Positions 1-64,000 of a stretch of DNA of 64,000 nucleotides are shown in pieces (the first letter of the stretch is position 1; each line of letters begins with the position of its first letter). The notes under the pieces are model-generated. The model was not told where the DNA came from. It did not search any database and was given only the letters and a program-made list of their open reading frames with translations. The translations under genes and the position numbers were made by a program. The DNA comes from an uncultured virus (IMG/VR IMGVR_UViG_3300048589_001558) (lineage: Duplodnaviria > Heunggongvirae > Uroviricota > Caudoviricetes): the IMG/VR virus record IMGVR_UViG_3300048589_001558. One strand, given 5' to 3'.

Positions 1-1263
1 TCAGGCCGCGCTCTTCCCGCCTTCGATCACCTTAAGGTGCCGACTTGCAGGCAACTTGCAGGCAAACAGGGTCCGGGAGGTATGCTTCTGGAGCCGCTGG
101 ATGACCTTCTCCGTCGCTTGCATGCAGGCCTTAAGGTACTCCGGGTCAAACGCCTCGTAGGCGTTCGCCGTGCGCTTTTCGTCGTGGCCGAGCCAGACGT
201 CGCGCTGCTCCTTTGACACCGGGGGCTTCTCGCGCCGGACCATTGTCGCCATGAAATGACGGATCGTGCCCGGGGTGAAGTCAGGCAGATCGCAGTCCTC
301 GGCGTGGCGGACGAAGGTGCGCTTGATCGCCGTGATGGGCTCGCCATCCCACATCATCGGCGCCCGCTCCTGCCCCTCCTCGATCTCATCTTTCTGCCAT
401 TCATCGAGCCAGTCACGGAGGTTGTTGGTAAGCCGGATCTTCGGCCGGTACTTCACGGTCTGCCGGCGGCCGGGCGGATTGAGATCGATTATGCCAAAAC
501 GACGGTTGACGGTCTGATCGTTGTCGCGGAAGTCAACGATCGTCTGCGGCCTTGCCCATGTGTTGAGGGCAAGGATGACGAAGCGGAACAGATTCTCCTT
601 CCGCTTGTCGATCGCGTCGATGAAGCGGCCGAATTCCTCGAATGTCGGAAGCCAGTCGCGAGCGGAAGGTTCGGGCAGGTTGATCAGCTCAGCCACGCGT
701 GACGCTTGCGTCACCACGTCCGGAGCCATGTCGAGTAACTGGATTTCATGCTTGTTGCCCAACTGGTCGATGACCATGACGAGCTTTTTTCCGAATCGGA
801 AGGCTGCCGATACGACCGAGAGATTGCGAGCAATGGTGTTGGCGGAATGCTCGTAGTGATCGCGGCACCAGACCATGAACTCGCGCTGCCGGATAGGACC
901 GAAGCTAGCGACGGTCGGCGGCGCATTGAGGCGCAAGGTCTTCATGAACTCGCCGACAAGCTGGATTGCGCGGAACGCTTGCGTGGCCGAAGGCTTATTC
1001 TTGACGTCGTTCTCGTAATAGTGGTCGAGCACGCGGAGGACCGTCACGACGTCGGGCGAGCGGCTATTGCTGACCTGCGCCGCCCCGACCAGCTTGATCA
1101 GCCGGTCTTTTGCTTCATCGAGTATTTCTGTTCCAAGTGACTTTCGAGGAGTCTGTCGCCTTCCTCGATCATAGCGGTACGCATAGAGGATCGGCGTGCC
1201 GTGGGCCCGGCCGATCCAGTATCCACCATATTCGAAGAGCTTCTCTCCTGTGTTCTTTGACAC
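1..1263 (-). CDS. int: Tyrosine recombinase / phage integrase
   Basis: ALNTWAR (catalytic R), GTIRHFMAT, WLGH, downstream Tyr (TANAYEAF); likely GTG start at 1263 after AAGGAAG; stop at 1-3. Confidence 0.9.
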   Translation of the reverse strand: MSKNTGEKLFEYGGYWIGRAHGTPILYAYRYDRGRRQTPRKSLGTEILDEAKDRLIKLVGAAQVSNSRSPDVVTVLRVLDHYYENDVKNKPSATQAFRAIQLVGEFMKTLRLNAPPTVASFGPIRQREFMVWCRDHYEHSANTIARNLSVVSAAFRFGKKLVMVIDQLGNKHEIQLLDMAPDVVTQASRVAELINLPEPSARDWLPTFEEFGRFIDAIDKRKENLFRFVILALNTWARPQTIVDFRDNDQTVNRRFGIIDLNPPGRRQTVKYRPKIRLTNNLRDWLDEWQKDEIEEGQERAPMMWDGEPITAIKRTFVRHAEDCDLPDFTPGTIRHFMATMVRREKPPVSKEQRDVWLGHDEKRTANAYEAFDPEYLKACMQATEKVIQRLQKHTSRTLFACKLPASRHLKVIEGGKSAA

Positions 1264-1526
1264 TTGACTTCCTTGCGTTCCAGATACGCGGCAAGGGCCT
1301 CGGGATGGTAGAACACCACCCCCTTCTTGCCGGCGACAAAATCTATCTCGCCATTTCTCCGCGCCCGACGCAACTCCAGCGGCCCCACCAACAGGGGGTA
1401 CCGCTCGCAAACCTGTTTCTCGGTGAGCAGCTCATCGAAGCGGCTGAGCGGCCGCGGACGAGCCTCAACAGGCTGCAGATCGTCCGGCACCAGGGATGGC
1501 GCGGCTATTTCCCGGCGCTTCCTCAT
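1098..1526 (-). CDS. Excisionase-like DNA-binding protein
   Basis: LLTEKQV...LRRARRNGEIDFV...VFYHPEALAAYLE resembles Xis/HTH_17; lies just upstream of and overlaps int. Confidence 0.65.
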   Translation of the reverse strand: MRKRREIAAPSLVPDDLQPVEARPRPLSRFDELLTEKQVCERYPLLVGPLELRRARRNGEIDFVAGKKGVVFYHPEALAAYLERKEVKCQRTQERSSSNMVDTGSAGPTARRSSMRTAMIEEGDRLLESHLEQKYSMKQKTG

Positions 1527-1945
1527 GGCTCGTACTCACACCAGACGTCGTACTCGACCGTCATTTCCTTGAACTTCGCCGCCGCGGTCTCGTCGTAGTC
1601 GAGGTCGACACGACTTCCTATCTCGCAACGCTCGTAGATCTTCGCCTTTGCGGCTTCCGGCGTGGCGACGTCGAGCCACTTCTGAAACGCCTTCTCGTTA
1701 CAGAGGATACCGGCCTTCATGGCGAGCGGCCCGCCTTTGCGGGCCGGCTCGGCGGGGGTCTCTGCCGCGGTCGGCGGCTCCGGCACCACCCCGGCCGCGC
1801 CCGCCGGCTCGATGACGTCTACAACGACGCGGCCCGCCTCGATGCGAATGTCCCAAGCGCCGCAGTCGCAGGCCTGTTCGGCGAGGAGCGCCTGTGCTGC
1901 TTCTGCTATCGAGAAGGTGAAGCGGTGAACGATGGTGGGGGTCAC
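1523..1945 (-). CDS. Hypothetical phage protein
   Basis: Overlap-coupled to neighbours; protein-like composition (AGILCNEKAFQKWL). Confidence 0.7.
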   Translation of the reverse strand: MTPTIVHRFTFSIAEAAQALLAEQACDCGAWDIRIEAGRVVVDVIEPAGAAGVVPEPPTAAETPAEPARKGGPLAMKAGILCNEKAFQKWLDVATPEAAKAKIYERCEIGSRVDLDYDETAAAKFKEMTVEYDVWCEYEP

Positions 1946-2454
1946 AGCGCCTGCGCCTTATACGGTATGACGATCCAGGCGTCCTCGTCCTCGCGATGGA
2001 CAGCCTCGGCATCCTCGCGACGGGCAAAGCGTGTGGCCTCCTCACGAGCGTCGGTCCATTCGGGCGAACCAGAGGCCCAAGTCCGCCAGCGTTTGCCGTC
2101 GCCACTGCCGATAATCCAAGCGTAGGCGGGCGCAGGCCCGGCGGCGTCAACAATTTCGGTGGTACGTTCCGGCCAGCCATCGCGTCGCGAGATCGCCTGC
2201 ATCAACGTCGAGATCGGGCAGCCCTTGCGAATGATCGTACGCGGCGCAACCATGACGTCGCAGGGCAGCTTTTCGACGGACTGCCCGTCAATCACTCCTC
2301 CGAGCGTGTCGATCTGCCAGTTCAGCTCGATCGAGCGCAGGCGGTCCAGTTCGGCCAGTAAGGCAAATACCTTGTCGCTGGCATAGACGCCCGGCCCGTT
2401 GCGGCTTTCGCGGTCATGCCGAAGGGTGGCAATGAAGGTTTCCATGTCAACCAC
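1942..2454 (-). CDS. Hypothetical phage protein
   Basis: Overlap-coupled in leftward operon. Confidence 0.7.
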   Translation of the reverse strand: MVDMETFIATLRHDRESRNGPGVYASDKVFALLAELDRLRSIELNWQIDTLGGVIDGQSVEKLPCDVMVAPRTIIRKGCPISTLMQAISRRDGWPERTTEIVDAAGPAPAYAWIIGSGDGKRWRTWASGSPEWTDAREEATRFARREDAEAVHREDEDAWIVIPYKAQAL

Positions 2455-2857
2455 GGCCCCCTCCGTCGCGATTGCGCGGCGCGGCCGTCGGCCGGCCGGC
2501 GTCGTTGACCATCATATTGCGGGGAGAGTGGGTCCCGAGATGGTCAATCACCGTCAGGTAGCTAGGATGGCGATCGACGGGCAAGCCTACCATCGCCCTG
2601 TAGCGGCGCAGCATCGCGCCGCCGGCATCCTCATAGGGAGATTGGCCCGGTTCCGTCCAGAAGCGGTCACGCATCTGCTGCGAGATCGGCCCGAATACTT
2701 CGGAAAGGCGCTCATCCGCGAGCGTTGCCGAACTCCCGAAGAACTTTCGGTCGAAGAAGCCGGGGGCCTTTCTCGCCGGGACCGGCCATGAAGACGGGTG
2801 CGCGCCCCAACGGCGTGCAGCCTCAGCCAGACACGATTCAGGATCGCGGTGCATCAA
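2447..2857 (-). CDS. Hypothetical phage protein
   Basis: Fills gap between coupled minus-strand ORFs. Confidence 0.55.
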   Translation of the reverse strand: MMHRDPESCLAEAARRWGAHPSSWPVPARKAPGFFDRKFFGSSATLADERLSEVFGPISQQMRDRFWTEPGQSPYEDAGGAMLRRYRAMVGLPVDRHPSYLTVIDHLGTHSPRNMMVNDAGRPTAAPRNRDGGGRG

Positions 2858-3185
2858 AGCCTATCTCCTCTAGGAAAGTATCCAGCCCGGCCGGTTTCTC
2901 AGGCGACAGGAACGGCGGCTTTATCTTGGCCGCCCAATGTTCATTGAGCCGGTCTGAGATGCGATCGCGGATGGCGCGCATCCGTAGAATCTTCAACTCA
3001 TCGGAGGTCCGGGCGACGCGTCGGTCCCACAGGCGGATCTCGCGCCAGTAATTGCGATGCTCCTTCCGCGTCGCTTCCGGCAACGTCCGAAAGCACTTGC
3101 CGCAAATGATCTCGCTGCTGGCGTCGTCGGCCTTGAAGGTGCGCCGGCAGCGCGGGTTGATGCAGGAGATGCGGTCAGCGACCAT
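2838..3185 (-). CDS. Hypothetical protein with CxxxxC/CxxC putative Zn ribbon
   Basis: CINPRC...ICGKC; operon context. Confidence 0.65.
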   Translation of the reverse strand: MVADRISCINPRCRRTFKADDASSEIICGKCFRTLPEATRKEHRNYWREIRLWDRRVARTSDELKILRMRAIRDRISDRLNEHWAAKIKPPFLSPEKPAGLDTFLEEIGFDAPRS

Positions 3186-3642
3186 GGAAGGCCTCCGTCC
3201 CCGGAACGATCAAAACCGGCCAGTACCAGTTTATCTTGATGGTCGGCCCCTTGCCGTCGTCATCAGGATCGAATTCACCGATCATCCATTTGGGCTTGCC
3301 GCCAGCGACGATGAACGCCCGATCGTACGCGCCGTCATGGCGCTTCCAGCGCTTCCCGGGTGTTGTTCCCGTGGGCAGGGTGGCACTGTATTCATCCAGC
3401 GCATCGAATTCGGCGCGCGTCAGATGAAGGGCTTTGAGCGCCGGCTGCTTCGACCGGCATTCCTCAACTTCAGGGCAACCTGCCCGTTGCTGGTCCGCCG
3501 CAAGATTATCGCCATAATCGACGTCGCCGCAGACCTCACATTGGTGAACGGGCAAGGAACACTGCGTGTCAGGATGACAACCGCAGTTGCAGCCTCCAAT
3601 GTGCCGCCACTGATGGCCACCTATGCAAGGATGCTCGGCCAT
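3175..3642 (-). CDS. Cys-rich hypothetical protein
   Basis: GGCNCGC...CSLPVHQCEVCGD; TGATG-coupled to ssb. Confidence 0.65.
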   Translation of the reverse strand: MAEHPCIGGHQWRHIGGCNCGCHPDTQCSLPVHQCEVCGDVDYGDNLAADQQRAGCPEVEECRSKQPALKALHLTRAEFDALDEYSATLPTGTTPGKRWKRHDGAYDRAFIVAGGKPKWMIGEFDPDDDGKGPTIKINWYWPVLIVPGTEAFHGR

Positions 3643-4130
3643 CAGAACGGAATCTCCGAGTCGAGGTCCCGGTCATCATACCCGCCTCTGCTCTGCGAGC
3701 GACCGCGATCGTCATTGCGACGGTCGTCACGGCGATCATCACGACGGCCGCCACCGCGATCGCCATCGCCGTCGCCGCTCCGGGCGTCGAGCATCTGCAG
3801 CTCGCCACGGAACTTTTGCAGCACGACCTCTGTCGTGTATCGATCATTCCCGCCTTGGTCTTGCCACTTGCGGGTCTGCAATTGGCCCTCGACATAGACC
3901 TTCATCCCCTTCTTCAGATACTGGTCCGCGACCTTCCCGAGGTTTTCGTTCCAGATGACCACGTTGTGCCACTCGGTCTTTTCCTTGCGGTCACCGCTGT
4001 TCTTGTCGCGCCACGTCTCCGAGGTGGCGACGCGTATACTGACGACCTTGTCGCCGTTCTGAAGGGTGCGGGATTCGGGATCTGCTCCGAGATTGCCGAC
4101 GAGAATCACCTTGTTGACCGAGCCGGCCAT
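3642..4130 (-). CDS. ssb: Single-stranded DNA-binding protein
   Basis: [38 protein letters not shown], acidic DSEIPF tail. Confidence 0.98.
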
Positions 4131-4131
4131 C

Positions 4132-5823
4132 TTACTCTCCTGCTGCTTCTAGAAATGCGCGGCTGAACGCGATCGAGCGCTGCTCGGCGTTCTCGACCAG
4201 GCCGGTGGAGCGGAGCTGCTTCAGCGCCTTGCGAAATCCCCCACCCGACTCGGCGTAGCCGCCTCCAGCGGCGAGGTCTGATATGCTGAGCGATCCGCCT
4301 GCGCGATGCAGGACACCGAGCAGCGTCGTCGCGCCGGTGTCGAGCTTGTCCTGCCAGAGAGCAACCAGTTGATCGCGGGTGGGCACCGTGCCGCTGCCGG
4401 CCGGCTCGGCCGCCACAGGGCCGCCGTCGCCGTCAAGCGCCCTCCCCGACTCCAGCAATTGCTTCTTCGCCTTACGGAAGCCGCCGCCGCTTTCGGCATA
4501 GCCGGCGCGGATCGCGATCGCCGGCCAGGAGATGCGGCGAGCCGGGCTGGTGTCCATTGCCGCGAGAAGCCGATCCATGCCGTAGGACGACACCGGCGAC
4601 GCTTCAGTTTTCGAGGCGGAAGTGACCGAACGCTTGAGTTGCTTCACAGCTTGAGCGGCGACCGCGTTCACTGCGCGCTGCGTTCCCGGCGCCATAGTAT
4701 GGAAAGGCGGGTTGCTGTGCGTGATCGTCTGATGCGGCTCGACCGCTGTCGGCACCGCGATGTCCTCGGGAGTCCCGCCAGCATTGGAGAATATCCGTTC
4801 GGCGAGGCTCTGCACCTCGTGGCCGTACATCAAGGACAGCGCGTCGCGCGCGGTGTGATAGCCGGTCTGATAGCCGCGTGCATACCCACGCTGCTCCGCC
4901 GCGTCGATCTCGACCTTGCTGGCTCGGCGTGCCGGCATAGGTTCCTTCTCGTCGCTCCCCCGCGCCTCGATGGCATCGCGCAGCGCTTCCACATCGACCT
5001 GCGCTAGCGTCTTCGGCTCTACTCGACGTTCACCCGCCTTCGGTGTCGCCGAGGTGTCGAGCGTCTTGATGCGAGGGAACTTTGCCCGCGAAAGCAAGCC
5101 AATATCCGGCGCCCATACCCAGCCTTCACCTACGGCGAGGGACGCCAAGCTGTCCATTACCTCCCGCGATTGGTCACGATCGGCGTTCCCCTCCACCCAC
5201 GCTTTGATCGCATCGCGATCCTGCGGCGCCGAAAGGCGCATCGCCACTAACGTCGCCGCCTGGCTGAGGACATCCTTGTGCAATCGCGCCGGCCGCTGAG
5301 TCAGAGAGATCAAGCGCAGGCCACGAGCACGACCACGACGGGCAATGCGGTCAACCTCATGCAGAACTTGGGCGGCGTAGCCATCCTTCGCAGGGTTCTG
5401 CGGCGCGAATACATCCGCCTCCTCAAGGATGATGGTCAGCGCTTCTTTGTTATGTCGGAAGAGACCTTCGAACAGATCTATCGCAAGGCGGCCCTGCTCT
5501 TCCTTACGCATCAGACTGGTGTCGATGACGCACGGCAGGTTCTCACCGGAGATTAGGCGAGCCAAGGGCTCCCCCATCGTATCCGTGAGTGGCATATCGC
5601 CGTGCTCGCCGCCGAACACGGCGACTGGATAACCCTCATCCTGGCCATCAGCGGAGGAACGCAGACCCCACCAAGCACCGAGGGGATCAATGACCAGCAA
5701 GCGTCGCTTCAGATCGAGTAATCGTTCGGCAAGGCCGCGGGCCAGATAGCTCTTGCCGCTTCCCTTCCTTGCGATGATCGCAATGTCGCTGTCGAGGGCG
5801 GTATCCGGGATGGGGTGCATCAT
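4132..5823 (-). CDS. HerA/DUF87-like P-loop ATPase with duplicated C-terminal wHTH-like repeat
   Basis: Walker [47 protein letters not shown] occurs twice; start about 5823-5829. Confidence 0.8.
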
Positions 5824-6314
5824 AGCCATTCCCCTCTCTGATTGTTCAGGCGACGGAGTTCTTGGGAATAGCTTTCGAGCAACGCCCGATACTCGGGCGA
5901 GTGCCCGGTCGGCCCGGGCTGAAAGACGGACCGTTGAAACGCCAACGCCACGTCGGCTTGTTCGGCCTTCAGGACGAGAAAGGGTCGAACGTCGTTGAGC
6001 AGCCCGGCAGCCCCAGACGCATGTACGATCCAGTTGTGCGACCTCTTGCCGTTTGCTCGCACACAGCGCGCAGAGAGTGCGCCGCCCCACCGAGCCTGGA
6101 GAAACTGCAGGGGTCGGACGTCGTCTTGGCCGACAATTACCCGCATGTGAAAGCGATCGCCTCGGCATCCCGTCCCCCGACCGGACGCTCGTGCGATAAA
6201 AATACAACCTTCGCCATCCAAGAACCCGGCGGCGTACGCTGCGTCCGCCTCAGACGCCGGCACCGAACCTTTTGCCGCGAAGTTCGGCACACAACGAGGT
6301 TTGCGCGCCGTCAT
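5820..6314 (-). CDS. Free-standing single-motif LAGLIDADG homing endonuclease
   Basis: AYAAGFLDGEGCIFI motif and ...PFLVLKAEQA; TGATG overlaps at both ends. Confidence 0.85.
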   Translation of the reverse strand: MTARKPRCVPNFAAKGSVPASEADAAYAAGFLDGEGCIFIARASGRGTGCRGDRFHMRVIVGQDDVRPLQFLQARWGGALSARCVRANGKRSHNWIVHASGAAGLLNDVRPFLVLKAEQADVALAFQRSVFQPGPTGHSPEYRALLESYSQELRRLNNQRGEWL

Positions 6315-7423
6315 CAGATCACCAATGTCAGATGTTCGGAGGCGCGCGTGACGGCCGTATAGGCCCACTGCGCGCGGTGCTCGCGGAAGGCGGCGCTCTC
6401 GTCAAAGACGCACACGCGGGAATACTGGCTGCCCTGCGCCTTGTGGCAGGTGATCGCGGAGGCGAAGTCGAACTCCTGCGTTCCCGCCCGCTTCTTCCAG
6501 TGGATTTCGTCGGCGCGGCCGCGGAAGAACTGATCGAACACCGAGATGGAAACCGCCTTCCGGGCTTCGTTGTCCGGGTCCGAGATCTTGTAACGGAGCA
6601 GCCGGCCGACCCCCTTGCGCGTCGACGCCTTGCCCTTGGCCGTGACTTCGAAGATCTCGCCGTTGGAAATGCGCTTCTCGCGGTCGTTGCGCAGGCAGAT
6701 GATGCGCTCTCCGACCTGCGGGTCGGGACTCGTGAATCCACGGCGCTCGCGCAGCCGCGCATTGAACTTGTGTCGGGTATCGTTCTTGCCGACGATGACG
6801 ACATCGGCATCGAGGACAAGCGAAGGATCGAGGCCGGAGCGATCGGTCACGACAAGATCGCCATGGGTCCCGAGATCGCGCCGCCACTCGCCCTCGCGGA
6901 TAGCGGTTGCCAACCGGATGATCGGGCTCTCGGCCGCCTGCCGGTGAACCTCGGTCAGCATGGCGTCGGGCTTTTGCGACGTGAAGTATCCCTGCCCCCT
7001 CGGCGGCGGCAACTGAAACGGATCGCCGAGAACGAGGACCGGCTTGCCGAATGACAGAAGGTCGGTGGCAATCTCCTCATTCACCATCGAGCACTCGTCG
7101 ACCACGACGAGCGAGACGTCATCGAGCGCATGGTGATTGAGCTCGACGATGATCGCGCCGGTCTCTTCGTTGGTCTCCGTGTGGTAGATCAGCGAGTGGA
7201 TGGTCTTGGCGCCCCTGCACCCGTTCGCCCGCATGACCTTCGCGGCCTTGCCGGTGAACGCGCCGAACGCCGTCTCACCCCGCTCCATGGCCGCGATGTG
7301 CTTCGCGATCGTCGTCTTGCCGGTGCCGGCATAGCCGGCAAGGTAGAACCACGGCTTGTACCGCATGCGCAGCCAGGCCGCGGCGGTGGCGATCGCCTTC
7401 TCCTGTCCGGGTGACCACTGCAT
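6314..7423 (-). CDS. RecD/Dda-like SF1B DNA helicase
   Basis: GYAGTGKTT, FTGKAA, DECSM, GDPFQLPP, HRQ, AITCHKAQGSQY, YTAVTRA. Confidence 0.92.
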   Translation of the reverse strand: MQWSPGQEKAIATAAAWLRMRYKPWFYLAGYAGTGKTTIAKHIAAMERGETAFGAFTGKAAKVMRANGCRGAKTIHSLIYHTETNEETGAIIVELNHHALDDVSLVVVDECSMVNEEIATDLLSFGKPVLVLGDPFQLPPPRGQGYFTSQKPDAMLTEVHRQAAESPIIRLATAIREGEWRRDLGTHGDLVVTDRSGLDPSLVLDADVVIVGKNDTRHKFNARLRERRGFTSPDPQVGERIICLRNDREKRISNGEIFEVTAKGKASTRKGVGRLLRYKISDPDNEARKAVSISVFDQFFRGRADEIHWKKRAGTQEFDFASAITCHKAQGSQYSRVCVFDESAAFREHRAQWAYTAVTRASEHLTLVI

Positions 7424-7650
7424 CAGCGCGGCCTCCGGCGCAGTATGTAGCCAGCGCCCTGCTGACCGATGATCGGCTGCCCCGCCTGACGCAGCTCCTT
7501 GACATATCGGTAGATGTTGCGTTCGCAGACGCCGGCGGCCTCGGCCAGCATCGCTGCGGTGGCGAAGCCTTCTTCGAGCCGTGACATGACGGCTTCCATC
7601 CGCTGGTGCCTGCGGATCGACGCATGGAGGGGACGGGGCTCCGGTATCAT
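7423..7650 (-). CDS. Small HTH_11-type DNA-binding protein
   Basis: TAAMLAEAAGVCERNIYRYVKELRQAGQPI...GAGY. Confidence 0.8.
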   Translation of the reverse strand: MIPEPRPLHASIRRHQRMEAVMSRLEEGFATAAMLAEAAGVCERNIYRYVKELRQAGQPIIGQQGAGYILRRRPR

Positions 7651-7898
7651 CAGTGCACCGCCCTCAGCCCGGCCCGGAGCACTTCGAGCTCCTTCTGCAA
7701 GGCTGCATTCCTGGCGCGCTCGGCGCGCGCCTCATTGAGGTATCGGTTGTTCGCCTCAAGCAGATCGTTGACGCGCTTGTTGCTCGCCATGCGATTCCGC
7801 TCGTAGGCTTCCAGGGCTTCGAGGGCCAGGCCCGGCGCCAGAATGATACTGTCGAGGGTGAAGCCGGAGATGCCCGGCACCTTGGGATCGCGGGTCAT
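7650..7898 (-). CDS. Hypothetical coiled-coil protein
   Basis: Start trimmed to MTRDPKV (ATGA overlap); RVNDLLEANNRYLNEAR. Confidence 0.65.
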   Translation of the reverse strand: MTRDPKVPGISGFTLDSIILAPGLALEALEAYERNRMASNKRVNDLLEANNRYLNEARAERARNAALQKELEVLRAGLRAVH

Positions 7899-8149
7899 GC
7901 GGCGACTCCGATGACATCGAAAAACGCCGCTCCGCTGTAGCCGGAGCGCTGCTGCACGGTGACGAGCCTGCGCAACCCGTACTTCTCGATCTGCGGCGCG
8001 AACTCGACGGCGTTGTAAAGGCTTGCCCAACGTTCACCGTGCTCGCGGATCATGTGGACGCGCGCGGCATGGGAATCCTCTGCGAAGATTTCGACATAGC
8101 AGCCGTGATAGGCATGGCCGGTGCCGAAGGTGGCGTAGAAGGGCTGCAT
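7895..8149 (-). CDS. Hypothetical phage protein
   Basis: FYATFGTGH...YVEIFA; coupled to neighbours. Confidence 0.7.
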   Translation of the reverse strand: MQPFYATFGTGHAYHGCYVEIFAEDSHAARVHMIREHGERWASLYNAVEFAPQIEKYGLRRLVTVQQRSGYSGAAFFDVIGVAA

Positions 8150-8487
8150 TAGGCGGCACCCCCCTCATGTTGATCGGGATCGGGAAGGAATGCGATGGGC
8201 ACGACCTCGCTTCCGATGGCGCATTCCGCGCAGATGAGATGACGGACGGCCGGCAACCGCTGGGCCACTCGGGTCGACGGCGCGAAGGCCAGCGCGATGC
8301 CGACGTTGCCGCCGAACATCGTCTCGAGCCCATGCTGCTGCCGGATGCTCTGAACGTCGGCAACGCACTGCGTCATCGCCAGCTCGTAGAAGATGGGACC
8401 GCTGTGCATCACGCCGCGCTTGCAGAGCGTGCAGGGGATCAGCTCATTCCGATCGAAAGGAGACGTCTCGATCTTGGCGTCGGTCAT
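8149..8487 (-). CDS. Hypothetical protein with two CxxC motifs
   Basis: Start trimmed to MTDAKIE (TGATG overlap); CTLC and CAEC. Confidence 0.65.
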   Translation of the reverse strand: MTDAKIETSPFDRNELIPCTLCKRGVMHSGPIFYELAMTQCVADVQSIRQQHGLETMFGGNVGIALAFAPSTRVAQRLPAVRHLICAECAIGSEVVPIAFLPDPDQHEGGAA

Positions 8488-9188
8488 CAGGTGGCCCTCC
8501 GACGCTGCAGCTCGCACCGGGCCGAGAACTTGATGTCCTCGCCCATGTCCGACTTGTTCACGATGAAATCGAGATAGTCCCAGGGGATCTCCGGGAACCG
8601 CAGGCCCTTGTGCTTCCCGAACGGCATCCGCGCGAGGCGTGATGGCTGCCGGGAAATCTCGACAAGGCGCTCGACAGGCATCCTGTTGAGCAATTCGAGA
8701 AGGATCTGTGCGGTCACCAGCGTATCGAAGCCGGCTCGGTGCGCCGCCTCGAACCTGTCCTCGCGCGACTGGCAAACGCCAAGGAAATAGCGAAGCGCCT
8801 GGTTGGAATGGCTTTCAAGATCGGGCCAGACCTCCCGCGCACCCTTCAATGTGCAGATGGCAGGCGCGCGACAGCCCGGCATGAACTGCCGGTCGAACTC
8901 CCAATTATGGGAAGCGACGTAATCCGCACCGACGGTCGCCCAGTGGATCGCTTCGGCCTGTATCATCGCGCCAGCAACGTCGGCGTCGACAATATGATGG
9001 ACGGCAGAGGCCGTGTACGGAATCGGCCGGCCGGGATTGACGAATTCCTGAAAGGGGCCGGATTCAATGCGCCAGCCATCGGGGAACAGGCGAAGGTTTG
9101 TACGCCCGACCTCGACAAGAGCGGCGTCCGGAGGAAGCCCGGTAGTCTCCGTGTCCACAACGGCGATTAAGGAGAGAGGCTCAGCCAT
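8487..9188 (-). CDS. DEDDh 3'-5' exonuclease, ExoX-like with C-terminal PFGK domain
   Basis: VDTETTG, ASHNWEFD, AHRAGFD, MPFGKHKG. Confidence 0.9.
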   Translation of the reverse strand: MAEPLSLIAVVDTETTGLPPDAALVEVGRTNLRLFPDGWRIESGPFQEFVNPGRPIPYTASAVHHIVDADVAGAMIQAEAIHWATVGADYVASHNWEFDRQFMPGCRAPAICTLKGAREVWPDLESHSNQALRYFLGVCQSREDRFEAAHRAGFDTLVTAQILLELLNRMPVERLVEISRQPSRLARMPFGKHKGLRFPEIPWDYLDFIVNKSDMGEDIKFSARCELQRRRAT

Positions 9189-9453
9189 GGCCGCCCCCTT
9201 TAGGGTCAGAAGCGAGCATGGCGTCGGCTATCGCAAAGGAAACGGCAGCGAGAATATTGCATGCGACTGGCGGGGTTTCCCCGGCCTCGCGTGCGGCGTC
9301 CAGCGTGCGAACCGCGAGAGCGGACATCGCGTGCGTTGCATACCACTGGCGCAACGACATGCCGGGATGCGTGAACGGAAACTGCACGCCGTGGGCATTG
9401 GTTTCGGTGTAGGCCAGCGGGAATGCCGGCCCACCATCATTGATCTGCGACAT
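9181..9453 (-). CDS. Conserved phage hypothetical protein
   Basis: NDGGPAFP...GMSLRQWYA...IADAML pattern; start trimmed to MSQIND. Confidence 0.75.
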   Translation of the reverse strand: MSQINDGGPAFPLAYTETNAHGVQFPFTHPGMSLRQWYATHAMSALAVRTLDAAREAGETPPVACNILAAVSFAIADAMLASDPKGGGHG

Positions 9454-10124
9454 CAGAACGACTCCGGCACGGACACGGGCAGCGGAGCCGGCGCCTCGGC
9501 CGGCGCGAGCGGAGGCGTCTTGGCGTAGTGGACCTTCGCCTCTTGCAGGAGGCCATTGGCGTGGAGATACCGGAACACGGCCAGGCACGCGCGGGTGTCG
9601 CCACCGGCCGTATGCGCACCCTCCAGCTTGATGCCGAGATGCTCGCAGACGTGTTCAAGCTTCGGAAAGCCGCCGCCACCGCCTGGCTTTTTCACGCCGA
9701 GTTTCATGCTCGACCGCATGGCGCAGATGTTCGGGGTACGGTCGAAACGGTCGTCCATGCCGGCGCGGCGCAACTCGCCGCGCATCTGCTTCGTGTCAAA
9801 CTGGGCATTGTAGGCGACGAGCACGTAGCCGGCGTCGATAACGCGCACATACTGGTCCAGCACGTCGAGGATGTCCGCGCCGTTTTCTATGAGAAACTGG
9901 TCGGTGAGCCCGTTGATCGACGACGATTCCGGCGTCATCGACCAGCCGTTCGGCCGAACGTAGAGGTCGATGGAGCGCTCCTCGCGGAGCTGCTCGTCGA
10001 CAAGTATCATGGCAAGGTGAGCAAGCCGTGGCTGGCTCGGGTGGTCGGCCGGTACCGGCCGGCCCTGTTCATCCTTGAAGCGGAAAAGCCCGTTCGTTTC
10101 GGTGTCGAAGATGGCGTATTTCAA
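9453..10124 (-). CDS. Second DEDDh (DnaQ-like) 3'-5' exonuclease
   Basis: FDTETNG, AYNAQFD, AHTAGGD. Confidence 0.88.
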   Translation of the reverse strand: MKYAIFDTETNGLFRFKDEQGRPVPADHPSQPRLAHLAMILVDEQLREERSIDLYVRPNGWSMTPESSSINGLTDQFLIENGADILDVLDQYVRVIDAGYVLVAYNAQFDTKQMRGELRRAGMDDRFDRTPNICAMRSSMKLGVKKPGGGGGFPKLEHVCEHLGIKLEGAHTAGGDTRACLAVFRYLHANGLLQEAKVHYAKTPPLAPAEAPAPLPVSVPESF

Positions 10125-10510
10125 AGCACGGCTCCTGCGTCTTGGGCCTCGGCGGGAATCGCGGGCGCGTCGGATTGCGGATTGGTGAGATCGGGACCGC
10201 CGGCAGCCGTGAAACCGGCGAGCGCGGTGGAGAGGATGAGGATGGCGAGCGGGTCTGTTCTCGCCCGCACGTCGTTGTCGAGAATGCGTCGGGCAAGTTC
10301 AATGGCGCCGTCGAGGCTGACGGGACCGCAGATGATGCGATCGCCAGCGTCGGCAAGCAGCACGTCGCCGGGGTAGAACGGCATCTCGACCGGCCCGTTC
10401 TTCGTGGCGACTTCCATCATGCCCGGCTGCGTGACGCGCATCACGCGCCACCTGCCGGCATAGTATATGTCGAGGACGGCTGCGTGGATTTCAGTGCTTT
10501 CGTCGATCAT
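10121..10510 (-). CDS. Hypothetical protein
   Basis: Start trimmed to MIDESTE (ATGA overlap). Confidence 0.6.
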   Translation of the reverse strand: MIDESTEIHAAVLDIYYAGRWRVMRVTQPGMMEVATKNGPVEMPFYPGDVLLADAGDRIICGPVSLDGAIELARRILDNDVRARTDPLAILILSTALAGFTAAGGPDLTNPQSDAPAIPAEAQDAGAVL

Positions 10511-10653
10511 TTCGCCGGCTCCCGCACAAGCTTGACCTTGGACACGCCATCGTCGGGACGTCGCTTCTTTGCCTCGGCAGCCGCTGCCGCCGCCGTAGCC
10601 GCCGCGACGTCGAGCTTCTCGCCCGAGGACAGGTGAACACGGAACCGCGGCAT
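10507..10653 (-). CDS. Small hypothetical protein (48 aa, MPRFRVHLSSGEKLDV...), absent from ORF track
   Basis: Read manually; TGATG and ATGA overlaps with both neighbours. Confidence 0.6.
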   Translation of the reverse strand: MPRFRVHLSSGEKLDVAAATAAAAAAEAKKRRPDDGVSKVKLVREPAK

Positions 10654-11006
10654 CACGCGTCCCCTTCCACGGGGCGCGGGACGAGGCGGCCTGCCATGGG
10701 CGCTTCCATCTGAGCAATCGTTTCAGCGCGGGATTGGCCTACGATGTTCGGTACGAAGCGACCGTCCTTGTCGACAGCATCGTCGCCCTCATACTCGGCA
10801 CGCTTCGCGCGGTCGGCAGCTTGGGCGATCTTGCCAACGCCATCGCGGCGATCGAAGCCGAAGGTGCCGGCGACTGCGCGCCGAACTCCCTGGAGAAGGC
10901 GAAGCTGTTCCTGCAACTCGTCGATCTGCGGATCGAGCTGCTTGATGAAGGCTTCCGCCGCCATCTTCGTCTGCTCGGTGAGCTTGATGCTGAACAGATG
11001 TTCCAC
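10653..11006 (-). CDS. Hypothetical coiled-coil protein
   Basis: GAGGAGG SD upstream; operon context. Confidence 0.65.
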   Translation of the reverse strand: MEHLFSIKLTEQTKMAAEAFIKQLDPQIDELQEQLRLLQGVRRAVAGTFGFDRRDGVGKIAQAADRAKRAEYEGDDAVDKDGRFVPNIVGQSRAETIAQMEAPMAGRLVPRPVEGDA

Positions 11007-11008
11007 AG

Positions 11009-12271
11009 TCAGCCCTCCTCGCCCGGCTCGCGCTCATCGACATCGCCGTCGAAGCCGGCAAGCCATTGCTCAAGCAGATGCTCGTCACCGGAAAAGCGCT
11101 GAGGTACGGCCTTGCGGCTTACCCCCTTGGCGCGGGCTTGCTGGCCGGCCTCGTAGGCTTCCTGAGATGTTGGGGCGTCGCCGTCCGAGGCCTGGGTATA
11201 GGGCGGGGACTCCCCGGACGGCGACTTGGTGTCAGCGGCAGTCGAGCCGGAGGTCTGCTTCTGCGTGCTGTCACCATCGGAGTCGGACCTACGCGACGAA
11301 TCCTTCTCCGATTCTCTATCTTCCTGCTCGGTTCTGGCGGTCCTCCGCGCCGTGGCGTTGGCATCCGCAGCCTCATCGTCCCATTCCTGCTGCGTGCGGC
11401 CGACAGGCTCGCGGTCGCGCGGTCCCAAGTCGACGCCGCCGGCGAGATCGTCCAGGCGATGCGTGAGGGATTTCCGCTGCTGCGGCGGGCCGGCAAGCCG
11501 CTGCGCCTGCAACTCCATGTCGTAGAGGAAGTTGTCGCGCGACAGGACCTGCTCCAGCTCGCGCGAGATCGGCAGCCGCTTGGCAAGGCGCTTGATGGCC
11601 GACTTGATCGCCATCTGGTCCCACCAGTCGACCCAGGGACCGCGCTCCGAATACTTCGAAGCCTTGCGGATCTTCTCCACTTCCTGCGTATCCAGCACCT
11701 CGGCGAACGTGCCGCCACCTTCGGCGTCCTTCATGATGACGCGCGCATAGATGCGGCGAATGATCGACTTGTCAGGGTCTTCCGCCGGCTCGTGATGCAG
11801 GTGCTCGCCGGCGTCGTCCTTCCAGTAGCGGAACTGGTCACCGCCATAGACGATACCGACGTCGGCCGACTTCACCTTGCCGGTATTGTAGATCTTGGTG
11901 AGAACGCCCCTCACCATCGGCAACCACTGGACCTTCTTGATCCAGACATCCGGGTCCTTCTTGTTCTCCTTCGGCAGCTTCGTGTTGTAGATGACGAGCG
12001 CGCCTTCCTTCTTGTCCGGAAGCAGTCCGTCGTTCGCCGCCGCAAGGCACGATTCGAAAAGTGACACGCGATCGGCGGCCAGCAGGAGCGGGTCGGCCAT
12101 GACGGCCTGCATGATGATGCTCTTGAACCGCTGCGGCGTGATGTGTGACGGCAATGCCTCGGCAAAGCCGTCGAGCCGCTGCTCAAGCTGGTGACGGAAG
12201 TCGCTCGCCGACGACTTGCCTTTCTCGGCTTTGTCCTGCCGCGGCTTTTCGGTGGTTGCTGGTGCGTTCAT
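11009..12271 (-). CDS. recT: RecT-family single-strand annealing protein with long C-terminal extension
   Basis: LPSHITPQRF, AANDGLLPD, GPWVDWWDQMAIKSAIKRLAKRLP. Confidence 0.9.
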   Translation of the reverse strand: MNAPATTEKPRQDKAEKGKSSASDFRHQLEQRLDGFAEALPSHITPQRFKSIIMQAVMADPLLLAADRVSLFESCLAAANDGLLPDKKEGALVIYNTKLPKENKKDPDVWIKKVQWLPMVRGVLTKIYNTGKVKSADVGIVYGGDQFRYWKDDAGEHLHHEPAEDPDKSIIRRIYARVIMKDAEGGGTFAEVLDTQEVEKIRKASKYSERGPWVDWWDQMAIKSAIKRLAKRLPISRELEQVLSRDNFLYDMELQAQRLAGPPQQRKSLTHRLDDLAGGVDLGPRDREPVGRTQQEWDDEAADANATARRTARTEQEDRESEKDSSRRSDSDGDSTQKQTSGSTAADTKSPSGESPPYTQASDGDAPTSQEAYEAGQQARAKGVSRKAVPQRFSGDEHLLEQWLAGFDGDVDEREPGEEG

Positions 12272-12300
12272 ACGCGCATGCTCCTGCTGTGCCGGGCCGA

Positions 12301-13104
12301 TCAGCCGCGGAAGGTGGTTTTCGATTCCTGGAAAAACTCGACGCCCGCGAGCGTCCGGGTGCCTTTGTTCGCCCGCACGAAGGCGCGCAGCGCCTTCTCG
12401 ACGGCATCGACACCGAAATACGGACGAAGCTCGTCCAGCGGGATTTTGGTCACGTCGACGACACGGAAGGTCCAGGGCGCCGACTGCGAGATCGTGCCAG
12501 CTTCGGTGCGCGTCGGTCCCTTGCCTGCAAGCTGCACCCTGGCCTGTGCCTCAAGGGCGCGCTGCTCGGCCTGGGCGGCTTCCTCAAGGATCACGTCACC
12601 GATGACGCTGTGCTCGGCCTGCGCTGCCTCATCCAGCTTGCGCTGCCGCTCCTCGGCTGCGCGCTTCGCCTCCTCGGCTGCGCGCCGCCTTTCGTCGTCA
12701 CGCTTCTTCTGGTCGTAGCGACCGACGAGCTGCTCGAAGACCTCGGCGATCCGGTCGGGCCGCGCCTTCTGGCTATTGAACAGCTTGTTGGTCTGCTCAA
12801 CCTCAAGGCGCATCGGCTCGGTATGCTTGAGCCGCGTTTCGTCAATGCGCTTCGATATCTTCTTCGCGGCAAGGCCAACCTTTGTCAGCGCATCGCGCTG
12901 CTCGTCGGTCTTGACCTCGACGGGATCACCAAGATCGGCCTTCGCCGTGTTGGCGTCGGCCGCGATCTGCTCGACCTCCTTGAACAGGGCTTCGTAGCGG
13001 TCGCGGATGATCTCCTCGAGCGATGGCTGATTGTGTCCTTGCACCGCGTCCGGATTGAGCAGCACGTCGGACGGGTCGATGGATGGTGCGTCAGAAATCC
13101 GCAT
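12301..13104 (-). CDS. Coiled-coil phage recombination-module protein
   Basis: Long helical body, C-terminal WTFRVVDVTKIP...LAGVEFF; between YqaJ/HNH and RecT. Confidence 0.7.
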   Translation of the reverse strand: MRISDAPSIDPSDVLLNPDAVQGHNQPSLEEIIRDRYEALFKEVEQIAADANTAKADLGDPVEVKTDEQRDALTKVGLAAKKISKRIDETRLKHTEPMRLEVEQTNKLFNSQKARPDRIAEVFEQLVGRYDQKKRDDERRRAAEEAKRAAEERQRKLDEAAQAEHSVIGDVILEEAAQAEQRALEAQARVQLAGKGPTRTEAGTISQSAPWTFRVVDVTKIPLDELRPYFGVDAVEKALRAFVRANKGTRTLAGVEFFQESKTTFRG

Positions 13105-13519
13105 GGATTTGCTCCTTGTGGGTCCGTTTGTCTGCCTCGTTCTCTGAGCGTGTTTTCCACAGCAGATGCCGGGGGCTCACACAGCCAGAAGCACCTCTTC
13201 CGCAAAGGTGAGCCGCCTCGTGAGCAGGCGTCGGGGCAGGCCCGTGGATGACTTCGCAAACCATCCGACAAACCAAGCGGGTCTCTCGATTGAGCTTGAT
13301 CTTCGCGTAGCCACCAAGCGTTCGGCTGTGCGGCCAAATCAGACACTCGTCGCCCCGATGCCGGAGCACTACTTGCTCGTAGAATCGTGCCACGGCGCCG
13401 CGGCTGATTCTTCCCGCGAGCGGATCACCGTACCGTTGCCAACGTCGGTAATGCGCACGGCACCAACCTCGTTCGCGTGACTTCCGTTCGCATGTGGCGA
13501 TCGAACAAGTTCTTGGCAT
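13091..13519 (-). CDS. HNH / His-Cys-type homing endonuclease
   Basis: CSIATC...WCRAHY; ECLIW...GGYAKI; EAAHLCG...CVSPRHLLWKTRSEN. Confidence 0.8.
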   Translation of the reverse strand: MPRTCSIATCERKSRERGWCRAHYRRWQRYGDPLAGRISRGAVARFYEQVVLRHRGDECLIWPHSRTLGGYAKIKLNRETRLVCRMVCEVIHGPAPTPAHEAAHLCGRGASGCVSPRHLLWKTRSENEADKRTHKEQIHADF

Positions 13520-13523
13520 GGAG

Positions 13524-14471
13524 CTAAAATCCCCTGTTCGGATCAGCAAGCTGACGAGGTGTGACGCGCAGGGCGCGAACGCCCCGCTGGTTGACGGGGG
13601 CGGCGATGTTCCATCGCGATGTGAAGGCGGCTTCTGCGGTGCCGAGCCTCTGCAGAATGCCGGCACGGGCGCGCTCGCCGCGCTCACGCGCAGAGCGGAC
13701 AGTCTTCCCTTCGGCGAGGAAGATATCGCACTGCAGGTCGATCTCCGGATCGCCGGTCAGGTCCTTGCGGAAGGGCAGCGTCTCCCGATGCACGTCGATG
13801 ACGGCCGCGACGTCGCGGGACCAGTCCGGATCGGGCTCGACACCGCTTTCGACCAGTTTCCAGAATTCCGCGGCGGCAACCTTGAGCCTCGTCCACAACC
13901 GATCGTGGAGAGGAACGTCCACGACATGGAGCTTGAGCGTCCCCTGCCATGTGATCACCAGCACGGCGACCTTCGTGAAGGTGCAGCCGGTCAGCTTCGC
14001 CTCATCGATCGCCTGCACGCAGATCCACAGTGGCGGCGCGACTTCCTGCGTTTCAGGGTCGAGCCACTGCTCGCGGAATGCGCGCTCGGAGGCGGTCTTG
14101 ATCTGGAGATTGCCGGTTCCGACGACTCCGGGAATCTCCAGAAATGCGTCTGGCGTGGCACCGATGCGGATCGCCGCATCACGGTAATAGGCCCGGTCGT
14201 TCCTGTAGGTGATCGTCCACTCCGGATGACGCCGGCGAACCATCTCGACGACGACGGGCTCCAGCAGCTCGCCGCGTTCCATCGCCTCGTTCTGCTCGTC
14301 AGTCTCCGGGCGGGAGGCCCGGCCCGACTTCTCCGCCCAAAGCTGGTAGTAGGACACGTAGGGATGAACGCCATCGCCGAGCAGCGCGGCCGCGACCGAC
14401 GCCGTGACGTCGACATTGCGGGCCGCGAGCCAAGCGCCCTTGTTCGCCGGATAGATGATCTCAACCGGCAT
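13524..14471 (-). CDS. YqaJ-like (lambda exo/RecE-type) exonuclease
   Basis: WLAAR...VTASVAAALLG, AMERGELLEP, ATPDA, LQIKT; partner of RecT. Confidence 0.88.
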   Translation of the reverse strand: MPVEIIYPANKGAWLAARNVDVTASVAAALLGDGVHPYVSYYQLWAEKSGRASRPETDEQNEAMERGELLEPVVVEMVRRRHPEWTITYRNDRAYYRDAAIRIGATPDAFLEIPGVVGTGNLQIKTASERAFREQWLDPETQEVAPPLWICVQAIDEAKLTGCTFTKVAVLVITWQGTLKLHVVDVPLHDRLWTRLKVAAAEFWKLVESGVEPDPDWSRDVAAVIDVHRETLPFRKDLTGDPEIDLQCDIFLAEGKTVRSARERGERARAGILQRLGTAEAAFTSRWNIAAPVNQRGVRALRVTPRQLADPNRGF

Positions 14472-14664
14472 CGGGAGCACCCACTAAGTGGAGGAACTGC
14501 TCCAACGAGGCGACCATCCCCCAGGAGAAGACGAGGATCGCGAGCAGGAAGCGATCGAACGAACGCGCGCCGATCAGGTATGCGGCATACATCCCGCAGA
14601 ACAGGTACGCCGGGACCAGGAACACCTGATAGGCGAAGCCCGCATAGTCGAGTATCGCGCTCAT
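14461..14664 (-). CDS. Small membrane protein
   Basis: Two hydrophobic segments; coupled. Confidence 0.6.
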   Translation of the reverse strand: MSAILDYAGFAYQVFLVPAYLFCGMYAAYLIGARSFDRFLLAILVFSWGMVASLEQFLHLVGAPDAG

Positions 14665-14822
14665 GCGGCCCTCCGGATCGCGTGGTAGCGCTCACGCAGC
14701 ACCGGCCAGGCCGAGATCACCCAACGCTCGACGAGGATGGCATCGGCCGGCGCCATGACGGCGCCGGCCAGCCAGCGGTCAAACAGGTCAGGAATGCATG
14801 GTTGCGGGTCGTTTGACGGCAT
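14661..14822 (-). CDS. Small hypothetical protein, first gene of PL operon
   Basis: AGGAGA SD before ATG at 14822 (MPSNDPQ). Confidence 0.55.
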   Translation of the reverse strand: MPSNDPQPCIPDLFDRWLAGAVMAPADAILVERWVISAWPVLRERYHAIRRAA

Positions 14823-14843
14823 CGGAATATCTCCTGTGCCGCA

Positions 14844-14897
14844 ACCATAGAGGCGATATTTGTATCCCGTCAAGCGGGTGGGAGATAAAAATATCTT
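14844..14897 (-). promoter_or_regulatory. PL promoter with repressor operators
   Basis: TTGACG (14868-14873) and TATGGT (14844-14849) on minus strand; imperfect palindromes GCGATATTTGTATCCC (14853-14868) and GAGATAAAAATATCTT (14882-14897). Confidence 0.7.
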
Positions 14898-15145
14898 TGC
14901 TTTTATCGCCGGCCGATCGACCCCTCGATCGATGCTCGCGCGCGCGATTCGCCAGCCTTGAGACGAACAGCTCTACGTTCAGAAGGGCGCGTAAGCGCCC
15001 GTTCTGGAAGGTCAGAGACTACGTTGGAGACAGATCACGGTTGTGCAGGATGAGAGGCACTACGTTGAAGGTTTATATCTGTCATCCGCGCGAACGCGCT
15101 CTGGCGAGCGCCCGCGCGTGGCCGAAACTTCGCCGTCCCGTCAAG

Positions 15146-15544
15146 TCAGAAGTCGCAGATACTCTCGCCGGCTTTCATCCACGGCGTCAGGTCAACCTTC
15201 GCGCCCGGCACATCCTCTCTGTCTTTCCAGATCGGACGGATCGATTCGAGCTTCAGCCACTGGCCGGCGATGCCGTTCAGCGCGTACGACTGACCGCCTT
15301 CGGTCGTCGCTGTGAGCGCATAGAGTTGGTCGTAGCCGTCCCTCGTCTCGCAGGTGATCACCACCTTATCCACAGTGAACCCCCAAGGGCACGTCGCCTC
15401 GGCAGCGCTGGCGAAGATCGCCTTCTTGCCGTCGATCTCATGAAGGCGTCCGCCGCAGAGATCGTCGTCGCCCGCGTGCGCAGCACCAGTGATTGTCCCC
15501 AGGATCGCAGCAACCACCAACCTCTTGACGGCGCGACGAATCAC
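15146..15544 (-). CDS. Secreted YebY/DUF2511-like protein
   Basis: Signal peptide KRLVVAAILGTITGAAHA; PWGFTVDKVVITC, YALNGIA, PIWKD, KVDLTP; start uncertain. Confidence 0.65.
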   Translation of the reverse strand: MIRRAVKRLVVAAILGTITGAAHAGDDDLCGGRLHEIDGKKAIFASAAEATCPWGFTVDKVVITCETRDGYDQLYALTATTEGGQSYALNGIAGQWLKLESIRPIWKDREDVPGAKVDLTPWMKAGESICDF

Positions 15545-15561
15545 CTCACCGAGTCGCTTTT

Positions 15562-15576
15562 GTTCTTGTTGCGTTC
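15562..15576 (+). promoter_or_regulatory. Alphaproteobacterial LexA (SOS) box
   Basis: GTTC-TTGTTGC-GTTC = GTTC-N7-GTTC, 50 nt upstream of ORF 15626. Confidence 0.75.
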
Positions 15577-15625
15577 TGGAAAGAGAGTCATGATGTCGCA
15601 CATAAAAACAGGCAGGGAGCCGTCC

Positions 15626-15880
15626 ATGAGTGCGTATTTCGTCGTCGTGAGTTTCACCCGCCAGAGCCGCGGCGGGCTTCGGCAAGATGTCCCGGTGCAA
15701 GCCCAGAACACGGCGCATGCGCGCCGGATGGCGCAGCGCCTGGCTGAACAAAAGGCCTGCGTCATCGCCTTCATGCGCGAGGGCGACCCGCTTACCGGCG
15801 ACTTCGAGGACGCGCGTCTTATCGCTGCGCATGGTGACGTCCCTGACGAAGTGCATGAGATGCCGAGGGTTGACGCCTAA
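15626..15880 (+). CDS. Small putative SOS-regulated protein (84 aa)
   Basis: AGGGAG SD; MSAYFVVVSF...GDPLTGDFEDA; LexA box upstream. Confidence 0.75.
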   Translation: MSAYFVVVSFTRQSRGGLRQDVPVQAQNTAHARRMAQRLAEQKACVIAFMREGDPLTGDFEDARLIAAHGDVPDEVHEMPRVDA

Positions 15881-16584
15881 CGGGCATCGTATTTCCCCAC
15901 AATGCGGTGGCAGTACGGCCAGTCTGCGCGGGATTCGGTAAAATCCTTCGCCGGGTTGTACTGCCGCAGGTTCCAATCGCGATCGTCATACCCGATGAGT
16001 CGTTTCACCATCGCCTCTGCCTCCGGGATATTGAAGGGCGGGACGTGGTAAAGCACGACGTTCGCATTGAACGTCGGCGGCAGGTGCGGGTTGACCAAAG
16101 CAAGATCGCCCGGCTCGTAGGCAGGGATCATCGAGGTCCCGATGATGTAGATCCCGTAGGCGTCGCGGACATTCTCAAGCAGCGAGGGGCGCTTCACGTA
16201 GTCGATCGCGTCGAAGGACACGATATGATGGCCGTCGCCACCCATGGCGGCCGCGAACACGGGTAGATTCCGCTCGCCGACCAGAGGACGCCCCGGAAGC
16301 GTGACAGGTGTGAAACTCCCGGGAGAGGTCCTGTCGACCGGTTGCTGATTGCGAATATCCTCAATGCCTTCTCCGGTCGTCAGCCACTCGACTGTCGTCT
16401 GCAGCACAACGGCAAGGCGCGTCAGCTCCTCGACACGCGGCGAGCGCGATTTCCCCTCCTTGATGTTCTTGATGTAGGCCTTGCTCAGCCCTGCCGCGAG
16501 GGATGCGCCCGCAGCGCTCAACCCCAAGACGTTCTGGCGTTTCTCGATTCGCTGGTAGAGAAGATTGGGGGGCGCGTCGCTCAT
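15877..16584 (-). CDS. cI: CI-like repressor (XRE HTH plus S24 peptidase domain)
   Basis: N-terminal HTH ...LAVVLQTTVEWL; GTSMIP (Ser) and VKRL (Lys); divergent from cro. Confidence 0.92.
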   Translation of the reverse strand: MSDAPPNLLYQRIEKRQNVLGLSAAGASLAAGLSKAYIKNIKEGKSRSPRVEELTRLAVVLQTTVEWLTTGEGIEDIRNQQPVDRTSPGSFTPVTLPGRPLVGERNLPVFAAAMGGDGHHIVSFDAIDYVKRPSLLENVRDAYGIYIIGTSMIPAYEPGDLALVNPHLPPTFNANVVLYHVPPFNIPEAEAMVKRLIGYDDRDWNLRQYNPAKDFTESRADWPYCHRIVGKYDAR

Positions 16585-16586
16585 GC

Positions 16587-16664
16587 GAGATATATTAATC
16601 TCACGAGCCGTTGTCAGTTAGCGATAAATATACGCTTGACAATAGAGATATTCGTATCTCATTC
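16587..16664. promoter_or_regulatory. OR region: PR promoter and operators
   Basis: GAGATATATTAATCTC (16587-16602), GAGATATTCGTATCTC (16645-16660), TTGACA (16636-16641); cI and cro appear nearly leaderless. Confidence 0.75.
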
Positions 16665-16672
16665 ATATCGGC

Positions 16673-16936
16673 ATGACGCTGAAAGACTCGCTCATCGCCG
16701 TTTCGACCGAATTTGCCCGGGCGCGCAGCCTGTCGATCTCGCGCGTGTCCAAGCTGGCATTCGGCGACGGCGGGCTTCTGAACCGCCTTCAGAACGGCGG
16801 TGGGATCACGACCGACCGCTTCGAGCTGTCGATGAAATGGTTCTCGGCCAACTGGCCCGAAGGAGCCGTTTGGCCGGAGGACGTCTCGCGTCCAGAGGTT
16901 TCGCCTGAGCCGCAGGCAAATGAGGCTGCGGCATGA
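16673..16936 (+). CDS. cro: Cro-like regulator
   Basis: SRVSKLAFGDGG...WFSANWPEGAVWPEDV; divergent from cI. Confidence 0.8.
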   Translation: MTLKDSLIAVSTEFARARSLSISRVSKLAFGDGGLLNRLQNGGGITTDRFELSMKWFSANWPEGAVWPEDVSRPEVSPEPQANEAAA

Positions 16937-17083
16937 TTCCCGTGTCCAACTCCTCCGGGCACGGGCGCCTGCACCCGTTCGGTGCCGGCATGGTGGGCCG
17001 CGCTGACCGCGCTGCGGCCCACCTCCCCTTCTCCGTCTGCTCATTGGCTGTCTCCAGTTCCGTCGCTGGACAAGGAGATAGCA

Positions 17084-17584
17084 ATGGCCAGCGACAAAGA
17101 CGTGGGGACGTCTCCCGACTGCGCGGAAACGTTGCCCAAGGGCTTGGGGAAGAACCCCAAAGCGGGGAGCGGCGTCATGTCTAGCGTAGCCGCGACGATC
17201 CGCCTGGATGACAGGACGCCACGCGAGGTCATCCGCTCCGTCGGCCGGCTGCTGGCGCCGGGCGTGCCGGCAACAAGCTACTTCGACAAGATCCGCCGAG
17301 AGCTGCGCAAGCGGCTCCCCAACGACATGGATGTGACCGAGCGCCGCGTGCGCGCCATTCACGATGGCGAAGCGCGCCGCGTCGCATGGGAAGAAATGAA
17401 GGCGCTTCTGGAAATCGAAGCGCTCGAGGAGGCCAGACGTGCCAGAAGAGAACTCGCTGCCACGGCCAACCGTCTGGCAGCGCTTATTGAAGCCGAAGAC
17501 CCGCTTCTCGATGGCGGCGAGCGTCGCGCTTTGGGCCGACTTGCTGGCGCAATGGATCGCGCCGGAATCGAGGCAGCCCGATGA
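17084..17584 (+). CDS. Putative CII-position regulator
   Basis: AAGGAG SD; helical HTH-like TERRVRAIHDGEARR; position after cro. Confidence 0.6.
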   Translation: MASDKDVGTSPDCAETLPKGLGKNPKAGSGVMSSVAATIRLDDRTPREVIRSVGRLLAPGVPATSYFDKIRRELRKRLPNDMDVTERRVRAIHDGEARRVAWEEMKALLEIEALEEARRARRELAATANRLAALIEAEDPLLDGGERRALGRLAGAMDRAGIEAAR

Positions 17585-18117
17585 CGACGCAGCACACGCC
17601 GTATGCCCACTGGACGCCGGAGCGGGACAAGCGCCTGCTGGAAATGGTCGGCCGCGGCCTGACGGCGGGACAGATAGCACCGAAGCTCGGCGTGAGCCGC
17701 TCCTCGGTGATCGGGCGCTGCCACCGTCTGAAGGCGAAGATGGTCGCCGAGCCGCCAGGGCCAAGGCCTAAGCCTCGGCCAAAAACTCCCGTGCCGCCCG
17801 CATCACGAGCTGCCGCCCCGCGCAAGAGAGTGGTTGCTGGCATCGCCCTTCCGCCAAGCAAGCCTTCCGTCGATCGGCCGTCGCCTGCGGCCGAGATCAT
17901 CTCGACAAGCCGGGCGGAGTGTTTCCAACCGCTTCCCGATACCGCTCCGATCAGCCTGCTGGCGACCGGTAAGAGGCTCTGCAAATTCCCCGTGAACGGC
18001 GTCCTCGGCCGCGACGATCATTTCTGCGGCCAGCCGAAGACCAAGGAATCCTCACCCTATTGCGCCGTGCATTCGCGCATCGCGTTCAATCCCGCACCAC
18101 TCAAGAGGCTTAGATGA
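17581..18117 (+). CDS. gcrA: GcrA cell-cycle regulator homolog
   Basis: WTPER...GLTAGQIA.KLGVSRSSVIGRCHRL; C-terminal CKFP...FCG...PYCAVH. Confidence 0.9.
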   Translation: MTTQHTPYAHWTPERDKRLLEMVGRGLTAGQIAPKLGVSRSSVIGRCHRLKAKMVAEPPGPRPKPRPKTPVPPASRAAAPRKRVVAGIALPPSKPSVDRPSPAAEIISTSRAECFQPLPDTAPISLLATGKRLCKFPVNGVLGRDDHFCGQPKTKESSPYCAVHSRIAFNPAPLKRLR

Positions 18118-18548
18118 CCGGCCGAATCCTGGAAGGGCGCAACCGCGCGACCCCGCAAGAAGCAGCATCCTTCGTCGACAAGTTCGAGGAGCTTGAGGAC
18201 CAGATTGGCACGCTTCGTTCCGAGTTCATGAACAAGTGCAAAGCCGTCCGCGAGCAGCAGAAGGAACTGCTCGACGATGCGAAGTCGCAGGGCATTGCGA
18301 AGAAGGTTGTGAAGACGATCGCGGAGGCCCGCCGGCTGGAGCAGAAGGCGAAAGCCAAGCTGGACGATCTCGAAGACGACGATCGCGCGCTCGCGGTCGA
18401 TATCCGAAAGGCGCTCGGCGACTACGCCGATCTGCCGCTCGGCGCAGCGGCCGTGGAGCGCGAGGACTCTCAGGACCCGACCACGGCGGCCATCGTCGAT
18501 GCCGCGTCGAAGGAATGGGACGACGCTGCACCGGCGTCGAAGCACTGA
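18114..18548 (+). CDS. gapR: GapR/DUF2312-like nucleoid-associated protein
   Basis: SFVDKFEELE...KELLDDAKSQGIAKKVVKTI...R..., LPLG near C-terminus. Confidence 0.7.
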   Translation: MTGRILEGRNRATPQEAASFVDKFEELEDQIGTLRSEFMNKCKAVREQQKELLDDAKSQGIAKKVVKTIAEARRLEQKAKAKLDDLEDDDRALAVDIRKALGDYADLPLGAAAVEREDSQDPTTAAIVDAASKEWDDAAPASKH

Positions 18549-18582
18549 TTCTCTCCTAGCGGCACAAACAGAGTACCCCGCG

Positions 18583-19119
18583 ATGCTTGTAAATGACTTG
18601 ACCGGTCAGCGGTTCGGCAGGCTGTTGGTCGAACGAGCAGCGGGAGTGCGCAGCCGGTCACGCTTCTGGCTCTGCACTTGCGATTGCGGAACCACGAAGG
18701 AGGTTCGTGGTGCGGACCTCCTGCGCGGGAAGGTCCAGGCCTGCGGTTGCCTGCACAGGGAAATCACCGCACGGCGATCAAGGCGGCATGGACTTCATTG
18801 CGGCGGGCATCACCCGCTTTTCCATGTCTGGAAAGACATGAAGCGTCGCTGCCTAAATGAGAGGCACCACAGCTATCCATCCTATGGCGGTCGCGGCATC
18901 AAGATCTGCGACCGCTGGCTTTACGGTGAACATAACCGCAATGGGTTCGAATGTTTCGTGGGCGATATCGGCGCCCGTCCGTCATCACAACATTCTATCG
19001 ACCGCCGCGACAATGACGGCCATTACGAACCGAACAATTGCCGGTGGGCTACGAAACAGGAACAGGTCCGGAACCGTCGCACCGTAAAGCGGGAGCCGAG
19101 CACGGGAGTGATCCTGTGA
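18583..19119 (+). CDS. HNH-type homing endonuclease
   Basis: DLTGQRFGRL, CTCDCG, WKDMKRRC, YGGRGIKICDRW, SIDRRDNDGHYEPNNCRWAT. Confidence 0.85.
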   Translation: MLVNDLTGQRFGRLLVERAAGVRSRSRFWLCTCDCGTTKEVRGADLLRGKVQACGCLHREITARRSRRHGLHCGGHHPLFHVWKDMKRRCLNERHHSYPSYGGRGIKICDRWLYGEHNRNGFECFVGDIGARPSSQHSIDRRDNDGHYEPNNCRWATKQEQVRNRRTVKREPSTGVIL

Positions 19120-19742
19120 TGAGCCTCCCGAAGATCCTTGGCATCGATGCCGCGACACATCTCGGTTTTGGCTTCGGCCGGCCCGGCGACAAGCCGCTAT
19201 CCGGCTGCTTCCGCTGCGCCGGCGCCGAGGCTTCGCATGCAGCGGTGTTCGCCGGCGCCGGCCGCTGGCTGACTCGCTTCATTCAGGAGCACAGGCCCGA
19301 TGTCATCTACATCGAAGCCCCGCTGCCGGGCAGCCATGTGCAGGGACAGACCAACATAAAGACCGCGACCATCCTTCAGGGCATCCCCGCGGTGCTCGAA
19401 TTCATGGCGTTCAACCTGCAGGTATTCGACCTGCATCGTGCGGTGCTGTCGTCCGTCCGGAAGCACTTCATCGGCAAGGGTAACCTGAAGGGCGAGGTCG
19501 CCAAGAAGCTGGTCTGGCAGAAGTGCGCCGCGCTCGGCTGGATCAGCCGGGATGACGAGGACACGTCCTTCGACCGGACCGACGCTCTCGCCGTCTGGTC
19601 CTACGCCTGCCATCAGGTGGCGCCGAAGTTCGCCCAACCGGTCGACGACCTGTTCGTGAAGGCCGAGCAGCGCCGCCGCGAGGCGGATGAGCGCGCGGCC
19701 GTTGCCGCCGCGAAACCATCCCTGTTCATGGAGAAGTTCTGA
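19119..19742 (+). CDS. RuvC-like Holliday junction resolvase
   Basis: ILGIDAA, IYIEAP, VRKHFIGKG, DRTDALAVW. Confidence 0.8.
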   Translation: MSLPKILGIDAATHLGFGFGRPGDKPLSGCFRCAGAEASHAAVFAGAGRWLTRFIQEHRPDVIYIEAPLPGSHVQGQTNIKTATILQGIPAVLEFMAFNLQVFDLHRAVLSSVRKHFIGKGNLKGEVAKKLVWQKCAALGWISRDDEDTSFDRTDALAVWSYACHQVAPKFAQPVDDLFVKAEQRRREADERAAVAAAKPSLFMEKF

Positions 19743-19921
19743 TGCGCAAGACGCCTCTGTCCGCGTTCGTCGACGAGGATTCGCCAGTTGACCGAGCCTC
19801 GAAGCGCCGGGAGGCGCGCAAGTCCGAGAAGCTGGCGGGCAATCCGCATGGCGTGTCTGCGGCCCGCCAGCGGCATCGCGCCCTCCGACGCGCGCGCAAG
19901 GCGAAGGAGCGGCCCGCGTGA
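19742..19921 (+). CDS. Small basic protein (59 aa), absent from ORF track
   Basis: Read manually, MRKTPLSAFVD...KERPA; TGATG/GTGA coupling. Confidence 0.45.
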   Translation: MRKTPLSAFVDEDSPVDRASKRREARKSEKLAGNPHGVSAARQRHRALRRARKAKERPA

Positions 19922-20040
19922 CGCTCCGCCTCTCCAACGGCCGCATGCGCGGCCACCATTCCTTATCGAAGGCAACGGCGGTCGGCCTGTTCCTCGCTTC
20001 CGTCTTCTTCATCTTCCTGATCCTGATCGGCCGCTACTGA
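19918..20040 (+). CDS. Small single-TM protein (40 aa), absent from ORF track
   Basis: AVGLFLASVFFIFLILIGRY; coupled on both sides. Confidence 0.45.
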   Translation: MTLRLSNGRMRGHHSLSKATAVGLFLASVFFIFLILIGRY

Positions 20041-20792
20041 TGCGCGTTGTCGTCCACGCCAGCGATTACTCGGTCGAGTTCCCCCTGATGCAGGCGCTTC
20101 TGGCTGCCCAAGGCAGGGGGCATCGTATTGCCGCGACCGCGCTGCCCAAGCTGGCCGAGTTCCGGACGGCGCTCTATCGCGACCGCGACCTGATCGGCGT
20201 GCTGTGGACGCGGGTCGAGAACTATGCCGCCATGACCCTGCGGGAGTTCAGGAGCGACGGCATCCTCAGCCCCATCCTTGTCCTTCTCGACAATGACGAT
20301 CTCGGGATGTTCGACGCGCGCGTGGCGGCGTTCACCGCCATGCTGATCCGCGGCGCCGACGACGTGCAGCGTTTCCCGATCGACGGGCGAGAGTTCGTCG
20401 CGAGGCTGGAGGCGCTCCATCGCCGCGAGCGCCAGGACGCCGACGTCGTGTCGTTGCCGAATGGCGCCTACTACCGGCCGGGAATCGGCAGGGTGTACTA
20501 CGACGGTGGGGAAGTCTGGCTGACCGGCAAGGAATGCGAGCTATTCCAGATCCTGTCGTCCAGACCGAACGTCGTGCTCACGAAGGAGATGCTTCTCGAT
20601 GCCCTGTACCAGGGGCGCGATGAGGCTAAGCTCAAGATCATCGACGTCTTCATTCACAAGGTTCGCAAGAAGATGCTGGTCGCGCTCGGCGGCCTCGACG
20701 TGATCGAGACCGTATGGGGGCGCGGATACCGCTTCAAGGCTGAGGGATTCAGGCCGGCTATCTCCGAACATAACGCCCGGCTGGTTGGATAA
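20040..20792 (+). CDS. ctrA: CtrA-like OmpR-family regulator with degenerate receiver domain
   Basis: LTGKE...LTKEMLLDALY...DEAKLKIIDVFIHKVRKK...IETVWGRGY closely follows the CtrA DNA-binding domain; GADD retained. Confidence 0.85.
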   Translation: MRVVVHASDYSVEFPLMQALLAAQGRGHRIAATALPKLAEFRTALYRDRDLIGVLWTRVENYAAMTLREFRSDGILSPILVLLDNDDLGMFDARVAAFTAMLIRGADDVQRFPIDGREFVARLEALHRRERQDADVVSLPNGAYYRPGIGRVYYDGGEVWLTGKECELFQILSSRPNVVLTKEMLLDALYQGRDEAKLKIIDVFIHKVRKKMLVALGGLDVIETVWGRGYRFKAEGFRPAISEHNARLVG

Positions 20793-21400
20793 TGGACCAG
20801 ACGCAGGAGCGGAAAGCCAAGCAGGCTCATGTGTGGGTGAGGGACGGCCTGGACTGGTACGTCGAGCCGGCGGAGGCGACGCGCGCGCTCCTGCGCGTGG
20901 AGCGCTTCATAGGCAGGACGCTCGATCCCGCCTGCGGGCGGGGCAACATCGTCCGCGCGTTGAGAGATGCAGGCTACGACGCCGTCGGCTCCGACATAAA
21001 GCGCCGCGTGGCTGCCGGCACCGAGTGGTTTGTCGGCGAGTTCGACTTCCTCTCGATCGAGGGTGTGACCTACCACAACATCTGCATGAATCCGCCGTTC
21101 TACAAAGCGAAAGGCGCAGAGACATTCATACGCCGCGCTCTTGCCATGGTCCCGGGCAAGGTCGCAGCATTCGTTGACCTTAAGTTCTTGGCCGGCAGTG
21201 GACGCGCCAACGGAATTTACCGTGAGCTGCCGCCGCATCGCATCTGGATCGTCACACCACGTCCATCATGCCCTCCGGGGGAATATCTGGAAGCCGGAGG
21301 AAAGGCGGGCGGTGGTACGGCCGACTACTGCTGGCTGGTCTGGGACAACGCTTCTCAGTCTCGCGCTACGGTCACCGATTGGCTGAGGGCAGATCAGTGA
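20792..21400 (+). CDS. Orphan amino (probably N6-adenine) DNA methyltransferase
   Basis: LDPACGRG (motif I) followed by MNPPF (motif IV). Confidence 0.85.
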   Translation: MDQTQERKAKQAHVWVRDGLDWYVEPAEATRALLRVERFIGRTLDPACGRGNIVRALRDAGYDAVGSDIKRRVAAGTEWFVGEFDFLSIEGVTYHNICMNPPFYKAKGAETFIRRALAMVPGKVAAFVDLKFLAGSGRANGIYRELPPHRIWIVTPRPSCPPGEYLEAGGKAGGGTADYCWLVWDNASQSRATVTDWLRADQ

Positions 21401-21561
21401 CGCTTCTGCTCGACCTCGGGACGACCCTGTATCTCGGCTACTTCGCGGTCCTTCTCCTTCGGAACCGCGCGATCTTCACCACCCTCCCCGATGCGCTGGT
21501 GGCAATCGCTTGGGCATTTTCGAACGTGTGGGTGCTCTCTCGACTGTGGGTGCATCAATGA
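21397..21561 (+). CDS. Small membrane protein
   Basis: Two hydrophobic stretches; GTGA/ATGA coupling. Confidence 0.5.
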   Translation: MTLLLDLGTTLYLGYFAVLLLRNRAIFTTLPDALVAIAWAFSNVWVLSRLWVHQ

Positions 21562-22019
21562 CCGACGCCCGTACAGCGCTGGCGCAGGCGATGCGCATGG
21601 AACGTCTCGGCGATACCCGTTTCGCATGGGAATCGCTCGATCGCTCCGCGCAGGAGGACTGGTGCCGGCGCGCCGATCATCTGCTGCGGCTGCTGGCCGC
21701 CGACGGCTATGCCATCACCCGTGCGGGCGATGCGAAACCAATCCCCTCGCCGCCGGCGGCCTCCGACATCTACGCGATTGTCGGCCATGCGCCGGAGAGC
21801 GAGCGCATCATTCGTAAGGACGGCGACGGCTGGCAGCTTGTCGGGCGCGATCGCCGCGACGGTGCGGAAAAGGTCCTGCTGGTGATGACAATGGCGGAGA
21901 CGGATATCGACGCCGATGCCGTGCTGTCCGGAGCGCCCGACGCGCAGAAGCTCAAGGCGATCGGCACGCGCCTCGCCATGTCCACCCTGATCCGCAAGCT
22001 GCATGGGGAAGCGGCGTGA
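21558..22019 (+). CDS. Hypothetical protein
   Basis: Coupled; start MTDART. Confidence 0.65.
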   Translation: MTDARTALAQAMRMERLGDTRFAWESLDRSAQEDWCRRADHLLRLLAADGYAITRAGDAKPIPSPPAASDIYAIVGHAPESERIIRKDGDGWQLVGRDRRDGAEKVLLVMTMAETDIDADAVLSGAPDAQKLKAIGTRLAMSTLIRKLHGEAA

Positions 22020-22300
22020 ACGAGTCGAATGCCAGAGCCGTCGAGGTCTATGGCGGCTATGTCGGCGAATACCGCATGGTCCACAAGGCCGGCTGGATGC
22101 GCGTGCTCTGCAACGGCAAGGCCTGCATCTACGAGACGGCCAGCGACGCCGAGGTCGCGGCATGGCGTGAGCTGAACCGCCGGCGCTATCCGGATATCCG
22201 CGCCGAGGGCGAGCGCGCGTCGGCCGCCATGTCGAAAGCGGAGGAACTGTTCAAGGCCGAGTTCCGCAAGGGCCGCAGGATACCGGTGGCGCGCACCTGA
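22016..22300 (+). CDS. Hypothetical protein
   Basis: Coupled to primase-helicase. Confidence 0.65.
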   Translation: MNESNARAVEVYGGYVGEYRMVHKAGWMRVLCNGKACIYETASDAEVAAWRELNRRRYPDIRAEGERASAAMSKAEELFKAEFRKGRRIPVART

Positions 22301-24492
22301 TGGCCGAGCAGACCGATTTCGCCGCCATCATGGGGCAGGTCGCCAACGAACTGCTCCCCGAGTTCATGCCCTTCAACAAGGGCATGTCCACGGCGAAGGA
22401 GCAGCGTTGGGGTAAGAAGGGCAGCTTCTCCGTCCGCCTCGACGACGGGACATGGTACGATCACGAGGATCAGGAGGGCGGCGGCGTCCTCGCGCTGCTG
22501 GCGCGCTACAAGGGTTTCGAAAAGCCCGAGGCCGTCGAGTGGTTGGTAGAGCGCGGTCTGGTCGAGCGGAAGCAGGAGCAGCCGAAGGAGAAGTTCGCCG
22601 GCTTCATGGACCGGCATCCGATCGCCATCTACGACTATCACGACGACAAGGGTCGTCTCGCCTATCAGGTGCTCAAGTTCCCGAAGGATTCGGACGGCCC
22701 GCGCTATATGCAGCGCCGGCCGCACCCGGCCGGCGGCTGGATATGGGGTCTGCGCGAGGATCGCTACGGCAAGGTCCGCTCCGGCGACTGGTTCAAGGCG
22801 AAGAAGGATAAGCAATACGCCGAGGAAGCCGACTTCCCGGATGTGCGCTGGTGGCTGTTCCATCGCGACGAGGTGCTGGAGGCAAAGGCCGAAGGCAAGC
22901 CGGTCGTTCTTGTGGAAGGAGAGAAAGACGTCGAGACCCTGCGCGGTTGGGGTTTCACCGCCACGACCAATCAGGGCGGCGCCAAGAACTGGAAGCCTGA
23001 ACTGAACGATGACCTCGCCGGCGCGGATATCGTCATCTGCTCCGATCTGGACGACGCCGGCAGCACCCGGACCGCGCTGCGCGGTGCCGAGTTGCGCGGA
23101 ATCGCCAAATCGGTGCGCGTCATCGACCTTGCGTTGCACTGGAAAGACGCTCCGGAGAAGGCTGACGTTTCCGATTGGAAGGAAAAGGCGGGCGGCACGG
23201 CGGAGAAATTCGCGGCGATTCTCAAGAAGGCGCCGCACTGGACCCCTACGCCGCCAAAATCCCGCTTTGGCGGCTTCACCTTTGGCCAGCTCGACCAGCA
23301 GAGCGTAAGCCTCGATTATCTCATCGATGGTTGGTTCACCGAGCGCGGCCGCTCCGTCGTCGGTGGCCCGTCTGGCAGCGGCAAGACCTTTTTCACGCTG
23401 CACGCAGCCATGTGCGTGGCACGCGGCCATGACTTTTTCCAATACCCGGTGAAACGCGGCGGCGTCGTCTATCAGGCCGGCGAGGGCGGGCAAGGGATTC
23501 GCAAGCGGTTTGCGGCATACAAGGTGCATCACAAGGTCGATGATGACGAAGACATCCCGCTTGTCGTGCTCCCGGCGAAGGTCGACCTCTTCTCGAAGGA
23601 GGGCGACACCCGCGCCTTGATTGACGAGATCAAGGCATGGGCGCTCACCATGAGCGAGCCGCTGCGCCTCGTCGTCATCGACACGCTGGCAACGGCCACG
23701 ATCGGCGCAGACGAGAATAGCGGCAAGGATATGAGCTTCGTGCTCGCGAACATCGCCCAGATAGAAGAGGAGTGCCGCTGCCATGTGATGCTGGTCCATC
23801 ACATGAACGCCGACGGCAAGAAGCTGCGCGGACATACCTCGATCCATGCCAACGTCGATCAGGTCGTGCTCATCACCCAGGATGAGGAGACCAAGATCAG
23901 GACGGCGAAGCTGGTGAAACAGAAGGACGACGAGGACGGGCTGAAGATCCCGTTCGCGCTGATGGCCGTGCCGGTAGGCATGAACGCCAAGACCGAGCGC
24001 GAGATCACGTCCTGCGTCGTGCTGTCGGTGAGCGAGAAGGACCGGCTGAAGAAGGAGCAGGAGCGCCAGGGCTTCTACGTGAACCCCACGGAGCGCCGCA
24101 TCCTCATCAACCTGTTCGACACCGTCGATCGCCACGGTCAGTTCGTGGCGACGGAAGCGGACGGGCCGCGCGCCGCCATCGGCAAGATCATCGTCAACTG
24201 GAAGGACTATCTTGCCGTCGCGCATGAGAAGATGATCGAGGAGCCTGACAAGGAAAAGGCGACGGCGCGCATCACGAAGGAGTTCACCCGGGCGAAGGAT
24301 TCCCTCATCAAGTTCGGCGTCATCGGGCTGGACAAGCCGTATATGTGGTGGGTCGGCAAGCCGATCCGCGGCTTCGCCCGGACTTTCCCGAGGAAGGACC
24401 AGGCCGACCTTCTGGAGAACGCGCAGGCGCCCACTGACGCGGAGCGGGAACTTCAGGAAATGCAGAACCGCGGCGAAGAGGTCATCTGGTGA
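22300..24492 (+). CDS. Primase-helicase (TOPRIM plus RecA-like AAA_25 helicase)
   Basis: VEGEKD, SDLDDAG; GPSGSGKTF, AGEG, VVIDTL, LVHHM, RGHTSI. Confidence 0.9.
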   Translation: MAEQTDFAAIMGQVANELLPEFMPFNKGMSTAKEQRWGKKGSFSVRLDDGTWYDHEDQEGGGVLALLARYKGFEKPEAVEWLVERGLVERKQEQPKEKFAGFMDRHPIAIYDYHDDKGRLAYQVLKFPKDSDGPRYMQRRPHPAGGWIWGLREDRYGKVRSGDWFKAKKDKQYAEEADFPDVRWWLFHRDEVLEAKAEGKPVVLVEGEKDVETLRGWGFTATTNQGGAKNWKPELNDDLAGADIVICSDLDDAGSTRTALRGAELRGIAKSVRVIDLALHWKDAPEKADVSDWKEKAGGTAEKFAAILKKAPHWTPTPPKSRFGGFTFGQLDQQSVSLDYLIDGWFTERGRSVVGGPSGSGKTFFTLHAAMCVARGHDFFQYPVKRGGVVYQAGEGGQGIRKRFAAYKVHHKVDDDEDIPLVVLPAKVDLFSKEGDTRALIDEIKAWALTMSEPLRLVVIDTLATATIGADENSGKDMSFVLANIAQIEEECRCHVMLVHHMNADGKKLRGHTSIHANVDQVVLITQDEETKIRTAKLVKQKDDEDGLKIPFALMAVPVGMNAKTEREITSCVVLSVSEKDRLKKEQERQGFYVNPTERRILINLFDTVDRHGQFVATEADGPRAAIGKIIVNWKDYLAVAHEKMIEEPDKEKATARITKEFTRAKDSLIKFGVIGLDKPYMWWVGKPIRGFARTFPRKDQADLLENAQAPTDAERELQEMQNRGEEVIW

Positions 24493-24830
24493 CGTCAGTC
24501 TTCGCGCGCCGGCGGCATCCCGAAAGCCTCGTCTATGTCGTGCTGGTGCTGTGGCTCATCGGCCATGCGGAGCGCGCGATCGCCGCCGCCGCAGGCCTGC
24601 GGCGCAAGCAGGTGTCCGGCATCGTCCACAATTCGGAGTACCGGAATCGCGCGGGCATGACGGACGTCGAACGCGCGGAAAGGCTCGGAGAGCTCCGGGC
24701 CATCCGCTTCGGCGACGACGGCAGGCCGCTCGACGGCGGCGCGCTCGACCGGTTCGACTGGAGCGTGCGGCCGCTCGGCGCGCGGCAGGCGCGTGGCCCG
24801 CTCAGGCGGAGACTCACCCGCCATGGCTGA
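24489..24830 (+). CDS. Hypothetical (possible HTH) protein
   Basis: ERAIAAAAGLRRKQVSGIV; coupled. Confidence 0.55.
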   Translation: MTSVFARRRHPESLVYVVLVLWLIGHAERAIAAAAGLRRKQVSGIVHNSEYRNRAGMTDVERAERLGELRAIRFGDDGRPLDGGALDRFDWSVRPLGARQARGPLRRRLTRHG

Positions 24831-25716
24831 CACGATCATCCGTCGGCGCCTGAAATCCCTGCGCGATCGCTCGGCGGACCAGCAGATCAGGGCGGCGGAA
24901 GCCCGCGAGCGGAAGGCTGCGCGCGACGCGCAGCTCGTCGCGGACATTGCCGAGGCCGCCCGCCACGGCGTCTCGCCATACCTGATCGCGGCAACGCGGC
25001 GTGGTCCGATCGTGCTGCCCATGGCGGCACATTATGGTGGCGAGCCCGACCGGGAAGCGCGCCGGGCGGAATTCTACGCGCACTGCGCCCTCGCCTTCGG
25101 ATTCCGTGGCTGGATTCTCGACAACCCCACCGTCCAGATGGCGGTCAATATCGGCTACGGCGGCCAGGGACGCAGCATCCGGGTCATCGATCAGGAGCAG
25201 GTTGCGCCGATCGACATCATGGCCGCGCCCTTCGAGTGGCTGTTTGCGACCGGCAAGATGGAGAGCAAGCTCGACACGCCCGGCACCGGCCTGCTGCGGT
25301 ACACAGCCGGCATCCGCTACCGGGACGACATGGAGGGCGCGGGCCTCGGTCTGCGCGCGCAGTCATACGAAGGCGCCAGCGGCGGCGGGCAGCCGAACCG
25401 GCCGCCATCCGACTTCCGTATGGATTGCATCCGCGCGATCGCCGAGCTGCGGGCGATACGGGACTACAAGGTGCTGGAGGCCGTCGTCTGGCGAGACGAG
25501 TGGATATGGCGGGTGTCGCTGAAACGCCCGCTGCCCGAGGGCAAGCCCGGCAAGAAGCACCGCAGGGAGCGGCAGGCGCGGGCGAGAGTGCTGAAGGAAT
25601 TGCAGCGACGGATGACGCGAAACATCCTGAAGGTGCATCGTGCGCTCGACCAAGCGGCGCGGTACTATGGGCTGATGAACGCTGCGGAGTATGAGAAGCG
25701 GTGGCACAAGCGATAG
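24823..25716 (+). CDS. Putative late-gene activator (DUF6456-like), Q position
   Basis: YTAGIRYRDD...; C-terminal RALDQAARYYG; last gene of replication operon. Confidence 0.55.
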   Translation: MADTIIRRRLKSLRDRSADQQIRAAEARERKAARDAQLVADIAEAARHGVSPYLIAATRRGPIVLPMAAHYGGEPDREARRAEFYAHCALAFGFRGWILDNPTVQMAVNIGYGGQGRSIRVIDQEQVAPIDIMAAPFEWLFATGKMESKLDTPGTGLLRYTAGIRYRDDMEGAGLGLRAQSYEGASGGGQPNRPPSDFRMDCIRAIAELRAIRDYKVLEAVVWRDEWIWRVSLKRPLPEGKPGKKHRRERQARARVLKELQRRMTRNILKVHRALDQAARYYGLMNAAEYEKRWHKR

Positions 25717-25783
25717 AGAGGTCCAGCTTCCGGAATCGCTTCGGCGATGCTATCCACTCGTTGGGGACAAGTGGACGCACCAA

Positions 25784-26074
25784 ATGCAGTTCATCGCAGG
25801 CTTTATCGTCGGCGTCATAGTGACACTGGTTTTCGGTCTATTTGGCGGCGGCGACGATGCCGCGGCGCAGGCTGCTGCTCAAACCTATTGGCTCGCTGGT
25901 CCTATCACAGCGGGCGGATCTTTTATCTTGGCCCTCATCCTCACACTGCTGTTCGTCTACTACGCAGGTGTCGCGGAATTCCCGGGCGCCCATGCTGGAA
26001 TCGTGATCTCATTCCTCGTTCTATGGTTGGCTGTTTTCGTGGCCACCAATTGGGCGCTATCCGGCGTCTTTTGA
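25784..26074 (+). CDS. Three-TM membrane protein (moron-like)
   Basis: Three hydrophobic helices; T-rich, atypical codon use. Confidence 0.7.
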   Translation: MQFIAGFIVGVIVTLVFGLFGGGDDAAAQAAAQTYWLAGPITAGGSFILALILTLLFVYYAGVAEFPGAHAGIVISFLVLWLAVFVATNWALSGVF

Positions 26075-26083
26075 GCCGAGCGC

Positions 26084-26380
26084 CTACCGTCGCTTCGACA
26101 GCCGCTCGATGATCTCCCGCAACGCCTGAACGTCGGCGATCTCCTGATCGGTCTCCGGCGTCCACGCCGGCAGCCCTGCCCTTACCGCCGCCATCGCCAG
26201 CCGCTCCGTATCCGTCAGATGGCGGGTCCCGCGATAGATGTCCCCGGCGGTCCGGTCGCTGCCGATGCCGATCTGCCGGGCAGCATGGCTGACCTGCTTG
26301 CCATGGTAGCCCATCTTTTCCATCCACGCCGCGAAATCGAGGCGGGCGGTCATCGCGTCCAGCTTTTCGTCAGCGGTCAT
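26084..26380 (-). CDS. HTH-like hypothetical protein
   Basis: DFAAWMEKMG...AARQIGIG...ERLAMAA. Confidence 0.65.
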   Translation of the reverse strand: MTADEKLDAMTARLDFAAWMEKMGYHGKQVSHAARQIGIGSDRTAGDIYRGTRHLTDTERLAMAAVRAGLPAWTPETDQEIADVQALREIIERLSKRR

Positions 26381-26633
26381 TGGCAATGTCCTCTTTCTGC
26401 ACGATCACAACGGGGGTGGTGAACCTCGTGTATATACTGATCGCTTCCTCGCGCATGACTGAGCAGCGACGATCCAGTTTCAGCTTTTCGTCGTGCATCT
26501 GCTCCGGACTCATCTTGCCGGCGTGTTTCATGCCGTCTCGGTATTCTTCCGCGATGGTGCGCTGCAAGAAATCGAAGTATTCTCGCGCAGCATCGTTCGT
26601 CCATTTGATCGTTGAGATTATCGGGTCAGTCAT
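26370..26633 (-). CDS. Hypothetical protein
   Basis: Coupled in leftward operon. Confidence 0.6.
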   Translation of the reverse strand: MTDPIISTIKWTNDAAREYFDFLQRTIAEEYRDGMKHAGKMSPEQMHDEKLKLDRRCSVMREEAISIYTRFTTPVVIVQKEDIANDR

Positions 26634-27105
26634 GGGAACGGTTGCCTTCCTTCACCTTGACGCGCGCGTTGGCGAGCGATCGGGCGTCCTGATAGTTTTC
26701 CTCTACGCTCATAAGCACGGCGACCAGGTGGGCGACGTGCGGGATATCGGCCTCGCCGCTCATCCACATATTGACGCGGGCGACAGACCAGCCGCCGATC
26801 TCGGCGAACTCGTCGGCCGTCAGGCCGGCATCGTTGAGCAGGCCCGCGAGGTTCTCGGCCGTGATGATCTCGTAGCCGTTGGCGGTGCGGCTCTGACGGC
26901 TTCGTTCCTCGAGCACGGCGAACGCCGCGTCGAGCGCGGCAACACGCGCGGCATCCTCGCTCTCATAGCGTGCGGGCTTGCCGTCGCTGCCGGCGACGAA
27001 CGCCGGCACCAGCCCGGGCAAGGCATACTGCGCCGCCAGCCCGCGCCCGCTCGGGTGCGGGAGCGCCTTGGCTATCGGGCGCGATGCCGGTTTCTTGGGG
27101 GTCAT
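26626..27105 (-). CDS. Protein with C-terminal XRE-type HTH
   Basis: LNDAGLTADEFAEIGGWSVARVNMWMSGEADIP; AAGGA SD. Confidence 0.7.
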   Translation of the reverse strand: MTPKKPASRPIAKALPHPSGRGLAAQYALPGLVPAFVAGSDGKPARYESEDAARVAALDAAFAVLEERSRQSRTANGYEIITAENLAGLLNDAGLTADEFAEIGGWSVARVNMWMSGEADIPHVAHLVAVLMSVEENYQDARSLANARVKVKEGNRSHD

Positions 27106-27177
27106 TTCGGTTCCTTTGCCATGATTGGCGGGCGGGCGGGACGATACCGCCGCCCGGGGGCGGCGGCAAGGCTGCGG

Positions 27178-27687
27178 CTACAACGACGAAAGATAGTCGA
27201 GCAGCGGCAGGCCCGTGGGTGGAGGTGGGGCTGCTGGAGGCGCAGGAAGTGGCGCCAGCGTCTGCGGCGGGCGTTTGGCGATAGCGAGTGCCCAATTTAT
27301 CACGCGAGCGGCCATCTCCTCAGTCATATGGTCGGAACCGCTCCAACGACGAGCACGGCGGCACATCCGAATGAATCTGGCGGCCGCGATCCTGATGGCC
27401 TTCTCGCGGCTGCCATAGACACAAGGGTGGCCCCATGGGTCCTCATTTTTCTCGATGCTGCTGACCGAGCCGTATGTCGACCAGCGACCATCAGCCAGAC
27501 CGATGACCTCGAAATGGAAGCGGCCGGAGACACGCCAGAACGCATCTTCATTGTAGGCCCACCAACTGTCCCCGGCCATCGGCCAGAAATACCGGTTGAA
27601 CGACCGCCGACCGTCGGCGCGCAGAATCGGTCCGTCATATGGATTCGGGTCGACGGTATGGTCGATCGGCTTGTTCATCCACTTCAT
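27178..27687 (-). CDS. Trp-rich hypothetical protein
   Basis: GPILRADG...SREKAIRIAAAR; follows dnaN. Confidence 0.65.
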   Translation of the reverse strand: MKWMNKPIDHTVDPNPYDGPILRADGRRSFNRYFWPMAGDSWWAYNEDAFWRVSGRFHFEVIGLADGRWSTYGSVSSIEKNEDPWGHPCVYGSREKAIRIAAARFIRMCRRARRWSGSDHMTEEMAARVINWALAIAKRPPQTLAPLPAPPAAPPPPTGLPLLDYLSSL

Positions 27688-27694
27688 GACGCGC

Positions 27695-28888
27695 CTACAC
27701 CCGCGTCGGCATCAGCACGCCGAACCAGCCGCGCTGCGCGCCAACGACAAGCACCGGGCTCGTCGCATCGGCGATCCTCATGGTGATGTAGCCCCCGGCC
27801 GGACAGGCATCGGCCACCATCTCCCTGAGATAGGTGGAATTGAAGCCGACTGTCAGCGGCTCGCCCTCGTAGTCGCAGATGATATCGCTCCATGAAGTCC
27901 CGGCATCAGGTGCGATGCAGGACATCACCGTCTTGTCGGCCGCGAACGAAACGCGCACCGCCTTGCCCCGGACGTCCGTGATCGCTGTCACCGCCCGGAT
28001 CGCCTCGTCAAGACGCTTTGCCAGAAACTCCGCGGTGTTGCTGTTGCCGCTCGGCACGACGCGGGCATAGTCCGGGAACGTCCCGTCGATCAGCTTTGTC
28101 CGCACGTCGATGTCGTTCCACGAGAGCATGACCTGGCTGGACGAAAGTTTCACCTTCACCTGCTTTGGGCAGGTCTTTCCCTTGAGCAGCTTGTGCAGCA
28201 CGTCGACGGCACCACGCGGGATGATCACGCCCGGTATGCCCTCGGACCCCTTCGGCGCCTCCATCTCCTGGCAATAAAGCCGGTGCCCGTCCGTCGCGAC
28301 GGCGCGCATCACATTCGCGTCGTCATCGCGCCGGAACAGGAACACGCCGTTGAGATAGTAGCGCGTCTCCTCGGTCGAGATCGCCTTGCGCACGGCATCG
28401 ATGGCGTTCCACAGCACCGAACCGGGCAGCGTGAACTTCCACGTCTCCCCGGACATGGCGTCGAGTTCGGGATATTCATCAGGAGAGATGGAATTGACGG
28501 TGTATCCGGTTTTGCCGGCGGTGATCCGCGACTGGACGCTTTCGAACCGGTTGCCGCCCGATTCCTCGCCTCCGGCCGGCAGCATGGCGATGGTCAGGCG
28601 CTCCGACTTCTGCGCGTTCCGGCAGATCGACTGCAGAAGGGACGCCGGCAGCGTGGTCGACAGCCGGCCATCGACGTCACCTTGCACCCGGACACGGATC
28701 TCCATGTCGAGATTGAACGCGGTGAGCTTGAGCGCCCCGGCTTCGGCCGCCAGCAGGACGTTCGAAAGGATCGGTATGGTGCTGTGCTTCTCGACGGCGA
28801 GAATGGCGGTGTCGATCGCCGCCGTGAAGGCAGCTCGATCGAGGATGGCCGTAGGATTTTCGGCCGGCGCGATAGGCTGGTGGTTCAT
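27695..28888 (-). CDS. dnaN: DNA polymerase III beta sliding clamp homolog
   Basis: TIPILSNVLL, AISTEETRYYLNGV, VATDGHRL, KLIDGTFPDYARV, GFNSTYL, VLMPTRV. Confidence 0.95.
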   Translation of the reverse strand: MNHQPIAPAENPTAILDRAAFTAAIDTAILAVEKHSTIPILSNVLLAAEAGALKLTAFNLDMEIRVRVQGDVDGRLSTTLPASLLQSICRNAQKSERLTIAMLPAGGEESGGNRFESVQSRITAGKTGYTVNSISPDEYPELDAMSGETWKFTLPGSVLWNAIDAVRKAISTEETRYYLNGVFLFRRDDDANVMRAVATDGHRLYCQEMEAPKGSEGIPGVIIPRGAVDVLHKLLKGKTCPKQVKVKLSSSQVMLSWNDIDVRTKLIDGTFPDYARVVPSGNSNTAEFLAKRLDEAIRAVTAITDVRGKAVRVSFAADKTVMSCIAPDAGTSWSDIICDYEGEPLTVGFNSTYLREMVADACPAGGYITMRIADATSPVLVVGAQRGWFGVLMPTRV

Positions 28889-28954
28889 GTTGTTCTCCAG
28901 GTGCATGATTGCGGGAAAGAGAAGGCCCGCCGCTCGGAAGCGACGGGTGGATCG

Positions 28955-29197
28955 TTAGCTGAGTGCCTTCCAGTGGGTGACAGCCCAGCGTTTGGCCTTC
29001 AAGTCGATGTACGACGCAGGCACACCAGCCCACCAGCGATCTCGGACCCGCCACGCGACTACCGGGAAGTGGTAGATGGCGGCGTCCTCGTCCGATACCC
29101 AGGCGAGGACGTGCTCATGCTCCGCTGGCAAGGCGTCGGCGACGGCCTTTGCGTCGGGAGGCAGCCGTTCTAACTGCCAACTGGCAGCGCCCATCAC
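28955..29197 (-). CDS. Hypothetical protein (DUF551-like pattern)
   Basis: LP.EHEHVLAW...VTHWKAL. Confidence 0.55.
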   Translation of the reverse strand: MMGAASWQLERLPPDAKAVADALPAEHEHVLAWVSDEDAAIYHFPVVAWRVRDRWWAGVPASYIDLKAKRWAVTHWKALS

Positions 29198-30993
29198 GCC
29201 ACCTTCTTGATCTTGTAGCCCTTGAGACGCAGCGCCCCCGGCAACCAGCCAGACTTGCGTGCCGCCTCGGCCGCCTCCCTAGCCATGTCCGCCTTCTTCG
29301 GCTTGATCGCCGCGTGGCCGGTCATCTCCCTCATGGCGGCGTCGATCATCGGCTTGGTGCAGGCGGTGAAGTATGCGTCCGGGTCGAACGCCCCGACCGG
29401 CTTCGCGTCGAACAGGGCGAGGTGTTCAAGCCTCGCCTCGTCGCGTTTATCGCCGTGGCTGTAATCGAAGTCCTTGGTCAGCCATTTCTCGGAGAGGTCG
29501 AGCGTCGACGCGAACACGCCGGCAACGGCGGCGACCAGTTCCTCCGGCGTCATCTTGGCATAGGCCGTCACCGCCGCCTTGATGGTGCGTTCCTTGTTTT
29601 CGGGCTTGGCGCCGTAGTTCATGTCGATCCGCTCGACCTTGAGCCTCGACGGACGGCTTCCGGACCGGTTCTCGTGCTGCTCGAGCATCGCGGCGATAAG
29701 AGCCAGCGTCTTGTGAGGATCAGCGATCGCCGCCGTCTTGAACGCCGCCGTGGCCGTGTCGCCGATCAGATCGCGGAGAGGCTGCGTCAGTGCGAGCGGG
29801 TCTTTCTCCTTGGCTGCAGCACCGGACGATGCACTGCCGGCTATGCCTGCTTTCTTCTCCTGGCCCGGCCGCAGCACGCCGACCTTCCATCGGAACTCGT
29901 TCTCATCGAAGACGACGCCGGCGAGCTTCTTCTGCTCCTCCGTATAGGTGCCCGACTTCGAATCCAGTTCCTCGTATTCGGCCGCGAGCTTGTCCATCTC
30001 GTCGTCCTGCCAGGATTCGGGATCGTAGCCCTCAAGCTGTTCGGACAGTTCCTCCATCCGGGCATATTCCTCCTCGGTCAGGGCGTCGCCTGCCGGTTCG
30101 AGGATTCTGGCCTGATACAGACCGTACAGTCCAAGCTCCTCCGTGGTGGCGAAGAAGGACCAGCCGTCGGCAAGAGCGTCGGCCTTGATCTGCTCGATCT
30201 TTTCGGCCTTCAGCCTTTCGATAAGGTCGGCGCTGATCCACTGGCTGTCGCTGCCGAACAGGTCCTCGGCGATCTGGCCGTCCGCGGCGGCATAGGCTTC
30301 CTCGCCGATGAAGCTGGCGAGCTTTCCGTCAGCACGGATGCCACCGCCACGCATGGCGCTCTTGATGTCGTGGACGTTGCGGCGGCTCCATTGACCGGCT
30401 TCGCGGAAGAATGTCGCCTGCGCCTCCTGATCGAGATTGAGGGTGTAGGCGGCGACGGCCTCGAGGGTGAGGTCGCCCCGCTCGAACGCGGCGAGGATCT
30501 CGGGATGCACATTGCCGAGCGCCAGCCTGCCTTTCACGAAGCGCTCCGACTGGCCGAAGCGCAGCGCGATCTCGGCCACGCTCATGCCCTGGTCGGCCAG
30601 TTCCTTGAAGGCGCGGAACTCGTCGGCGGGCTCCATCTGCCGTCGGATGATGTTCTCCGTCAGCGACATCTCTGACGCCTGCCGGTCATCAACCTCGCGG
30701 ACGATGATCGGTACGGCGAAGTCCAGATCGATCGTCTTCTCGGCGGCCAGTTCCATAAGAGCGCGCAGCCGGCGGCCGCCGGCGAACACACGGTAGAGCT
30801 GCCCGCCGAGATCGGCATCCTCCGCCAGCGGCGGCCGGACGGCGAGCGGCTGGATGACGCCCTGTGCCAGGATCGAGGCTTTCATGCTGGCGATGCTGTC
30901 GTTGTCGTATTTCCTGCGGACGTTCGCCTCATCCCGGATCAACCGGGATAGCGGCACCGACATTTGCTGCGGTTGCTGCGTTGTGACATCCAT
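29194..30993 (-). CDS. parB: Long ParB/RepB/Spo0J-family protein, no ParA partner in window
   Basis: NVRR, GVIQPLAVRP, AGGRRLRAL, SLTENIIR, HTH IALRFGQSERFVKGRLAL; AGGAG SD before 30993. Confidence 0.9.
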   Translation of the reverse strand: MDVTTQQPQQMSVPLSRLIRDEANVRRKYDNDSIASMKASILAQGVIQPLAVRPPLAEDADLGGQLYRVFAGGRRLRALMELAAEKTIDLDFAVPIIVREVDDRQASEMSLTENIIRRQMEPADEFRAFKELADQGMSVAEIALRFGQSERFVKGRLALGNVHPEILAAFERGDLTLEAVAAYTLNLDQEAQATFFREAGQWSRRNVHDIKSAMRGGGIRADGKLASFIGEEAYAAADGQIAEDLFGSDSQWISADLIERLKAEKIEQIKADALADGWSFFATTEELGLYGLYQARILEPAGDALTEEEYARMEELSEQLEGYDPESWQDDEMDKLAAEYEELDSKSGTYTEEQKKLAGVVFDENEFRWKVGVLRPGQEKKAGIAGSASSGAAAKEKDPLALTQPLRDLIGDTATAAFKTAAIADPHKTLALIAAMLEQHENRSGSRPSRLKVERIDMNYGAKPENKERTIKAAVTAYAKMTPEELVAAVAGVFASTLDLSEKWLTKDFDYSHGDKRDEARLEHLALFDAKPVGAFDPDAYFTACTKPMIDAAMREMTGHAAIKPKKADMAREAAEAARKSGWLPGALRLKGYKIKKVA

Positions 30994-31035
30994 GCGTAGA
31001 GTCTCCTGTGGTTGCATGGTTGCGGGGTGATTCTC

Positions 31036-31347
31036 ATGACTCTGTGGGCAGACAATATCGGCAGCGGGAATCTTGGGGCTGCCGTGGCGGCGGCACTTGT
31101 CGAGGACATTCGGAGAAATAGAACGGGACTGGATGGCTTCCCGCGGATAGCCGTTGAGCGGCCCAGCCAAGACGAATTCCTCATCGGGCTGATAGCGGAC
31201 GACATTGCCGCGGAGACTTTCTCCCTCACAACGGCGGAGGCAAAGGCTGCTATCGATTCGATGAAGGCGTCGGCGCCCCCGCCCAGGTCGGTTTTCGAGA
31301 AGGCGCAGAATGCGCTCGCCCGACTTGAGATTGCTGTTCGCGGCTAG
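31036..31347 (+). CDS. Counter-oriented hypothetical protein
   Basis: Fills gap between parB and ATPase; protein-like composition, GGGGTGA SD-like sequence. Confidence 0.55.
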   Translation: MTLWADNIGSGNLGAAVAAALVEDIRRNRTGLDGFPRIAVERPSQDEFLIGLIADDIAAETFSLTTAEAKAAIDSMKASAPPPRSVFEKAQNALARLEIAVRG

Positions 31348-31370
31348 CATTTCGCTTTGCGCCAAGGTCT

Positions 31371-33317
31371 TCAGCCGGCCTTGCCAGTCTTGAAGGAGAG
31401 GCCCATGCGGCTGGCGACGGCGGCGACGTTTGGATATGGCCGGCCGATGCGCTTTGCGACGTCGATCAGACGCTCGCCACGCTCGCAGGCTTCGGTCAGC
31501 ATCTCATACTCCTTGTCGGTCCACGCGATGCGCTGCTTAAATCCGAGGTTGCTTGCCTTCGTTCGGATGGCGGCTTCCATCTTGCCAAGCTCGGCGGCGA
31601 TCACCTTGACCGGCGTCTTTGCCTCGTAGAGCACGCGCAATCGCTCGATCTGTTCCGGGGTCCATGGGTCGGGAGCCCGGTTGAAGTTGTGCTTCTGCGC
31701 AAACTTGAAGATTGCCGTGATGCCGCGGTGAAAACCCGCGTCACGAAGGTCTTGCAGAACCTCCCGATGGGGCTTGCCGGCTTCCAACCCGGCAATGGCA
31801 ATCTCTTTCTCCGGCTCGGTCCAGTAGTTCACACGGTCGCGTGTGATGCCGAGAGCGATCGCCCGCATCTGGACGGATACACGGCCACGGTCGTAGCCGG
31901 CATCGCTGAGCAATTGCACGATGTCCATGATGCGGACCTCGCGCTCATAGGCGTCCGTGATGATCTGGTCTTCTTCGTCGGACCATTGGACTGCCGCCCG
32001 TGTGCTGGTGTAGCCAAGGTCGCGAGCACGGCTGGAGATGCCGCTCACCGCGCGCCTCCGAAAACCAGCATCGACGAGCTTTTGCTGGATTTCGCGCACC
32101 TGCAGGTTGGACTTGTAGCCGGCTTCAACTATGGCGTCCTCACCGACGGCCCACCCGCGCCCTCGCTTGCCGTGCTCACGGCGGTCCTCGGCGTCCAACG
32201 GCTTAACGTCCGGCACCTGGCTCAGCAACGCAGCCGCCTCGGCAGCCGAGATCGGAGGGGGCGCCACGACGACGGGCGCTGCGCCCTTATGCCGTGAGAC
32301 CACCGGGCCGGCCTTGAACCGGATGCGCCGGGGACCGGCGATGGCCGGGCCGATAGCTAGGAACTCACCGTCCGCCAACGTGCGCAGCGCCCTGCTATGG
32401 CCAAGCGTGAATCCGAGGAGTGTGCCGGCGCGCTCAAGATCGCGATCGAAGATGGTACGGCCGACGACGACGTTGGTCGCCTTCGCGACCACGGCCTTTG
32501 CCGTCTCCGCTATCCGCTGGGTGGCGATGATACCCGCGATGCCCCGCTTGCGACCGCGGCCCATGAGATCGGAAAGCGTAGCCGTGCACCGCTTGCGGGT
32601 ATCGGCCGTCACGTCGCCGGTGTCGTAGTGAGCGGCGAGCGTCTGCGCCTCGTCGATCAGCACGAGCAGTGGATGCCAATGTTGCTCCGGTGAATCGACC
32701 AGTCCCTCGGCAAGGTCGGACACGATCTCCAAGCGTTCCTCCGACGTGGCATCGGACAAGTCAAGAACGGCGCTGTAGCGATGCTCGCGCAAATGATGAG
32801 CGAAGGTGCTGCCCCCGATACGCCGGACATTGGCCGCCGTCAGGACAGCAACGTCGAAGTGTTCTTTCAGGGTGGAGAACTCTCCGTCCGGGTCGATGAG
32901 GAGCTGCTGCACGCGCCCGAACGACTGCTCGAACAGACGACGCAGCAGCATCGACTTGCCTGCACCGCTATTGCCCTGAATGAGCAAGCGGCCGTCGATC
33001 AGCTTGACGAGATCGATGCCGACTGGCTCGCCTTTCAGCGAACTGCCGATGTTGATGTCGTCGGCACCAAGAGTGCGCGCCGGCGCCGCCGGTTCCACCG
33101 CAGCGGCAAGATCAACAGGTCCGTCGTCGGTCTCCGGCTCCTCCGGGGTCTTGATCGGCGATGCCACTCCTGCCTCCTGGGCGAGGAGCTGCGCCACCTT
33201 CCGGTCTGCGGGCGACAGCTTGGCCAGATCCTCGCCGGTCGGGAAGACGATGCCGAATGTGCGCGAGATGGGCCCCTCACGCGTCTCGCGGATCAGGTGT
33301 TGCATGATGGTCTCCAT
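31371..33317 (-). CDS. HerA/DUF87-like ATPase fused to five tandem Myb/GcrA-like HTH repeats
   Basis: GNSGAGKS, IDPDGEF, LIDEAQ, GRGRKRG, ATQR; repeats begin WAVGED, WSDEED, WTEPEK, WTPEQI, WTDKEY. Confidence 0.85.
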   Translation of the reverse strand: METIMQHLIRETREGPISRTFGIVFPTGEDLAKLSPADRKVAQLLAQEAGVASPIKTPEEPETDDGPVDLAAAVEPAAPARTLGADDINIGSSLKGEPVGIDLVKLIDGRLLIQGNSGAGKSMLLRRLFEQSFGRVQQLLIDPDGEFSTLKEHFDVAVLTAANVRRIGGSTFAHHLREHRYSAVLDLSDATSEERLEIVSDLAEGLVDSPEQHWHPLLVLIDEAQTLAAHYDTGDVTADTRKRCTATLSDLMGRGRKRGIAGIIATQRIAETAKAVVAKATNVVVGRTIFDRDLERAGTLLGFTLGHSRALRTLADGEFLAIGPAIAGPRRIRFKAGPVVSRHKGAAPVVVAPPPISAAEAAALLSQVPDVKPLDAEDRREHGKRGRGWAVGEDAIVEAGYKSNLQVREIQQKLVDAGFRRRAVSGISSRARDLGYTSTRAAVQWSDEEDQIITDAYEREVRIMDIVQLLSDAGYDRGRVSVQMRAIALGITRDRVNYWTEPEKEIAIAGLEAGKPHREVLQDLRDAGFHRGITAIFKFAQKHNFNRAPDPWTPEQIERLRVLYEAKTPVKVIAAELGKMEAAIRTKASNLGFKQRIAWTDKEYEMLTEACERGERLIDVAKRIGRPYPNVAAVASRMGLSFKTGKAG

Positions 33318-33318
33318 G

Positions 33319-33606
33319 TCATGGTTGACGGGTGAGGTAGGCGGGCGGCACGAAGGGCTCGATCACCAGCGCGAAGACGCCGGTTTCCATATCGATGGTG
33401 TTGAGACTGATCTTCCGGAGTCGGCGGGCCGCGAGGCCGCAATGCTCACTGTGCAAGCGGACGAGGCCGGCCTTCACATCCTTGACGACGTTCAAGGTCA
33501 GCGCGCCGCCGTAGAAGGCACCGACATATTGCTGAACATCGGCGATGTACGCCGCATGCTCGTTGTCGTCGATCTCGCGCAGGATGGCCTCGCCGATGCT
33601 GATCAT
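33319..33606 (-). CDS. Hypothetical protein
   Basis: ATGA-coupled to vWA gene; start MISIGE. Confidence 0.6.
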   Translation of the reverse strand: MISIGEAILREIDDNEHAAYIADVQQYVGAFYGGALTLNVVKDVKAGLVRLHSEHCGLAARRLRKISLNTIDMETGVFALVIEPFVPPAYLTRQP

Positions 33607-34820
33607 GCGGCGATGCTCACGCATTCGCCCCACGGCGCCATTGCCGCGCGCTGCTTGTACTCACGGCTGTCGCCGTGGATCGCCCACAGCACCGGCGCCA
33701 TCGGCTCGTCACCGAAATCGCAGGTCAGCATGTCGGTAAAGTAGATGATCGCCGACGCATCCGGCGCATTCCGCTCGATCCACTCGAATGCCGGGCGGAA
33801 GTCTGTGCCGCCGCCGCCCTCCGGGCGAAGGGCGAGAATGTCGCCGGCCTCAAATTCCTCGATGCGCTGGACTGCGGCGTCGGCATAGACCACGGTCACC
33901 TTGTCGATGTTGCCGTCGCCAAACGCGCCGTTCAGCTCCGAGGCGAAGGCAATGCGAGCCTTGTCGGTATCGAGCGAGCCGGAGGTGTCATCTACAACGA
34001 CGAGATGGTTGATGCCGTCCGACTGCAGGCCGGGGAGGATGAGACCACGGGACAGGAGGCGGCGGTTCGGCCGAGTCCATGTGTAATCCTTCCGGGAGCT
34101 GTCATCGATGAAGCGCCGGAGCACCTGACGCCAATCAACGACAGGCTCCACCAGCCTGTCGATGAGGCGCTGCACGCCGGCCGGCAGCGTCCCGGCGTTC
34201 GCGCCGCGCGCCATGGCGGCCGCCTGCCGTATCTGCCGCTGGACGTCCGCTCTCGCCTCGGCGATTGCCGTCACGTCGTGCGGGTTACAGGCATCGATGA
34301 CGCCACCGCAGCCGCCCGGATCGGAGCCCTGCCCCGCGCCGGAGGCAGCGCCGCCCTGCTGGCCGCCGCCGCCCTTCTGCTCGTCTTCCTCCAGAAGCCG
34401 GTAGATTTCCTCGGCCGACAGACCTGTGAAGCGGTCGGAGATCAGGCCGTCCTTCGGCATCGTCCAGCCGGCGTAGCGCTTCTCCCGCTGCATGGCCTTC
34501 TCGTACTCGACGAGCTCGCCGTTGATGGCGTAGTCGGCGGCCTCGTTCCACCGGCCCGGATCGCGGGCCTGTCGACGGATGTGGTGTTCGAGCGCGTTGT
34601 GCATGACCTCGTGGGCCATGACGAAGACCAATTCCTCCTTGGTCAGCCCGTTGACCCACGGCTCATTGTAGTAAAGGCGCTTGCCGTCTGTCGCCATGGT
34701 GTCGATACGAGGATCGTCGGTGGCGTCGACGAGTTCGAGCTGCACGGCGAGCGCGCCGAAAAACGGATGGTCCCACAGCAGCGAGGTGCGGGCGGCAAGT
34801 ATCTTGTTGGTGATGCTCAT
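33603..34820 (-). CDS. DUF2201-type metallopeptidase plus vWA domain protein
   Basis: TMATDG, AHEVMH (HExxH), DWRQVL, MIDAS DTSGS, GGGGTDF, YFTD. Confidence 0.9.
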   Translation of the reverse strand: MSITNKILAARTSLLWDHPFFGALAVQLELVDATDDPRIDTMATDGKRLYYNEPWVNGLTKEELVFVMAHEVMHNALEHHIRRQARDPGRWNEAADYAINGELVEYEKAMQREKRYAGWTMPKDGLISDRFTGLSAEEIYRLLEEDEQKGGGGQQGGAASGAGQGSDPGGCGGVIDACNPHDVTAIAEARADVQRQIRQAAAMARGANAGTLPAGVQRLIDRLVEPVVDWRQVLRRFIDDSSRKDYTWTRPNRRLLSRGLILPGLQSDGINHLVVVDDTSGSLDTDKARIAFASELNGAFGDGNIDKVTVVYADAAVQRIEEFEAGDILALRPEGGGGTDFRPAFEWIERNAPDASAIIYFTDMLTCDFGDEPMAPVLWAIHGDSREYKQRAAMAPWGECVSIAA

Positions 34821-35095
34821 GATCGGGGGTTCTCCAGCTGGAGTGAGGCGGCAGTGCATTGGGCGATGGCGACGGCGGGGAGTGCCGCGCGTAGGGCTTC
34901 GAGAGGACTGGGATCGCAGGAATACTCAAAGCCATCCCGCCAGAAGGCGGCGTCGAAGCTTCTCGTCTTCGGGTGAAACACGATGGCCAGATACTCGTTT
35001 GGGCTGGTCAACCGCTTCGGGTAGAACCGCCATTCGAGCTTGCCCTCGACGCGCTCCGGGAACCTGTATTTCTTGCGGATTTCGTCGGGGGTCAT
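34817..35095 (-). CDS. Hypothetical protein
   Basis: Start MTPDEI; coupled. Confidence 0.6.
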   Translation of the reverse strand: MTPDEIRKKYRFPERVEGKLEWRFYPKRLTSPNEYLAIVFHPKTRSFDAAFWRDGFEYSCDPSPLEALRAALPAVAIAQCTAASLQLENPRS

Positions 35096-35097
35096 GA

Positions 35098-35361
35098 CTA
35101 CCCCACAAGCGAAGAGCGTGTGCATTCGGCGATCGCCTCGGGCGGCAACAGCCTTTTCAGCTTGGCGATCTCGTGGGGAAGAAGGTGTCGCCAAGCCGCG
35201 CGATAATCTCTGCCCGTGAACTCCCGCGCAGCGGAATTATAGCGGAGCGCGAAGTCGATCTTGCGCGTCACCTTCTTGCGCCAAACCCACCGAAGCAGGT
35301 CTCCGTTGTCACGCTCGGGCCTCTCGTAGGTGCGAAGGATTTCCTCCGTAAAGATGGTCAC
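35098..35361 (-). CDS. Hypothetical protein
   Basis: GTG start overlapping upstream stop, GGAG SD. Confidence 0.55.
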   Translation of the reverse strand: MTIFTEEILRTYERPERDNGDLLRWVWRKKVTRKIDFALRYNSAAREFTGRDYRAAWRHLLPHEIAKLKRLLPPEAIAECTRSSLVG

Positions 35362-35693
35362 CGCCTCTCTCCATGCTTGAGCGCCAGACGTGTCGCCTGG
35401 GCGATATGTTCGGGTTTGAGCTGGGCCCGCAGCAGCGGGCCGATGCGGGAGACGTTGATCTCGGCCGACTCGTAGGCCGGGAACAGACCGGGGGTCATGA
35501 GCTTGTCGTCGCCGGGCTTGGGCGAGCAGCGGAAGGTCTTGAATTTCCGGGTGCGGGCGTCGAACCAGAGGGTCCAGCGGCAGAACTCGCCGTTCTCGCG
35601 GATGCCGGTGAAGGACCATGCAATGCCATGGCCCTTCACCTTGGTCTTGAGCGGGCCGAACACCTTCCGGATGCGGGGAAGCGCGGGAGCCAT
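35358..35693 (-). CDS. Hypothetical protein
   Basis: Start MAPALP just after upstream stop. Confidence 0.6.
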   Translation of the reverse strand: MAPALPRIRKVFGPLKTKVKGHGIAWSFTGIRENGEFCRWTLWFDARTRKFKTFRCSPKPGDDKLMTPGLFPAYESAEINVSRIGPLLRAQLKPEHIAQATRLALKHGERR

Positions 35694-35694
35694 G

Positions 35695-36018
35695 TTATCG
35701 CGCCGCCTTGATCGCGAGCCGGGTGGCAAGGGCGACACCGCCCTTGCCGATCCGTGGCTTGAGGATGTCGAGATAGGTCGGCCCGTGCAGCATCGGCCTG
35801 TCCGGGACGAAGGCGTCGGGATGGACGACCTCAACGCCTGTTGCCCACCCCGTCATCGGGAAATTCACCAACTTCCACGTGCGCTCCTTGACGGCAAAGC
35901 GCACAGCCCATCGGCCCGTCGTGTCATCCTCGCGGATGCCGAAGAAGTGCCAGTCGATGCAGCCCGGTTCGACGAACGGGCCGAACGGTCCATAGAGGGC
36001 GCGGAGGAAGACGGTCAT
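35695..36018 (-). CDS. Hypothetical protein
   Basis: Directly follows AAA ATPase. Confidence 0.6.
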   Translation of the reverse strand: MTVFLRALYGPFGPFVEPGCIDWHFFGIREDDTTGRWAVRFAVKERTWKLVNFPMTGWATGVEVVHPDAFVPDRPMLHGPTYLDILKPRIGKGGVALATRLAIKAAR

Positions 36019-36019
36019 G

Positions 36020-37051
36020 TCAGTGGATCGTCACATCCTGATTGTCGACCGCCCACTGCACGAATGCGTTGGTGTGCGACAGCGCCGGGTCACGGCGCAC
36101 GGCGTCCACGACGCACATGATCTCGAACTCGCGCACCTGAAGTCGCTTCAGGTACCTGATGCCGTTCTCCAGCGTCCGGTCCGTCACCTTGCGGGCCAGC
36201 CCCGCAGCGATCGCGAACCGGGCGGCCGGCTCGGTCGGCAACGGCGCGCTGTTCGGGTTGGCGAGCACGAGGTCGAGCGACGGCAGGCTCTTGTAGACGC
36301 GGATGAAGCCGTCGAGCTCGGCGGCCCCGCCCTGCCCCACCACGCCCGACAGCAGGAACATGCGCCTCGTGTCCGGCGCATCGATGTAGGGTTCGGCATC
36401 CTCCCACGAGCGAGGCGTCGGGAAGGCGCGGAGATCGGACCCGGACATGTCGTGCAGCAAGCCCTCGCGGAACCGCAGGAAGGCCAGCAGGATCGGGTTC
36501 AGGTCCTTCTTGGCGAAGTGCCTGGTCACCGACGGGACGGTCGGCATGATCTCGATATGGGCGAGACGGTTGGCGAGCGCGCTCGGCATGCGCTGCGCGG
36601 CCGCACGATCCGACTGCCGATTGCCGGCGCCCATGATGTAGACGCCCTTCTTCAGCCGGTGTTCCCCGACACGCCGCTCCTGGATGAGCTGCATGGCGAC
36701 GACCTGCATGGCTGGCGAGCCGGTGTTCATCTCGTCCATGAAGACGATGGTGTCCTCCGGAAAATCGGAACCCTCGAACGGCAAGTCGCTCGGCCGGAGC
36801 CAGCGCGTGACGTTCTTCTCGAGGTCGGGCATGGGCAGGCCGCGGGCATCGACCGGCTCGCGCAGATTGGTGCGCCAGTCGAGCACGGGGCGCTTGAGCT
36901 GCTCGCCCAACTGATATGCGCCCTGCGTCTTGCCGATGCCGGGAGGGCCCCACCAGAAGACCGGCTTGTTGTTGCGCATGTAGTCGAGGGTGAGGTCGAC
37001 GGCCATGGTGAGGTCGACGACTGGATGGGTGGTGTTCACGGCGTTCGCCAT
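36020..37051 (-). CDS. MoxR-like AAA+ ATPase
   Basis: WGPPGIGKT, DARGLP, FMDEMN, GAGNR, ALANRL, FPTPRSW. Confidence 0.92.
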   Translation of the reverse strand: MANAVNTTHPVVDLTMAVDLTLDYMRNNKPVFWWGPPGIGKTQGAYQLGEQLKRPVLDWRTNLREPVDARGLPMPDLEKNVTRWLRPSDLPFEGSDFPEDTIVFMDEMNTGSPAMQVVAMQLIQERRVGEHRLKKGVYIMGAGNRQSDRAAAQRMPSALANRLAHIEIMPTVPSVTRHFAKKDLNPILLAFLRFREGLLHDMSGSDLRAFPTPRSWEDAEPYIDAPDTRRMFLLSGVVGQGGAAELDGFIRVYKSLPSLDLVLANPNSAPLPTEPAARFAIAAGLARKVTDRTLENGIRYLKRLQVREFEIMCVVDAVRRDPALSHTNAFVQWAVDNQDVTIH

Positions 37052-37105
37052 GGTGATCTCTCCGTTCGCATGGTTGCGGGGATGGCGGCGCCGAAGCGCC
37101 GCCGG

Positions 37106-37294
37106 TCAGCCGAGCGGGGCGACCCGAAACTCATATTCGGGATTGTCGGCCGCGTTCTCGGCTATGAAGTTCTCGGCCTTCTCTTTGGTTTCGAACCTCG
37201 CGGCGTGGATGCGCAGCGGGTTCAACCCTCCGGTCGAGGTGAGGAAGGCGTAGCGTTTCGTCCCGACCTCGCGGCACTTCACCGCCCAACTCAC
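37106..37294 (-). CDS. Small hypothetical protein
   Basis: GGAGG SD, GTGA overlap. Confidence 0.65.
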   Translation of the reverse strand: MSWAVKCREVGTKRYAFLTSTGGLNPLRIHAARFETKEKAENFIAENAADNPEYEFRVAPLG

Positions 37295-38205
37295 GCCAGA
37301 AACCCTCCGATGCTATCGAGGATCGCCTGCGCCTCGGTCGCCACGTTCCGGCGCACCTCGGCATCGTCACGCAGGACAGAAGCATCGAAGCGGGCCAGCT
37401 CGTAGAGGCGGTCGCCAAGGGCGCGCAGGCCGGGATCGCCGGTGATGTTGAGCGCCGGCAGCACGTCGATCAGGTCGCGGATGTTCTCGACCAGGCTGTC
37501 GCGGAAGATGCCCTCGGCGCGGTCGCCCTTGCGCTTGGCCGGCTTGTATGCTCCCAGCCGCTCGACCATGTGCCCGACCTTGTCGGCGATGCGTTCATAG
37601 ACATCGCGCACGGCCGCCGCGGTTGCGTCGGTCACCGTCGTCTCGATCTCGGAACGGATGCGCGCCACCTGTGCGTCGCTCATCTCCACCCGGAAGTCGG
37701 CGGCGGTCGGCACCGGCAGCACCTTCACCTCCATGGAGAACTTGCCGCGCAGGTCGTCGACCGAGGGGTAGTCGGTGTGGTCGAACATCGAGCCGAGCCG
37801 GGCGCTCGCGGCCTGCACGTGGTTCGGATAGCCGCGCAGGAAGTCGGACACGGCCGCCTGAAACTTGGCCTCCTGCCCTCGCATCCATGCAGCATGTGCC
37901 ATGAAGGCGTCGGCCGCCATGATCCGGCCGCCGGCGTCCATCCACGGGAGCGTACGCTTGCGGAACTCGGCGCCGGTCTCGTTGGCGATCTTCTGGATCG
38001 GTTCGAGCGCTTCCTTGCGCACCAGCAGCTTGTTGAAGTTGCCGGCGTCGTCGGACGCGCCGTGCTGCGCCTTTACCTGCCGGGTGACGGCGCGGTCGAC
38101 GCGCCGGCCTTCCCATTGCGAGATCTTCAACGCCACGATCAGCGCGCGGGCGGCGAGCGCCCCGGAGGATGGCGAAGTCGTGGAGATCGGGGTCATCATG
38201 TTCAT
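37291..38205 (-). CDS. DUF3150-like helical phage protein
   Basis: ISQWEGRRVD, NKLL, TLPW, MFD..DYPS...KF, FRDSLVEN, LNITGD; typical neighbour of MoxR/vWA. Confidence 0.7.
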   Translation of the reverse strand: MNMMTPISTTSPSSGALAARALIVALKISQWEGRRVDRAVTRQVKAQHGASDDAGNFNKLLVRKEALEPIQKIANETGAEFRKRTLPWMDAGGRIMAADAFMAHAAWMRGQEAKFQAAVSDFLRGYPNHVQAASARLGSMFDHTDYPSVDDLRGKFSMEVKVLPVPTAADFRVEMSDAQVARIRSEIETTVTDATAAAVRDVYERIADKVGHMVERLGAYKPAKRKGDRAEGIFRDSLVENIRDLIDVLPALNITGDPGLRALGDRLYELARFDASVLRDDAEVRRNVATEAQAILDSIGGFLA

Positions 38206-38239
38206 GTCGGACTCCTGAGGTGCATGATTGCGGGCGTGG

Positions 38240-38284
38240 GAACAGGAACGGAACAGGAATGAGATATTCCTATCGCTTAGTCAA
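38240..38284 (-). promoter_or_regulatory. Internal promoter with CI-type operator and LexA box
   Basis: TTGACT (38279-38284, minus), operator GAGATATTCCTATCGC (38261-38276), GAAC-N7-GAAC (38240-38254). Confidence 0.7.
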
Positions 38285-38321
38285 GATATTTGGGACCCTC
38301 TTGGCGATATGAAAAGCGCTG

Positions 38322-38492
38322 CTAGGCGCACCAGTCGCCCTTGCTGCGTTCGGGCAGCACGATGAAAAGGGAAAGCGGGCCGAAGCCTGCGCCCCACACA
38401 TAGGTCGACAGGCGTTCGAAGAAGAAGCGCGGGCGCAAGCCAAAGGTGACGTCGACATGCGCGTCGACGCCAAGACGGATTCGCATTCTCAT
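38322..38492 (-). CDS. Small protein (56 aa, MRMRIRLGVDAHVD...), absent from ORF track
   Basis: Read manually; AGGAGA SD. Confidence 0.5.
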   Translation of the reverse strand: MRMRIRLGVDAHVDVTFGLRPRFFFERLSTYVWGAGFGPLSLFIVLPERSKGDWCA

Positions 38493-38501
38493 GATGATCT
38501 C

Positions 38502-38591
38502 CTATGGAGGCGGGACTTCCGGTTCGTCGGCCGGGATGGCGGCGGCCAGGGCGACCGCCGCGATGGAGATAAATAAAGCCCTCCGGGTCAT
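38502..38591 (-). CDS. 29-aa hydrophobic peptide (MTRRALFISIAAVALAAAIP...)
   Basis: ATGA-coupled; exactly fills the gap. Confidence 0.35.
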   Translation of the reverse strand: MTRRALFISIAAVALAAAIPADEPEVPPP

Positions 38592-38764
38592 ACCATCTGG
38601 CCCGGATCCGGTGGTGGAGCCGCCTCGTTCAGCAGGATCACGCAGGCGACCGGATCGACGCGGCACAGATCGAGCAGCGTGCGCGGCTGCATCGCGGCGT
38701 GCGCAAGCATCACGGACAGCCCCAGCAGGGCGGAAATGACGAGAGCGGAGACGATGTTGCTCAT
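38588..38764 (-). CDS. Small membrane/secreted protein
   Basis: GAGGAGG SD; hydrophobic N-terminus MSNIVSALVISALLG. Confidence 0.55.
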   Translation of the reverse strand: MSNIVSALVISALLGLSVMLAHAAMQPRTLLDLCRVDPVACVILLNEAAPPPDPGQMV

Positions 38765-39057
38765 GCCGCCCTCCTCATTTCGACTATCTCGCACTCGCGG
38801 AAGAAGCGTTCGAGGGCGAGCAGGTCCTGCACATCGGCGTCGTCGTCGCCATGCCCGCACTGGCTGGCGTGGCTTTTCGCGATGACGAGGCATTGCACCG
38901 TGTGCTGGAGGCACCATGCGCGGTGCGCCTCGTCGATCGGGCGGGCGTCGCCTGCCGGGAACGTGTAGAACACGCGGCCGGGGTCGGCGTCGTTCATGTA
39001 GCTGCCCCATTGCGAGGCGATGGCATAGGCGGCAGCGGGGGTGAGACGGTCAGCCAT
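38761..39057 (-). CDS. Hypothetical protein
   Basis: Start MADRLT; IASQWGSYMNDADPG. Confidence 0.6.
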   Translation of the reverse strand: MADRLTPAAAYAIASQWGSYMNDADPGRVFYTFPAGDARPIDEAHRAWCLQHTVQCLVIAKSHASQCGHGDDDADVQDLLALERFFRECEIVEMRRAA

Positions 39058-39268
39058 TGCACACCAGCCCGTCGGCGCGGGCGCCGAGCACGATGTCCTC
39101 GAGGCACCGGTGCTCCACGGCGAGCGGGAGCCGGGCGTCCGGGCCGATGTTCTCGATGATCCAGTCATGGCCGCGCTGCGTGATCGGCATGCAGGTGGCG
39201 AAGGCACCGAGATTGGCGAAGCGCAGGTCGGGGCAGCGCTTGGGAAACGGGATGATCTGGGCGCTCAT
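39050..39268 (-). CDS. Small hypothetical protein
   Basis: GGAGG SD; coupled. Confidence 0.65.
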   Translation of the reverse strand: MSAQIIPFPKRCPDLRFANLGAFATCMPITQRGHDWIIENIGPDARLPLAVEHRCLEDIVLGARADGLVCNG

Positions 39269-39459
39269 GACCGCACCTCCACGCGGCCGGCGCGACCGGC
39301 GAGCAGGCGGGCGGTGGTGACGGCACCGGAGCGGCGCGGATAGCTGGACAGGAAGTTGGTCCCGTCTGCGGTGCGGACGGACAACTGCCAGGGGTTGCGG
39401 GATGGGCGCTCGGCGCGCGAGACGACGTAGGTGTACGCCGCCACTGGTGGACGTTGCAT
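39265..39459 (-). CDS. Small hypothetical protein
   Basis: AGGAGA SD; preceded by two motif copies. Confidence 0.65.
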   Translation of the reverse strand: MQRPPVAAYTYVVSRAERPSRNPWQLSVRTADGTNFLSSYPRRSGAVTTARLLAGRAGRVEVRS

Positions 39460-39696
39460 GATTGCGGTTCTCCTGTTGCCATGATTGGCGGGTGTCGGCC
39501 GTGCGGCCGGATCAGCGCGCTATGCGGGCGCTGGTCGAGCGGCACGGGAGGTGCGGGCGCGCGGTTTCGTGGGCAGGCGCGCGCCTGCATTGTCCTGCCG
39601 GTGGTTCACATGGCGGGCTCCTTTCGCGGGAGGGTTCGGTCGTGCCTGGGAGGGCAACGGAGCGGGCGCGATGCTGCGCCCGGCGGATTCGTGGTA

Positions 39697-39879
39697 CTAT
39701 TCGCTGGCGAGGTCGATGGGCGCGCCGGTGCACGCCTCGATATTCCAATCGGTCGGCGCGGCGGCGGCTATTTCGCAGGCGCTGGGCCGGGTAAGGCAGT
39801 CCTCGACGGCGGCATAAAGCCAGCCGGCAAGGAACCAGATGGCGCAGAAGGCGAGCGTCTGGACGGTTTCGCGGGTCAT
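39697..39879 (-). CDS. Small single-TM protein
   Basis: GGAGG SD; TLAFCAIWFLAGWLYAAV. Confidence 0.55.
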   Translation of the reverse strand: MTRETVQTLAFCAIWFLAGWLYAAVEDCLTRPSACEIAAAAPTDWNIEACTGAPIDLASE

Positions 39880-40076
39880 AGCGGCGCCTCCGGCCGGGTG
39901 CGGATCACGACATAGTCGGAGCCGGGGACGGCGGTGATGGTTGTCGGGGTCGCCTCGCGGCTGGCGCGGGGACGGCGTTGCGGGTGCTCGCGGCGCACGA
40001 TGCAGATGGAGATTGCGAGGCGGCCGATGCGCACGAAGCGGATGCCGCCCACCTTGCAGGTGGCGAAGGTCAGCAT
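39876..40076 (-). CDS. Small hypothetical protein
   Basis: MLTFATCKVGGIRFVRIGRLAISICI; coupled. Confidence 0.55.
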   Translation of the reverse strand: MLTFATCKVGGIRFVRIGRLAISICIVRREHPQRRPRASREATPTTITAVPGSDYVVIRTRPEAPL

Positions 40077-40291
40077 GGGCTCGTGTCCATGCGTTGGAGC
40101 AGGGTTTTCGCGATGTGGCGCGCGTGGCGGACGGGACCGCGATCGCCCGGCTTTGGGTCGGGCATATCCGCGATGATCCGAAGGCCAGCGCGCATGTCGG
40201 GCACCAGCGCATCCACGATGGCGGCGAGACCGGCGGCGTTGGCGATGTCGGCGAGCAGGATCTTTTCGCCTGTGCGAAGCGGGCGGATCAC
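40070..40291 (-). CDS. Small hypothetical protein
   Basis: GGAGG SD, GTG start overlapping upstream stop. Confidence 0.5.
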   Translation of the reverse strand: MIRPLRTGEKILLADIANAAGLAAIVDALVPDMRAGLRIIADMPDPKPGDRGPVRHARHIAKTLLQRMDTSPC

Positions 40292-40473
40292 GGGCGCGCC
40301 TCCAGAATGCGCACCCCGGCGAGGCGGCGGCGTTGCGCGTCGGCGGCGGCGACGGCCGCGCGGACTTCCTCGCGGAAGCGGCGCAGCTCGCGGGTGCGCG
40401 GCGTCTCGTAATACGGGTGATGGAATGGCGGCGCGGGGGGCGCCGGTGGCGTCGGGACGGATTCCGGGCGCAT
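40288..40473 (-). CDS. Small hypothetical protein
   Basis: AGGAGA SD preceded by motif copy. Confidence 0.55.
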   Translation of the reverse strand: MRPESVPTPPAPPAPPFHHPYYETPRTRELRRFREEVRAAVAAADAQRRRLAGVRILEARP

Positions 40474-40750
40474 GGGGTTCTCCTGGGTCGCATGATTGCG
40501 GGGGCGAGCAGTTTACCGACGTGCTCAGGTCCGGACGGGCGCTACCGTCATGGCTCCTGCTCGTGGGGTGCCCGGCGCGCGCTGGTGGCGTGGCGCGCGA
40601 CGGCCCGGATTGTTTATTGCTCGCCCGGCGACGAGACCTCACGCGGCTTGGCGGATGGTGGGGCCAGCCCCGGCCGTGAGAATGCCGGCATGGTGCCGCG
40701 GCAGCGTCCGGACCCATTGAGGGCGTCGGCGGGCGCTGGCGTAGGACCAT

Positions 40751-40783
40751 GCGAAAAGGCCCGCCTTGCGGGCGGGCCTTCGC
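40751..40783 (-). terminator. Intrinsic terminator after first gene of leftward operon
   Basis: AAGGCCCGCC-CGCAA-GGCGGGCCTTTT on minus strand. Confidence 0.7.
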
Positions 40784-40807
40784 GGGGATTGCGGGCGGGT
40801 GGCGGGA

Positions 40808-41392
40808 TCAGGCGGCGGCGGCCTCCTGCGTCTCGGCGACCGGGGCCGGCTTGGCGGCGGCCTTCTTCGCCTTGGCGGGCTTTGCGGCCTTGACGAGCGT
40901 CGGCTTGGCGTCGGCCTTGCCCTCGACGATGGCGATCGCGCCCTTGATGGCCTGCATCACGCGCGGATCGACCGTGCCGCCCTTTTCGCGGATGGCTTCG
41001 AGCTGGACCAGGGCGCTGGCGAGCACCTTTTCCTGCGTGTTGACCCGCTCGCCCTTGGCGCCCTTGGCTTCCTTCTGGAAGTCGGCGGGCGAGACGGCCA
41101 TTGCGCCTTCCATGTCGCCGGCCTTGGACTTGGCATAGGCGAACGTCAGCGCCTTGGCGTCGAACGTGACGCGGCCGAAATTGGTGAACCAGTTGACCAG
41201 CATCGAGCGGTAATTGACCGGCACCGCGTCATAGAACTGCTGCACATAGCAAGCGTCATGGTGTTCGTCGACGTGCGCCAGCGCCGAATAGGCAATCTGG
41301 TGCATGAGCGCCGAGAACGTCGCCGCCTTCGCGCCGAAACCGGCAATCGCCTTAGCAATGCCCTTGCCCTTGAGAACGGAAAACTGAGCCAT
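40808..41392 (-). CDS. Ala/Lys-rich phage early protein, first gene of leftward operon
   Basis: GAGAGGG SD; strongly GC3-biased codons; histone-like AKPAKAKKAAAK tail. Confidence 0.75.
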   Translation of the reverse strand: MAQFSVLKGKGIAKAIAGFGAKAATFSALMHQIAYSALAHVDEHHDACYVQQFYDAVPVNYRSMLVNWFTNFGRVTFDAKALTFAYAKSKAGDMEGAMAVSPADFQKEAKGAKGERVNTQEKVLASALVQLEAIREKGGTVDPRVMQAIKGAIAIVEGKADAKPTLVKAAKPAKAKKAAAKPAPVAETQEAAAA

Positions 41393-41427
41393 AATCGAAC
41401 CCTCTCTATTGTGCCATGATTGGCGGG

Positions 41428-41895
41428 ATTGGCCACAAGCGGCCATGTCCGACGCGTCGCAACGCGGCAGGCAAAGCAGCTTGTGAGTGCTGAAAGCCCG
41501 GACGCATGATACAGTCCGGGCTTTCAACGAATTGGTTTGATTGGCCGTTTTTCATATGTGGAATTGACGTTTCATCACGTCGAGAACTTGCAATCTATCG
41601 GACTTGCCACGGTCAAAACCGCAACGTTGCCGGAAACCACAAGGGCGACGCATCGTCGTCAATTCAGGTTTGTTTCGCTTATTCGTCTGGCCCGTCTATC
41701 TCGGTTTCGTGTGCTTGATTTGATCCGCCGTATCCCGGCGGCCGCCACGGCCAATCCGTCTTTCGCGCCGGTTCTTCACCAGACGCGGGCCGCTTCTCTA
41801 TGCTTGGCGAGCGGCCTTTACCGTGTCGGAACCGGTTTCGTTTCCCGGTTCCCGCCACCCGGTTGTCAGCCGGGCTTGAAGTGAATATCCGGCAG
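41428..41895 (-). ncRNA. Putative long structured leader / non-coding RNA
   Basis: No convincing ORF; consecutive hairpins incl. 13-bp perfect stem 41491-41503/41514-41526 and long-range pair 41539-41548/41747-41756. Confidence 0.4.
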
Positions 41896-42578
41896 AAATT
41901 GCCGTTTGAAAACAGGAAAAACGCATATTTCGCCGCTTTTCTCTTATCATCCTGAAATTATTGCCTTTTATTTTGCATCATCCGGCGGATTTTTCCTGAT
42001 GACAGGCCGCAAAACGTCCGGTTTCGCGCCTTGAAACGGCAGAGAAAGCCAAGCGAAATCAGTCGTTTGCGCGAGGTCGGACCCCACCTGTCCCCGAAAA
42101 AGCCGTGGTGGAGGTCAATTCCGAACCAAAACACGATGTGCGGCCATGTCCGCCGATCCACCACAACGCGAGCGGGATTGCCTGTTGCCAGCGGGCAGAC
42201 GTGGCGGGCAACGGCATTGCCTCGCATGGTCGAGGCGCAAGACCGCGTGCCTGGTCCGCATGGTCCGGCCTGCGTGCCTGGCATCGGCCTGCCTCGCGAC
42301 GTGCAGCAGCTCACGCACCGCGAGCATCGCCTCGTCGGCCTGTCTCTCCCGCCTCCCGCATGTCCCCCTCCCCTCGCCGCGAAAGCCGTGGCCTGTCCCG
42401 TGCGCCAATCGATACACGATCAGACAGGCCGACCATGCCCGACGTGCTGCCGCTACCAGCGCTCGCCGTGCGACGTGCTCGTCCATGTGTTCGCCTGCCC
42501 TCGCCCTCGCATGTGTGCGCGTGCCGGCCCGCGCCGGCCATCACGCGTGGTCGCGAGCGCGCGCCCTCCCCCACGTGC

Positions 42579-42624
42579 GGGTCCTTGCGGGCGGGTGCAC
42601 GTGCCGCGGGGGGCGCGCAGCCCG
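42579..42624 (+). other. Putative cos site (cosQ plus cosN)
   Basis: GGGTCCT (identical to lambda cosQ) at 42579-42585, then after ~24 nt CGG-GGGGCGCGCAGC-CCG followed by T-tracts; GpA-type terminase downstream. Confidence 0.6.
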
Positions 42625-42908
42625 ATCTTTTCGAGTTTTTTTCGAAGAAAACTTCGCGTTTTGGGTATGGCGCACACTGGAAGAACGGGAGACGGCGCTC
42701 ATTGTTGAAATTACTTGCGCAAATCGCTTCGAGGATCGCGTTTTCTTGCTCGAATCAGGTGCAGAAAAATGAGTGTTGGGGGGATTTTGGGCGGTGCGCT
42801 TTTGTGCCGAGTTCCGCTCTGCTCGAAAAAAATCTCCAAGATGGAAAACGAAATGTAAACGGCTGCCCAAGCGGGCTGCTCGTCGGCGCTCGTGTGTCGT
42901 TTCAGTTT

Positions 42909-43063
42909 CGGACAAAAGCGGGACAAACGCCGGACAAACCCCGGACATTCGCCTATGGGCTAGACGGTTGCTCATCCTCGTGGCGGCGGCTCTTGGCGAG
43001 CCGCCTCGCGGTCGTCGCGGTGCTCACCGATAGACCGGACAAACCCCGGACAAAACCGGGACG
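42909..43063 (+). repeat. Two clusters of 11-bp-phased direct repeats (C/G)GGACAAA
   Basis: Starts at 42909, 42920, 42931, 42942 and 43036, 43047, 43058. Confidence 0.85.
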
Positions 43064-43311
43064 AGCGCCTCGCGCGCGCGGAGTAGGGTTATAAACCTTA
43101 GGGGATATCGCCAAGATATCCCCCTCCAGATAGGTCCTGCATCTCACCCCGCGAGTGTGACGGATACCCTAATCCGGTCGAAGGGTGGGGCTTGACGGAT
43201 TCGAGTTTTGCGGGCAATCGATGCGGCATACCGGATCACTGCGCCAGCACCGCCGGTCCTCCTTCCACCATCATCGTCACGCCAGCGCGGCACTCTCCGC
43301 GTCGGAGAGCT

Positions 43312-43992
43312 ATGCGTATCGTCGTCAAGAAGCAGAACGTGCACCTCATCCTGACGATGAGGGAGCGGGCTCAGATCTTTGCGAATGGCCGGTGGAAGCG
43401 CGAGGCTTTTCGGGGTCTGGACGCTGCGGGGCGCCGAACGAAGACGCAGGTCCAGCGTGCCGTCCACCATCAGATGGCGACGCTGAAGTACCAATTCGTC
43501 AGCGGGAGTACGCGCGGTGTCGCCAACCAGGGCGCACTGACATACGAAATCTTCGCCCTGAAGGGCGGTCAGCGCATCGAGGAGTACAAGGGTCTTCGCG
43601 CGCTGAAGATTGGCAGGCGGGCTGCCGCGGAGTACAACGCCGGCCGGTCCGACATCGACGCGGGTACCGTCCGGTCGGGCGTGTGGAACCGCCCTCGCGT
43701 ATTCAAGCGTTCCTTCGCGACAGATGAGGGCTATTTCGCTCTCCTACCGGGAAAGCGGAAGAAGGCACCCAAAGTCCTCTGGACGTACGGCCACAAGCCA
43801 GACCAGCCACGCGACGGTCAGGGCCGGTTCGCCGAGAGCAACCGCACCTATGGCCCGATCCGCCGCCTGTTCGGCCCGGCGATCCGCAAGGAGATCCCGA
43901 AGGACCAGTCGCTTGCGACGTTCCAGCGCGTTGCTCCGGTGATGATGGAGCAGAAGATCGTGCCGCGGCTCGAAAAACTCTTGAAGTTCTGA
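43312..43992 (+). CDS. Minor tail protein Z (GPZ)-like basic protein
   Basis: GGAGAG SD; C-terminal PIRRLFGPAIRKEI. Confidence 0.6.
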   Translation: MRIVVKKQNVHLILTMRERAQIFANGRWKREAFRGLDAAGRRTKTQVQRAVHHQMATLKYQFVSGSTRGVANQGALTYEIFALKGGQRIEEYKGLRALKIGRRAAAEYNAGRSDIDAGTVRSGVWNRPRVFKRSFATDEGYFALLPGKRKKAPKVLWTYGHKPDQPRDGQGRFAESNRTYGPIRRLFGPAIRKEIPKDQSLATFQRVAPVMMEQKIVPRLEKLLKF

Positions 43993-44576
43993 TGGCCGAA
44001 CCGAAGAAGCGCGGCCGCCCGCGCAAGGTGCGACCCCTAAAAGTGCCCGGCAAGCCGGGACCGAAGCCAAAGCCCAAGGCTGATGGCAGCATCCCGAAGA
44101 TCGTCACGGCCGGTGTCCTCGCAGAACATCTGGGCCTAACCCCGGAGCGCATCCGGCAATTGGCGAAGCAGGGCGTGCTCGAGCGAAATGCCCGGAGCAC
44201 CTACGAGTGCTCGAAGGCCGTACAGTCCTATGTCGCCTGGCGGATCGCGGCGGCCGAGCGCGCGGGAGAAGGCACCTCAGCGGATGCCTTGCGCGCCCGG
44301 CGTGAGCAGGAGATCGCGCAGCGCATGGCGGTGAGGGACCGCGATCTGATCCGACTGGACGACGCGCTGGAAGAGGTCGACGCGATTGTAGGCGCGCTGC
44401 TCGCGTTCGTCTCCGGCCTGCCGGCGCAGATTACCGGAGACCCACGTGAGCGCCAGCGTATCGAACTCATCATCGACAAGGGTCGGCTACGACTCTCCGA
44501 CCGTTTCGCGAAATCGCGGGAGGCTGTCAGGACGGGCGAGCGTCCTGATGAAGCCGACGATCCGGACGACGCCTGA
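43992..44576 (+). CDS. Terminase small subunit (Nu1-like)
   Basis: wHTH LAEHLGLTPERIRQLAKQG, coiled coil; directly precedes large subunit. Confidence 0.8.
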   Translation: MAEPKKRGRPRKVRPLKVPGKPGPKPKPKADGSIPKIVTAGVLAEHLGLTPERIRQLAKQGVLERNARSTYECSKAVQSYVAWRIAAAERAGEGTSADALRARREQEIAQRMAVRDRDLIRLDDALEEVDAIVGALLAFVSGLPAQITGDPRERQRIELIIDKGRLRLSDRFAKSREAVRTGERPDEADDPDDA

Positions 44577-46560
44577 CGAGTGGGGCCGCAGCAACCGAAC
44601 GTATCCTCCGACGGCCGCCTATCCAGGTCCTCGCGAACCCGGCAAGACGCCATACATGATCCCGTTCGAGCGCGCCGTGCATGCCCGCACGCATAAGCGG
44701 GTCGTCATGGCGATGTTCGCGCAGGGCGGCAAATCGGAGGCGCTTCTCGACATCATCGGCGAGCGGCTCGACACGTCGCCGGTTCCGATCCTGTACGTCG
44801 GCCCCAACCAGCAGTTCATCCGTGAGCAGTGGGAACCCCGCATCATGGACCTGCTGGACGAGGCCCCTGTCCTTTCGAAGAAGGTCGGCAGAGGGCAAAA
44901 GAACAAGAAGACCCGCAAGGTGATCTCCGGCGTTCCGCTGCGCCTCGCGCATGGCGGGTCATCCACGGCCTTGAAATCCGATCCTTTCGGTCTCGCGCTG
45001 ACGGATGAGGCCGACGAACTGCTCGCCAATGTGCGGAAGGCCGGCAACCCGATCGAACTCATCGACATCCGTGGCTCCACCTACGGGCCCGGCTTTGTCC
45101 ATGCCATCGTCTCGACACCAAGCGAAGGGCCTGCCGACGTGACGGTCGATCCGGAAAGCGGCCTCGAATTCTGGGCGGACACCGATCGCAACGAAGTCGC
45201 CTCGACGATCTGGCAACTCTGGCTGTCAGGAACGAAGTACCATTGGGCTTGGCCCTGCCCGCACTGCGGCGAGTATTTCATTCCGCGTTTCCGCTGCCTC
45301 GCATGGGACAAGCCTCGCGATGCCGACGGACGCGAGTTGAAGTCCACGCCGCACATGGCGGGAAAGACCGCGCATCTGGTGTGTCCCCGGAATGGATGCC
45401 TGATCTACGAGGATCAGGTGGTTTCCGGCACGAACCGATCGGTCAAGGAGTGGATGAACGATCAGGGCGTCTATGTCGCGCCCGGCCAAACGGTCACTCC
45501 GGACGGTCTTGTAGAAGGGCTGGAGCCGGAAAGCTGGACGATCTCCTATTGGGTGTCGGGCTTGGCATCGCCTTTCGTGTCATGGGGCGAGCGGGCAGCG
45601 GCCTACGTGAACGCCGCCCGATCCGGCGACCACGAGCAGATCAAGGTCGTCATCAATGGCGGCTTCGGGGAGCTCTATGTTCCCGGCGACGGCGAAGTTC
45701 CCGAGTGGGCGGAGGTTCAGAAGCTGGGCGAGGCGGCGCCAGAACCGTTTCACCTAGGGCAGATTCCCGAGTGGATACAGGTCGTCACCATGACGGTAGA
45801 CGTCCAGAAGAATCGCCTCGTTTTCACGAAGCGCGGCTGGGGCGCGCATGGCACGTCCTGCATGATCGCAGCGGGCGAGATCTTCGGCGATACTGGCGAG
45901 GACCAGCCCTGGGACGACCTCGCCGCCGAGATGACCGAGCCGGTCGACGGCCTGCCGGTTCGGCTCGTTTTGGTGGATTCAGGCTTTCGGCCGGGCAAGA
46001 AGAACGCGGTAGCCGATCACCGCGTCTATGAATTCTGCCGGCGCTTCCCGAATCTGGTGCGCGCGACGAAAGGCTCGTCGAACCCGATGCGGAAGCCGAT
46101 CAAGGCCTCCCAGATCGACATCAAGCTGAACGGCCGGGAATTCAAGAAGGGCCTGCACCTGCTGCTGCTCGACACCGACCATTTCAAATCCGCCGTCCAC
46201 GCCAAGGTGCGGTGGCCGGAGGGCGCGCCCGGCGGCTTCTTCCTTCCGATAGACGTCTCCGAGGACTACTGCATGCAGATCGTCTCGGAGGCCCGGGTGA
46301 AAACCCCGAACGGCAAGGTCAAATGGGTGCAGCGCAGCAAGGAAAACCACTTCCTCGACTGCGAAGCGATGCAGGAAGCTGCAGGAATGCTGCTCAACGT
46401 GCGCATGCTGCGCGGCGAGCGACCACAGCCAAAGCGACGTGCGAAACTGTCCCGCGAACTAGACGCGCTGGATCTTCCGCTCGTTCCCGACAACCGCCGC
46501 CGCGAACAGCCTCCCGAGAGGCGTGAGAGCTGGCTTCCCCGAGAGAGCATCTGGCGATGA
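44548..46560 (+). CDS. Terminase large subunit (GpA family)
   Basis: TPYM, AQGGKSE, DEAD, STP, WPCPHCGE, TVDVQ, DSG, NHFLDCE. Confidence 0.95.
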   Translation: MKPTIRTTPDEWGRSNRTYPPTAAYPGPREPGKTPYMIPFERAVHARTHKRVVMAMFAQGGKSEALLDIIGERLDTSPVPILYVGPNQQFIREQWEPRIMDLLDEAPVLSKKVGRGQKNKKTRKVISGVPLRLAHGGSSTALKSDPFGLALTDEADELLANVRKAGNPIELIDIRGSTYGPGFVHAIVSTPSEGPADVTVDPESGLEFWADTDRNEVASTIWQLWLSGTKYHWAWPCPHCGEYFIPRFRCLAWDKPRDADGRELKSTPHMAGKTAHLVCPRNGCLIYEDQVVSGTNRSVKEWMNDQGVYVAPGQTVTPDGLVEGLEPESWTISYWVSGLASPFVSWGERAAAYVNAARSGDHEQIKVVINGGFGELYVPGDGEVPEWAEVQKLGEAAPEPFHLGQIPEWIQVVTMTVDVQKNRLVFTKRGWGAHGTSCMIAAGEIFGDTGEDQPWDDLAAEMTEPVDGLPVRLVLVDSGFRPGKKNAVADHRVYEFCRRFPNLVRATKGSSNPMRKPIKASQIDIKLNGREFKKGLHLLLLDTDHFKSAVHAKVRWPEGAPGGFFLPIDVSEDYCMQIVSEARVKTPNGKVKWVQRSKENHFLDCEAMQEAAGMLLNVRMLRGERPQPKRRAKLSRELDALDLPLVPDNRRREQPPERRESWLPRESIWR

Positions 46561-46769
46561 GCGAATTCACCACCGAGGAGAAGCAGGAGCTTCTTCGCGA
46601 ACTCCGCGAGGCCCGCTACAGCGGCGTGCTGCGCGTGAAGTTCCGGGAGCGTGACGTCACGTATCGGTCCGATGCCGAACTGAAGAAGGCCATCAAGGAT
46701 CTGGAGAAGGAGCTCAACCCGAAGGCAGAGCGCCAGGTCGGCTTCGCGGCATTCGGCACCGGTCTCTAG
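46557..46769 (+). CDS. Head-tail joining protein (gpW-like)
   Basis: SGVLRVKFRERDVTYRSDAELKKAI; between terminase and portal. Confidence 0.85.
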   Translation: MSEFTTEEKQELLRELREARYSGVLRVKFRERDVTYRSDAELKKAIKDLEKELNPKAERQVGFAAFGTGL

Positions 46770-46777
46770 CATTCACC

Positions 46778-48355
46778 ATGCCGAACTGGTTTGAACGTGC
46801 ACTGGCGACGGTGGCGCCGGCGACGGCCGCTCGTCGCGCTGCGGAGCGCCGGCGCTTCGATCTCATCGAAGGTCTGCGCGCATACGATGGCGCTTCTCGG
46901 GGCCGCCGGCTCGGCCATTGGCTGACGCAGGGCACTGCGGCCGACGCCGAGATCGCAACGGCTGCGCCGATCCTGCGGCAACGCGCACATGATCTGTGCC
47001 GCAACAACCCTGTAGCGGCGCGCATTCCGACAGCTCACGCCGACAACATCATCGGCGCCGGCATCGTCCCACGCGCGAAAACCGGCAACCCGGAGCTGGA
47101 CAAGAAGATCAACGCCGCCTTCGACCAGTGGGCCATGCAGGCGTCGGTCGAGGGCACTCTCGACTTCTACGGGCTCCAGCACCAAGCCGTCCACGGCATG
47201 GTCGAGGGCGGCGAGATGTTCGCGCAGCGACGGATCGTGAAGCCGCCGCGCGACCTGATGCTGGGAAAGGACGAATTCTTCGTCCCGCTGAAACTGGAGC
47301 TGCTCGAATCCGACTGTTGCGACAATCAGAAGAACGAGCAGGCCGGAAACGGAATTATCGTCAATGGCATCGAATACCGGAACCGCGTGCGCCGCGGCTA
47401 CTGGATGTTCGAGCAACACCCTGGCGCCGCGGTGAAAGACCCGAAGGCGTCGCAGCAGAGCGTATTCGTCAAGGCCTCGGAGATTGTGCATCTCTTCGAG
47501 CCACTAAGGACGCAGAACCGCGGCGTGACCTGGCTGGCGCCCGTGATCGTCACGCTCAAGGAACTGGACGAATATAACGCAGCCGAGTTGATCCGGAAGA
47601 AGATCGAGGCGTGCGTCGTAGCCGTTGTCATCCCCGGCGACGTCGACGACACCGCTCCGCTCGGCAACGAGGACACCAGCGTCACGGACGCCAATGGAAA
47701 TCCTGTCGAGCGTTTCGAGCCCGGCATGGTCGCCTATGCTCACAACGGTCGGGACGTGAAGTTCAGCAACCCGGCAATCTCGGCGGGCATCGAAGCCTAT
47801 GTGCGCATTCATCTGCGCCGCATCGCTTCCGGCGTTCGCCTTCCGTATCCGTACCTGACGACGGATACGAGCCAGAACAACCACTCCGCCGACCGATCGG
47901 CGGTCCAGCAGTACCGCCGATTTGTCGAGCATGTGCAGTGGCACATCTTCATCGCGCAATTCCTTGCGCCGATCATGGCGTGGTGGACGGAGGCAGCCCG
48001 GTTCGCCGGTGTAGTGGACCAGAACACGGTGGTGGGCTGGGAGTATTCGACGCCAAAGAACGAGTCGATCAATCCGATCGACGACGTGAAGGCGGACCTC
48101 ATGGAGGTCCGCGCTGGCTTTCGCTCCATGCCCGACGTGATTGCGTCGCGCGGGCGGATCGCTTCCGAGGTTCTGACCGAGATCGCGGAGACAAACACCG
48201 AGATCGACCGTCTCGGGCTCACCCTCGATTCCGACCCTCGCAAGGTTTCGATCAACGGCCAGGTCCAACTTGGATCGGGCGAGGACAGCGCGCCGGAGAA
48301 CGACAAGCCGGCCCCCACCACGAAGGCGAAGGGCAATGCCAAAGCGGCTCAGTGA
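46778..48355 (+). CDS. Portal protein, lambda family
   Basis: YDGAS.GRR, LRQRAHDLCRNN, LDFYGLQ, RGVTWLAPV, INPIDDV. Confidence 0.95.
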   Translation: MPNWFERALATVAPATAARRAAERRRFDLIEGLRAYDGASRGRRLGHWLTQGTAADAEIATAAPILRQRAHDLCRNNPVAARIPTAHADNIIGAGIVPRAKTGNPELDKKINAAFDQWAMQASVEGTLDFYGLQHQAVHGMVEGGEMFAQRRIVKPPRDLMLGKDEFFVPLKLELLESDCCDNQKNEQAGNGIIVNGIEYRNRVRRGYWMFEQHPGAAVKDPKASQQSVFVKASEIVHLFEPLRTQNRGVTWLAPVIVTLKELDEYNAAELIRKKIEACVVAVVIPGDVDDTAPLGNEDTSVTDANGNPVERFEPGMVAYAHNGRDVKFSNPAISAGIEAYVRIHLRRIASGVRLPYPYLTTDTSQNNHSADRSAVQQYRRFVEHVQWHIFIAQFLAPIMAWWTEAARFAGVVDQNTVVGWEYSTPKNESINPIDDVKADLMEVRAGFRSMPDVIASRGRIASEVLTEIAETNTEIDRLGLTLDSDPRKVSINGQVQLGSGEDSAPENDKPAPTTKAKGNAKAAQ

Positions 48356-50513
48356 CGATCAGCAGACGATAAGGATTCCTCCGAAACTCTTCGGCGAGGT
48401 CCAGGTTCGCGCCGACACCTTCAACGAGGACGATCGCACCGTCGAGATCGTGTGGGCGGCCGGCGCGTCGGTTCGTCGGTATTCATGGGACGAAGGGTAC
48501 TACATGGAGGAACTCTCCATGGACCCCAAGCATATCCGCATGGAACGTTTCGCGACCGGCATGTCCTTGCTGGATTCGCACGACTCCTGGTCGATGGACT
48601 CGCGTCTCGGTACTGTCGTGCCCGGGAGCGTTCGCGTCGAGGGGGGCAAGGGGACTGCCCGGGTCAAGCTTTCGCGCAAACAGCGCGCGGAAGAACTGCT
48701 TCAGGATCTGCGTGACGGCCACCCGTTCCCGGTAAGCGTCGGCTACAAGATCCACGCGTATGAGCGCCGCGACGGCGACAACAACGCGCTACCCACGCTT
48801 CGGGCTGTCGATTGGGAGCCTATGGAATTGTCGGCGGTCCCCGTGCCTGCCGATGCCGGTGCGCATTCTCGCTCCGCCGAGAACGCCGACACATCTGAAT
48901 GCATCGTGATCCGGCACGACGCCCCCGCCGCCTCGTCGGCAACTCAAATGGAGAAACCCATGAATAAGCGAGAGGCCGCGAAGAAGTATTCCGGCGACCA
49001 GCTTGACGCACTTGCCCTTGGCGCGGGGATCACGCGCTCTGCGAACGAGACGGACGAGGCTCTGCGTGCTCGCCTGCTCGCCGCCTACGATACCGAAGAT
49101 GCCGCCGCCGAACAGGCAAGGCGGGAGACGGAGGAGCGCACTCGCCGCGAGGCCGAGGAGGCGGATCGCCGCAACGCGCCTCCGGCACCGCAGCAGGTCG
49201 ACCAAGATGCCATCCGCCGTCAGGCGGCTGAGACCGAGCGCGCGCGCGTCAGCGACATCCACGCGATCGCGGCCCGGCACGATGTTCCCGCGCAGGTTCT
49301 GAAAGACGCGATCGACAAAGGAACCTCCGTCGACGCCTTTCGGGCGAAGGTTCTCGATATGCTGGTTGAGGAGAGTGATCGAACCCAGATCAACCCACTC
49401 GTCGACCAGCACGGCCGCCGGCAGGATGAGGTGGACACGCGCCGCGCCGCGGTGGTCAACGCGCTCATGCACCGCATGAACGGCAGCATCGAGTTGAAGC
49501 CTGAAGCCCGCGAATGGCGCGGTCTCTCGCTGCTTGAGACCGGCCGCGAGCTGCTCCGGATGAACGGAGTGAATGTCCGGGGCATGAGTCGCATGGAATT
49601 GGCGACAAAGCTCTTCGAGCGTGGCGCCTACAATACGACGTCCGACTTCCCGATCATTCTGGAGCAGATAACCAACCGGACGCTCCGCGCCGCCTACGAT
49701 GTGTACGGCCAGACGTTCAAGGCGTTCTGCCGCAAGGTGACCGCCGTGGACTTCAAGGATATGCACCGCGTGCAGGTCGGCGAGGTCGGTGATCTCAAGA
49801 AGGTCAACGAGCATGGCGAATACGAATCCACGACCTTCGGTGAAGGGAAGGAAAAGTACCGTATCGCCACCTATGGCCGCATCATCGGCATCACCCGTCA
49901 GGTGATTATCAACGACGACCTCGGCGTCTTCACCAACATGGCTCAGAAGTTCGGCAATGCGGTTGCGCGTCTGGAATCGAAGGTCGTGTGGGGTATCATC
50001 ATCGACAATCAGAAGATGTCGTCTGATGGGAAGGCCATATTCCATGCGGATCACGCCAACCTGACCGGCACCGGTACGGCGCTTTCCGCCACATCGCTCA
50101 ACGTCGGTCGCGCCATGATGGGCAAGCACAAGGATATCGACAACCGCGATCTCCTCGATATTCGCCCGAAATTCCTGCTTCACGCGCCGGAAATCGCGTT
50201 CACCGTCGCTCAATTGTTCGGCTCTTTCAGTCCGACCAAGACCAGCGACATCGTTCCTGACTACGTGCGCGCGCTCACGCCGATCGAGGAAAACCGGCTT
50301 TCGAGCCTGAACACCGGTCTTACCTGGCACCTCGTCGCCGATCCGAACCAGATCGACACCATCGAGTACGCCTACCTTGAAGGCAACGAAGGTCCTTACA
50401 CCGAGACGGAGCAGGGCTTCGACATCGATGGCATGCGCGTGAAGGTCCGCCAGGACTTCGGCGCAGCGCCGATCGACTGGCGCGGCTTCTATCGGAACAA
50501 CGGCGCGGCATAA
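48336..50513 (+). CDS. Prohead protease-scaffold-major capsid fusion protein
   Basis: LLDSH, VSVGY, WEPMELSAVPVPAD; then TTSDFPIIL, TYGR, EYAYLEG, DFGAAPIDWRG. Confidence 0.93.
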   Translation: MPKRLSDDQQTIRIPPKLFGEVQVRADTFNEDDRTVEIVWAAGASVRRYSWDEGYYMEELSMDPKHIRMERFATGMSLLDSHDSWSMDSRLGTVVPGSVRVEGGKGTARVKLSRKQRAEELLQDLRDGHPFPVSVGYKIHAYERRDGDNNALPTLRAVDWEPMELSAVPVPADAGAHSRSAENADTSECIVIRHDAPAASSATQMEKPMNKREAAKKYSGDQLDALALGAGITRSANETDEALRARLLAAYDTEDAAAEQARRETEERTRREAEEADRRNAPPAPQQVDQDAIRRQAAETERARVSDIHAIAARHDVPAQVLKDAIDKGTSVDAFRAKVLDMLVEESDRTQINPLVDQHGRRQDEVDTRRAAVVNALMHRMNGSIELKPEAREWRGLSLLETGRELLRMNGVNVRGMSRMELATKLFERGAYNTTSDFPIILEQITNRTLRAAYDVYGQTFKAFCRKVTAVDFKDMHRVQVGEVGDLKKVNEHGEYESTTFGEGKEKYRIATYGRIIGITRQVIINDDLGVFTNMAQKFGNAVARLESKVVWGIIIDNQKMSSDGKAIFHADHANLTGTGTALSATSLNVGRAMMGKHKDIDNRDLLDIRPKFLLHAPEIAFTVAQLFGSFSPTKTSDIVPDYVRALTPIEENRLSSLNTGLTWHLVADPNQIDTIEYAYLEGNEGPYTETEQGFDIDGMRVKVRQDFGAAPIDWRGFYRNNGAA

Positions 50514-50536
50514 CCACAGCCCAACAGAAATCACCG

Positions 50537-50565
50537 AGACGCCGCGTCGAAGCTCGGCGTCTTTG
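50537..50565 (+). terminator. Probable terminator after capsid gene
   Basis: AGACGCCG...CGGCGTCT-TTGT. Confidence 0.5.
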
Positions 50566-50596
50566 TATCAAGCATATCGTTTCGAGGAACGGAACC

Positions 50597-50929
50597 ATGA
50601 AGAACCACGTGAAGACAGGCGGCATGCTCACCGCGATCGCTCCCGTCAACGGAGTGGTGAGCGGTGCCTTCGTGATTGTAGGGGCGGCTTTCGGAATTGC
50701 AGCAACCTCGGCGCTCGAAGGCGAGGAATACGAGCTCAAGCTTGGCGAGATCTGGGAACTGCCGAAGACGTCAGCGCAGGCCTGGACACTCGGTGCCGCC
50801 ATATACTGGGATGCCGCCAATTCAGTCGCAACGACGACTTCGTCGGGCAATACTAAGATCGGCGTCGCGGCCGCGGTCGCGGCCAACCCCTCTGCCACCG
50901 GCATCGTTCGCCTCAACTCGAACTTCTAA
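50597..50929 (+). CDS. DUF2190 capsid cement/decoration protein
   Basis: MKNHVKTG, GVVSG, ELPK, IYWD, IGVA, VRLN. Confidence 0.88.
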   Translation: MKNHVKTGGMLTAIAPVNGVVSGAFVIVGAAFGIAATSALEGEEYELKLGEIWELPKTSAQAWTLGAAIYWDAANSVATTTSSGNTKIGVAAAVAANPSATGIVRLNSNF

Positions 50930-50936
50930 GCCAGTC

Positions 50937-51359
50937 ATGTCCATCTTCGACCGCCTTGACCGCATGGCGAGCAAGGCGGTCGATCGCATCAATGCCATCG
51001 GCTTCACGCTGACACCGATGGTGAAGACACCGAACGGCCGCGCACGTCCGGACGACGATCGGCCTGTAGTCACCGGAAAGGCCGTCTTCGACTATTTCGA
51101 GGCCGAGTACGGCATCGAGCTCGGCGTCCGCAAGAGCTACCGGGAATCAAACGACCTGCGCGCGCTGCAAAGCGGCCGCGAACCGCTGGTCTCGATCGAC
51201 CGCAAGTATTTCGCCACGCTGGCCAGCGAGCCGCGACAGGGCGATGTCATAGAATTTGACGAGCGCGCGAACCTCCCGCGCTTCGAGGTGGTTTCCGCCA
51301 AGCGTGACGGTCAGGCGCGCATGCTCGTGCAACTGGTGCACCTCGGAAGCCAGGCATGA
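50937..51359 (+). CDS. Head-tail connector (gpFII-like)
   Basis: Position; EPRQGDVIEF...FEVVSAKRDG. Confidence 0.6.
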   Translation: MSIFDRLDRMASKAVDRINAIGFTLTPMVKTPNGRARPDDDRPVVTGKAVFDYFEAEYGIELGVRKSYRESNDLRALQSGREPLVSIDRKYFATLASEPRQGDVIEFDERANLPRFEVVSAKRDGQARMLVQLVHLGSQA

Positions 51360-52120
51360 ACCTTGACCGGCTGGTACTCCGGTGGGCGTGGGTGCATGCC
51401 CTCACGAATTTCTCAACGCCGCCCTTTCCCACGCTCGCAGGCAATCTGGTCTACGATTCCAAGATCGAGCCGGCCGAGGATTTCAAGGAGGATCAGATCC
51501 TCCCGCTATGCGTCGTGTATACTGATTACGACCGCTATCACTGGCTGCACCAAAGCCTGAATGGCCGTGATCGCCTGCTGACGGTGACGCTGGAGCTGCT
51601 GGTTGCGCAGATCAAGGAGTTGCCCGGCGACGAGGGCTTTGCGGTTCGTTTTCCGAACACCGATCCCGAGCTCGAAGCGTCGCTCGACCTGTTCGAGATG
51701 CAGGTTGCGCGAGCCATCCGGGCATCGAACGCTGCTGCAGAATGCGTGAGGCATTTCATGCCGGCGATTCACGACGTCATCAGTCGCCGCGGCGCCACGG
51801 TAGAGGGCGGCCAGAAGCTTGCGGCCCGGCAGATTACGATCGAAGCAAAGGTGCCGCGCGGGCCGGCCAAAGGCGTAGTCGCGCCCCATGTGGCCGCGTT
51901 CCTCGATAAGCTTGAGGAGTATGACGACTACAAGCCGATGATCGCCGAGGTGCGCGCTGCCTATACCGCCGACGCAGGACTGACGTCGGCAGAGCAGATG
52001 ATCAGCGCAATGGGGTGGACGACGAAGACCGGCCAGATGCTCGGCTATGAAAGCGGCCCCGCCGTGCTGCTGCCACCGAATATCCAGTGGCTTGGCCCTT
52101 CCGGGAGCCCATTGCCTTGA
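51356..52120 (+). CDS. Neck / tail-terminator-like structural protein
   Basis: Position; VYDSKIEP...PLCVVYTD. Confidence 0.55.
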   Translation: MNLDRLVLRWAWVHALTNFSTPPFPTLAGNLVYDSKIEPAEDFKEDQILPLCVVYTDYDRYHWLHQSLNGRDRLLTVTLELLVAQIKELPGDEGFAVRFPNTDPELEASLDLFEMQVARAIRASNAAAECVRHFMPAIHDVISRRGATVEGGQKLAARQITIEAKVPRGPAKGVVAPHVAAFLDKLEEYDDYKPMIAEVRAAYTADAGLTSAEQMISAMGWTTKTGQMLGYESGPAVLLPPNIQWLGPSGSPLP

Positions 52121-52563
52121 ATTTCGACATCGTCTTCGCGAAGCTCATGGCCCGCATCGAGCACCTTGAGCGCGTCGTAAATCAGCAGGATCGCCGGCTG
52201 AACGAGATGTTCCGAGAAGGCGAGATCGTCAAGGCTTACGAGGACGGGACCTACGAAGCGAAGTTCTACGGCGACGAGTCCATGTCGAAGCGGATCGAGC
52301 ATCCGCAACAGGCCGGTGAGATCAGCGATTGGGTACCCTACAGCCAAGGCCAACGAGTTATGCTGATCAATCCGAGCGGTGAGCCAGGCAAGGGTTTCAT
52401 TATCCCGGCCGGCTACACCGAGACTTTCGATCAGCCGCACAACAAGCTTGGCGAGGCATATCGGAAGGTGGGCGCATCGACCGATCTCACGACCGGTGGC
52501 AAGCGCCACATCACGTCCGGCGAGGTGGTCATCACCGCGACCGGAAGCGGTCATCTGCGGTGA
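52117..52563 (+). CDS. Baseplate assembly protein V (short spike)
   Basis: RRLNEMFREG, WVPYSQGQRVMLINPSGE. Confidence 0.75.
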   Translation: MNFDIVFAKLMARIEHLERVVNQQDRRLNEMFREGEIVKAYEDGTYEAKFYGDESMSKRIEHPQQAGEISDWVPYSQGQRVMLINPSGEPGKGFIIPAGYTETFDQPHNKLGEAYRKVGASTDLTTGGKRHITSGEVVITATGSGHLR

Positions 52564-52566
52564 ATC

Positions 52567-52830
52567 GTGCCGCTCTGCGTCCGGGTTGGAGACACTAGTA
52601 CGCACGGCGGCGAAGTCGTCACCGGCGCATCGAAGTGGGATTGTGAGGGCGACGGCAAGATGATCGCCCGCATCGGCGACATCCTCAACTGCCCTATCCA
52701 TGGCCCGAACCCCATCGTCTCCGGTTCGTCGAACTGGAAATGCGAGGAGATTCCGATCGCGCGGCATGGCGACACCACAGCCTGTGGTGCGGCGCTGATC
52801 TCCGGCGCTGAGAAATGGGACGTCAACTGA
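52567..52830 (+). CDS. PAAR spike-tip protein
   Basis: RVGDTSTHGG, IARIGD.LNCPIHG, IARHGDTTACGA. Confidence 0.9.
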   Translation: MPLCVRVGDTSTHGGEVVTGASKWDCEGDGKMIARIGDILNCPIHGPNPIVSGSSNWKCEEIPIARHGDTTACGAALISGAEKWDVN

Positions 52831-52847
52831 TCTACGGAGCAAACATC

Positions 52848-53072
52848 GTGAAGAAGAGCGACGGCAAAAAGTCCTGGTACGTGCAGCCGGACGAGGGCGC
52901 CTGGGTCAATGGCGTGTTCGAGAAGCAGAACAGCACCGTTTTCATGACTGACGACGAGGCGAAGTACCTCGTCATGGCAAACGTGCTCAGCGACAAGCCT
53001 GTCGTGAAGGAAGCTCCACCCCCGGCTGCGACCTCCGCCGAAAAGCCGGCGAAGAAGGGCAGCGCGAAGTAG
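52848..53072 (+). CDS. Small hypothetical structural-module protein
   Basis: GGAG SD, GTG start; MTDDEAKYL. Confidence 0.6.
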   Translation: MKKSDGKKSWYVQPDEGAWVNGVFEKQNSTVFMTDDEAKYLVMANVLSDKPVVKEAPPPAATSAEKPAKKGSAK

Positions 53073-53076
53073 TCAC

Positions 53077-53502
53077 GTGTCGTCTGTCGGCATCGATGCC
53101 CGCACCGGCAAGCTGCTGGTCGGGTGGGACCATATCGTCCACTGCATCGGGCGGACACTGATGACGGAACTTGGCTCGCGCGCGGAACGGCGCGACCTGG
53201 GGTCGCTTGTCCCGCGTCTGCAGGACCGCCCCCAGAACGAGGAAACCCTCGTCAACTTCTACATGGCGATCGCTGAGGCATTGGAGCCGCGGCGGCGGCA
53301 CGGGCAATGGTACGGTGAGCCGCGTTTCGCGCTCGGCCAGGTTCGTTTCAAGGCTGACGTCCCGGGCGAGGTGACAGTCGCGTTGATCGGCGACGAGGTG
53401 CCGAACGGACACAAAGGCGATTTCGCGAAAACCACGCCCCGCGTCGTGACCTACGCGGTCAACAGCCTTTCGGAAACGGTCAACCTCGAACTGGTGCGGT
53501 GA
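53077..53502 (+). CDS. Baseplate wedge gpW/gp25-like
   Basis: GIDARTG, TELGSRAERRDLGS, EPRF. Confidence 0.85.
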   Translation: MSSVGIDARTGKLLVGWDHIVHCIGRTLMTELGSRAERRDLGSLVPRLQDRPQNEETLVNFYMAIAEALEPRRRHGQWYGEPRFALGQVRFKADVPGEVTVALIGDEVPNGHKGDFAKTTPRVVTYAVNSLSETVNLELVR

Positions 53503-53503
53503 G

Positions 53504-54379
53504 ATGGCGCCTCGGTTTTCTGCGACATCGCTGGACCTGTCGCGGCTCGACCGGGCGGCTCTCTGGCCTCCGGTCTCGTTCGACGCGCTGGTTGCAGCGC
53601 GTATTTCCGACCTCCGGGAATGGATGACCGAGAAGGGCATTCCGTTCGACACGGAGGAGATCGAGGCGGAAGTCAGCGCCTCAATACAGGAGGCGAGCGC
53701 GGTCAGGGAGCAGAAGGCGCTCGAAGCCAAAAGCCAGGCTCAGGCCGATGTACTTGTCGCCTTCGCACACGGGGTATTCCTCGACCGGCTTGGGGACTTC
53801 TACGGCACCGCCCGGTTTGTCGGCGAGAGCGACGACCGGTATCGGCGCCGTATACAGCTCGCGCCCGAAGCGTTCAGCACCGCTGGATCGCACGGAGCAT
53901 ATGTCTATCACGCACTGTCATCGGACTCGCGTGTGCTGAACGCCGATGTCTGGTCGCCGAAAGAGGGGCGCGTTGTCGTTGCAATTCAATCGGCCATGGG
54001 CAACGGGATACCGAGCGAAGATCTCCTTCGCGTCGTGCGCAGCTATCTCAACCGCCCTGATATCAAGCCTCTCACGGACGTGGTGCTCGTGCGCGCGGCA
54101 GCACCGATCTACTACACGGTCGATGGCGACCTGTATGTTCTCGATGGACCCGATCATGCCGTCGTCAAGTCCGGTTCCATCGCGTCCGTCGAAGCCCTGA
54201 CGCTCAATCGTCGTACACCCGGGCGCGATGTACCTCTGTCCGCGATTTATGCCGCGGCCAGCATCGGCCCTGTCGACAAGGTGGTCCTGCGATCGCCGGT
54301 AGCCGACATCGTGATCGGCAACGGTCAGGTTGCCATCTGCCAAGGTATCAGCCTCCGGGTGATCACCTATGGCGGGTGA
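53504..54379 (+). CDS. Baseplate assembly protein J
   Basis: ESDDRYRRRIQLAPEAFSTAGS.GAY.YHALS, PLTDVV. Confidence 0.92.
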   Translation: MAPRFSATSLDLSRLDRAALWPPVSFDALVAARISDLREWMTEKGIPFDTEEIEAEVSASIQEASAVREQKALEAKSQAQADVLVAFAHGVFLDRLGDFYGTARFVGESDDRYRRRIQLAPEAFSTAGSHGAYVYHALSSDSRVLNADVWSPKEGRVVVAIQSAMGNGIPSEDLLRVVRSYLNRPDIKPLTDVVLVRAAAPIYYTVDGDLYVLDGPDHAVVKSGSIASVEALTLNRRTPGRDVPLSAIYAAASIGPVDKVVLRSPVADIVIGNGQVAICQGISLRVITYGG

Positions 54380-55625
54380 CTTTCGGCCAGTCGTCGCTCG
54401 GGATGTCGCGACGCCATGGGAGATCGCGCATGATTACGCCGACTGGAAGCAGTGGTCGGCTTACGGTGCGGAGGGAATCCGCGATACCCGCGATCCCTGG
54501 AGCACGGCCGCGCGCCTGCTGCCCCCGCTCGCCTTCGACTACTCGGTCGATATCTGGAAGGATACCTGGCCTGAGCTGAAGAAGCGGGAAGCCATCGCCC
54601 TGTCCCCTCGCCTGCACAGGCTGAAGGGCACTGAGCAAGGCCTCCGCGAGGCGATCGCCCTCGCCGGCGGCGAGCTGCTGAAGGTCGTGACGCCCCCGGC
54701 GAAGACGTTCCTGTCGCCGAACACGACGCCGGAACAGCGCGCGGATTTCCTGTCCCGCTATCCGCAGCTTCGCATCTATCCAAAGCGGTCCATCGGCACG
54801 GCGCGTGGCTTGTTCCCGGGGTCAGCCCGATCGTTCCACAACCGGTACTTCCCGCTGAAGTCGGAGGCATTCTTTCGCGCCCTGCCCCGCGCGTTCATGT
54901 GGGACCACGGCGCTGAGACCGAGCTCACCGTCCTACAGCGGCGATACGAGACTGAAACGCTTACCGTCGAGGAGCGCGTCGAGTTGCGCATGCGCGCTCC
55001 GCGAAGGCTCAACCACTACGACGCGCTCGCCAACCGGCGCGTTTTCGCCCTTTCCGCGACAGCGGCTCGGCGCATCTTCACCGTTCACACGCGCACGACG
55101 CTGGAGGTTCCCGGCGAGACGACGCTCGCGCGGCGCGTCGTCTACCCTTCTCTCGACCCGATCAATGTCCTTGCCGACTCGGTCGCGGAGCTTGGAGTGC
55201 GGAAGATCCCGGCGCTCGGCCGCGCCTATCCCGGCGCTCGCTGGTTCGCTAGTTTCCCGCAGATTTCGCGAGCGAAGGAACGCATCTACCGGCGGACCTA
55301 CCTGTTCGATCCGTCACGGCCGTTGAAGACGAAGGGGGCGACTACTTTCCTCGGCATCGCGCGTCTGGGCATGCCTCATCACAACGCAGAACTGACGGTG
55401 CGGGTGCGAGGGCGGCAGCATCCGTTCCGCGCACAGAGGTTCGTGTCCGGGTTCGTGTTGCACCGCCCGAAGGAAGAGCTGGCGTTCGTCAAGCGAGCGA
55501 TCGTGACGCACAAGAGGCTTTCCGACCGCATCCTCATCAGCACCAAGACAACCGTACCGGTGACCGCCGGCGTCGGCACGACGGCCGGCGTCTATCTCGC
55601 CGGCGAACTCACCCAGGAGACGTAG
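54369..55625 (+). CDS. Tail protein I (P2 gpI-like N-terminus, extended)
   Basis: LLPPLAFDYSVDIW...W...KREAI...HRLKGT. Confidence 0.8.
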   Translation: MAGDFRPVVARDVATPWEIAHDYADWKQWSAYGAEGIRDTRDPWSTAARLLPPLAFDYSVDIWKDTWPELKKREAIALSPRLHRLKGTEQGLREAIALAGGELLKVVTPPAKTFLSPNTTPEQRADFLSRYPQLRIYPKRSIGTARGLFPGSARSFHNRYFPLKSEAFFRALPRAFMWDHGAETELTVLQRRYETETLTVEERVELRMRAPRRLNHYDALANRRVFALSATAARRIFTVHTRTTLEVPGETTLARRVVYPSLDPINVLADSVAELGVRKIPALGRAYPGARWFASFPQISRAKERIYRRTYLFDPSRPLKTKGATTFLGIARLGMPHHNAELTVRVRGRQHPFRAQRFVSGFVLHRPKEELAFVKRAIVTHKRLSDRILISTKTTVPVTAGVGTTAGVYLAGELTQET

Positions 55626-55630
55626 GGCTT

Positions 55631-57934
55631 ATGGAAAAGCTTGTTCAGTTCCGCGATCGTCAGGAGCTTGATCCTGCCGACCTCAACGGGATTCAGACCA
55701 TCGTCCGCGCCTCGATAGATCGGCTCGTGAAGGGCGCGGTCACCGATCAGGACAAGTTCCTCGACCTCGACCTCACGCTGACCAGCGCCACGACTTTCAC
55801 AGTGGCGGCCGGTGCATATGTCAAGGATGGTCGTGTCTACGCTGTCGGCGTGCCGACGGCGTTCAACGTCTACGAAAACCTGCCCGTTTCGCATCGGCGC
55901 TACATCGCTATCGTCACCAGCGGCCAGGACGATGTGCCGGACCAGACCGAAGAGCGCGACTATCTCATCGACCCGGATTCGAACACCGTCGAGCCGCTCG
56001 CGGTGTCCATGCGCTCCGTTCGCCAGGGTTCCGTTTCGCTCGTTATCGGGCAGGAGAATGTCGACCCGCAGATGCCGACGATCCCGTCCAGCGCGCTGCT
56101 CGTGGCTCGCGTGCTGATGACCACGTCTGGCATCGTCTCCTACACGATGGAGGAAGCCAATCGCCTTCCGTCGCTTCGGAAGCACGGCGAGCGCATAGTC
56201 AGTCTGGAGAACTTCCGCACACGCGTCGAGCCGCAGATCGGCGCATTGACGACGCAGCTCGCCACACTGGAAGGCAGGACCGACAAGAAGCTCGACGCCG
56301 AGGACATCTACCCGGTCTATCAGGATCTCGCCCGCCTGAAGGAGCGCGCAAACCTGCCGGATGACTACTACAACTACGGCAGCGATCTCTTCAACAACAG
56401 CGACGAGACCGACCCCGGCTCCGCGGCTGGCCACATGATCGACCTGAATGGTCTGCATTTCCAGACCACGATCCAGAACCGCAATCTGACGCTGCTCAAC
56501 CCGACCGACCCCCTCGTCAGGCGCTACGACGGCGACTGGATCACGCCCGCCATGAGCCACGTGCTCATGCTGGAGGTGCCCGGCCAGCAGGGCGACCTCG
56601 TTATGTCGAGCTACCAGATGAAGGCGCAGGTCACCCGCTCGAAGCTCGTCTGGCATCATCAGCATCACAACGGATTCTGCGCCAGCTTCGCTCTCCGGCA
56701 CTGGAAGAAGGCACGTGATTACTGGCTATCGTCGTGGGCGCAGGCTCTTTGGGCGACAGCCTACGCGCACACGACCTGGTGGAACCTGTATCTGCGGGCG
56801 CATCACAATCACCGCCACAACCACGCGCTGATCAGTGGTTATCCGGCGCTCTACTTCCATCATCATCACCACTGGGTGCCGGAGACGGTCTACTACCAGT
56901 CGAACACGACGGTGAACCACACCGGGGCCATGATCGCTCAGACCTTCATGGCGCCGCGCGACTTCAACCTCTCCCAGGTCGGCTTCTTCCTGACATCGCT
57001 CGACACCAGCGGCGACGTGACCGTCATCATCACCGAGACGAAGAACGGCAAGCCCGATATCGACAATGTGCTCGCGAAGGTGACGGTCACTTATGCCGAC
57101 CTGAAGAGCAACGCACAGGAGACCCTGTCGGCGCTCAGCAACTGCTCCTTGAAGGGTGGCAACCTGTACGCTGCGATTCTTCTTACCCAGGGCGGCCATC
57201 GCGTCGCCACTGCGGCGCCCGGTTACACCGAGGGCATGTGCTACTACGGGAACGACGACACCTGGGTCGTCACCGACGCATCCCGCGACCTCAAGCTCCG
57301 GTTCTACGCGCAGAAGCACACGAGGACACGCACCGAGGTCACTCTTGGGACCGTCGTGCTCGCCGGCGGCGTAACCGACATGACGATCGCGACCGAGATC
57401 CTCCAGCCGGAGGGTACGGAGGCGATATTCGAAGTTCGCAAGAATAACTCCGGCAACTGGATTGCGCTCAATACGCCGGGGCTGTTCAGCGACCAGCCTG
57501 ATACGTTGGAGCTTCGCGTCGTCTTCCTTGGGACGTCGGATCTCCAGCCGTCCATCAAGCTCGGCAACGATCGAGTTCGCCTGATGCGGCTCGGCACAAC
57601 GTTGTCCCACTTGTCGGTCGTGCGCACGCTTGCATCGTCGAAGCGCTACTTCCGCATCGACCTATGGGTGAGCAACCATGATCCGGACGACGCCGATCAG
57701 ACGCTCACCGTGAAGTTGAAGCATGGTGGTGGGTATTCGAGCGAGACAACCGCGTCCGCGGTGGTGGATCGCGACGACGAGCAGCAGACGAAGATCGTCT
57801 CGTTCATCTTCGATACGACCACGCCGGTCACGACATACAAGATCGAAATCACAGGCTCGCGCGCAAACGGCGCACCGCCCTACGTCGTGCTGGAGCGCAC
57901 CGACATAGCGGCGAACTCCGCCATCGCGGCCTAA
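55631..57934 (+). CDS. Large baseplate/tail structural protein with His/Trp-rich segment
   Basis: Position after gpI; IAQTF...FFLT...GKPD beta domain. Confidence 0.7.
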   Translation: MEKLVQFRDRQELDPADLNGIQTIVRASIDRLVKGAVTDQDKFLDLDLTLTSATTFTVAAGAYVKDGRVYAVGVPTAFNVYENLPVSHRRYIAIVTSGQDDVPDQTEERDYLIDPDSNTVEPLAVSMRSVRQGSVSLVIGQENVDPQMPTIPSSALLVARVLMTTSGIVSYTMEEANRLPSLRKHGERIVSLENFRTRVEPQIGALTTQLATLEGRTDKKLDAEDIYPVYQDLARLKERANLPDDYYNYGSDLFNNSDETDPGSAAGHMIDLNGLHFQTTIQNRNLTLLNPTDPLVRRYDGDWITPAMSHVLMLEVPGQQGDLVMSSYQMKAQVTRSKLVWHHQHHNGFCASFALRHWKKARDYWLSSWAQALWATAYAHTTWWNLYLRAHHNHRHNHALISGYPALYFHHHHHWVPETVYYQSNTTVNHTGAMIAQTFMAPRDFNLSQVGFFLTSLDTSGDVTVIITETKNGKPDIDNVLAKVTVTYADLKSNAQETLSALSNCSLKGGNLYAAILLTQGGHRVATAAPGYTEGMCYYGNDDTWVVTDASRDLKLRFYAQKHTRTRTEVTLGTVVLAGGVTDMTIATEILQPEGTEAIFEVRKNNSGNWIALNTPGLFSDQPDTLELRVVFLGTSDLQPSIKLGNDRVRLMRLGTTLSHLSVVRTLASSKRYFRIDLWVSNHDPDDADQTLTVKLKHGGGYSSETTASAVVDRDDEQQTKIVSFIFDTTTPVTTYKIEITGSRANGAPPYVVLERTDIAANSAIAA

Positions 57935-57987
57935 CGCTTTACCGGTGCGGCGCGCTTGCGCCGCGCTCTCATCCCACGGAGTCCGCC

Positions 57988-58149
57988 ATGGTGAAGAAGC
58001 CTCAAGAGGACCCGACCGAATTGGTCAGGGTCGAACTGATCGAACCTCACGACCTTCCTGCCGGCGGGCGCCTTCCGGTGGGCAAGCTGATCAAGGTGTC
58101 CGCCGCGCTCCGCGACGAACTGCGCTCGCTCGGCAAGCTCGCGGAATAA
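57988..58149 (+). CDS. Small protein (53 aa, MVKKPQEDP...), absent from ORF track
   Basis: GGAG SD; fills the gap. Confidence 0.55.
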   Translation: MVKKPQEDPTELVRVELIEPHDLPAGGRLPVGKLIKVSAALRDELRSLGKLAE

Positions 58150-58155
58150 GCTCTC

Positions 58156-60132
58156 ATGGCCCGGGAGTTCGGCTCCAAGTTCTGGCCGCGCATGCGCGAC
58201 GGCATCACGAAGCTTGGCGAGCAGTATTTCAATCCGATCTGGGATTTGATCGACCGCCGATTGGATGTCCTCGAAACGCTGAAAATCTCCTGGGAACAGG
58301 CAGTCGCTGACCTCACCCAATTCGGTCTGCGCAGGATAGACGAGTCGCTTGCCCCGGCCATCGAGCGCATCGGGGAACTCGCGGAGCTTGGCTTTCTCAT
58401 TGCCAACACTGAGGGCAACGACGCTCCCTTGGTGCAGGGCCAGGAGCATCTTCTCTTCGTTGTAGAAGAACAGCGGGAACTCTTCACGCCAACTCCATGG
58501 GTCGTGTTCATCCGAGAGGCGGAACGCGACGACTTTGCCGTCGTGCGCATGGTCGCCTATGACCCGCAAACTGGAGCGTTCACCGGCGAAATCGTGGTAC
58601 AGCATGGCGATGCCGGCCCATTCGGTGACTGGATCATCGCGGCCAGCGCCGGCGTTTGGGAAAGCGTCTTCGGCCTTGCGGCGCAAGTCGCAGCCGACAA
58701 GCAGGCGGTTGCGGATGACCGCGTAAGTGTCTCAGCAAATACGCCGATTGCCGTCGCGGCGAAGAATGATGCAGTCGCCGCCATGATTGCGGCCGAGGCA
58801 GCGGCAGCGGCCGCTGCGACGTGGGACCCGGTGAACTACTGGTCGAAGGCTCTTAGCTACTCGGCCGCGCAGATCGACGCGCTGCGCAACCTCGACCGCG
58901 ACCCGCTCGACCGGCTGGCGATCCAGCCCGTCAGCTATCTGGATTTTTCGGGCGACTATGCCGTCGCGTCCGGATGGTTCACGCGCTCGGGAACGGCGCT
59001 CTCGCGCAAGGTCAACGGCCTGTTGACTTCCGTCGCGGCCAATACGCTGCGCATCGACCATGCACAGGGCAAGGTGAAGGGCGCGCTGCTGGAGCCGGCG
59101 GCGACCAATCTGGCATTGCACAGCCAGGACCTGTCGAACGCGGCATGGGCGAAGGTCCGGTGCTCGGTTTCGGCCAACACCGGCCTCGCATCGGACGGCA
59201 CCACGACGCTCGACAAGATCGTGGAGGACGGCACGGCCACGAACACGCATGTCGCCGAGCAGAGCGTCAATTTCGGCTCGGCCGGCTACAAGACCATCAG
59301 CGTCGAGGCGCGGGCGGGCGAGCGGACATGGTGCTACCTCTCCGCCTTCGACAGCACGTCGGCCGGCGTCTGCGGCGTCTATTTCGATCTCGCCAACGCC
59401 GTGGCGGGGACCGTCGTCTCCGGCAGCGGCGTGATCGAAAGGCTCGACAACGGCAACTGCCTGATCAGCGTGACGGGCAACTTCGCGGCCGGCACCGGCG
59501 GCGTCGACATCTTCCTGGCATCAGGCGACGGCGCTGCCGTCTACAGCGGCAACGGTTCCTCGGGCGCCTATTTCGGGGAGGTCCAGTCCGAGGACGGCCG
59601 GGCGGCGACGTCCCGCATCCGCACGGCCGGGGCGACGGCTACCCGCAACGCCGACGTCCTGACGATCTCCGGCACGGATTTCTCCGAGGACTGGAACGCG
59701 CTGGAATGCAGCGTCGTCATCGACTTCGAGGTCCGCACCAATCTCGGCGCGTCCGTCGCCTACATCTGGTCGATCACGGACGGCACCGGCGGCAATCTGC
59801 TCGGCCTGCGCGTCAACGGCGCGACCGGCAACCTTGAGCTGATCGTGCTTCAGGCCGGCAGCGCCAACGCCTACCTGCCGGTCTCGGCCGTCGCGCCGGG
59901 CCAGCGCCATCGCGTCGCAGCGTCGTTCACCAAGGACGCCTTCCACGTTTCGCTGAATGGCGGCGCGGTGCAGTCCGACACGGCCGGCGCCATGCCGGCC
60001 GGGCTCAGTCAGGAGTGCATCGGCCATCTCAACGGCGGCACGCATCTCTATGGCGGCGGCCATATCCGTCGCCGCGCCCGATACGGCAAGGCCATCGCCG
60101 CCGCCGATCTTCCGAAGGTATCCGCGCTATGA
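58156..60132 (+). CDS. Tail fibre / receptor-binding protein
   Basis: Helical N-terminus, then FTRSGTA, LLEPAATNL, ATRNADVL and LamG-like C-terminus. Confidence 0.75.
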   Translation: MAREFGSKFWPRMRDGITKLGEQYFNPIWDLIDRRLDVLETLKISWEQAVADLTQFGLRRIDESLAPAIERIGELAELGFLIANTEGNDAPLVQGQEHLLFVVEEQRELFTPTPWVVFIREAERDDFAVVRMVAYDPQTGAFTGEIVVQHGDAGPFGDWIIAASAGVWESVFGLAAQVAADKQAVADDRVSVSANTPIAVAAKNDAVAAMIAAEAAAAAAATWDPVNYWSKALSYSAAQIDALRNLDRDPLDRLAIQPVSYLDFSGDYAVASGWFTRSGTALSRKVNGLLTSVAANTLRIDHAQGKVKGALLEPAATNLALHSQDLSNAAWAKVRCSVSANTGLASDGTTTLDKIVEDGTATNTHVAEQSVNFGSAGYKTISVEARAGERTWCYLSAFDSTSAGVCGVYFDLANAVAGTVVSGSGVIERLDNGNCLISVTGNFAAGTGGVDIFLASGDGAAVYSGNGSSGAYFGEVQSEDGRAATSRIRTAGATATRNADVLTISGTDFSEDWNALECSVVIDFEVRTNLGASVAYIWSITDGTGGNLLGLRVNGATGNLELIVLQAGSANAYLPVSAVAPGQRHRVAASFTKDAFHVSLNGGAVQSDTAGAMPAGLSQECIGHLNGGTHLYGGGHIRRRARYGKAIAAADLPKVSAL

Positions 60133-61034
60133 ACCTGATCGCGACTGCAAAGCGGGCCGGGCTGCTTTCTCCCGGCCTCTGGCAGAGGCTTTTCGACACG
60201 TACCGCAAGAGCGAGACGTATACGAAGGCGGAGGCAGACGCGCTGGTTGCGTCGCTGCCCATCCTGCAGATCGATGACTTCACCAACTCCGGAACGTGGA
60301 CGAAGCATCCGAAGGCACGCTTCATCAAGGTAATCGTGGACGGAGCCGGCGGCAGCGGCGGTGGCGGGGCTGCTGGCAACAGCAGCTCAAACCGGGGTGG
60401 TGGCGGCAGCGGCGGTGGCGGCGAAGAAGCGACCGAAATATTCCTGGCTTCGGAGTTTGGCGCTACGGAAAGCGTGCTCGTCGGAGCCGGTGGCGTCGGC
60501 GGCGCAGGTGCGCCGAGCGCAGGCAGCGGTTCCAACGGCAACGCAGGCGGCGACAGCAGCTTCGCAGGTAAAGTCCATGCGCGCGGAGGTGGCGCCGGCG
60601 GGCTCGGCAGCTCGGGCGGCGGCAGCGCGGGCGGCGGTCAGGCGCGTGATCCGGCGTCTGCGCCAGGAGCAGGATCGAGCGGTAGCACCGGCGCCAACGG
60701 TGGGTCAGCCGGATACTCGTATCGCGGCGGTCCGGGCGGCGGTGGCGGGTCCGGCATATCCACCGCCAACGTCTTCGGCAACGGCGGTAATGGCGGCAAG
60801 CGAGGGGCTAACACGGGCGGAACCGGAGGGGCCGGTGGTGCGGCTGGCGGAGGCGACGGAGCCAACGGTGGTCCCTATGAGGGCGGCGGCGGCGGCGGTG
60901 GCAGCTCGGGGGCAGGCGGTAAGGGCGGCAATGGCGGCCGTGCCTCCGGTGGCGGCGGTGGTGGCGCGGGCCGCTCATCCGGCGGCGACGGCGGGAACGG
61001 CGGAGACGGCTTCGTGAGGGTCATTCAATGGTAG
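60129..61034 (+). CDS. Glycine-rich tail-associated protein
   Basis: FTNSGTWTK...GAGGSGGGG...GGDGFVRVIQW. Confidence 0.75.
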   Translation: MNLIATAKRAGLLSPGLWQRLFDTYRKSETYTKAEADALVASLPILQIDDFTNSGTWTKHPKARFIKVIVDGAGGSGGGGAAGNSSSNRGGGGSGGGGEEATEIFLASEFGATESVLVGAGGVGGAGAPSAGSGSNGNAGGDSSFAGKVHARGGGAGGLGSSGGGSAGGGQARDPASAPGAGSSGSTGANGGSAGYSYRGGPGGGGGSGISTANVFGNGGNGGKRGANTGGTGGAGGAAGGGDGANGGPYEGGGGGGGSSGAGGKGGNGGRASGGGGGGAGRSSGGDGGNGGDGFVRVIQW

Positions 61035-61606
61035 GGCGCAAGGCAGTCATCAATGCCGGCGTGGTCGAGAACGTCATTCTCGCCGACGACGATTTCGAGA
61101 TCGACGGCCGCCAGCTCGTCGCCCTGCCGGAAGGCTCGACCGTCGCGCCCGGCTGGGCCTATGACGGCGAGGAATTCGCGCCGGGCGTGCCGGTCTACGA
61201 CATGGTCGCGCTCAAGGCGGCGGCCGTGAAGACGGCGATGGACTTCGGCAACGCTATCACCGGACAGGTTACGGGCGCATATGCGCAGGCCGAAATCCTG
61301 TCGTGGGACAAGCAGGAAGCCGAAGCACGCATTGTGGTGGATGGCGGCACCCTTCCTGCTTCCGCGATCCTGCCGGGCCTCGCAGAAGACAAGGATGAGG
61401 ATTTGCTCGCCTACGCGGAGAGCGTCGTTGCGAAAGCCGACGCGTTCCGTGCCATCGCGCGTGCAGCGGTCTATCTGCGACGGCGCATCAGCGAGGTCAT
61501 TCTCGACCCGGCCGTCACCACGCCAGCCGAACTGGAAGCAGCCGTCGCGGGGCTTCGCGCGGAATGTGAAGCCATCGCCGAGCAGCTCATTCCGGCCGCG
61601 ATCTAA
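61028..61606 (+). CDS. Tail fibre assembly-like protein
   Basis: GVVENVI, GWAYDGEEF, EILSWDKQEAEAR. Confidence 0.65.
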   Translation: MVGRKAVINAGVVENVILADDDFEIDGRQLVALPEGSTVAPGWAYDGEEFAPGVPVYDMVALKAAAVKTAMDFGNAITGQVTGAYAQAEILSWDKQEAEARIVVDGGTLPASAILPGLAEDKDEDLLAYAESVVAKADAFRAIARAAVYLRRRISEVILDPAVTTPAELEAAVAGLRAECEAIAEQLIPAAI

Positions 61607-61615
61607 GGGACGACA

Positions 61616-61816
61616 ATGGCCATAACCACCCTATTGCAGGCGCTCCTCGTCACTGATGTTGAGGACGTCTTGGTTACAGAGATCGTGGAAGACACCGGGC
61701 TTTACGTCCGAGAGATCCGCGTCCTTGGCGAAGACGACAAGCCGTTGCTGACCGTGCGGTTGAGCAGCGAGACAGCGGAGAAGATCCGCTTCACCACTCC
61801 GGAGCTGAGCTTCTAG
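61616..61816 (+). CDS. Small hypothetical protein
   Basis: AAGGGA SD; followed by terminator. Confidence 0.65.
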   Translation: MAITTLLQALLVTDVEDVLVTEIVEDTGLYVREIRVLGEDDKPLLTVRLSSETAEKIRFTTPELSF

Positions 61817-61842
61817 CGCCAGCCCGCATTCCCTCCACCCGG

Positions 61843-61866
61843 ACCCGCCCTCGAGGCGGGTTTTTT
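61843..61866 (+). terminator. Intrinsic terminator
   Basis: ACCCGCC-CTCGA-GGCGGGT-TTTTT. Confidence 0.85.
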
Positions 61867-61892
61867 GTTGCCCGCAAGAGGACCAGCCTCCC

Positions 61893-63680
61893 ATGACCGA
61901 CATCTACCTTCACGGTATCGAGACCATCGAGAAGAACAGCGGGCCGCGCCCTGTCCAGACCATCGACACCGGAATCATCGGCGGCGTTTTCACTGCGCCG
62001 AACGCCGATCCGGCTATCTGGCCGCTGAATACCGTCGTGCCGGTCCTCGGCTATCAAGGCCTTCCCGGAGGGCTCGGTTCGACCGGCACCGGCGCCGATA
62101 TGTTCGACGGCATCTTCGATCAGGCGACCCGGGCCTCGCAGACGATTCTCGCGGTCCGGGTGGCGGAAGGCGCGAACCTTGCCGAGACCATGGGCAACAT
62201 CATCGGCAGCTCCTTGCTGAAGACGGGCATGCACGCGTTGCGCAAGGCCAAGAGCCAGCACAATCTGACCCCGAAGCTGCTTATTGCGCCCGGTTACACC
62301 AGCACCCGGCCGACGGATGGCGTGGCGTCCATCGCCATCAGCAACGCCGGCTCGGAATACTCCGTGGCGCCTACCCTTGAAATCGTGGGCGGCGGCGGCG
62401 CTGGCGCGACCGCTATCTGCACGATCAATGAAGACGGCGAGGTGGACGAGATTGTCGTCACCAACCCGGGCGCAGGTTATTCGGAGGCTGCCTACAAGGC
62501 TTCCGGCAAGATCACCTTCGCCAGCAACCCCGTGGCGGAGACCACGGTGACGATCGCGGGCACCGCCGTCACGTTCAAGACCAGCGGGGCCACCGGGCCT
62601 CAGGTGAACATCGGCGTGGATCTCGCCGCCACACTCACGGCGCTGGCCTCCATGCTCAACGGTTCGGTCGATGCAGGCCTTTCCTCCGTCGACTACACAG
62701 CGACCGCAACCGAGTTGCAGTTGCAGGCCGCGAGCGCGGGAGCCGCCGGCAACGCGATCACGGTGGCAACCACGGTCGCCGGCGCAACAGTTTCAGGCGC
62801 CACGCTGTCGGGCGGCTACGACGCTCCTTCTGTCGTATTCACCGGGGACGGTTCGGGCGCGGCCGCGACGGTCTCCCTTGGCGTCGTTGCGAATCCCGTC
62901 GTCGCCGAACTGCTCTCGCTGGCGAAGCGCTTCCGTGCTGGCGTTGTCGTGGATGGCCCGAACACGACGCCTTCGGCAGCGGTGCAGTTCCGCCTCGACT
63001 TCGACGATCCGAACCTGCTGATCGTCGATCCGTTCGCGAAGGTCTGGAAGAACAACGCACCCACGAGCATCCCGGCGTCCGCCCGTATCGCCGGTCTTCA
63101 GGCGCGCGTCGATTACGAGGAGGGGTTCTGGTTCTCCTGCTCGAACCATGTTGTCGAGGGGATTATCGGCACCTCCCGCGATGTAGAGCACTCGCTGAAC
63201 GACCCTTCCGTGGAGTCGCAGTACCTCAACAAGAATGGCGTCGCGGCCATTGTCCGCTCGCCGTCCGGCGGCTTCAAGTTCTGGGGCCTTCGCGGCGCCT
63301 CGGCTGATCCCTTGCAGGTATTCTGGTCGGTGCGCCGCTCGCACAACACGATCATCGACTCCGTCGAGATTGCGCACGAACCGTTTGTCGGCAAGCCGTT
63401 CAGCCTCCAAGCACTTCTCGACATCGCCGAGACGGTGAACAGCGCCCTGCGGCGGTGGCGGCGTCTAGGAGCCACGCTCGGCGGCCGTGTGTGGCTCGAT
63501 CCACAGCTCAATACGAAGGAGACCTGGGCTGCCGGCCACCTGTACGTGAGCTACGACGCCGAGGCCCCGGCCCCGATCGAGCACATCACCTTCGTCTTCA
63601 GCCGGAACACTGGCTACTACGAAGTCCTCGCAGACCAGGCGGTTCGCGAGATCGCGCGCCTCGCTGGCCGCAACGTCTAA
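61893..63680 (+). CDS. Contractile tail sheath protein (P2 FI-like) with internal insertion
   Basis: YLHGIET, TGMHAL, PKLLIAPG, PASARIAG, SNH, YLN, FWGLR. Confidence 0.93.
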   Translation: MTDIYLHGIETIEKNSGPRPVQTIDTGIIGGVFTAPNADPAIWPLNTVVPVLGYQGLPGGLGSTGTGADMFDGIFDQATRASQTILAVRVAEGANLAETMGNIIGSSLLKTGMHALRKAKSQHNLTPKLLIAPGYTSTRPTDGVASIAISNAGSEYSVAPTLEIVGGGGAGATAICTINEDGEVDEIVVTNPGAGYSEAAYKASGKITFASNPVAETTVTIAGTAVTFKTSGATGPQVNIGVDLAATLTALASMLNGSVDAGLSSVDYTATATELQLQAASAGAAGNAITVATTVAGATVSGATLSGGYDAPSVVFTGDGSGAAATVSLGVVANPVVAELLSLAKRFRAGVVVDGPNTTPSAAVQFRLDFDDPNLLIVDPFAKVWKNNAPTSIPASARIAGLQARVDYEEGFWFSCSNHVVEGIIGTSRDVEHSLNDPSVESQYLNKNGVAAIVRSPSGGFKFWGLRGASADPLQVFWSVRRSHNTIIDSVEIAHEPFVGKPFSLQALLDIAETVNSALRRWRRLGATLGGRVWLDPQLNTKETWAAGHLYVSYDAEAPAPIEHITFVFSRNTGYYEVLADQAVREIARLAGRNV

Positions 63681-63716
63681 CCCCTCGCCATCATCGACTT
63701 CTAGGAGCAGAGCGCC

Positions 63717-64000
63717 ATGCGCCATATTCTGCAGGGCTTCACCATGTCCATTGGTGGTAGCGACTTTGGCTACGACACCGACACCATCGAGCTTCCGAAC
63801 CCAACGCCGCTCACTCAGGAATACCGGGGCGGCGGCATGGACCTCGGTGTTAACCAGCCGATGGCCGCGCTGGAAGCGCTTGAGGCCACGGTAAAGATGC
63901 TGGGTCACAGCCCGGATATCATGAAACTCATGGCAAAGGGGCCTGGCCGCACCAGCAGGGTCACTTTCCGCGGCGCCGTGCTCGACGAACCTTCGGGCGG
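63717..64000 (+). CDS. Major tail tube protein (P2 FII-like), truncated by window edge
   Basis: AGGAG SD; IELP...EYRGGGMD...LEALEA...TFRGA. Confidence 0.85.
   Translation, partial: MRHILQGFTMSIGGSDFGYDTDTIELPNPTPLTQEYRGGGMDLGVNQPMAALEALEATVKMLGHSPDIMKLMAKGPGRTSRVTFRGAVLDEPSG

Follow-up and report, generated by a model that had tools for sequence, protein, structure and literature searches.

The signal that recurs at gene starts in this temperate phage is a mini stem-loop rather than a linear word of 13–15 nt, and it stands just 5' of the Shine-Dalgarno sequence (SD). The window, meaning the whole 64-kb stretch of DNA analysed here, carries nine such copies along one leftward operon. The anatomy of the element, its pairing (by covariation), its strand and position rule and its restriction to a prophage module are all directly supported. 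Our leading, still tentative reading is that it may serve as an mRNA hairpin controlling translation initiation, probably via a bound factor; the pairing would act at the RNA level, the factor would bind the hairpin, and translation would be affected.

The element and the operon that bears it

The original prediction described about ten minus-strand copies of a 13–15-nt motif upstream of SDs, and this recurrence is real. Exact CCCGC(C)AAYCATG occurs nine times on the minus strand of the window and never on the plus strand; eight copies (27132, 28915, 31026, 37080, 38234, 39492, 40502 and 41427) lie inside the 27118..41427 range of that prediction and the ninth, at 14808, lies outside it. A 12-mer with at most one mismatch gave 8 matches against 1.02 expected, which none of 100 shuffles reached, while a 13-mer gave 4 against 1.00, reached by 3 of 100 shuffles. 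What did not stand was the linear description. Written as a structure, CC-NGC-AAYCAU-GCN', the element has nine minus-strand copies between 27105 and 41431:

26084..41392, minus strand: leftward operon ("the module") bearing the element
41400..41431, minus strand: copy 1, GCC-AAUCAU-GGC, 5' of the first module gene (start 41392); 29.2 bits, E 4.3e-6 with model R1, copy 1 itself being in the training set
40476..40507, minus strand: copy 2, CGC-AAUCAU-GCG, 5' of a 61-aa gene (start 40473); 35.1 bits, E 8.9e-8
39465..39496, minus strand: copy 3, GCC-AAUCAU-GGC, 5' of a 64-aa gene (start 39459); 30.2 bits
38208..38239, minus strand: copy 4, CGC-AAUCAU-GCA, 5' of a DUF3150-like gene (start 38205); 26.6 bits
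37054..37085, minus strand: copy 5, CGC-AACCAU-GCG, 5' of a MoxR-type AAA+ ATPase gene (start 37051); 29.4 bits
33305..33336, minus strand: copy 6, GUC-AACCAU-GAC, a compensated variant, 5' of a HerA/D5-like ATPase gene (start 33305)
31000..31031, minus strand: copy 7, CGC-AACCAU-GCA, 5' of a ParB-N-domain gene (start 30993); 31.0 bits
28889..28920, minus strand: copy 8, CGC-AAUCAU-GCA, 5' of a sliding-clamp (DnaN) gene (start 28888); 23.4 bits
27105..27136, minus strand: copy 9, GCC-AAUCAU-GGC, 5' of a 159-aa HTH gene (start 27105); 22.7 bits
14782..14851, minus strand: atypical tenth motif copy (14797–14808), in the 5'-terminal part of a small ORF in the leftward early operon

The module runs from its first gene (phrog_1448) through small ORFs to the DUF3150-like, MoxR ATPase, DUF2201/vWA, HerA/D5-like, ParB-like, DnaN and HTH genes. 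All nine window matches of the covariance model (E ≤ 0.0083) fall on the coding strand of this one operon. When the whole window was searched with filters off, nothing comparable appeared on the plus strand or in other operons (next best E = 0.66), in line with none having been noticed in the rightward or structural operons.

Two suspected variants fared differently. The one at the HerA start (33319) proved to be a true copy at 33332 (CCCGTCAACCATGAC; 17.6 bits, E 0.0083), with the compensatory stem GUC/GAC, and it shares bases with the stop codon of the ORF before it. The look-alike at the vWA start (34818) was rejected as a copy: GGAGA stands before it, its ATG serves as the start codon of the vWA gene itself, and the covariance model had no match there at E ≤ 10. 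A degenerate second look-alike near copy 3 (39457–39468) overlaps the start codon of the 64-aa gene. An inverted copy, ATGGTTGCGG, lies 33 nt upstream of the tenth motif copy and pairs with it, with the SD and ATG of its small ORF enclosed between the two; no SD follows the tenth copy, and it scored only 10.1 bits (E 1.1) with model R1.

Pairing, loops and placement in related prophages

In the element, the 5' flank is rich in C and poor in G, the stem is 4 bp long (N-G-C-A / U-G-C-N') and most tetraloops read A-N-Y-A. In the window and related Hyphomicrobiales prophages, the middle pair is Watson-Crick at all 129 of 129 sites (G-C 86, C-G 30, U-A 13). The pairing and covariation computation, for which the tool was given 148 of 159 sites, found 89.0% paired cells compared with 67.2 ± 1.3% in shuffles, none of 500 reaching 89.0%, and a covariation score of 0.430 against 0.100, with values of at most 0.057 when the partners were slid. 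At orthologous sites GCC/GGC, GGC/GCC and UGC/GCA interchange, and GUC/GAC and CUC/GAG are further compensatory flank pairs. Base pairing is thus supported by covariation, and we infer that this pairing acts in RNA. The mini-stem is weak (mean -3.8 kcal/mol, closing-pair probability 0.64). For the main type, the complementary strand folds better than the sense strand at 116 of 129 sites, and the outer pair is C.A at 28 of 129 sites but G.U at none, so the sense strand is only putatively the acting one. Sense-strand G.U pairs do occur in the long-stem lineages, where the sense strand folds better at 4 of 6 AAUAGU sites and 23 of 30 GAAGC-type sites.

Conservation of the loop and the flank exceeds what pairing alone needs. 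The CC at -5/-4 of the element is 81–85% C, and the loop, the sole A/U-containing patch within a GC-rich context, is most often AAUCAU (46), followed by AAUUAU (18), AAUCGU (14), AACCAU (9) and others. Copies in one genome mostly share a loop, and loops differ among lineages: AAUCGU in L016, L019, L039 and L042, AAUCAC in L035, and AAUAGU in L033. This one-loop-per-genome, lineage-specific pattern is the one that a co-evolving recogniser would give, while mixed loops within the single genomes L014 and L009 weaken the case for strict loop recognition. Some lineages have a longer composite element instead of the mini-hairpin. In the GAAGC-type relatives the unit folds as a 16–18-bp interrupted hairpin whose 3' arm alternatively makes a 5-bp hairpin directly 5' of the SD, and one GAAGC-type variant preserves both pairings with a different sequence.

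Placement is equally regular. The in-range window copies end 4–9 nt 5' of GGAG, GGAA or GAGA and 16–26 nt 5' of the start codon; at the 109 of 119 sites with a gene call, the motif end is 2–9 nt (mostly 4–9) from the SD and 16–26 nt (mode 20) from the start codon. Each independently started cistron, that is, one after an intergenic gap, has the element, including the first gene of the operon; it is missing from module genes that overlap their predecessor or directly adjoin it. The strand bias anticipated for relatives was borne out across 73 related loci, where 205 of the 206 covariance-model matches (E ≤ 0.1) are on the gene strand. A scan that fixed only structure, flank, SD and ORF placed 221 sites on the gene strand, compared with 26 on the opposite one. 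The ATG inside the motif is, as had been noted, not simply a start context. Its use as a start codon was rejected, since its frames relative to the gene are spread over 0, 1 and 2 (28, 40 and 41 of 119 sites, with 10 lacking a gene call), and it is incidental, being replaced by GTG, ACG or AGU throughout entire lineages.

The original prediction also placed a GC hairpin just 5' of most copies, and this held in part. In the window, 4 of 9 copies (27132, 28915, 37080 and the AU-rich 38234) have a contiguous stem of at least 6 bp within 50 nt upstream, among them the 10-bp hairpin at 27146–27167 before copy 9, the 9-bp hairpin at 28926–28947 before copy 8 and the 8-bp GC hairpin at 37084–37103 before copy 5. 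Three more (39492, 40502 and 41427) have weaker stems, either 5-bp or interrupted. Among relatives, strong upstream hairpins occur at 61 of 143 sites compared with 87 of 300 control SD sites, and the 50 nt upstream fold with a mean energy of -16.4 kcal/mol (controls -13.1, shuffles -11.7). The upstream GC hairpin is therefore enriched and common, but it is not an obligatory part of the element, which 82 of 143 sites carry with no strong upstream hairpin. A T-rich tail follows just 6 of these 61 hairpins; the majority are thus no classical terminators. Relatives do have a conserved terminator-like hairpin after the first module gene, and terminator-like hairpins, a few with U-tracts, lie 5' of several copies (L003 5512, L005 16289, L030 16481). 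The mini-hairpin itself was rejected as an intrinsic terminator, as what comes after it is an A/C-rich spacer and GGAG, with no U-tract.

Possible functions and known systems

The fixed SD-adjacent place of the element, together with its base-pair covariation, argues for an RNA-level role at the ribosome-binding site. The hairpin lies roughly between -27 and -13 relative to the start codon, inside the mRNA stretch covered by the 30S subunit, so a bound factor would switch all nine initiation sites together. By binding the conserved loop and flank, such a factor could make the module a post-transcriptional regulon, and its effect could be repression or enhancement of initiation. A more elaborate proposal, which we regard as doubtful, is that a putative dedicated factor reads the mini-hairpin at every independently translated gene of this replication-type module and that lineages re-tuned the factor-hairpin pair (AAUCAU, AAUCGU, AAUAGU, AAUCAC and GAAGC-type). 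Hairpin + SD cassettes would then be mutually orthogonal and would also mark the joints of gene swaps. Should there be a specific reader, the set of variants would offer ready-made orthogonal translation-control parts for alphaproteobacteria.

Two alternatives were rejected. An SD-masking fold, or ROSE-like RNA thermometer, is not indicated, since over 141 sites the predicted unpaired probability of the SD is 0.465 compared with 0.428 with a shuffled 5' flank, and the conserved CC seldom pairs with the SD. An rRNA-complementary enhancer of the epsilon or downstream-box type fails because the best duplex with the 16S rRNA of a host (-19.7 kcal/mol) equals that of 200 shuffled elements (-19.7 ± 2.1 kcal/mol). 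The 16S and 23S rRNA of one host contain no matching hairpin.

Translational operators such as thrS operator domain 2, the RNA-phage coat-protein operator and that of T4 gene 43 are small hairpins whose loop is sequence-specific and which sit beside an SD or start codon or a little upstream of it; they are single-copy, each has a known protein partner, and their occupation controls 30S binding. The present element is likewise a small hairpin just upstream of the SD with a conserved loop, but it has nine copies per genome and no partner was found with Pfam or PHROGs. In the MS2 operator the loop follows an A-N-Y-A rule, a purine is bulged, the hairpin holds the start codon and the partner is of the coat type. 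The commonest tetraloops here (AUCA, AUUA, ACCA) fit that rule; unlike in MS2, the stem lacks a bulged purine and the hairpin does not include the start codon.

The main rival is that the element punctuates the mRNA between cistrons for processing or stability, which we consider unlikely, though worth serious weight. An endonuclease would cut between the upstream stem-loop and the mini-hairpin, or in the A/U-containing loop; the upstream hairpin would protect the upstream segment at its 3' end, and the mini-hairpin would cap the new 5' end before the SD, giving each cistron its own stability and yield. The early operon of phage T7 has intercistronic RNase III sites, each an interrupted double helix of about two turns, and alphaproteobacterial operons such as puf have intercistronic stabiliser hairpins; the element resembles these as a repeated structured signal between cistrons, close to the next ribosome-binding site. 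The enrichment of strong upstream hairpins, mostly not classical terminators, fits such a scheme, as does the loop being the only A/U-containing patch, and the interrupted hairpin of 16–18 bp predicted for the GAAGC-type relatives has the shape of phage intercistronic RNase III sites. However, the 4-bp hairpin of the window is far too short for RNase III and a poor protective cap, more than half of the sites have no strong upstream hairpin, and the first gene has the element with no upstream cistron to separate. Processing does not need tight SD spacing either, and lineage-specific loops are unexpected if a conserved host RNase is the reader.

The remaining explanations are less probable still. 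The original prediction suggested that gene content might change exactly at motif copies, and exchange boundaries do fall there more often than at other gene starts: among close relatives, 34 of 239 internal similarity-block ends lie within 40 nt of an element against 9.2 expected from coverage, a block ends at 19 of 49 gene starts with the element compared with 48 of 248 without (Fisher p = 0.0048), and several blocks start 4–12 nt from it (e.g., L005/L007, L003/L037, L016/L019). The ~30-bp block of hairpin and SD could thus be a homology patch for cassette exchange, kept by exchange and not by an expression role. We consider this improbable. Homology patches need no pairing, yet the middle pair covaries perfectly; strict SD spacing and loop conservation point to an expression function; phages generally exchange at gene boundaries; and some control gene starts belong to overlapping genes that have no spacer, in which case intergenic gaps alone may account for the enrichment. 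A module-specific promoter or start-site element, used by host RNA polymerase with a phage factor to make separate units with a ~15-nt leader, has a slight chance of being right. Read by eye, the AAYCAT core shares 4 of 6 positions with the -10 hexamer TATAAT; the terminator-like hairpins precede several copies, and SD spacing is constant. Against this, positions -30 to -11 carry no information and there is no -35-like conservation upstream, the compensatory flank changes (GCC/GGC, GGC/GCC, GUC/GAC, CUC/GAG) are unexpected for a duplex-DNA site, a consensus scan of 26000–43600 found one sigma-70-like site only and none at any element, and Pfam and PHROGs revealed no sigma factor or RNA polymerase gene. 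We give still less credence to the nut-like antitermination site that had been proposed, in which the hairpin would be a boxB-type handle for a phage protein allowing read-through of intergenic hairpins. A lambda-type nut site comprises boxA and boxB. The likeness lies in the small size and conserved loop of the hairpin, in its place in the nascent RNA of a long, early-type operon with stem-loops between genes, in lineage-specific loop variants, in the terminator-like hairpin after the first gene of relatives and in a second gene encoding a small arginine-rich protein. But the nine copies are each tied to an SD, not one or two behind a promoter; there is no boxA-like block, no column from -30 to -6 exceeding 0.4 bit besides the CC; T-rich tails are rare; and no N- or Q-family match was found (Pfam, PHROGs), the arginine-rich family being present also in the element-free L001, L004 and L012.

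A close precedent is the start-associated sequence (SAS), with its extended form (ESAS), of Cluster K mycobacteriophages. The 13-bp SAS consensus 5'-GGGATAGGAGCCC holds the SD core and lies 3–7 bp from the start codon; a role in translation initiation is proposed for SAS/ESAS, their function is not known, and no RNA-pairing support was found for the ESAS inverted repeats (PMC3203893). As described there, SAS is, like the present element, a short asymmetric repeat in a single orientation at many gene starts, confined to the non-structural region, absent from the host and conserved across sub-lineages before genes of different families (PMC3203893). The two share no sequence: the present element lies 5' of the SD (by 4–9 nt) and does not match the SAS consensus, its pairing has covariation support unlike that of ESAS, and its hosts are Hyphomicrobiales rather than Actinobacteria (PMC3203893). 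Multi-copy gene-start signals in phages were known before, and clean base-pair covariation comes with this one. Natural loop variants and natural knock-outs, the relatives that lost the element, exist; with the covariation and more than 200 instances, they make the role of start-associated repeats directly testable.

Distribution, losses and candidate readers

No match at gathering score was returned by Rfam for the window, and at E ≤ 5 the region 26500–42000 gave only two chance-level matches; in five relatives Rfam found tRNA only, and a text search of the literature found no paper describing the element. It is a candidate new RNA family, with no Rfam match. Its more than 200 instances are in prophages of Rhizobium, Ensifer, Hoeflea, Devosia, Peteryoungia, Ancylobacter, Aurantimonas and other Hyphomicrobiales. 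The expectation that it would be phage-specific and conserved in related prophages was upheld: in host genomes the full element occurs only within prophages, and 20 of 20 scattered host matches that were fetched lacked an SD plus long ORF downstream.

The element is dispensable for the module, since close relatives with the same genes have lost it; these include L001, the nearest relative of the window in a quick tree of MoxR only. Neither Pfam nor PHROGs revealed an RNA-binding protein in the window, and within 10 kb either side no gene co-varies in occurrence with the element or with its loop type. The first module gene comes closest, being present at 24 of 33 element-bearing and 3 of 17 element-free loci; like the second module gene, it also occurs in the element-free L001, L004 and L012.

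The leftward module and its copies of the element

The window has a G+C content of 63.8% and reads as a temperate phage or prophage, with the following layout.

1-1410, minus strand, left end of the window: integrase
Leftward early operon: SSB, Dda-like helicase, exonucleases, RecT and a RecE-like protein
15877-16584: CI-type repressor
Rightward operon: RuvC-like protein, OmpR-type regulator, methyltransferase and primase-helicase
~41.4 kb to 26.1 kb, leftward operon (the module): phrog_1448 protein, several small ORFs, DUF3150-like protein, MoxR-type AAA+ ATPase, DUF2201/vWA protein, HerA/D5-like ATPase, ParB-N-domain protein, DnaN sliding clamp and HTH protein
From 43.2 kb: structural genes (terminase, portal, capsid, baseplate, sheath)

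The first gene of the module (40808-41392, minus strand) encodes a 194-residue helical protein with a Lys/Ala-rich tail, modeled by AlphaFold with a mean pLDDT of 78.9. With this model as query, no PDB fold was matched at E ≤ 0.001; a search by sequence returned no match either. The second gene (40288-40473, minus strand) encodes a 61-residue arginine-rich protein with an HPY(F/Y)ET motif. Both families are conserved across Hyphomicrobiales prophages. Upstream of the module, the stretch at 41487-42000 has 49-60% G+C and contains several hairpins, including one with a 10-bp stem at ~41487-41517, and no convincing ORF was found within it. It probably serves as a control region for both the module and the divergent structural operon, or else encodes a small RNA.

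The original prediction described CCCGC(C)AAYCATG as a minus-strand repeat placed before Shine-Dalgarno (SD) sequences, and the counts bear this out: nine exact matches lie on the minus strand (eight within the module and one at 14808) and none on the plus strand. Allowing at most one mismatch, the 12-mer was found 8 times vs. 1.02 expected, a number reached by none of 100 shuffles, and the 13-mer 4 times vs. 1.00 expected, reached by 3 of 100. The variant noticed at the HerA start (33319) is a true copy, the ninth of the module (at 33332), with an SD and a start codon downstream. The one noticed at the vWA start (34818) is not a copy: the SD precedes the look-alike, the ATG is the start codon of the gene, and the covariance model gives it no score. 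In all nine module copies an SD (GGAG, GGAA or GAGA) lies 4-9 nt downstream of the motif and precedes the start codon of a gene that begins after an intergenic gap. Module genes that overlap or abut the preceding gene carry no copy. The covariance model, built from 129 sites and run on the window with filters off, gave nine minus-strand matches at E ≤ 0.0083, which span 27105-41431 and are themselves training sequences; next came a plus-strand match with E = 0.66 and the 14808 copy with E = 1.1.

This tenth motif copy (14782-14851, minus strand) is located within a small ORF of the leftward early operon, at its 5' end. It pairs with an exact inverted copy 33 nt upstream, forming a 10-bp helix that encloses the SD and ATG of that gene and may serve as an operator, as a translational trap or as a site for RNase III. 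A promoter look-alike found by eye, TTGACG-18-TATGGT, overlaps the upstream arm. Within the module, a degenerate second copy, ACCGCAATCATG, is found at 39457-39468 (minus strand), 24 nt after the copy that precedes a 64-residue gene, and its ATG starts that gene.

Covariation of the stem

Sites for the pairing test were selected in the window and related loci on the basis of loop, SD and ORF alone. In most combinations found, the base triplets flanking AAYCAU are complementary: CGC/GCG in 35 sites, GCC/GGC in 13, TGC/GCA in 11, GGC/GCC in 4, and GTC/GAC, CTC/GAG and AGC/GCT in 3 each, the main exception being CGC/GCA (33 sites). When 148 of the 159 sites were aligned without gaps, 89.0% of cells were paired vs. 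67.2 ± 1.3% in 500 shuffles, none of which reached the observed value. The covariation score for these sites was 0.430 vs. 0.100, and at most 0.057 when the partners were slid. The inner C-G pair is present in 129 sites. Every one of these has a Watson-Crick middle pair (G-C 86, C-G 30, U-A 13); at the outer position, 95 have a Watson-Crick pair, 28 have C.A and 6 have some other combination. Because the loop always begins with A and ends with U, and these two can pair, a folding program draws a 4-bp stem with a tetraloop. The stem also changes between orthologous sites. Before the first module gene, relatives have GCC/GGC or GGC/GCC, and before the DUF3150 gene CGC/GCA, GCC/GGC or UGC/GCA; these changes are compensatory. 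In the main type the complementary strand folds better at 116 of 129 sites, owing to the C.A outer pairs, while in the long-stem lineages the sense strand folds better at 4 of 6 and 23 of 30 sites. No Rfam family was found for the element, nor any description of it in the full text of open-access papers and bioRxiv. It thus represents a genuine and conserved stem-loop family for which that literature gave no earlier description.

A GC hairpin had also been noticed just 5' of most copies. Contiguous stems of at least 6 bp within 50 nt upstream are indeed enriched (61 of 143 sites vs. 87 of 300 control SD sites), but in the window only four of the nine copies have such a stem, with weaker ones at three more. 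A T-rich tail follows only 6 of the 61 hairpins. The upstream hairpin is a frequent neighbor of the element, not a component of it.

Distribution, variants and losses among relatives

Relatives were gathered through an alignment of MoxR homologs, which gave 16 loci from bacterial genomes (Rhizobium, Ensifer, Brucella/Ochrobactrum, Pseudochrobactrum, Mesorhizobium, Hoeflea, Peteryoungia, Devosia, Ancylobacter, Aurantimonas, Roseibium and others) and 76 from viral contigs, and many of these carry the element, in every case on the gene strand. In 73 non-redundant loci (1.25 Mb), the covariance model returned 206 matches at E ≤ 0.1, of which 120 are training rows. All but one (205) lie on the gene strand, so the predicted strand bias extends to related prophages. 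A structure-only scan, which required three Watson-Crick pairs and a C-rich flank free of G, together with an SD and an ORF, and left the loop free, gave 221 sites on the gene strand vs. 26 on the other. The loops recovered were AAUCAU (46), AAUUAU (18), AAUCGU (14), AACCAU (9), AACUAU (8), ACUCAU (7), AAACAU (7) and others, mostly of the form A-[A-N-Y-A]-U.

Loops differ by lineage among the related loci. AAUCGU is found in L016, L019, L039 and L042, AAUCAC in L035, and AAUAGU in L033 and L040, where a covarying 6-7-bp stem contains sense-strand U.G pairs; L014 and L009 have mixed loops. In five loci of 46-52% G+C (L048, L049, L050, L054 and L077), AGAAGCAU within a 50-nt unit has alternative partners, either AUGUUUCU upstream or GCUUC downstream, directly before the SD. 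The element is absent from L001, L004, L008 and L012 despite the same genes, and L001 is the nearest relative of the window in a quick MoxR tree. Given these lineage variants and element-free relatives, the ATG is an incidental part of the motif, and the module can do without the element.

The 50-nt intercistronic unit is present in 5-14 copies per locus (L048, 3300-15000; L077, 3500-15600; also L049, L050 and L054). Its order is AUGUUUCU, a variable 8-10-bp hairpin, AGAAGCAU, a loop, GCUUC, AA and then AGGAGGAG, and its two folds are mutually exclusive; a variant at L050 7469 with a different sequence retains both pairings. In the element-free L004 and L012, canonical intrinsic terminators stand between these same genes of the module and are directly followed by an extended SD, CUGAAAGGA, so that transcription must pass them by read-through or antitermination. 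In several relatives (L002, 2060-2100; L003, 5150-5185; L005, 5800-5840; L020, 1440-1480; L078, 430-465), a conserved terminator-like hairpin, GCAAGGGCGC...GCGCCUUUUCGCGGC, lies 3' of the first module gene and just 5' of the second gene's element; it is absent from the window. In the Hoeflea prophage, a tRNA gene adjoins the module (L013, 5695-5768, minus strand; Rfam RF00005, 64 bits).

Megablast found no near relatives of the window among GenBank phages, where the best MoxR matches are ~31% identical. Single-protein locus searches found no relatives, and a metagenome scan gave two distant matches only. A 16-base pattern scan of the viral collection returned 91 stretches. Of 84 matches examined (80 loci), 41 precede an ORF of at least 40 codons; about half of all matches fall within coding sequence and are due to chance, and the convincing ones are mostly in known related contigs.

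Each of five host genomes contains the 12-mer 5-12 times, vs. 0-2 for a reversed control. These matches cluster in the prophage, on one strand, and with GGAG added, 19 of 43 places in four host genomes fall within their four 12-kb modules. All 20 scattered host sites that were retrieved are in coding-like sequence, with no SD and start. A general host signal is thus rejected, and the element is phage-specific, as had been predicted.

Possible modes of action

The internal ATG is not a start codon, in keeping with the original prediction, nor is it the start of a uORF. Its occurrences are spread over all three frames (28, 40 and 41), out-of-frame uORFs span 3-205 codons without pattern, and whole lineages have GTG, ACG or AGU at this position. 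Masking of the SD by the C-rich flank was not supported (SD unpaired probability 0.465 vs. 0.428 with a shuffled flank). The mini-hairpin is not a terminator, since no U-tract follows it. Pairing with, or mimicry of, rRNA was not supported in one or two host genomes.

We tentatively read the element as a cis-acting mRNA site that may influence translation initiation, most simply as the binding site of a factor. This reading is suggested by several features: the element keeps a fixed place just 5' of the SD; it occurs wherever translation initiates independently, the first gene included; its covarying stem carries a loop and a CC flank that are conserved; and the loops are specific to lineages. 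Against it are the weak stem, the better folding of the complementary strand in the main type and the fact that no partner was found within 10 kb: judged by presence and absence 10 kb either side, no gene family is confined to the loci with the element or to a single loop type, and the model of the first gene product matches no fold. An intercistronic processing or stability signal, the main rival, seems rather unlikely, although the neighboring hairpins and the two-state GAAGC-type units would suit it.

A recombination joint is improbable. Gene exchange at motif copies, raised in the original prediction, does have correlative support, as 34 of 239 block ends fall at elements vs. 9.2 expected, and such an end is present at 19 of 49 gene starts with the element vs. 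48 of 248 without (p = 0.0048), but it leaves the pairing unexplained. A promoter is very improbable, given that positions -30 to -11 carry no information, the flanks covary and several tests failed; a nut-like site, for which several tests also failed, is the least probable.

In its proposed mode of action, the element would resemble the translational operator hairpins found beside ribosome-binding sites. The loop of the MS2 operator follows the rule A-N-Y-A. The A-N-Y-A loops of the element resemble this, but the element lacks the bulged base, and no partner was found for it. The closest described system is the start-associated sequence of Cluster K mycobacteriophages (PMC3203893). It is found in many oriented copies at the starts of non-structural genes, as is the element, and its function was unknown to its authors (PMC3203893). 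As described there (PMC3203893), it differs in sequence, includes the SD and is given without pairing support, whereas the element covaries.
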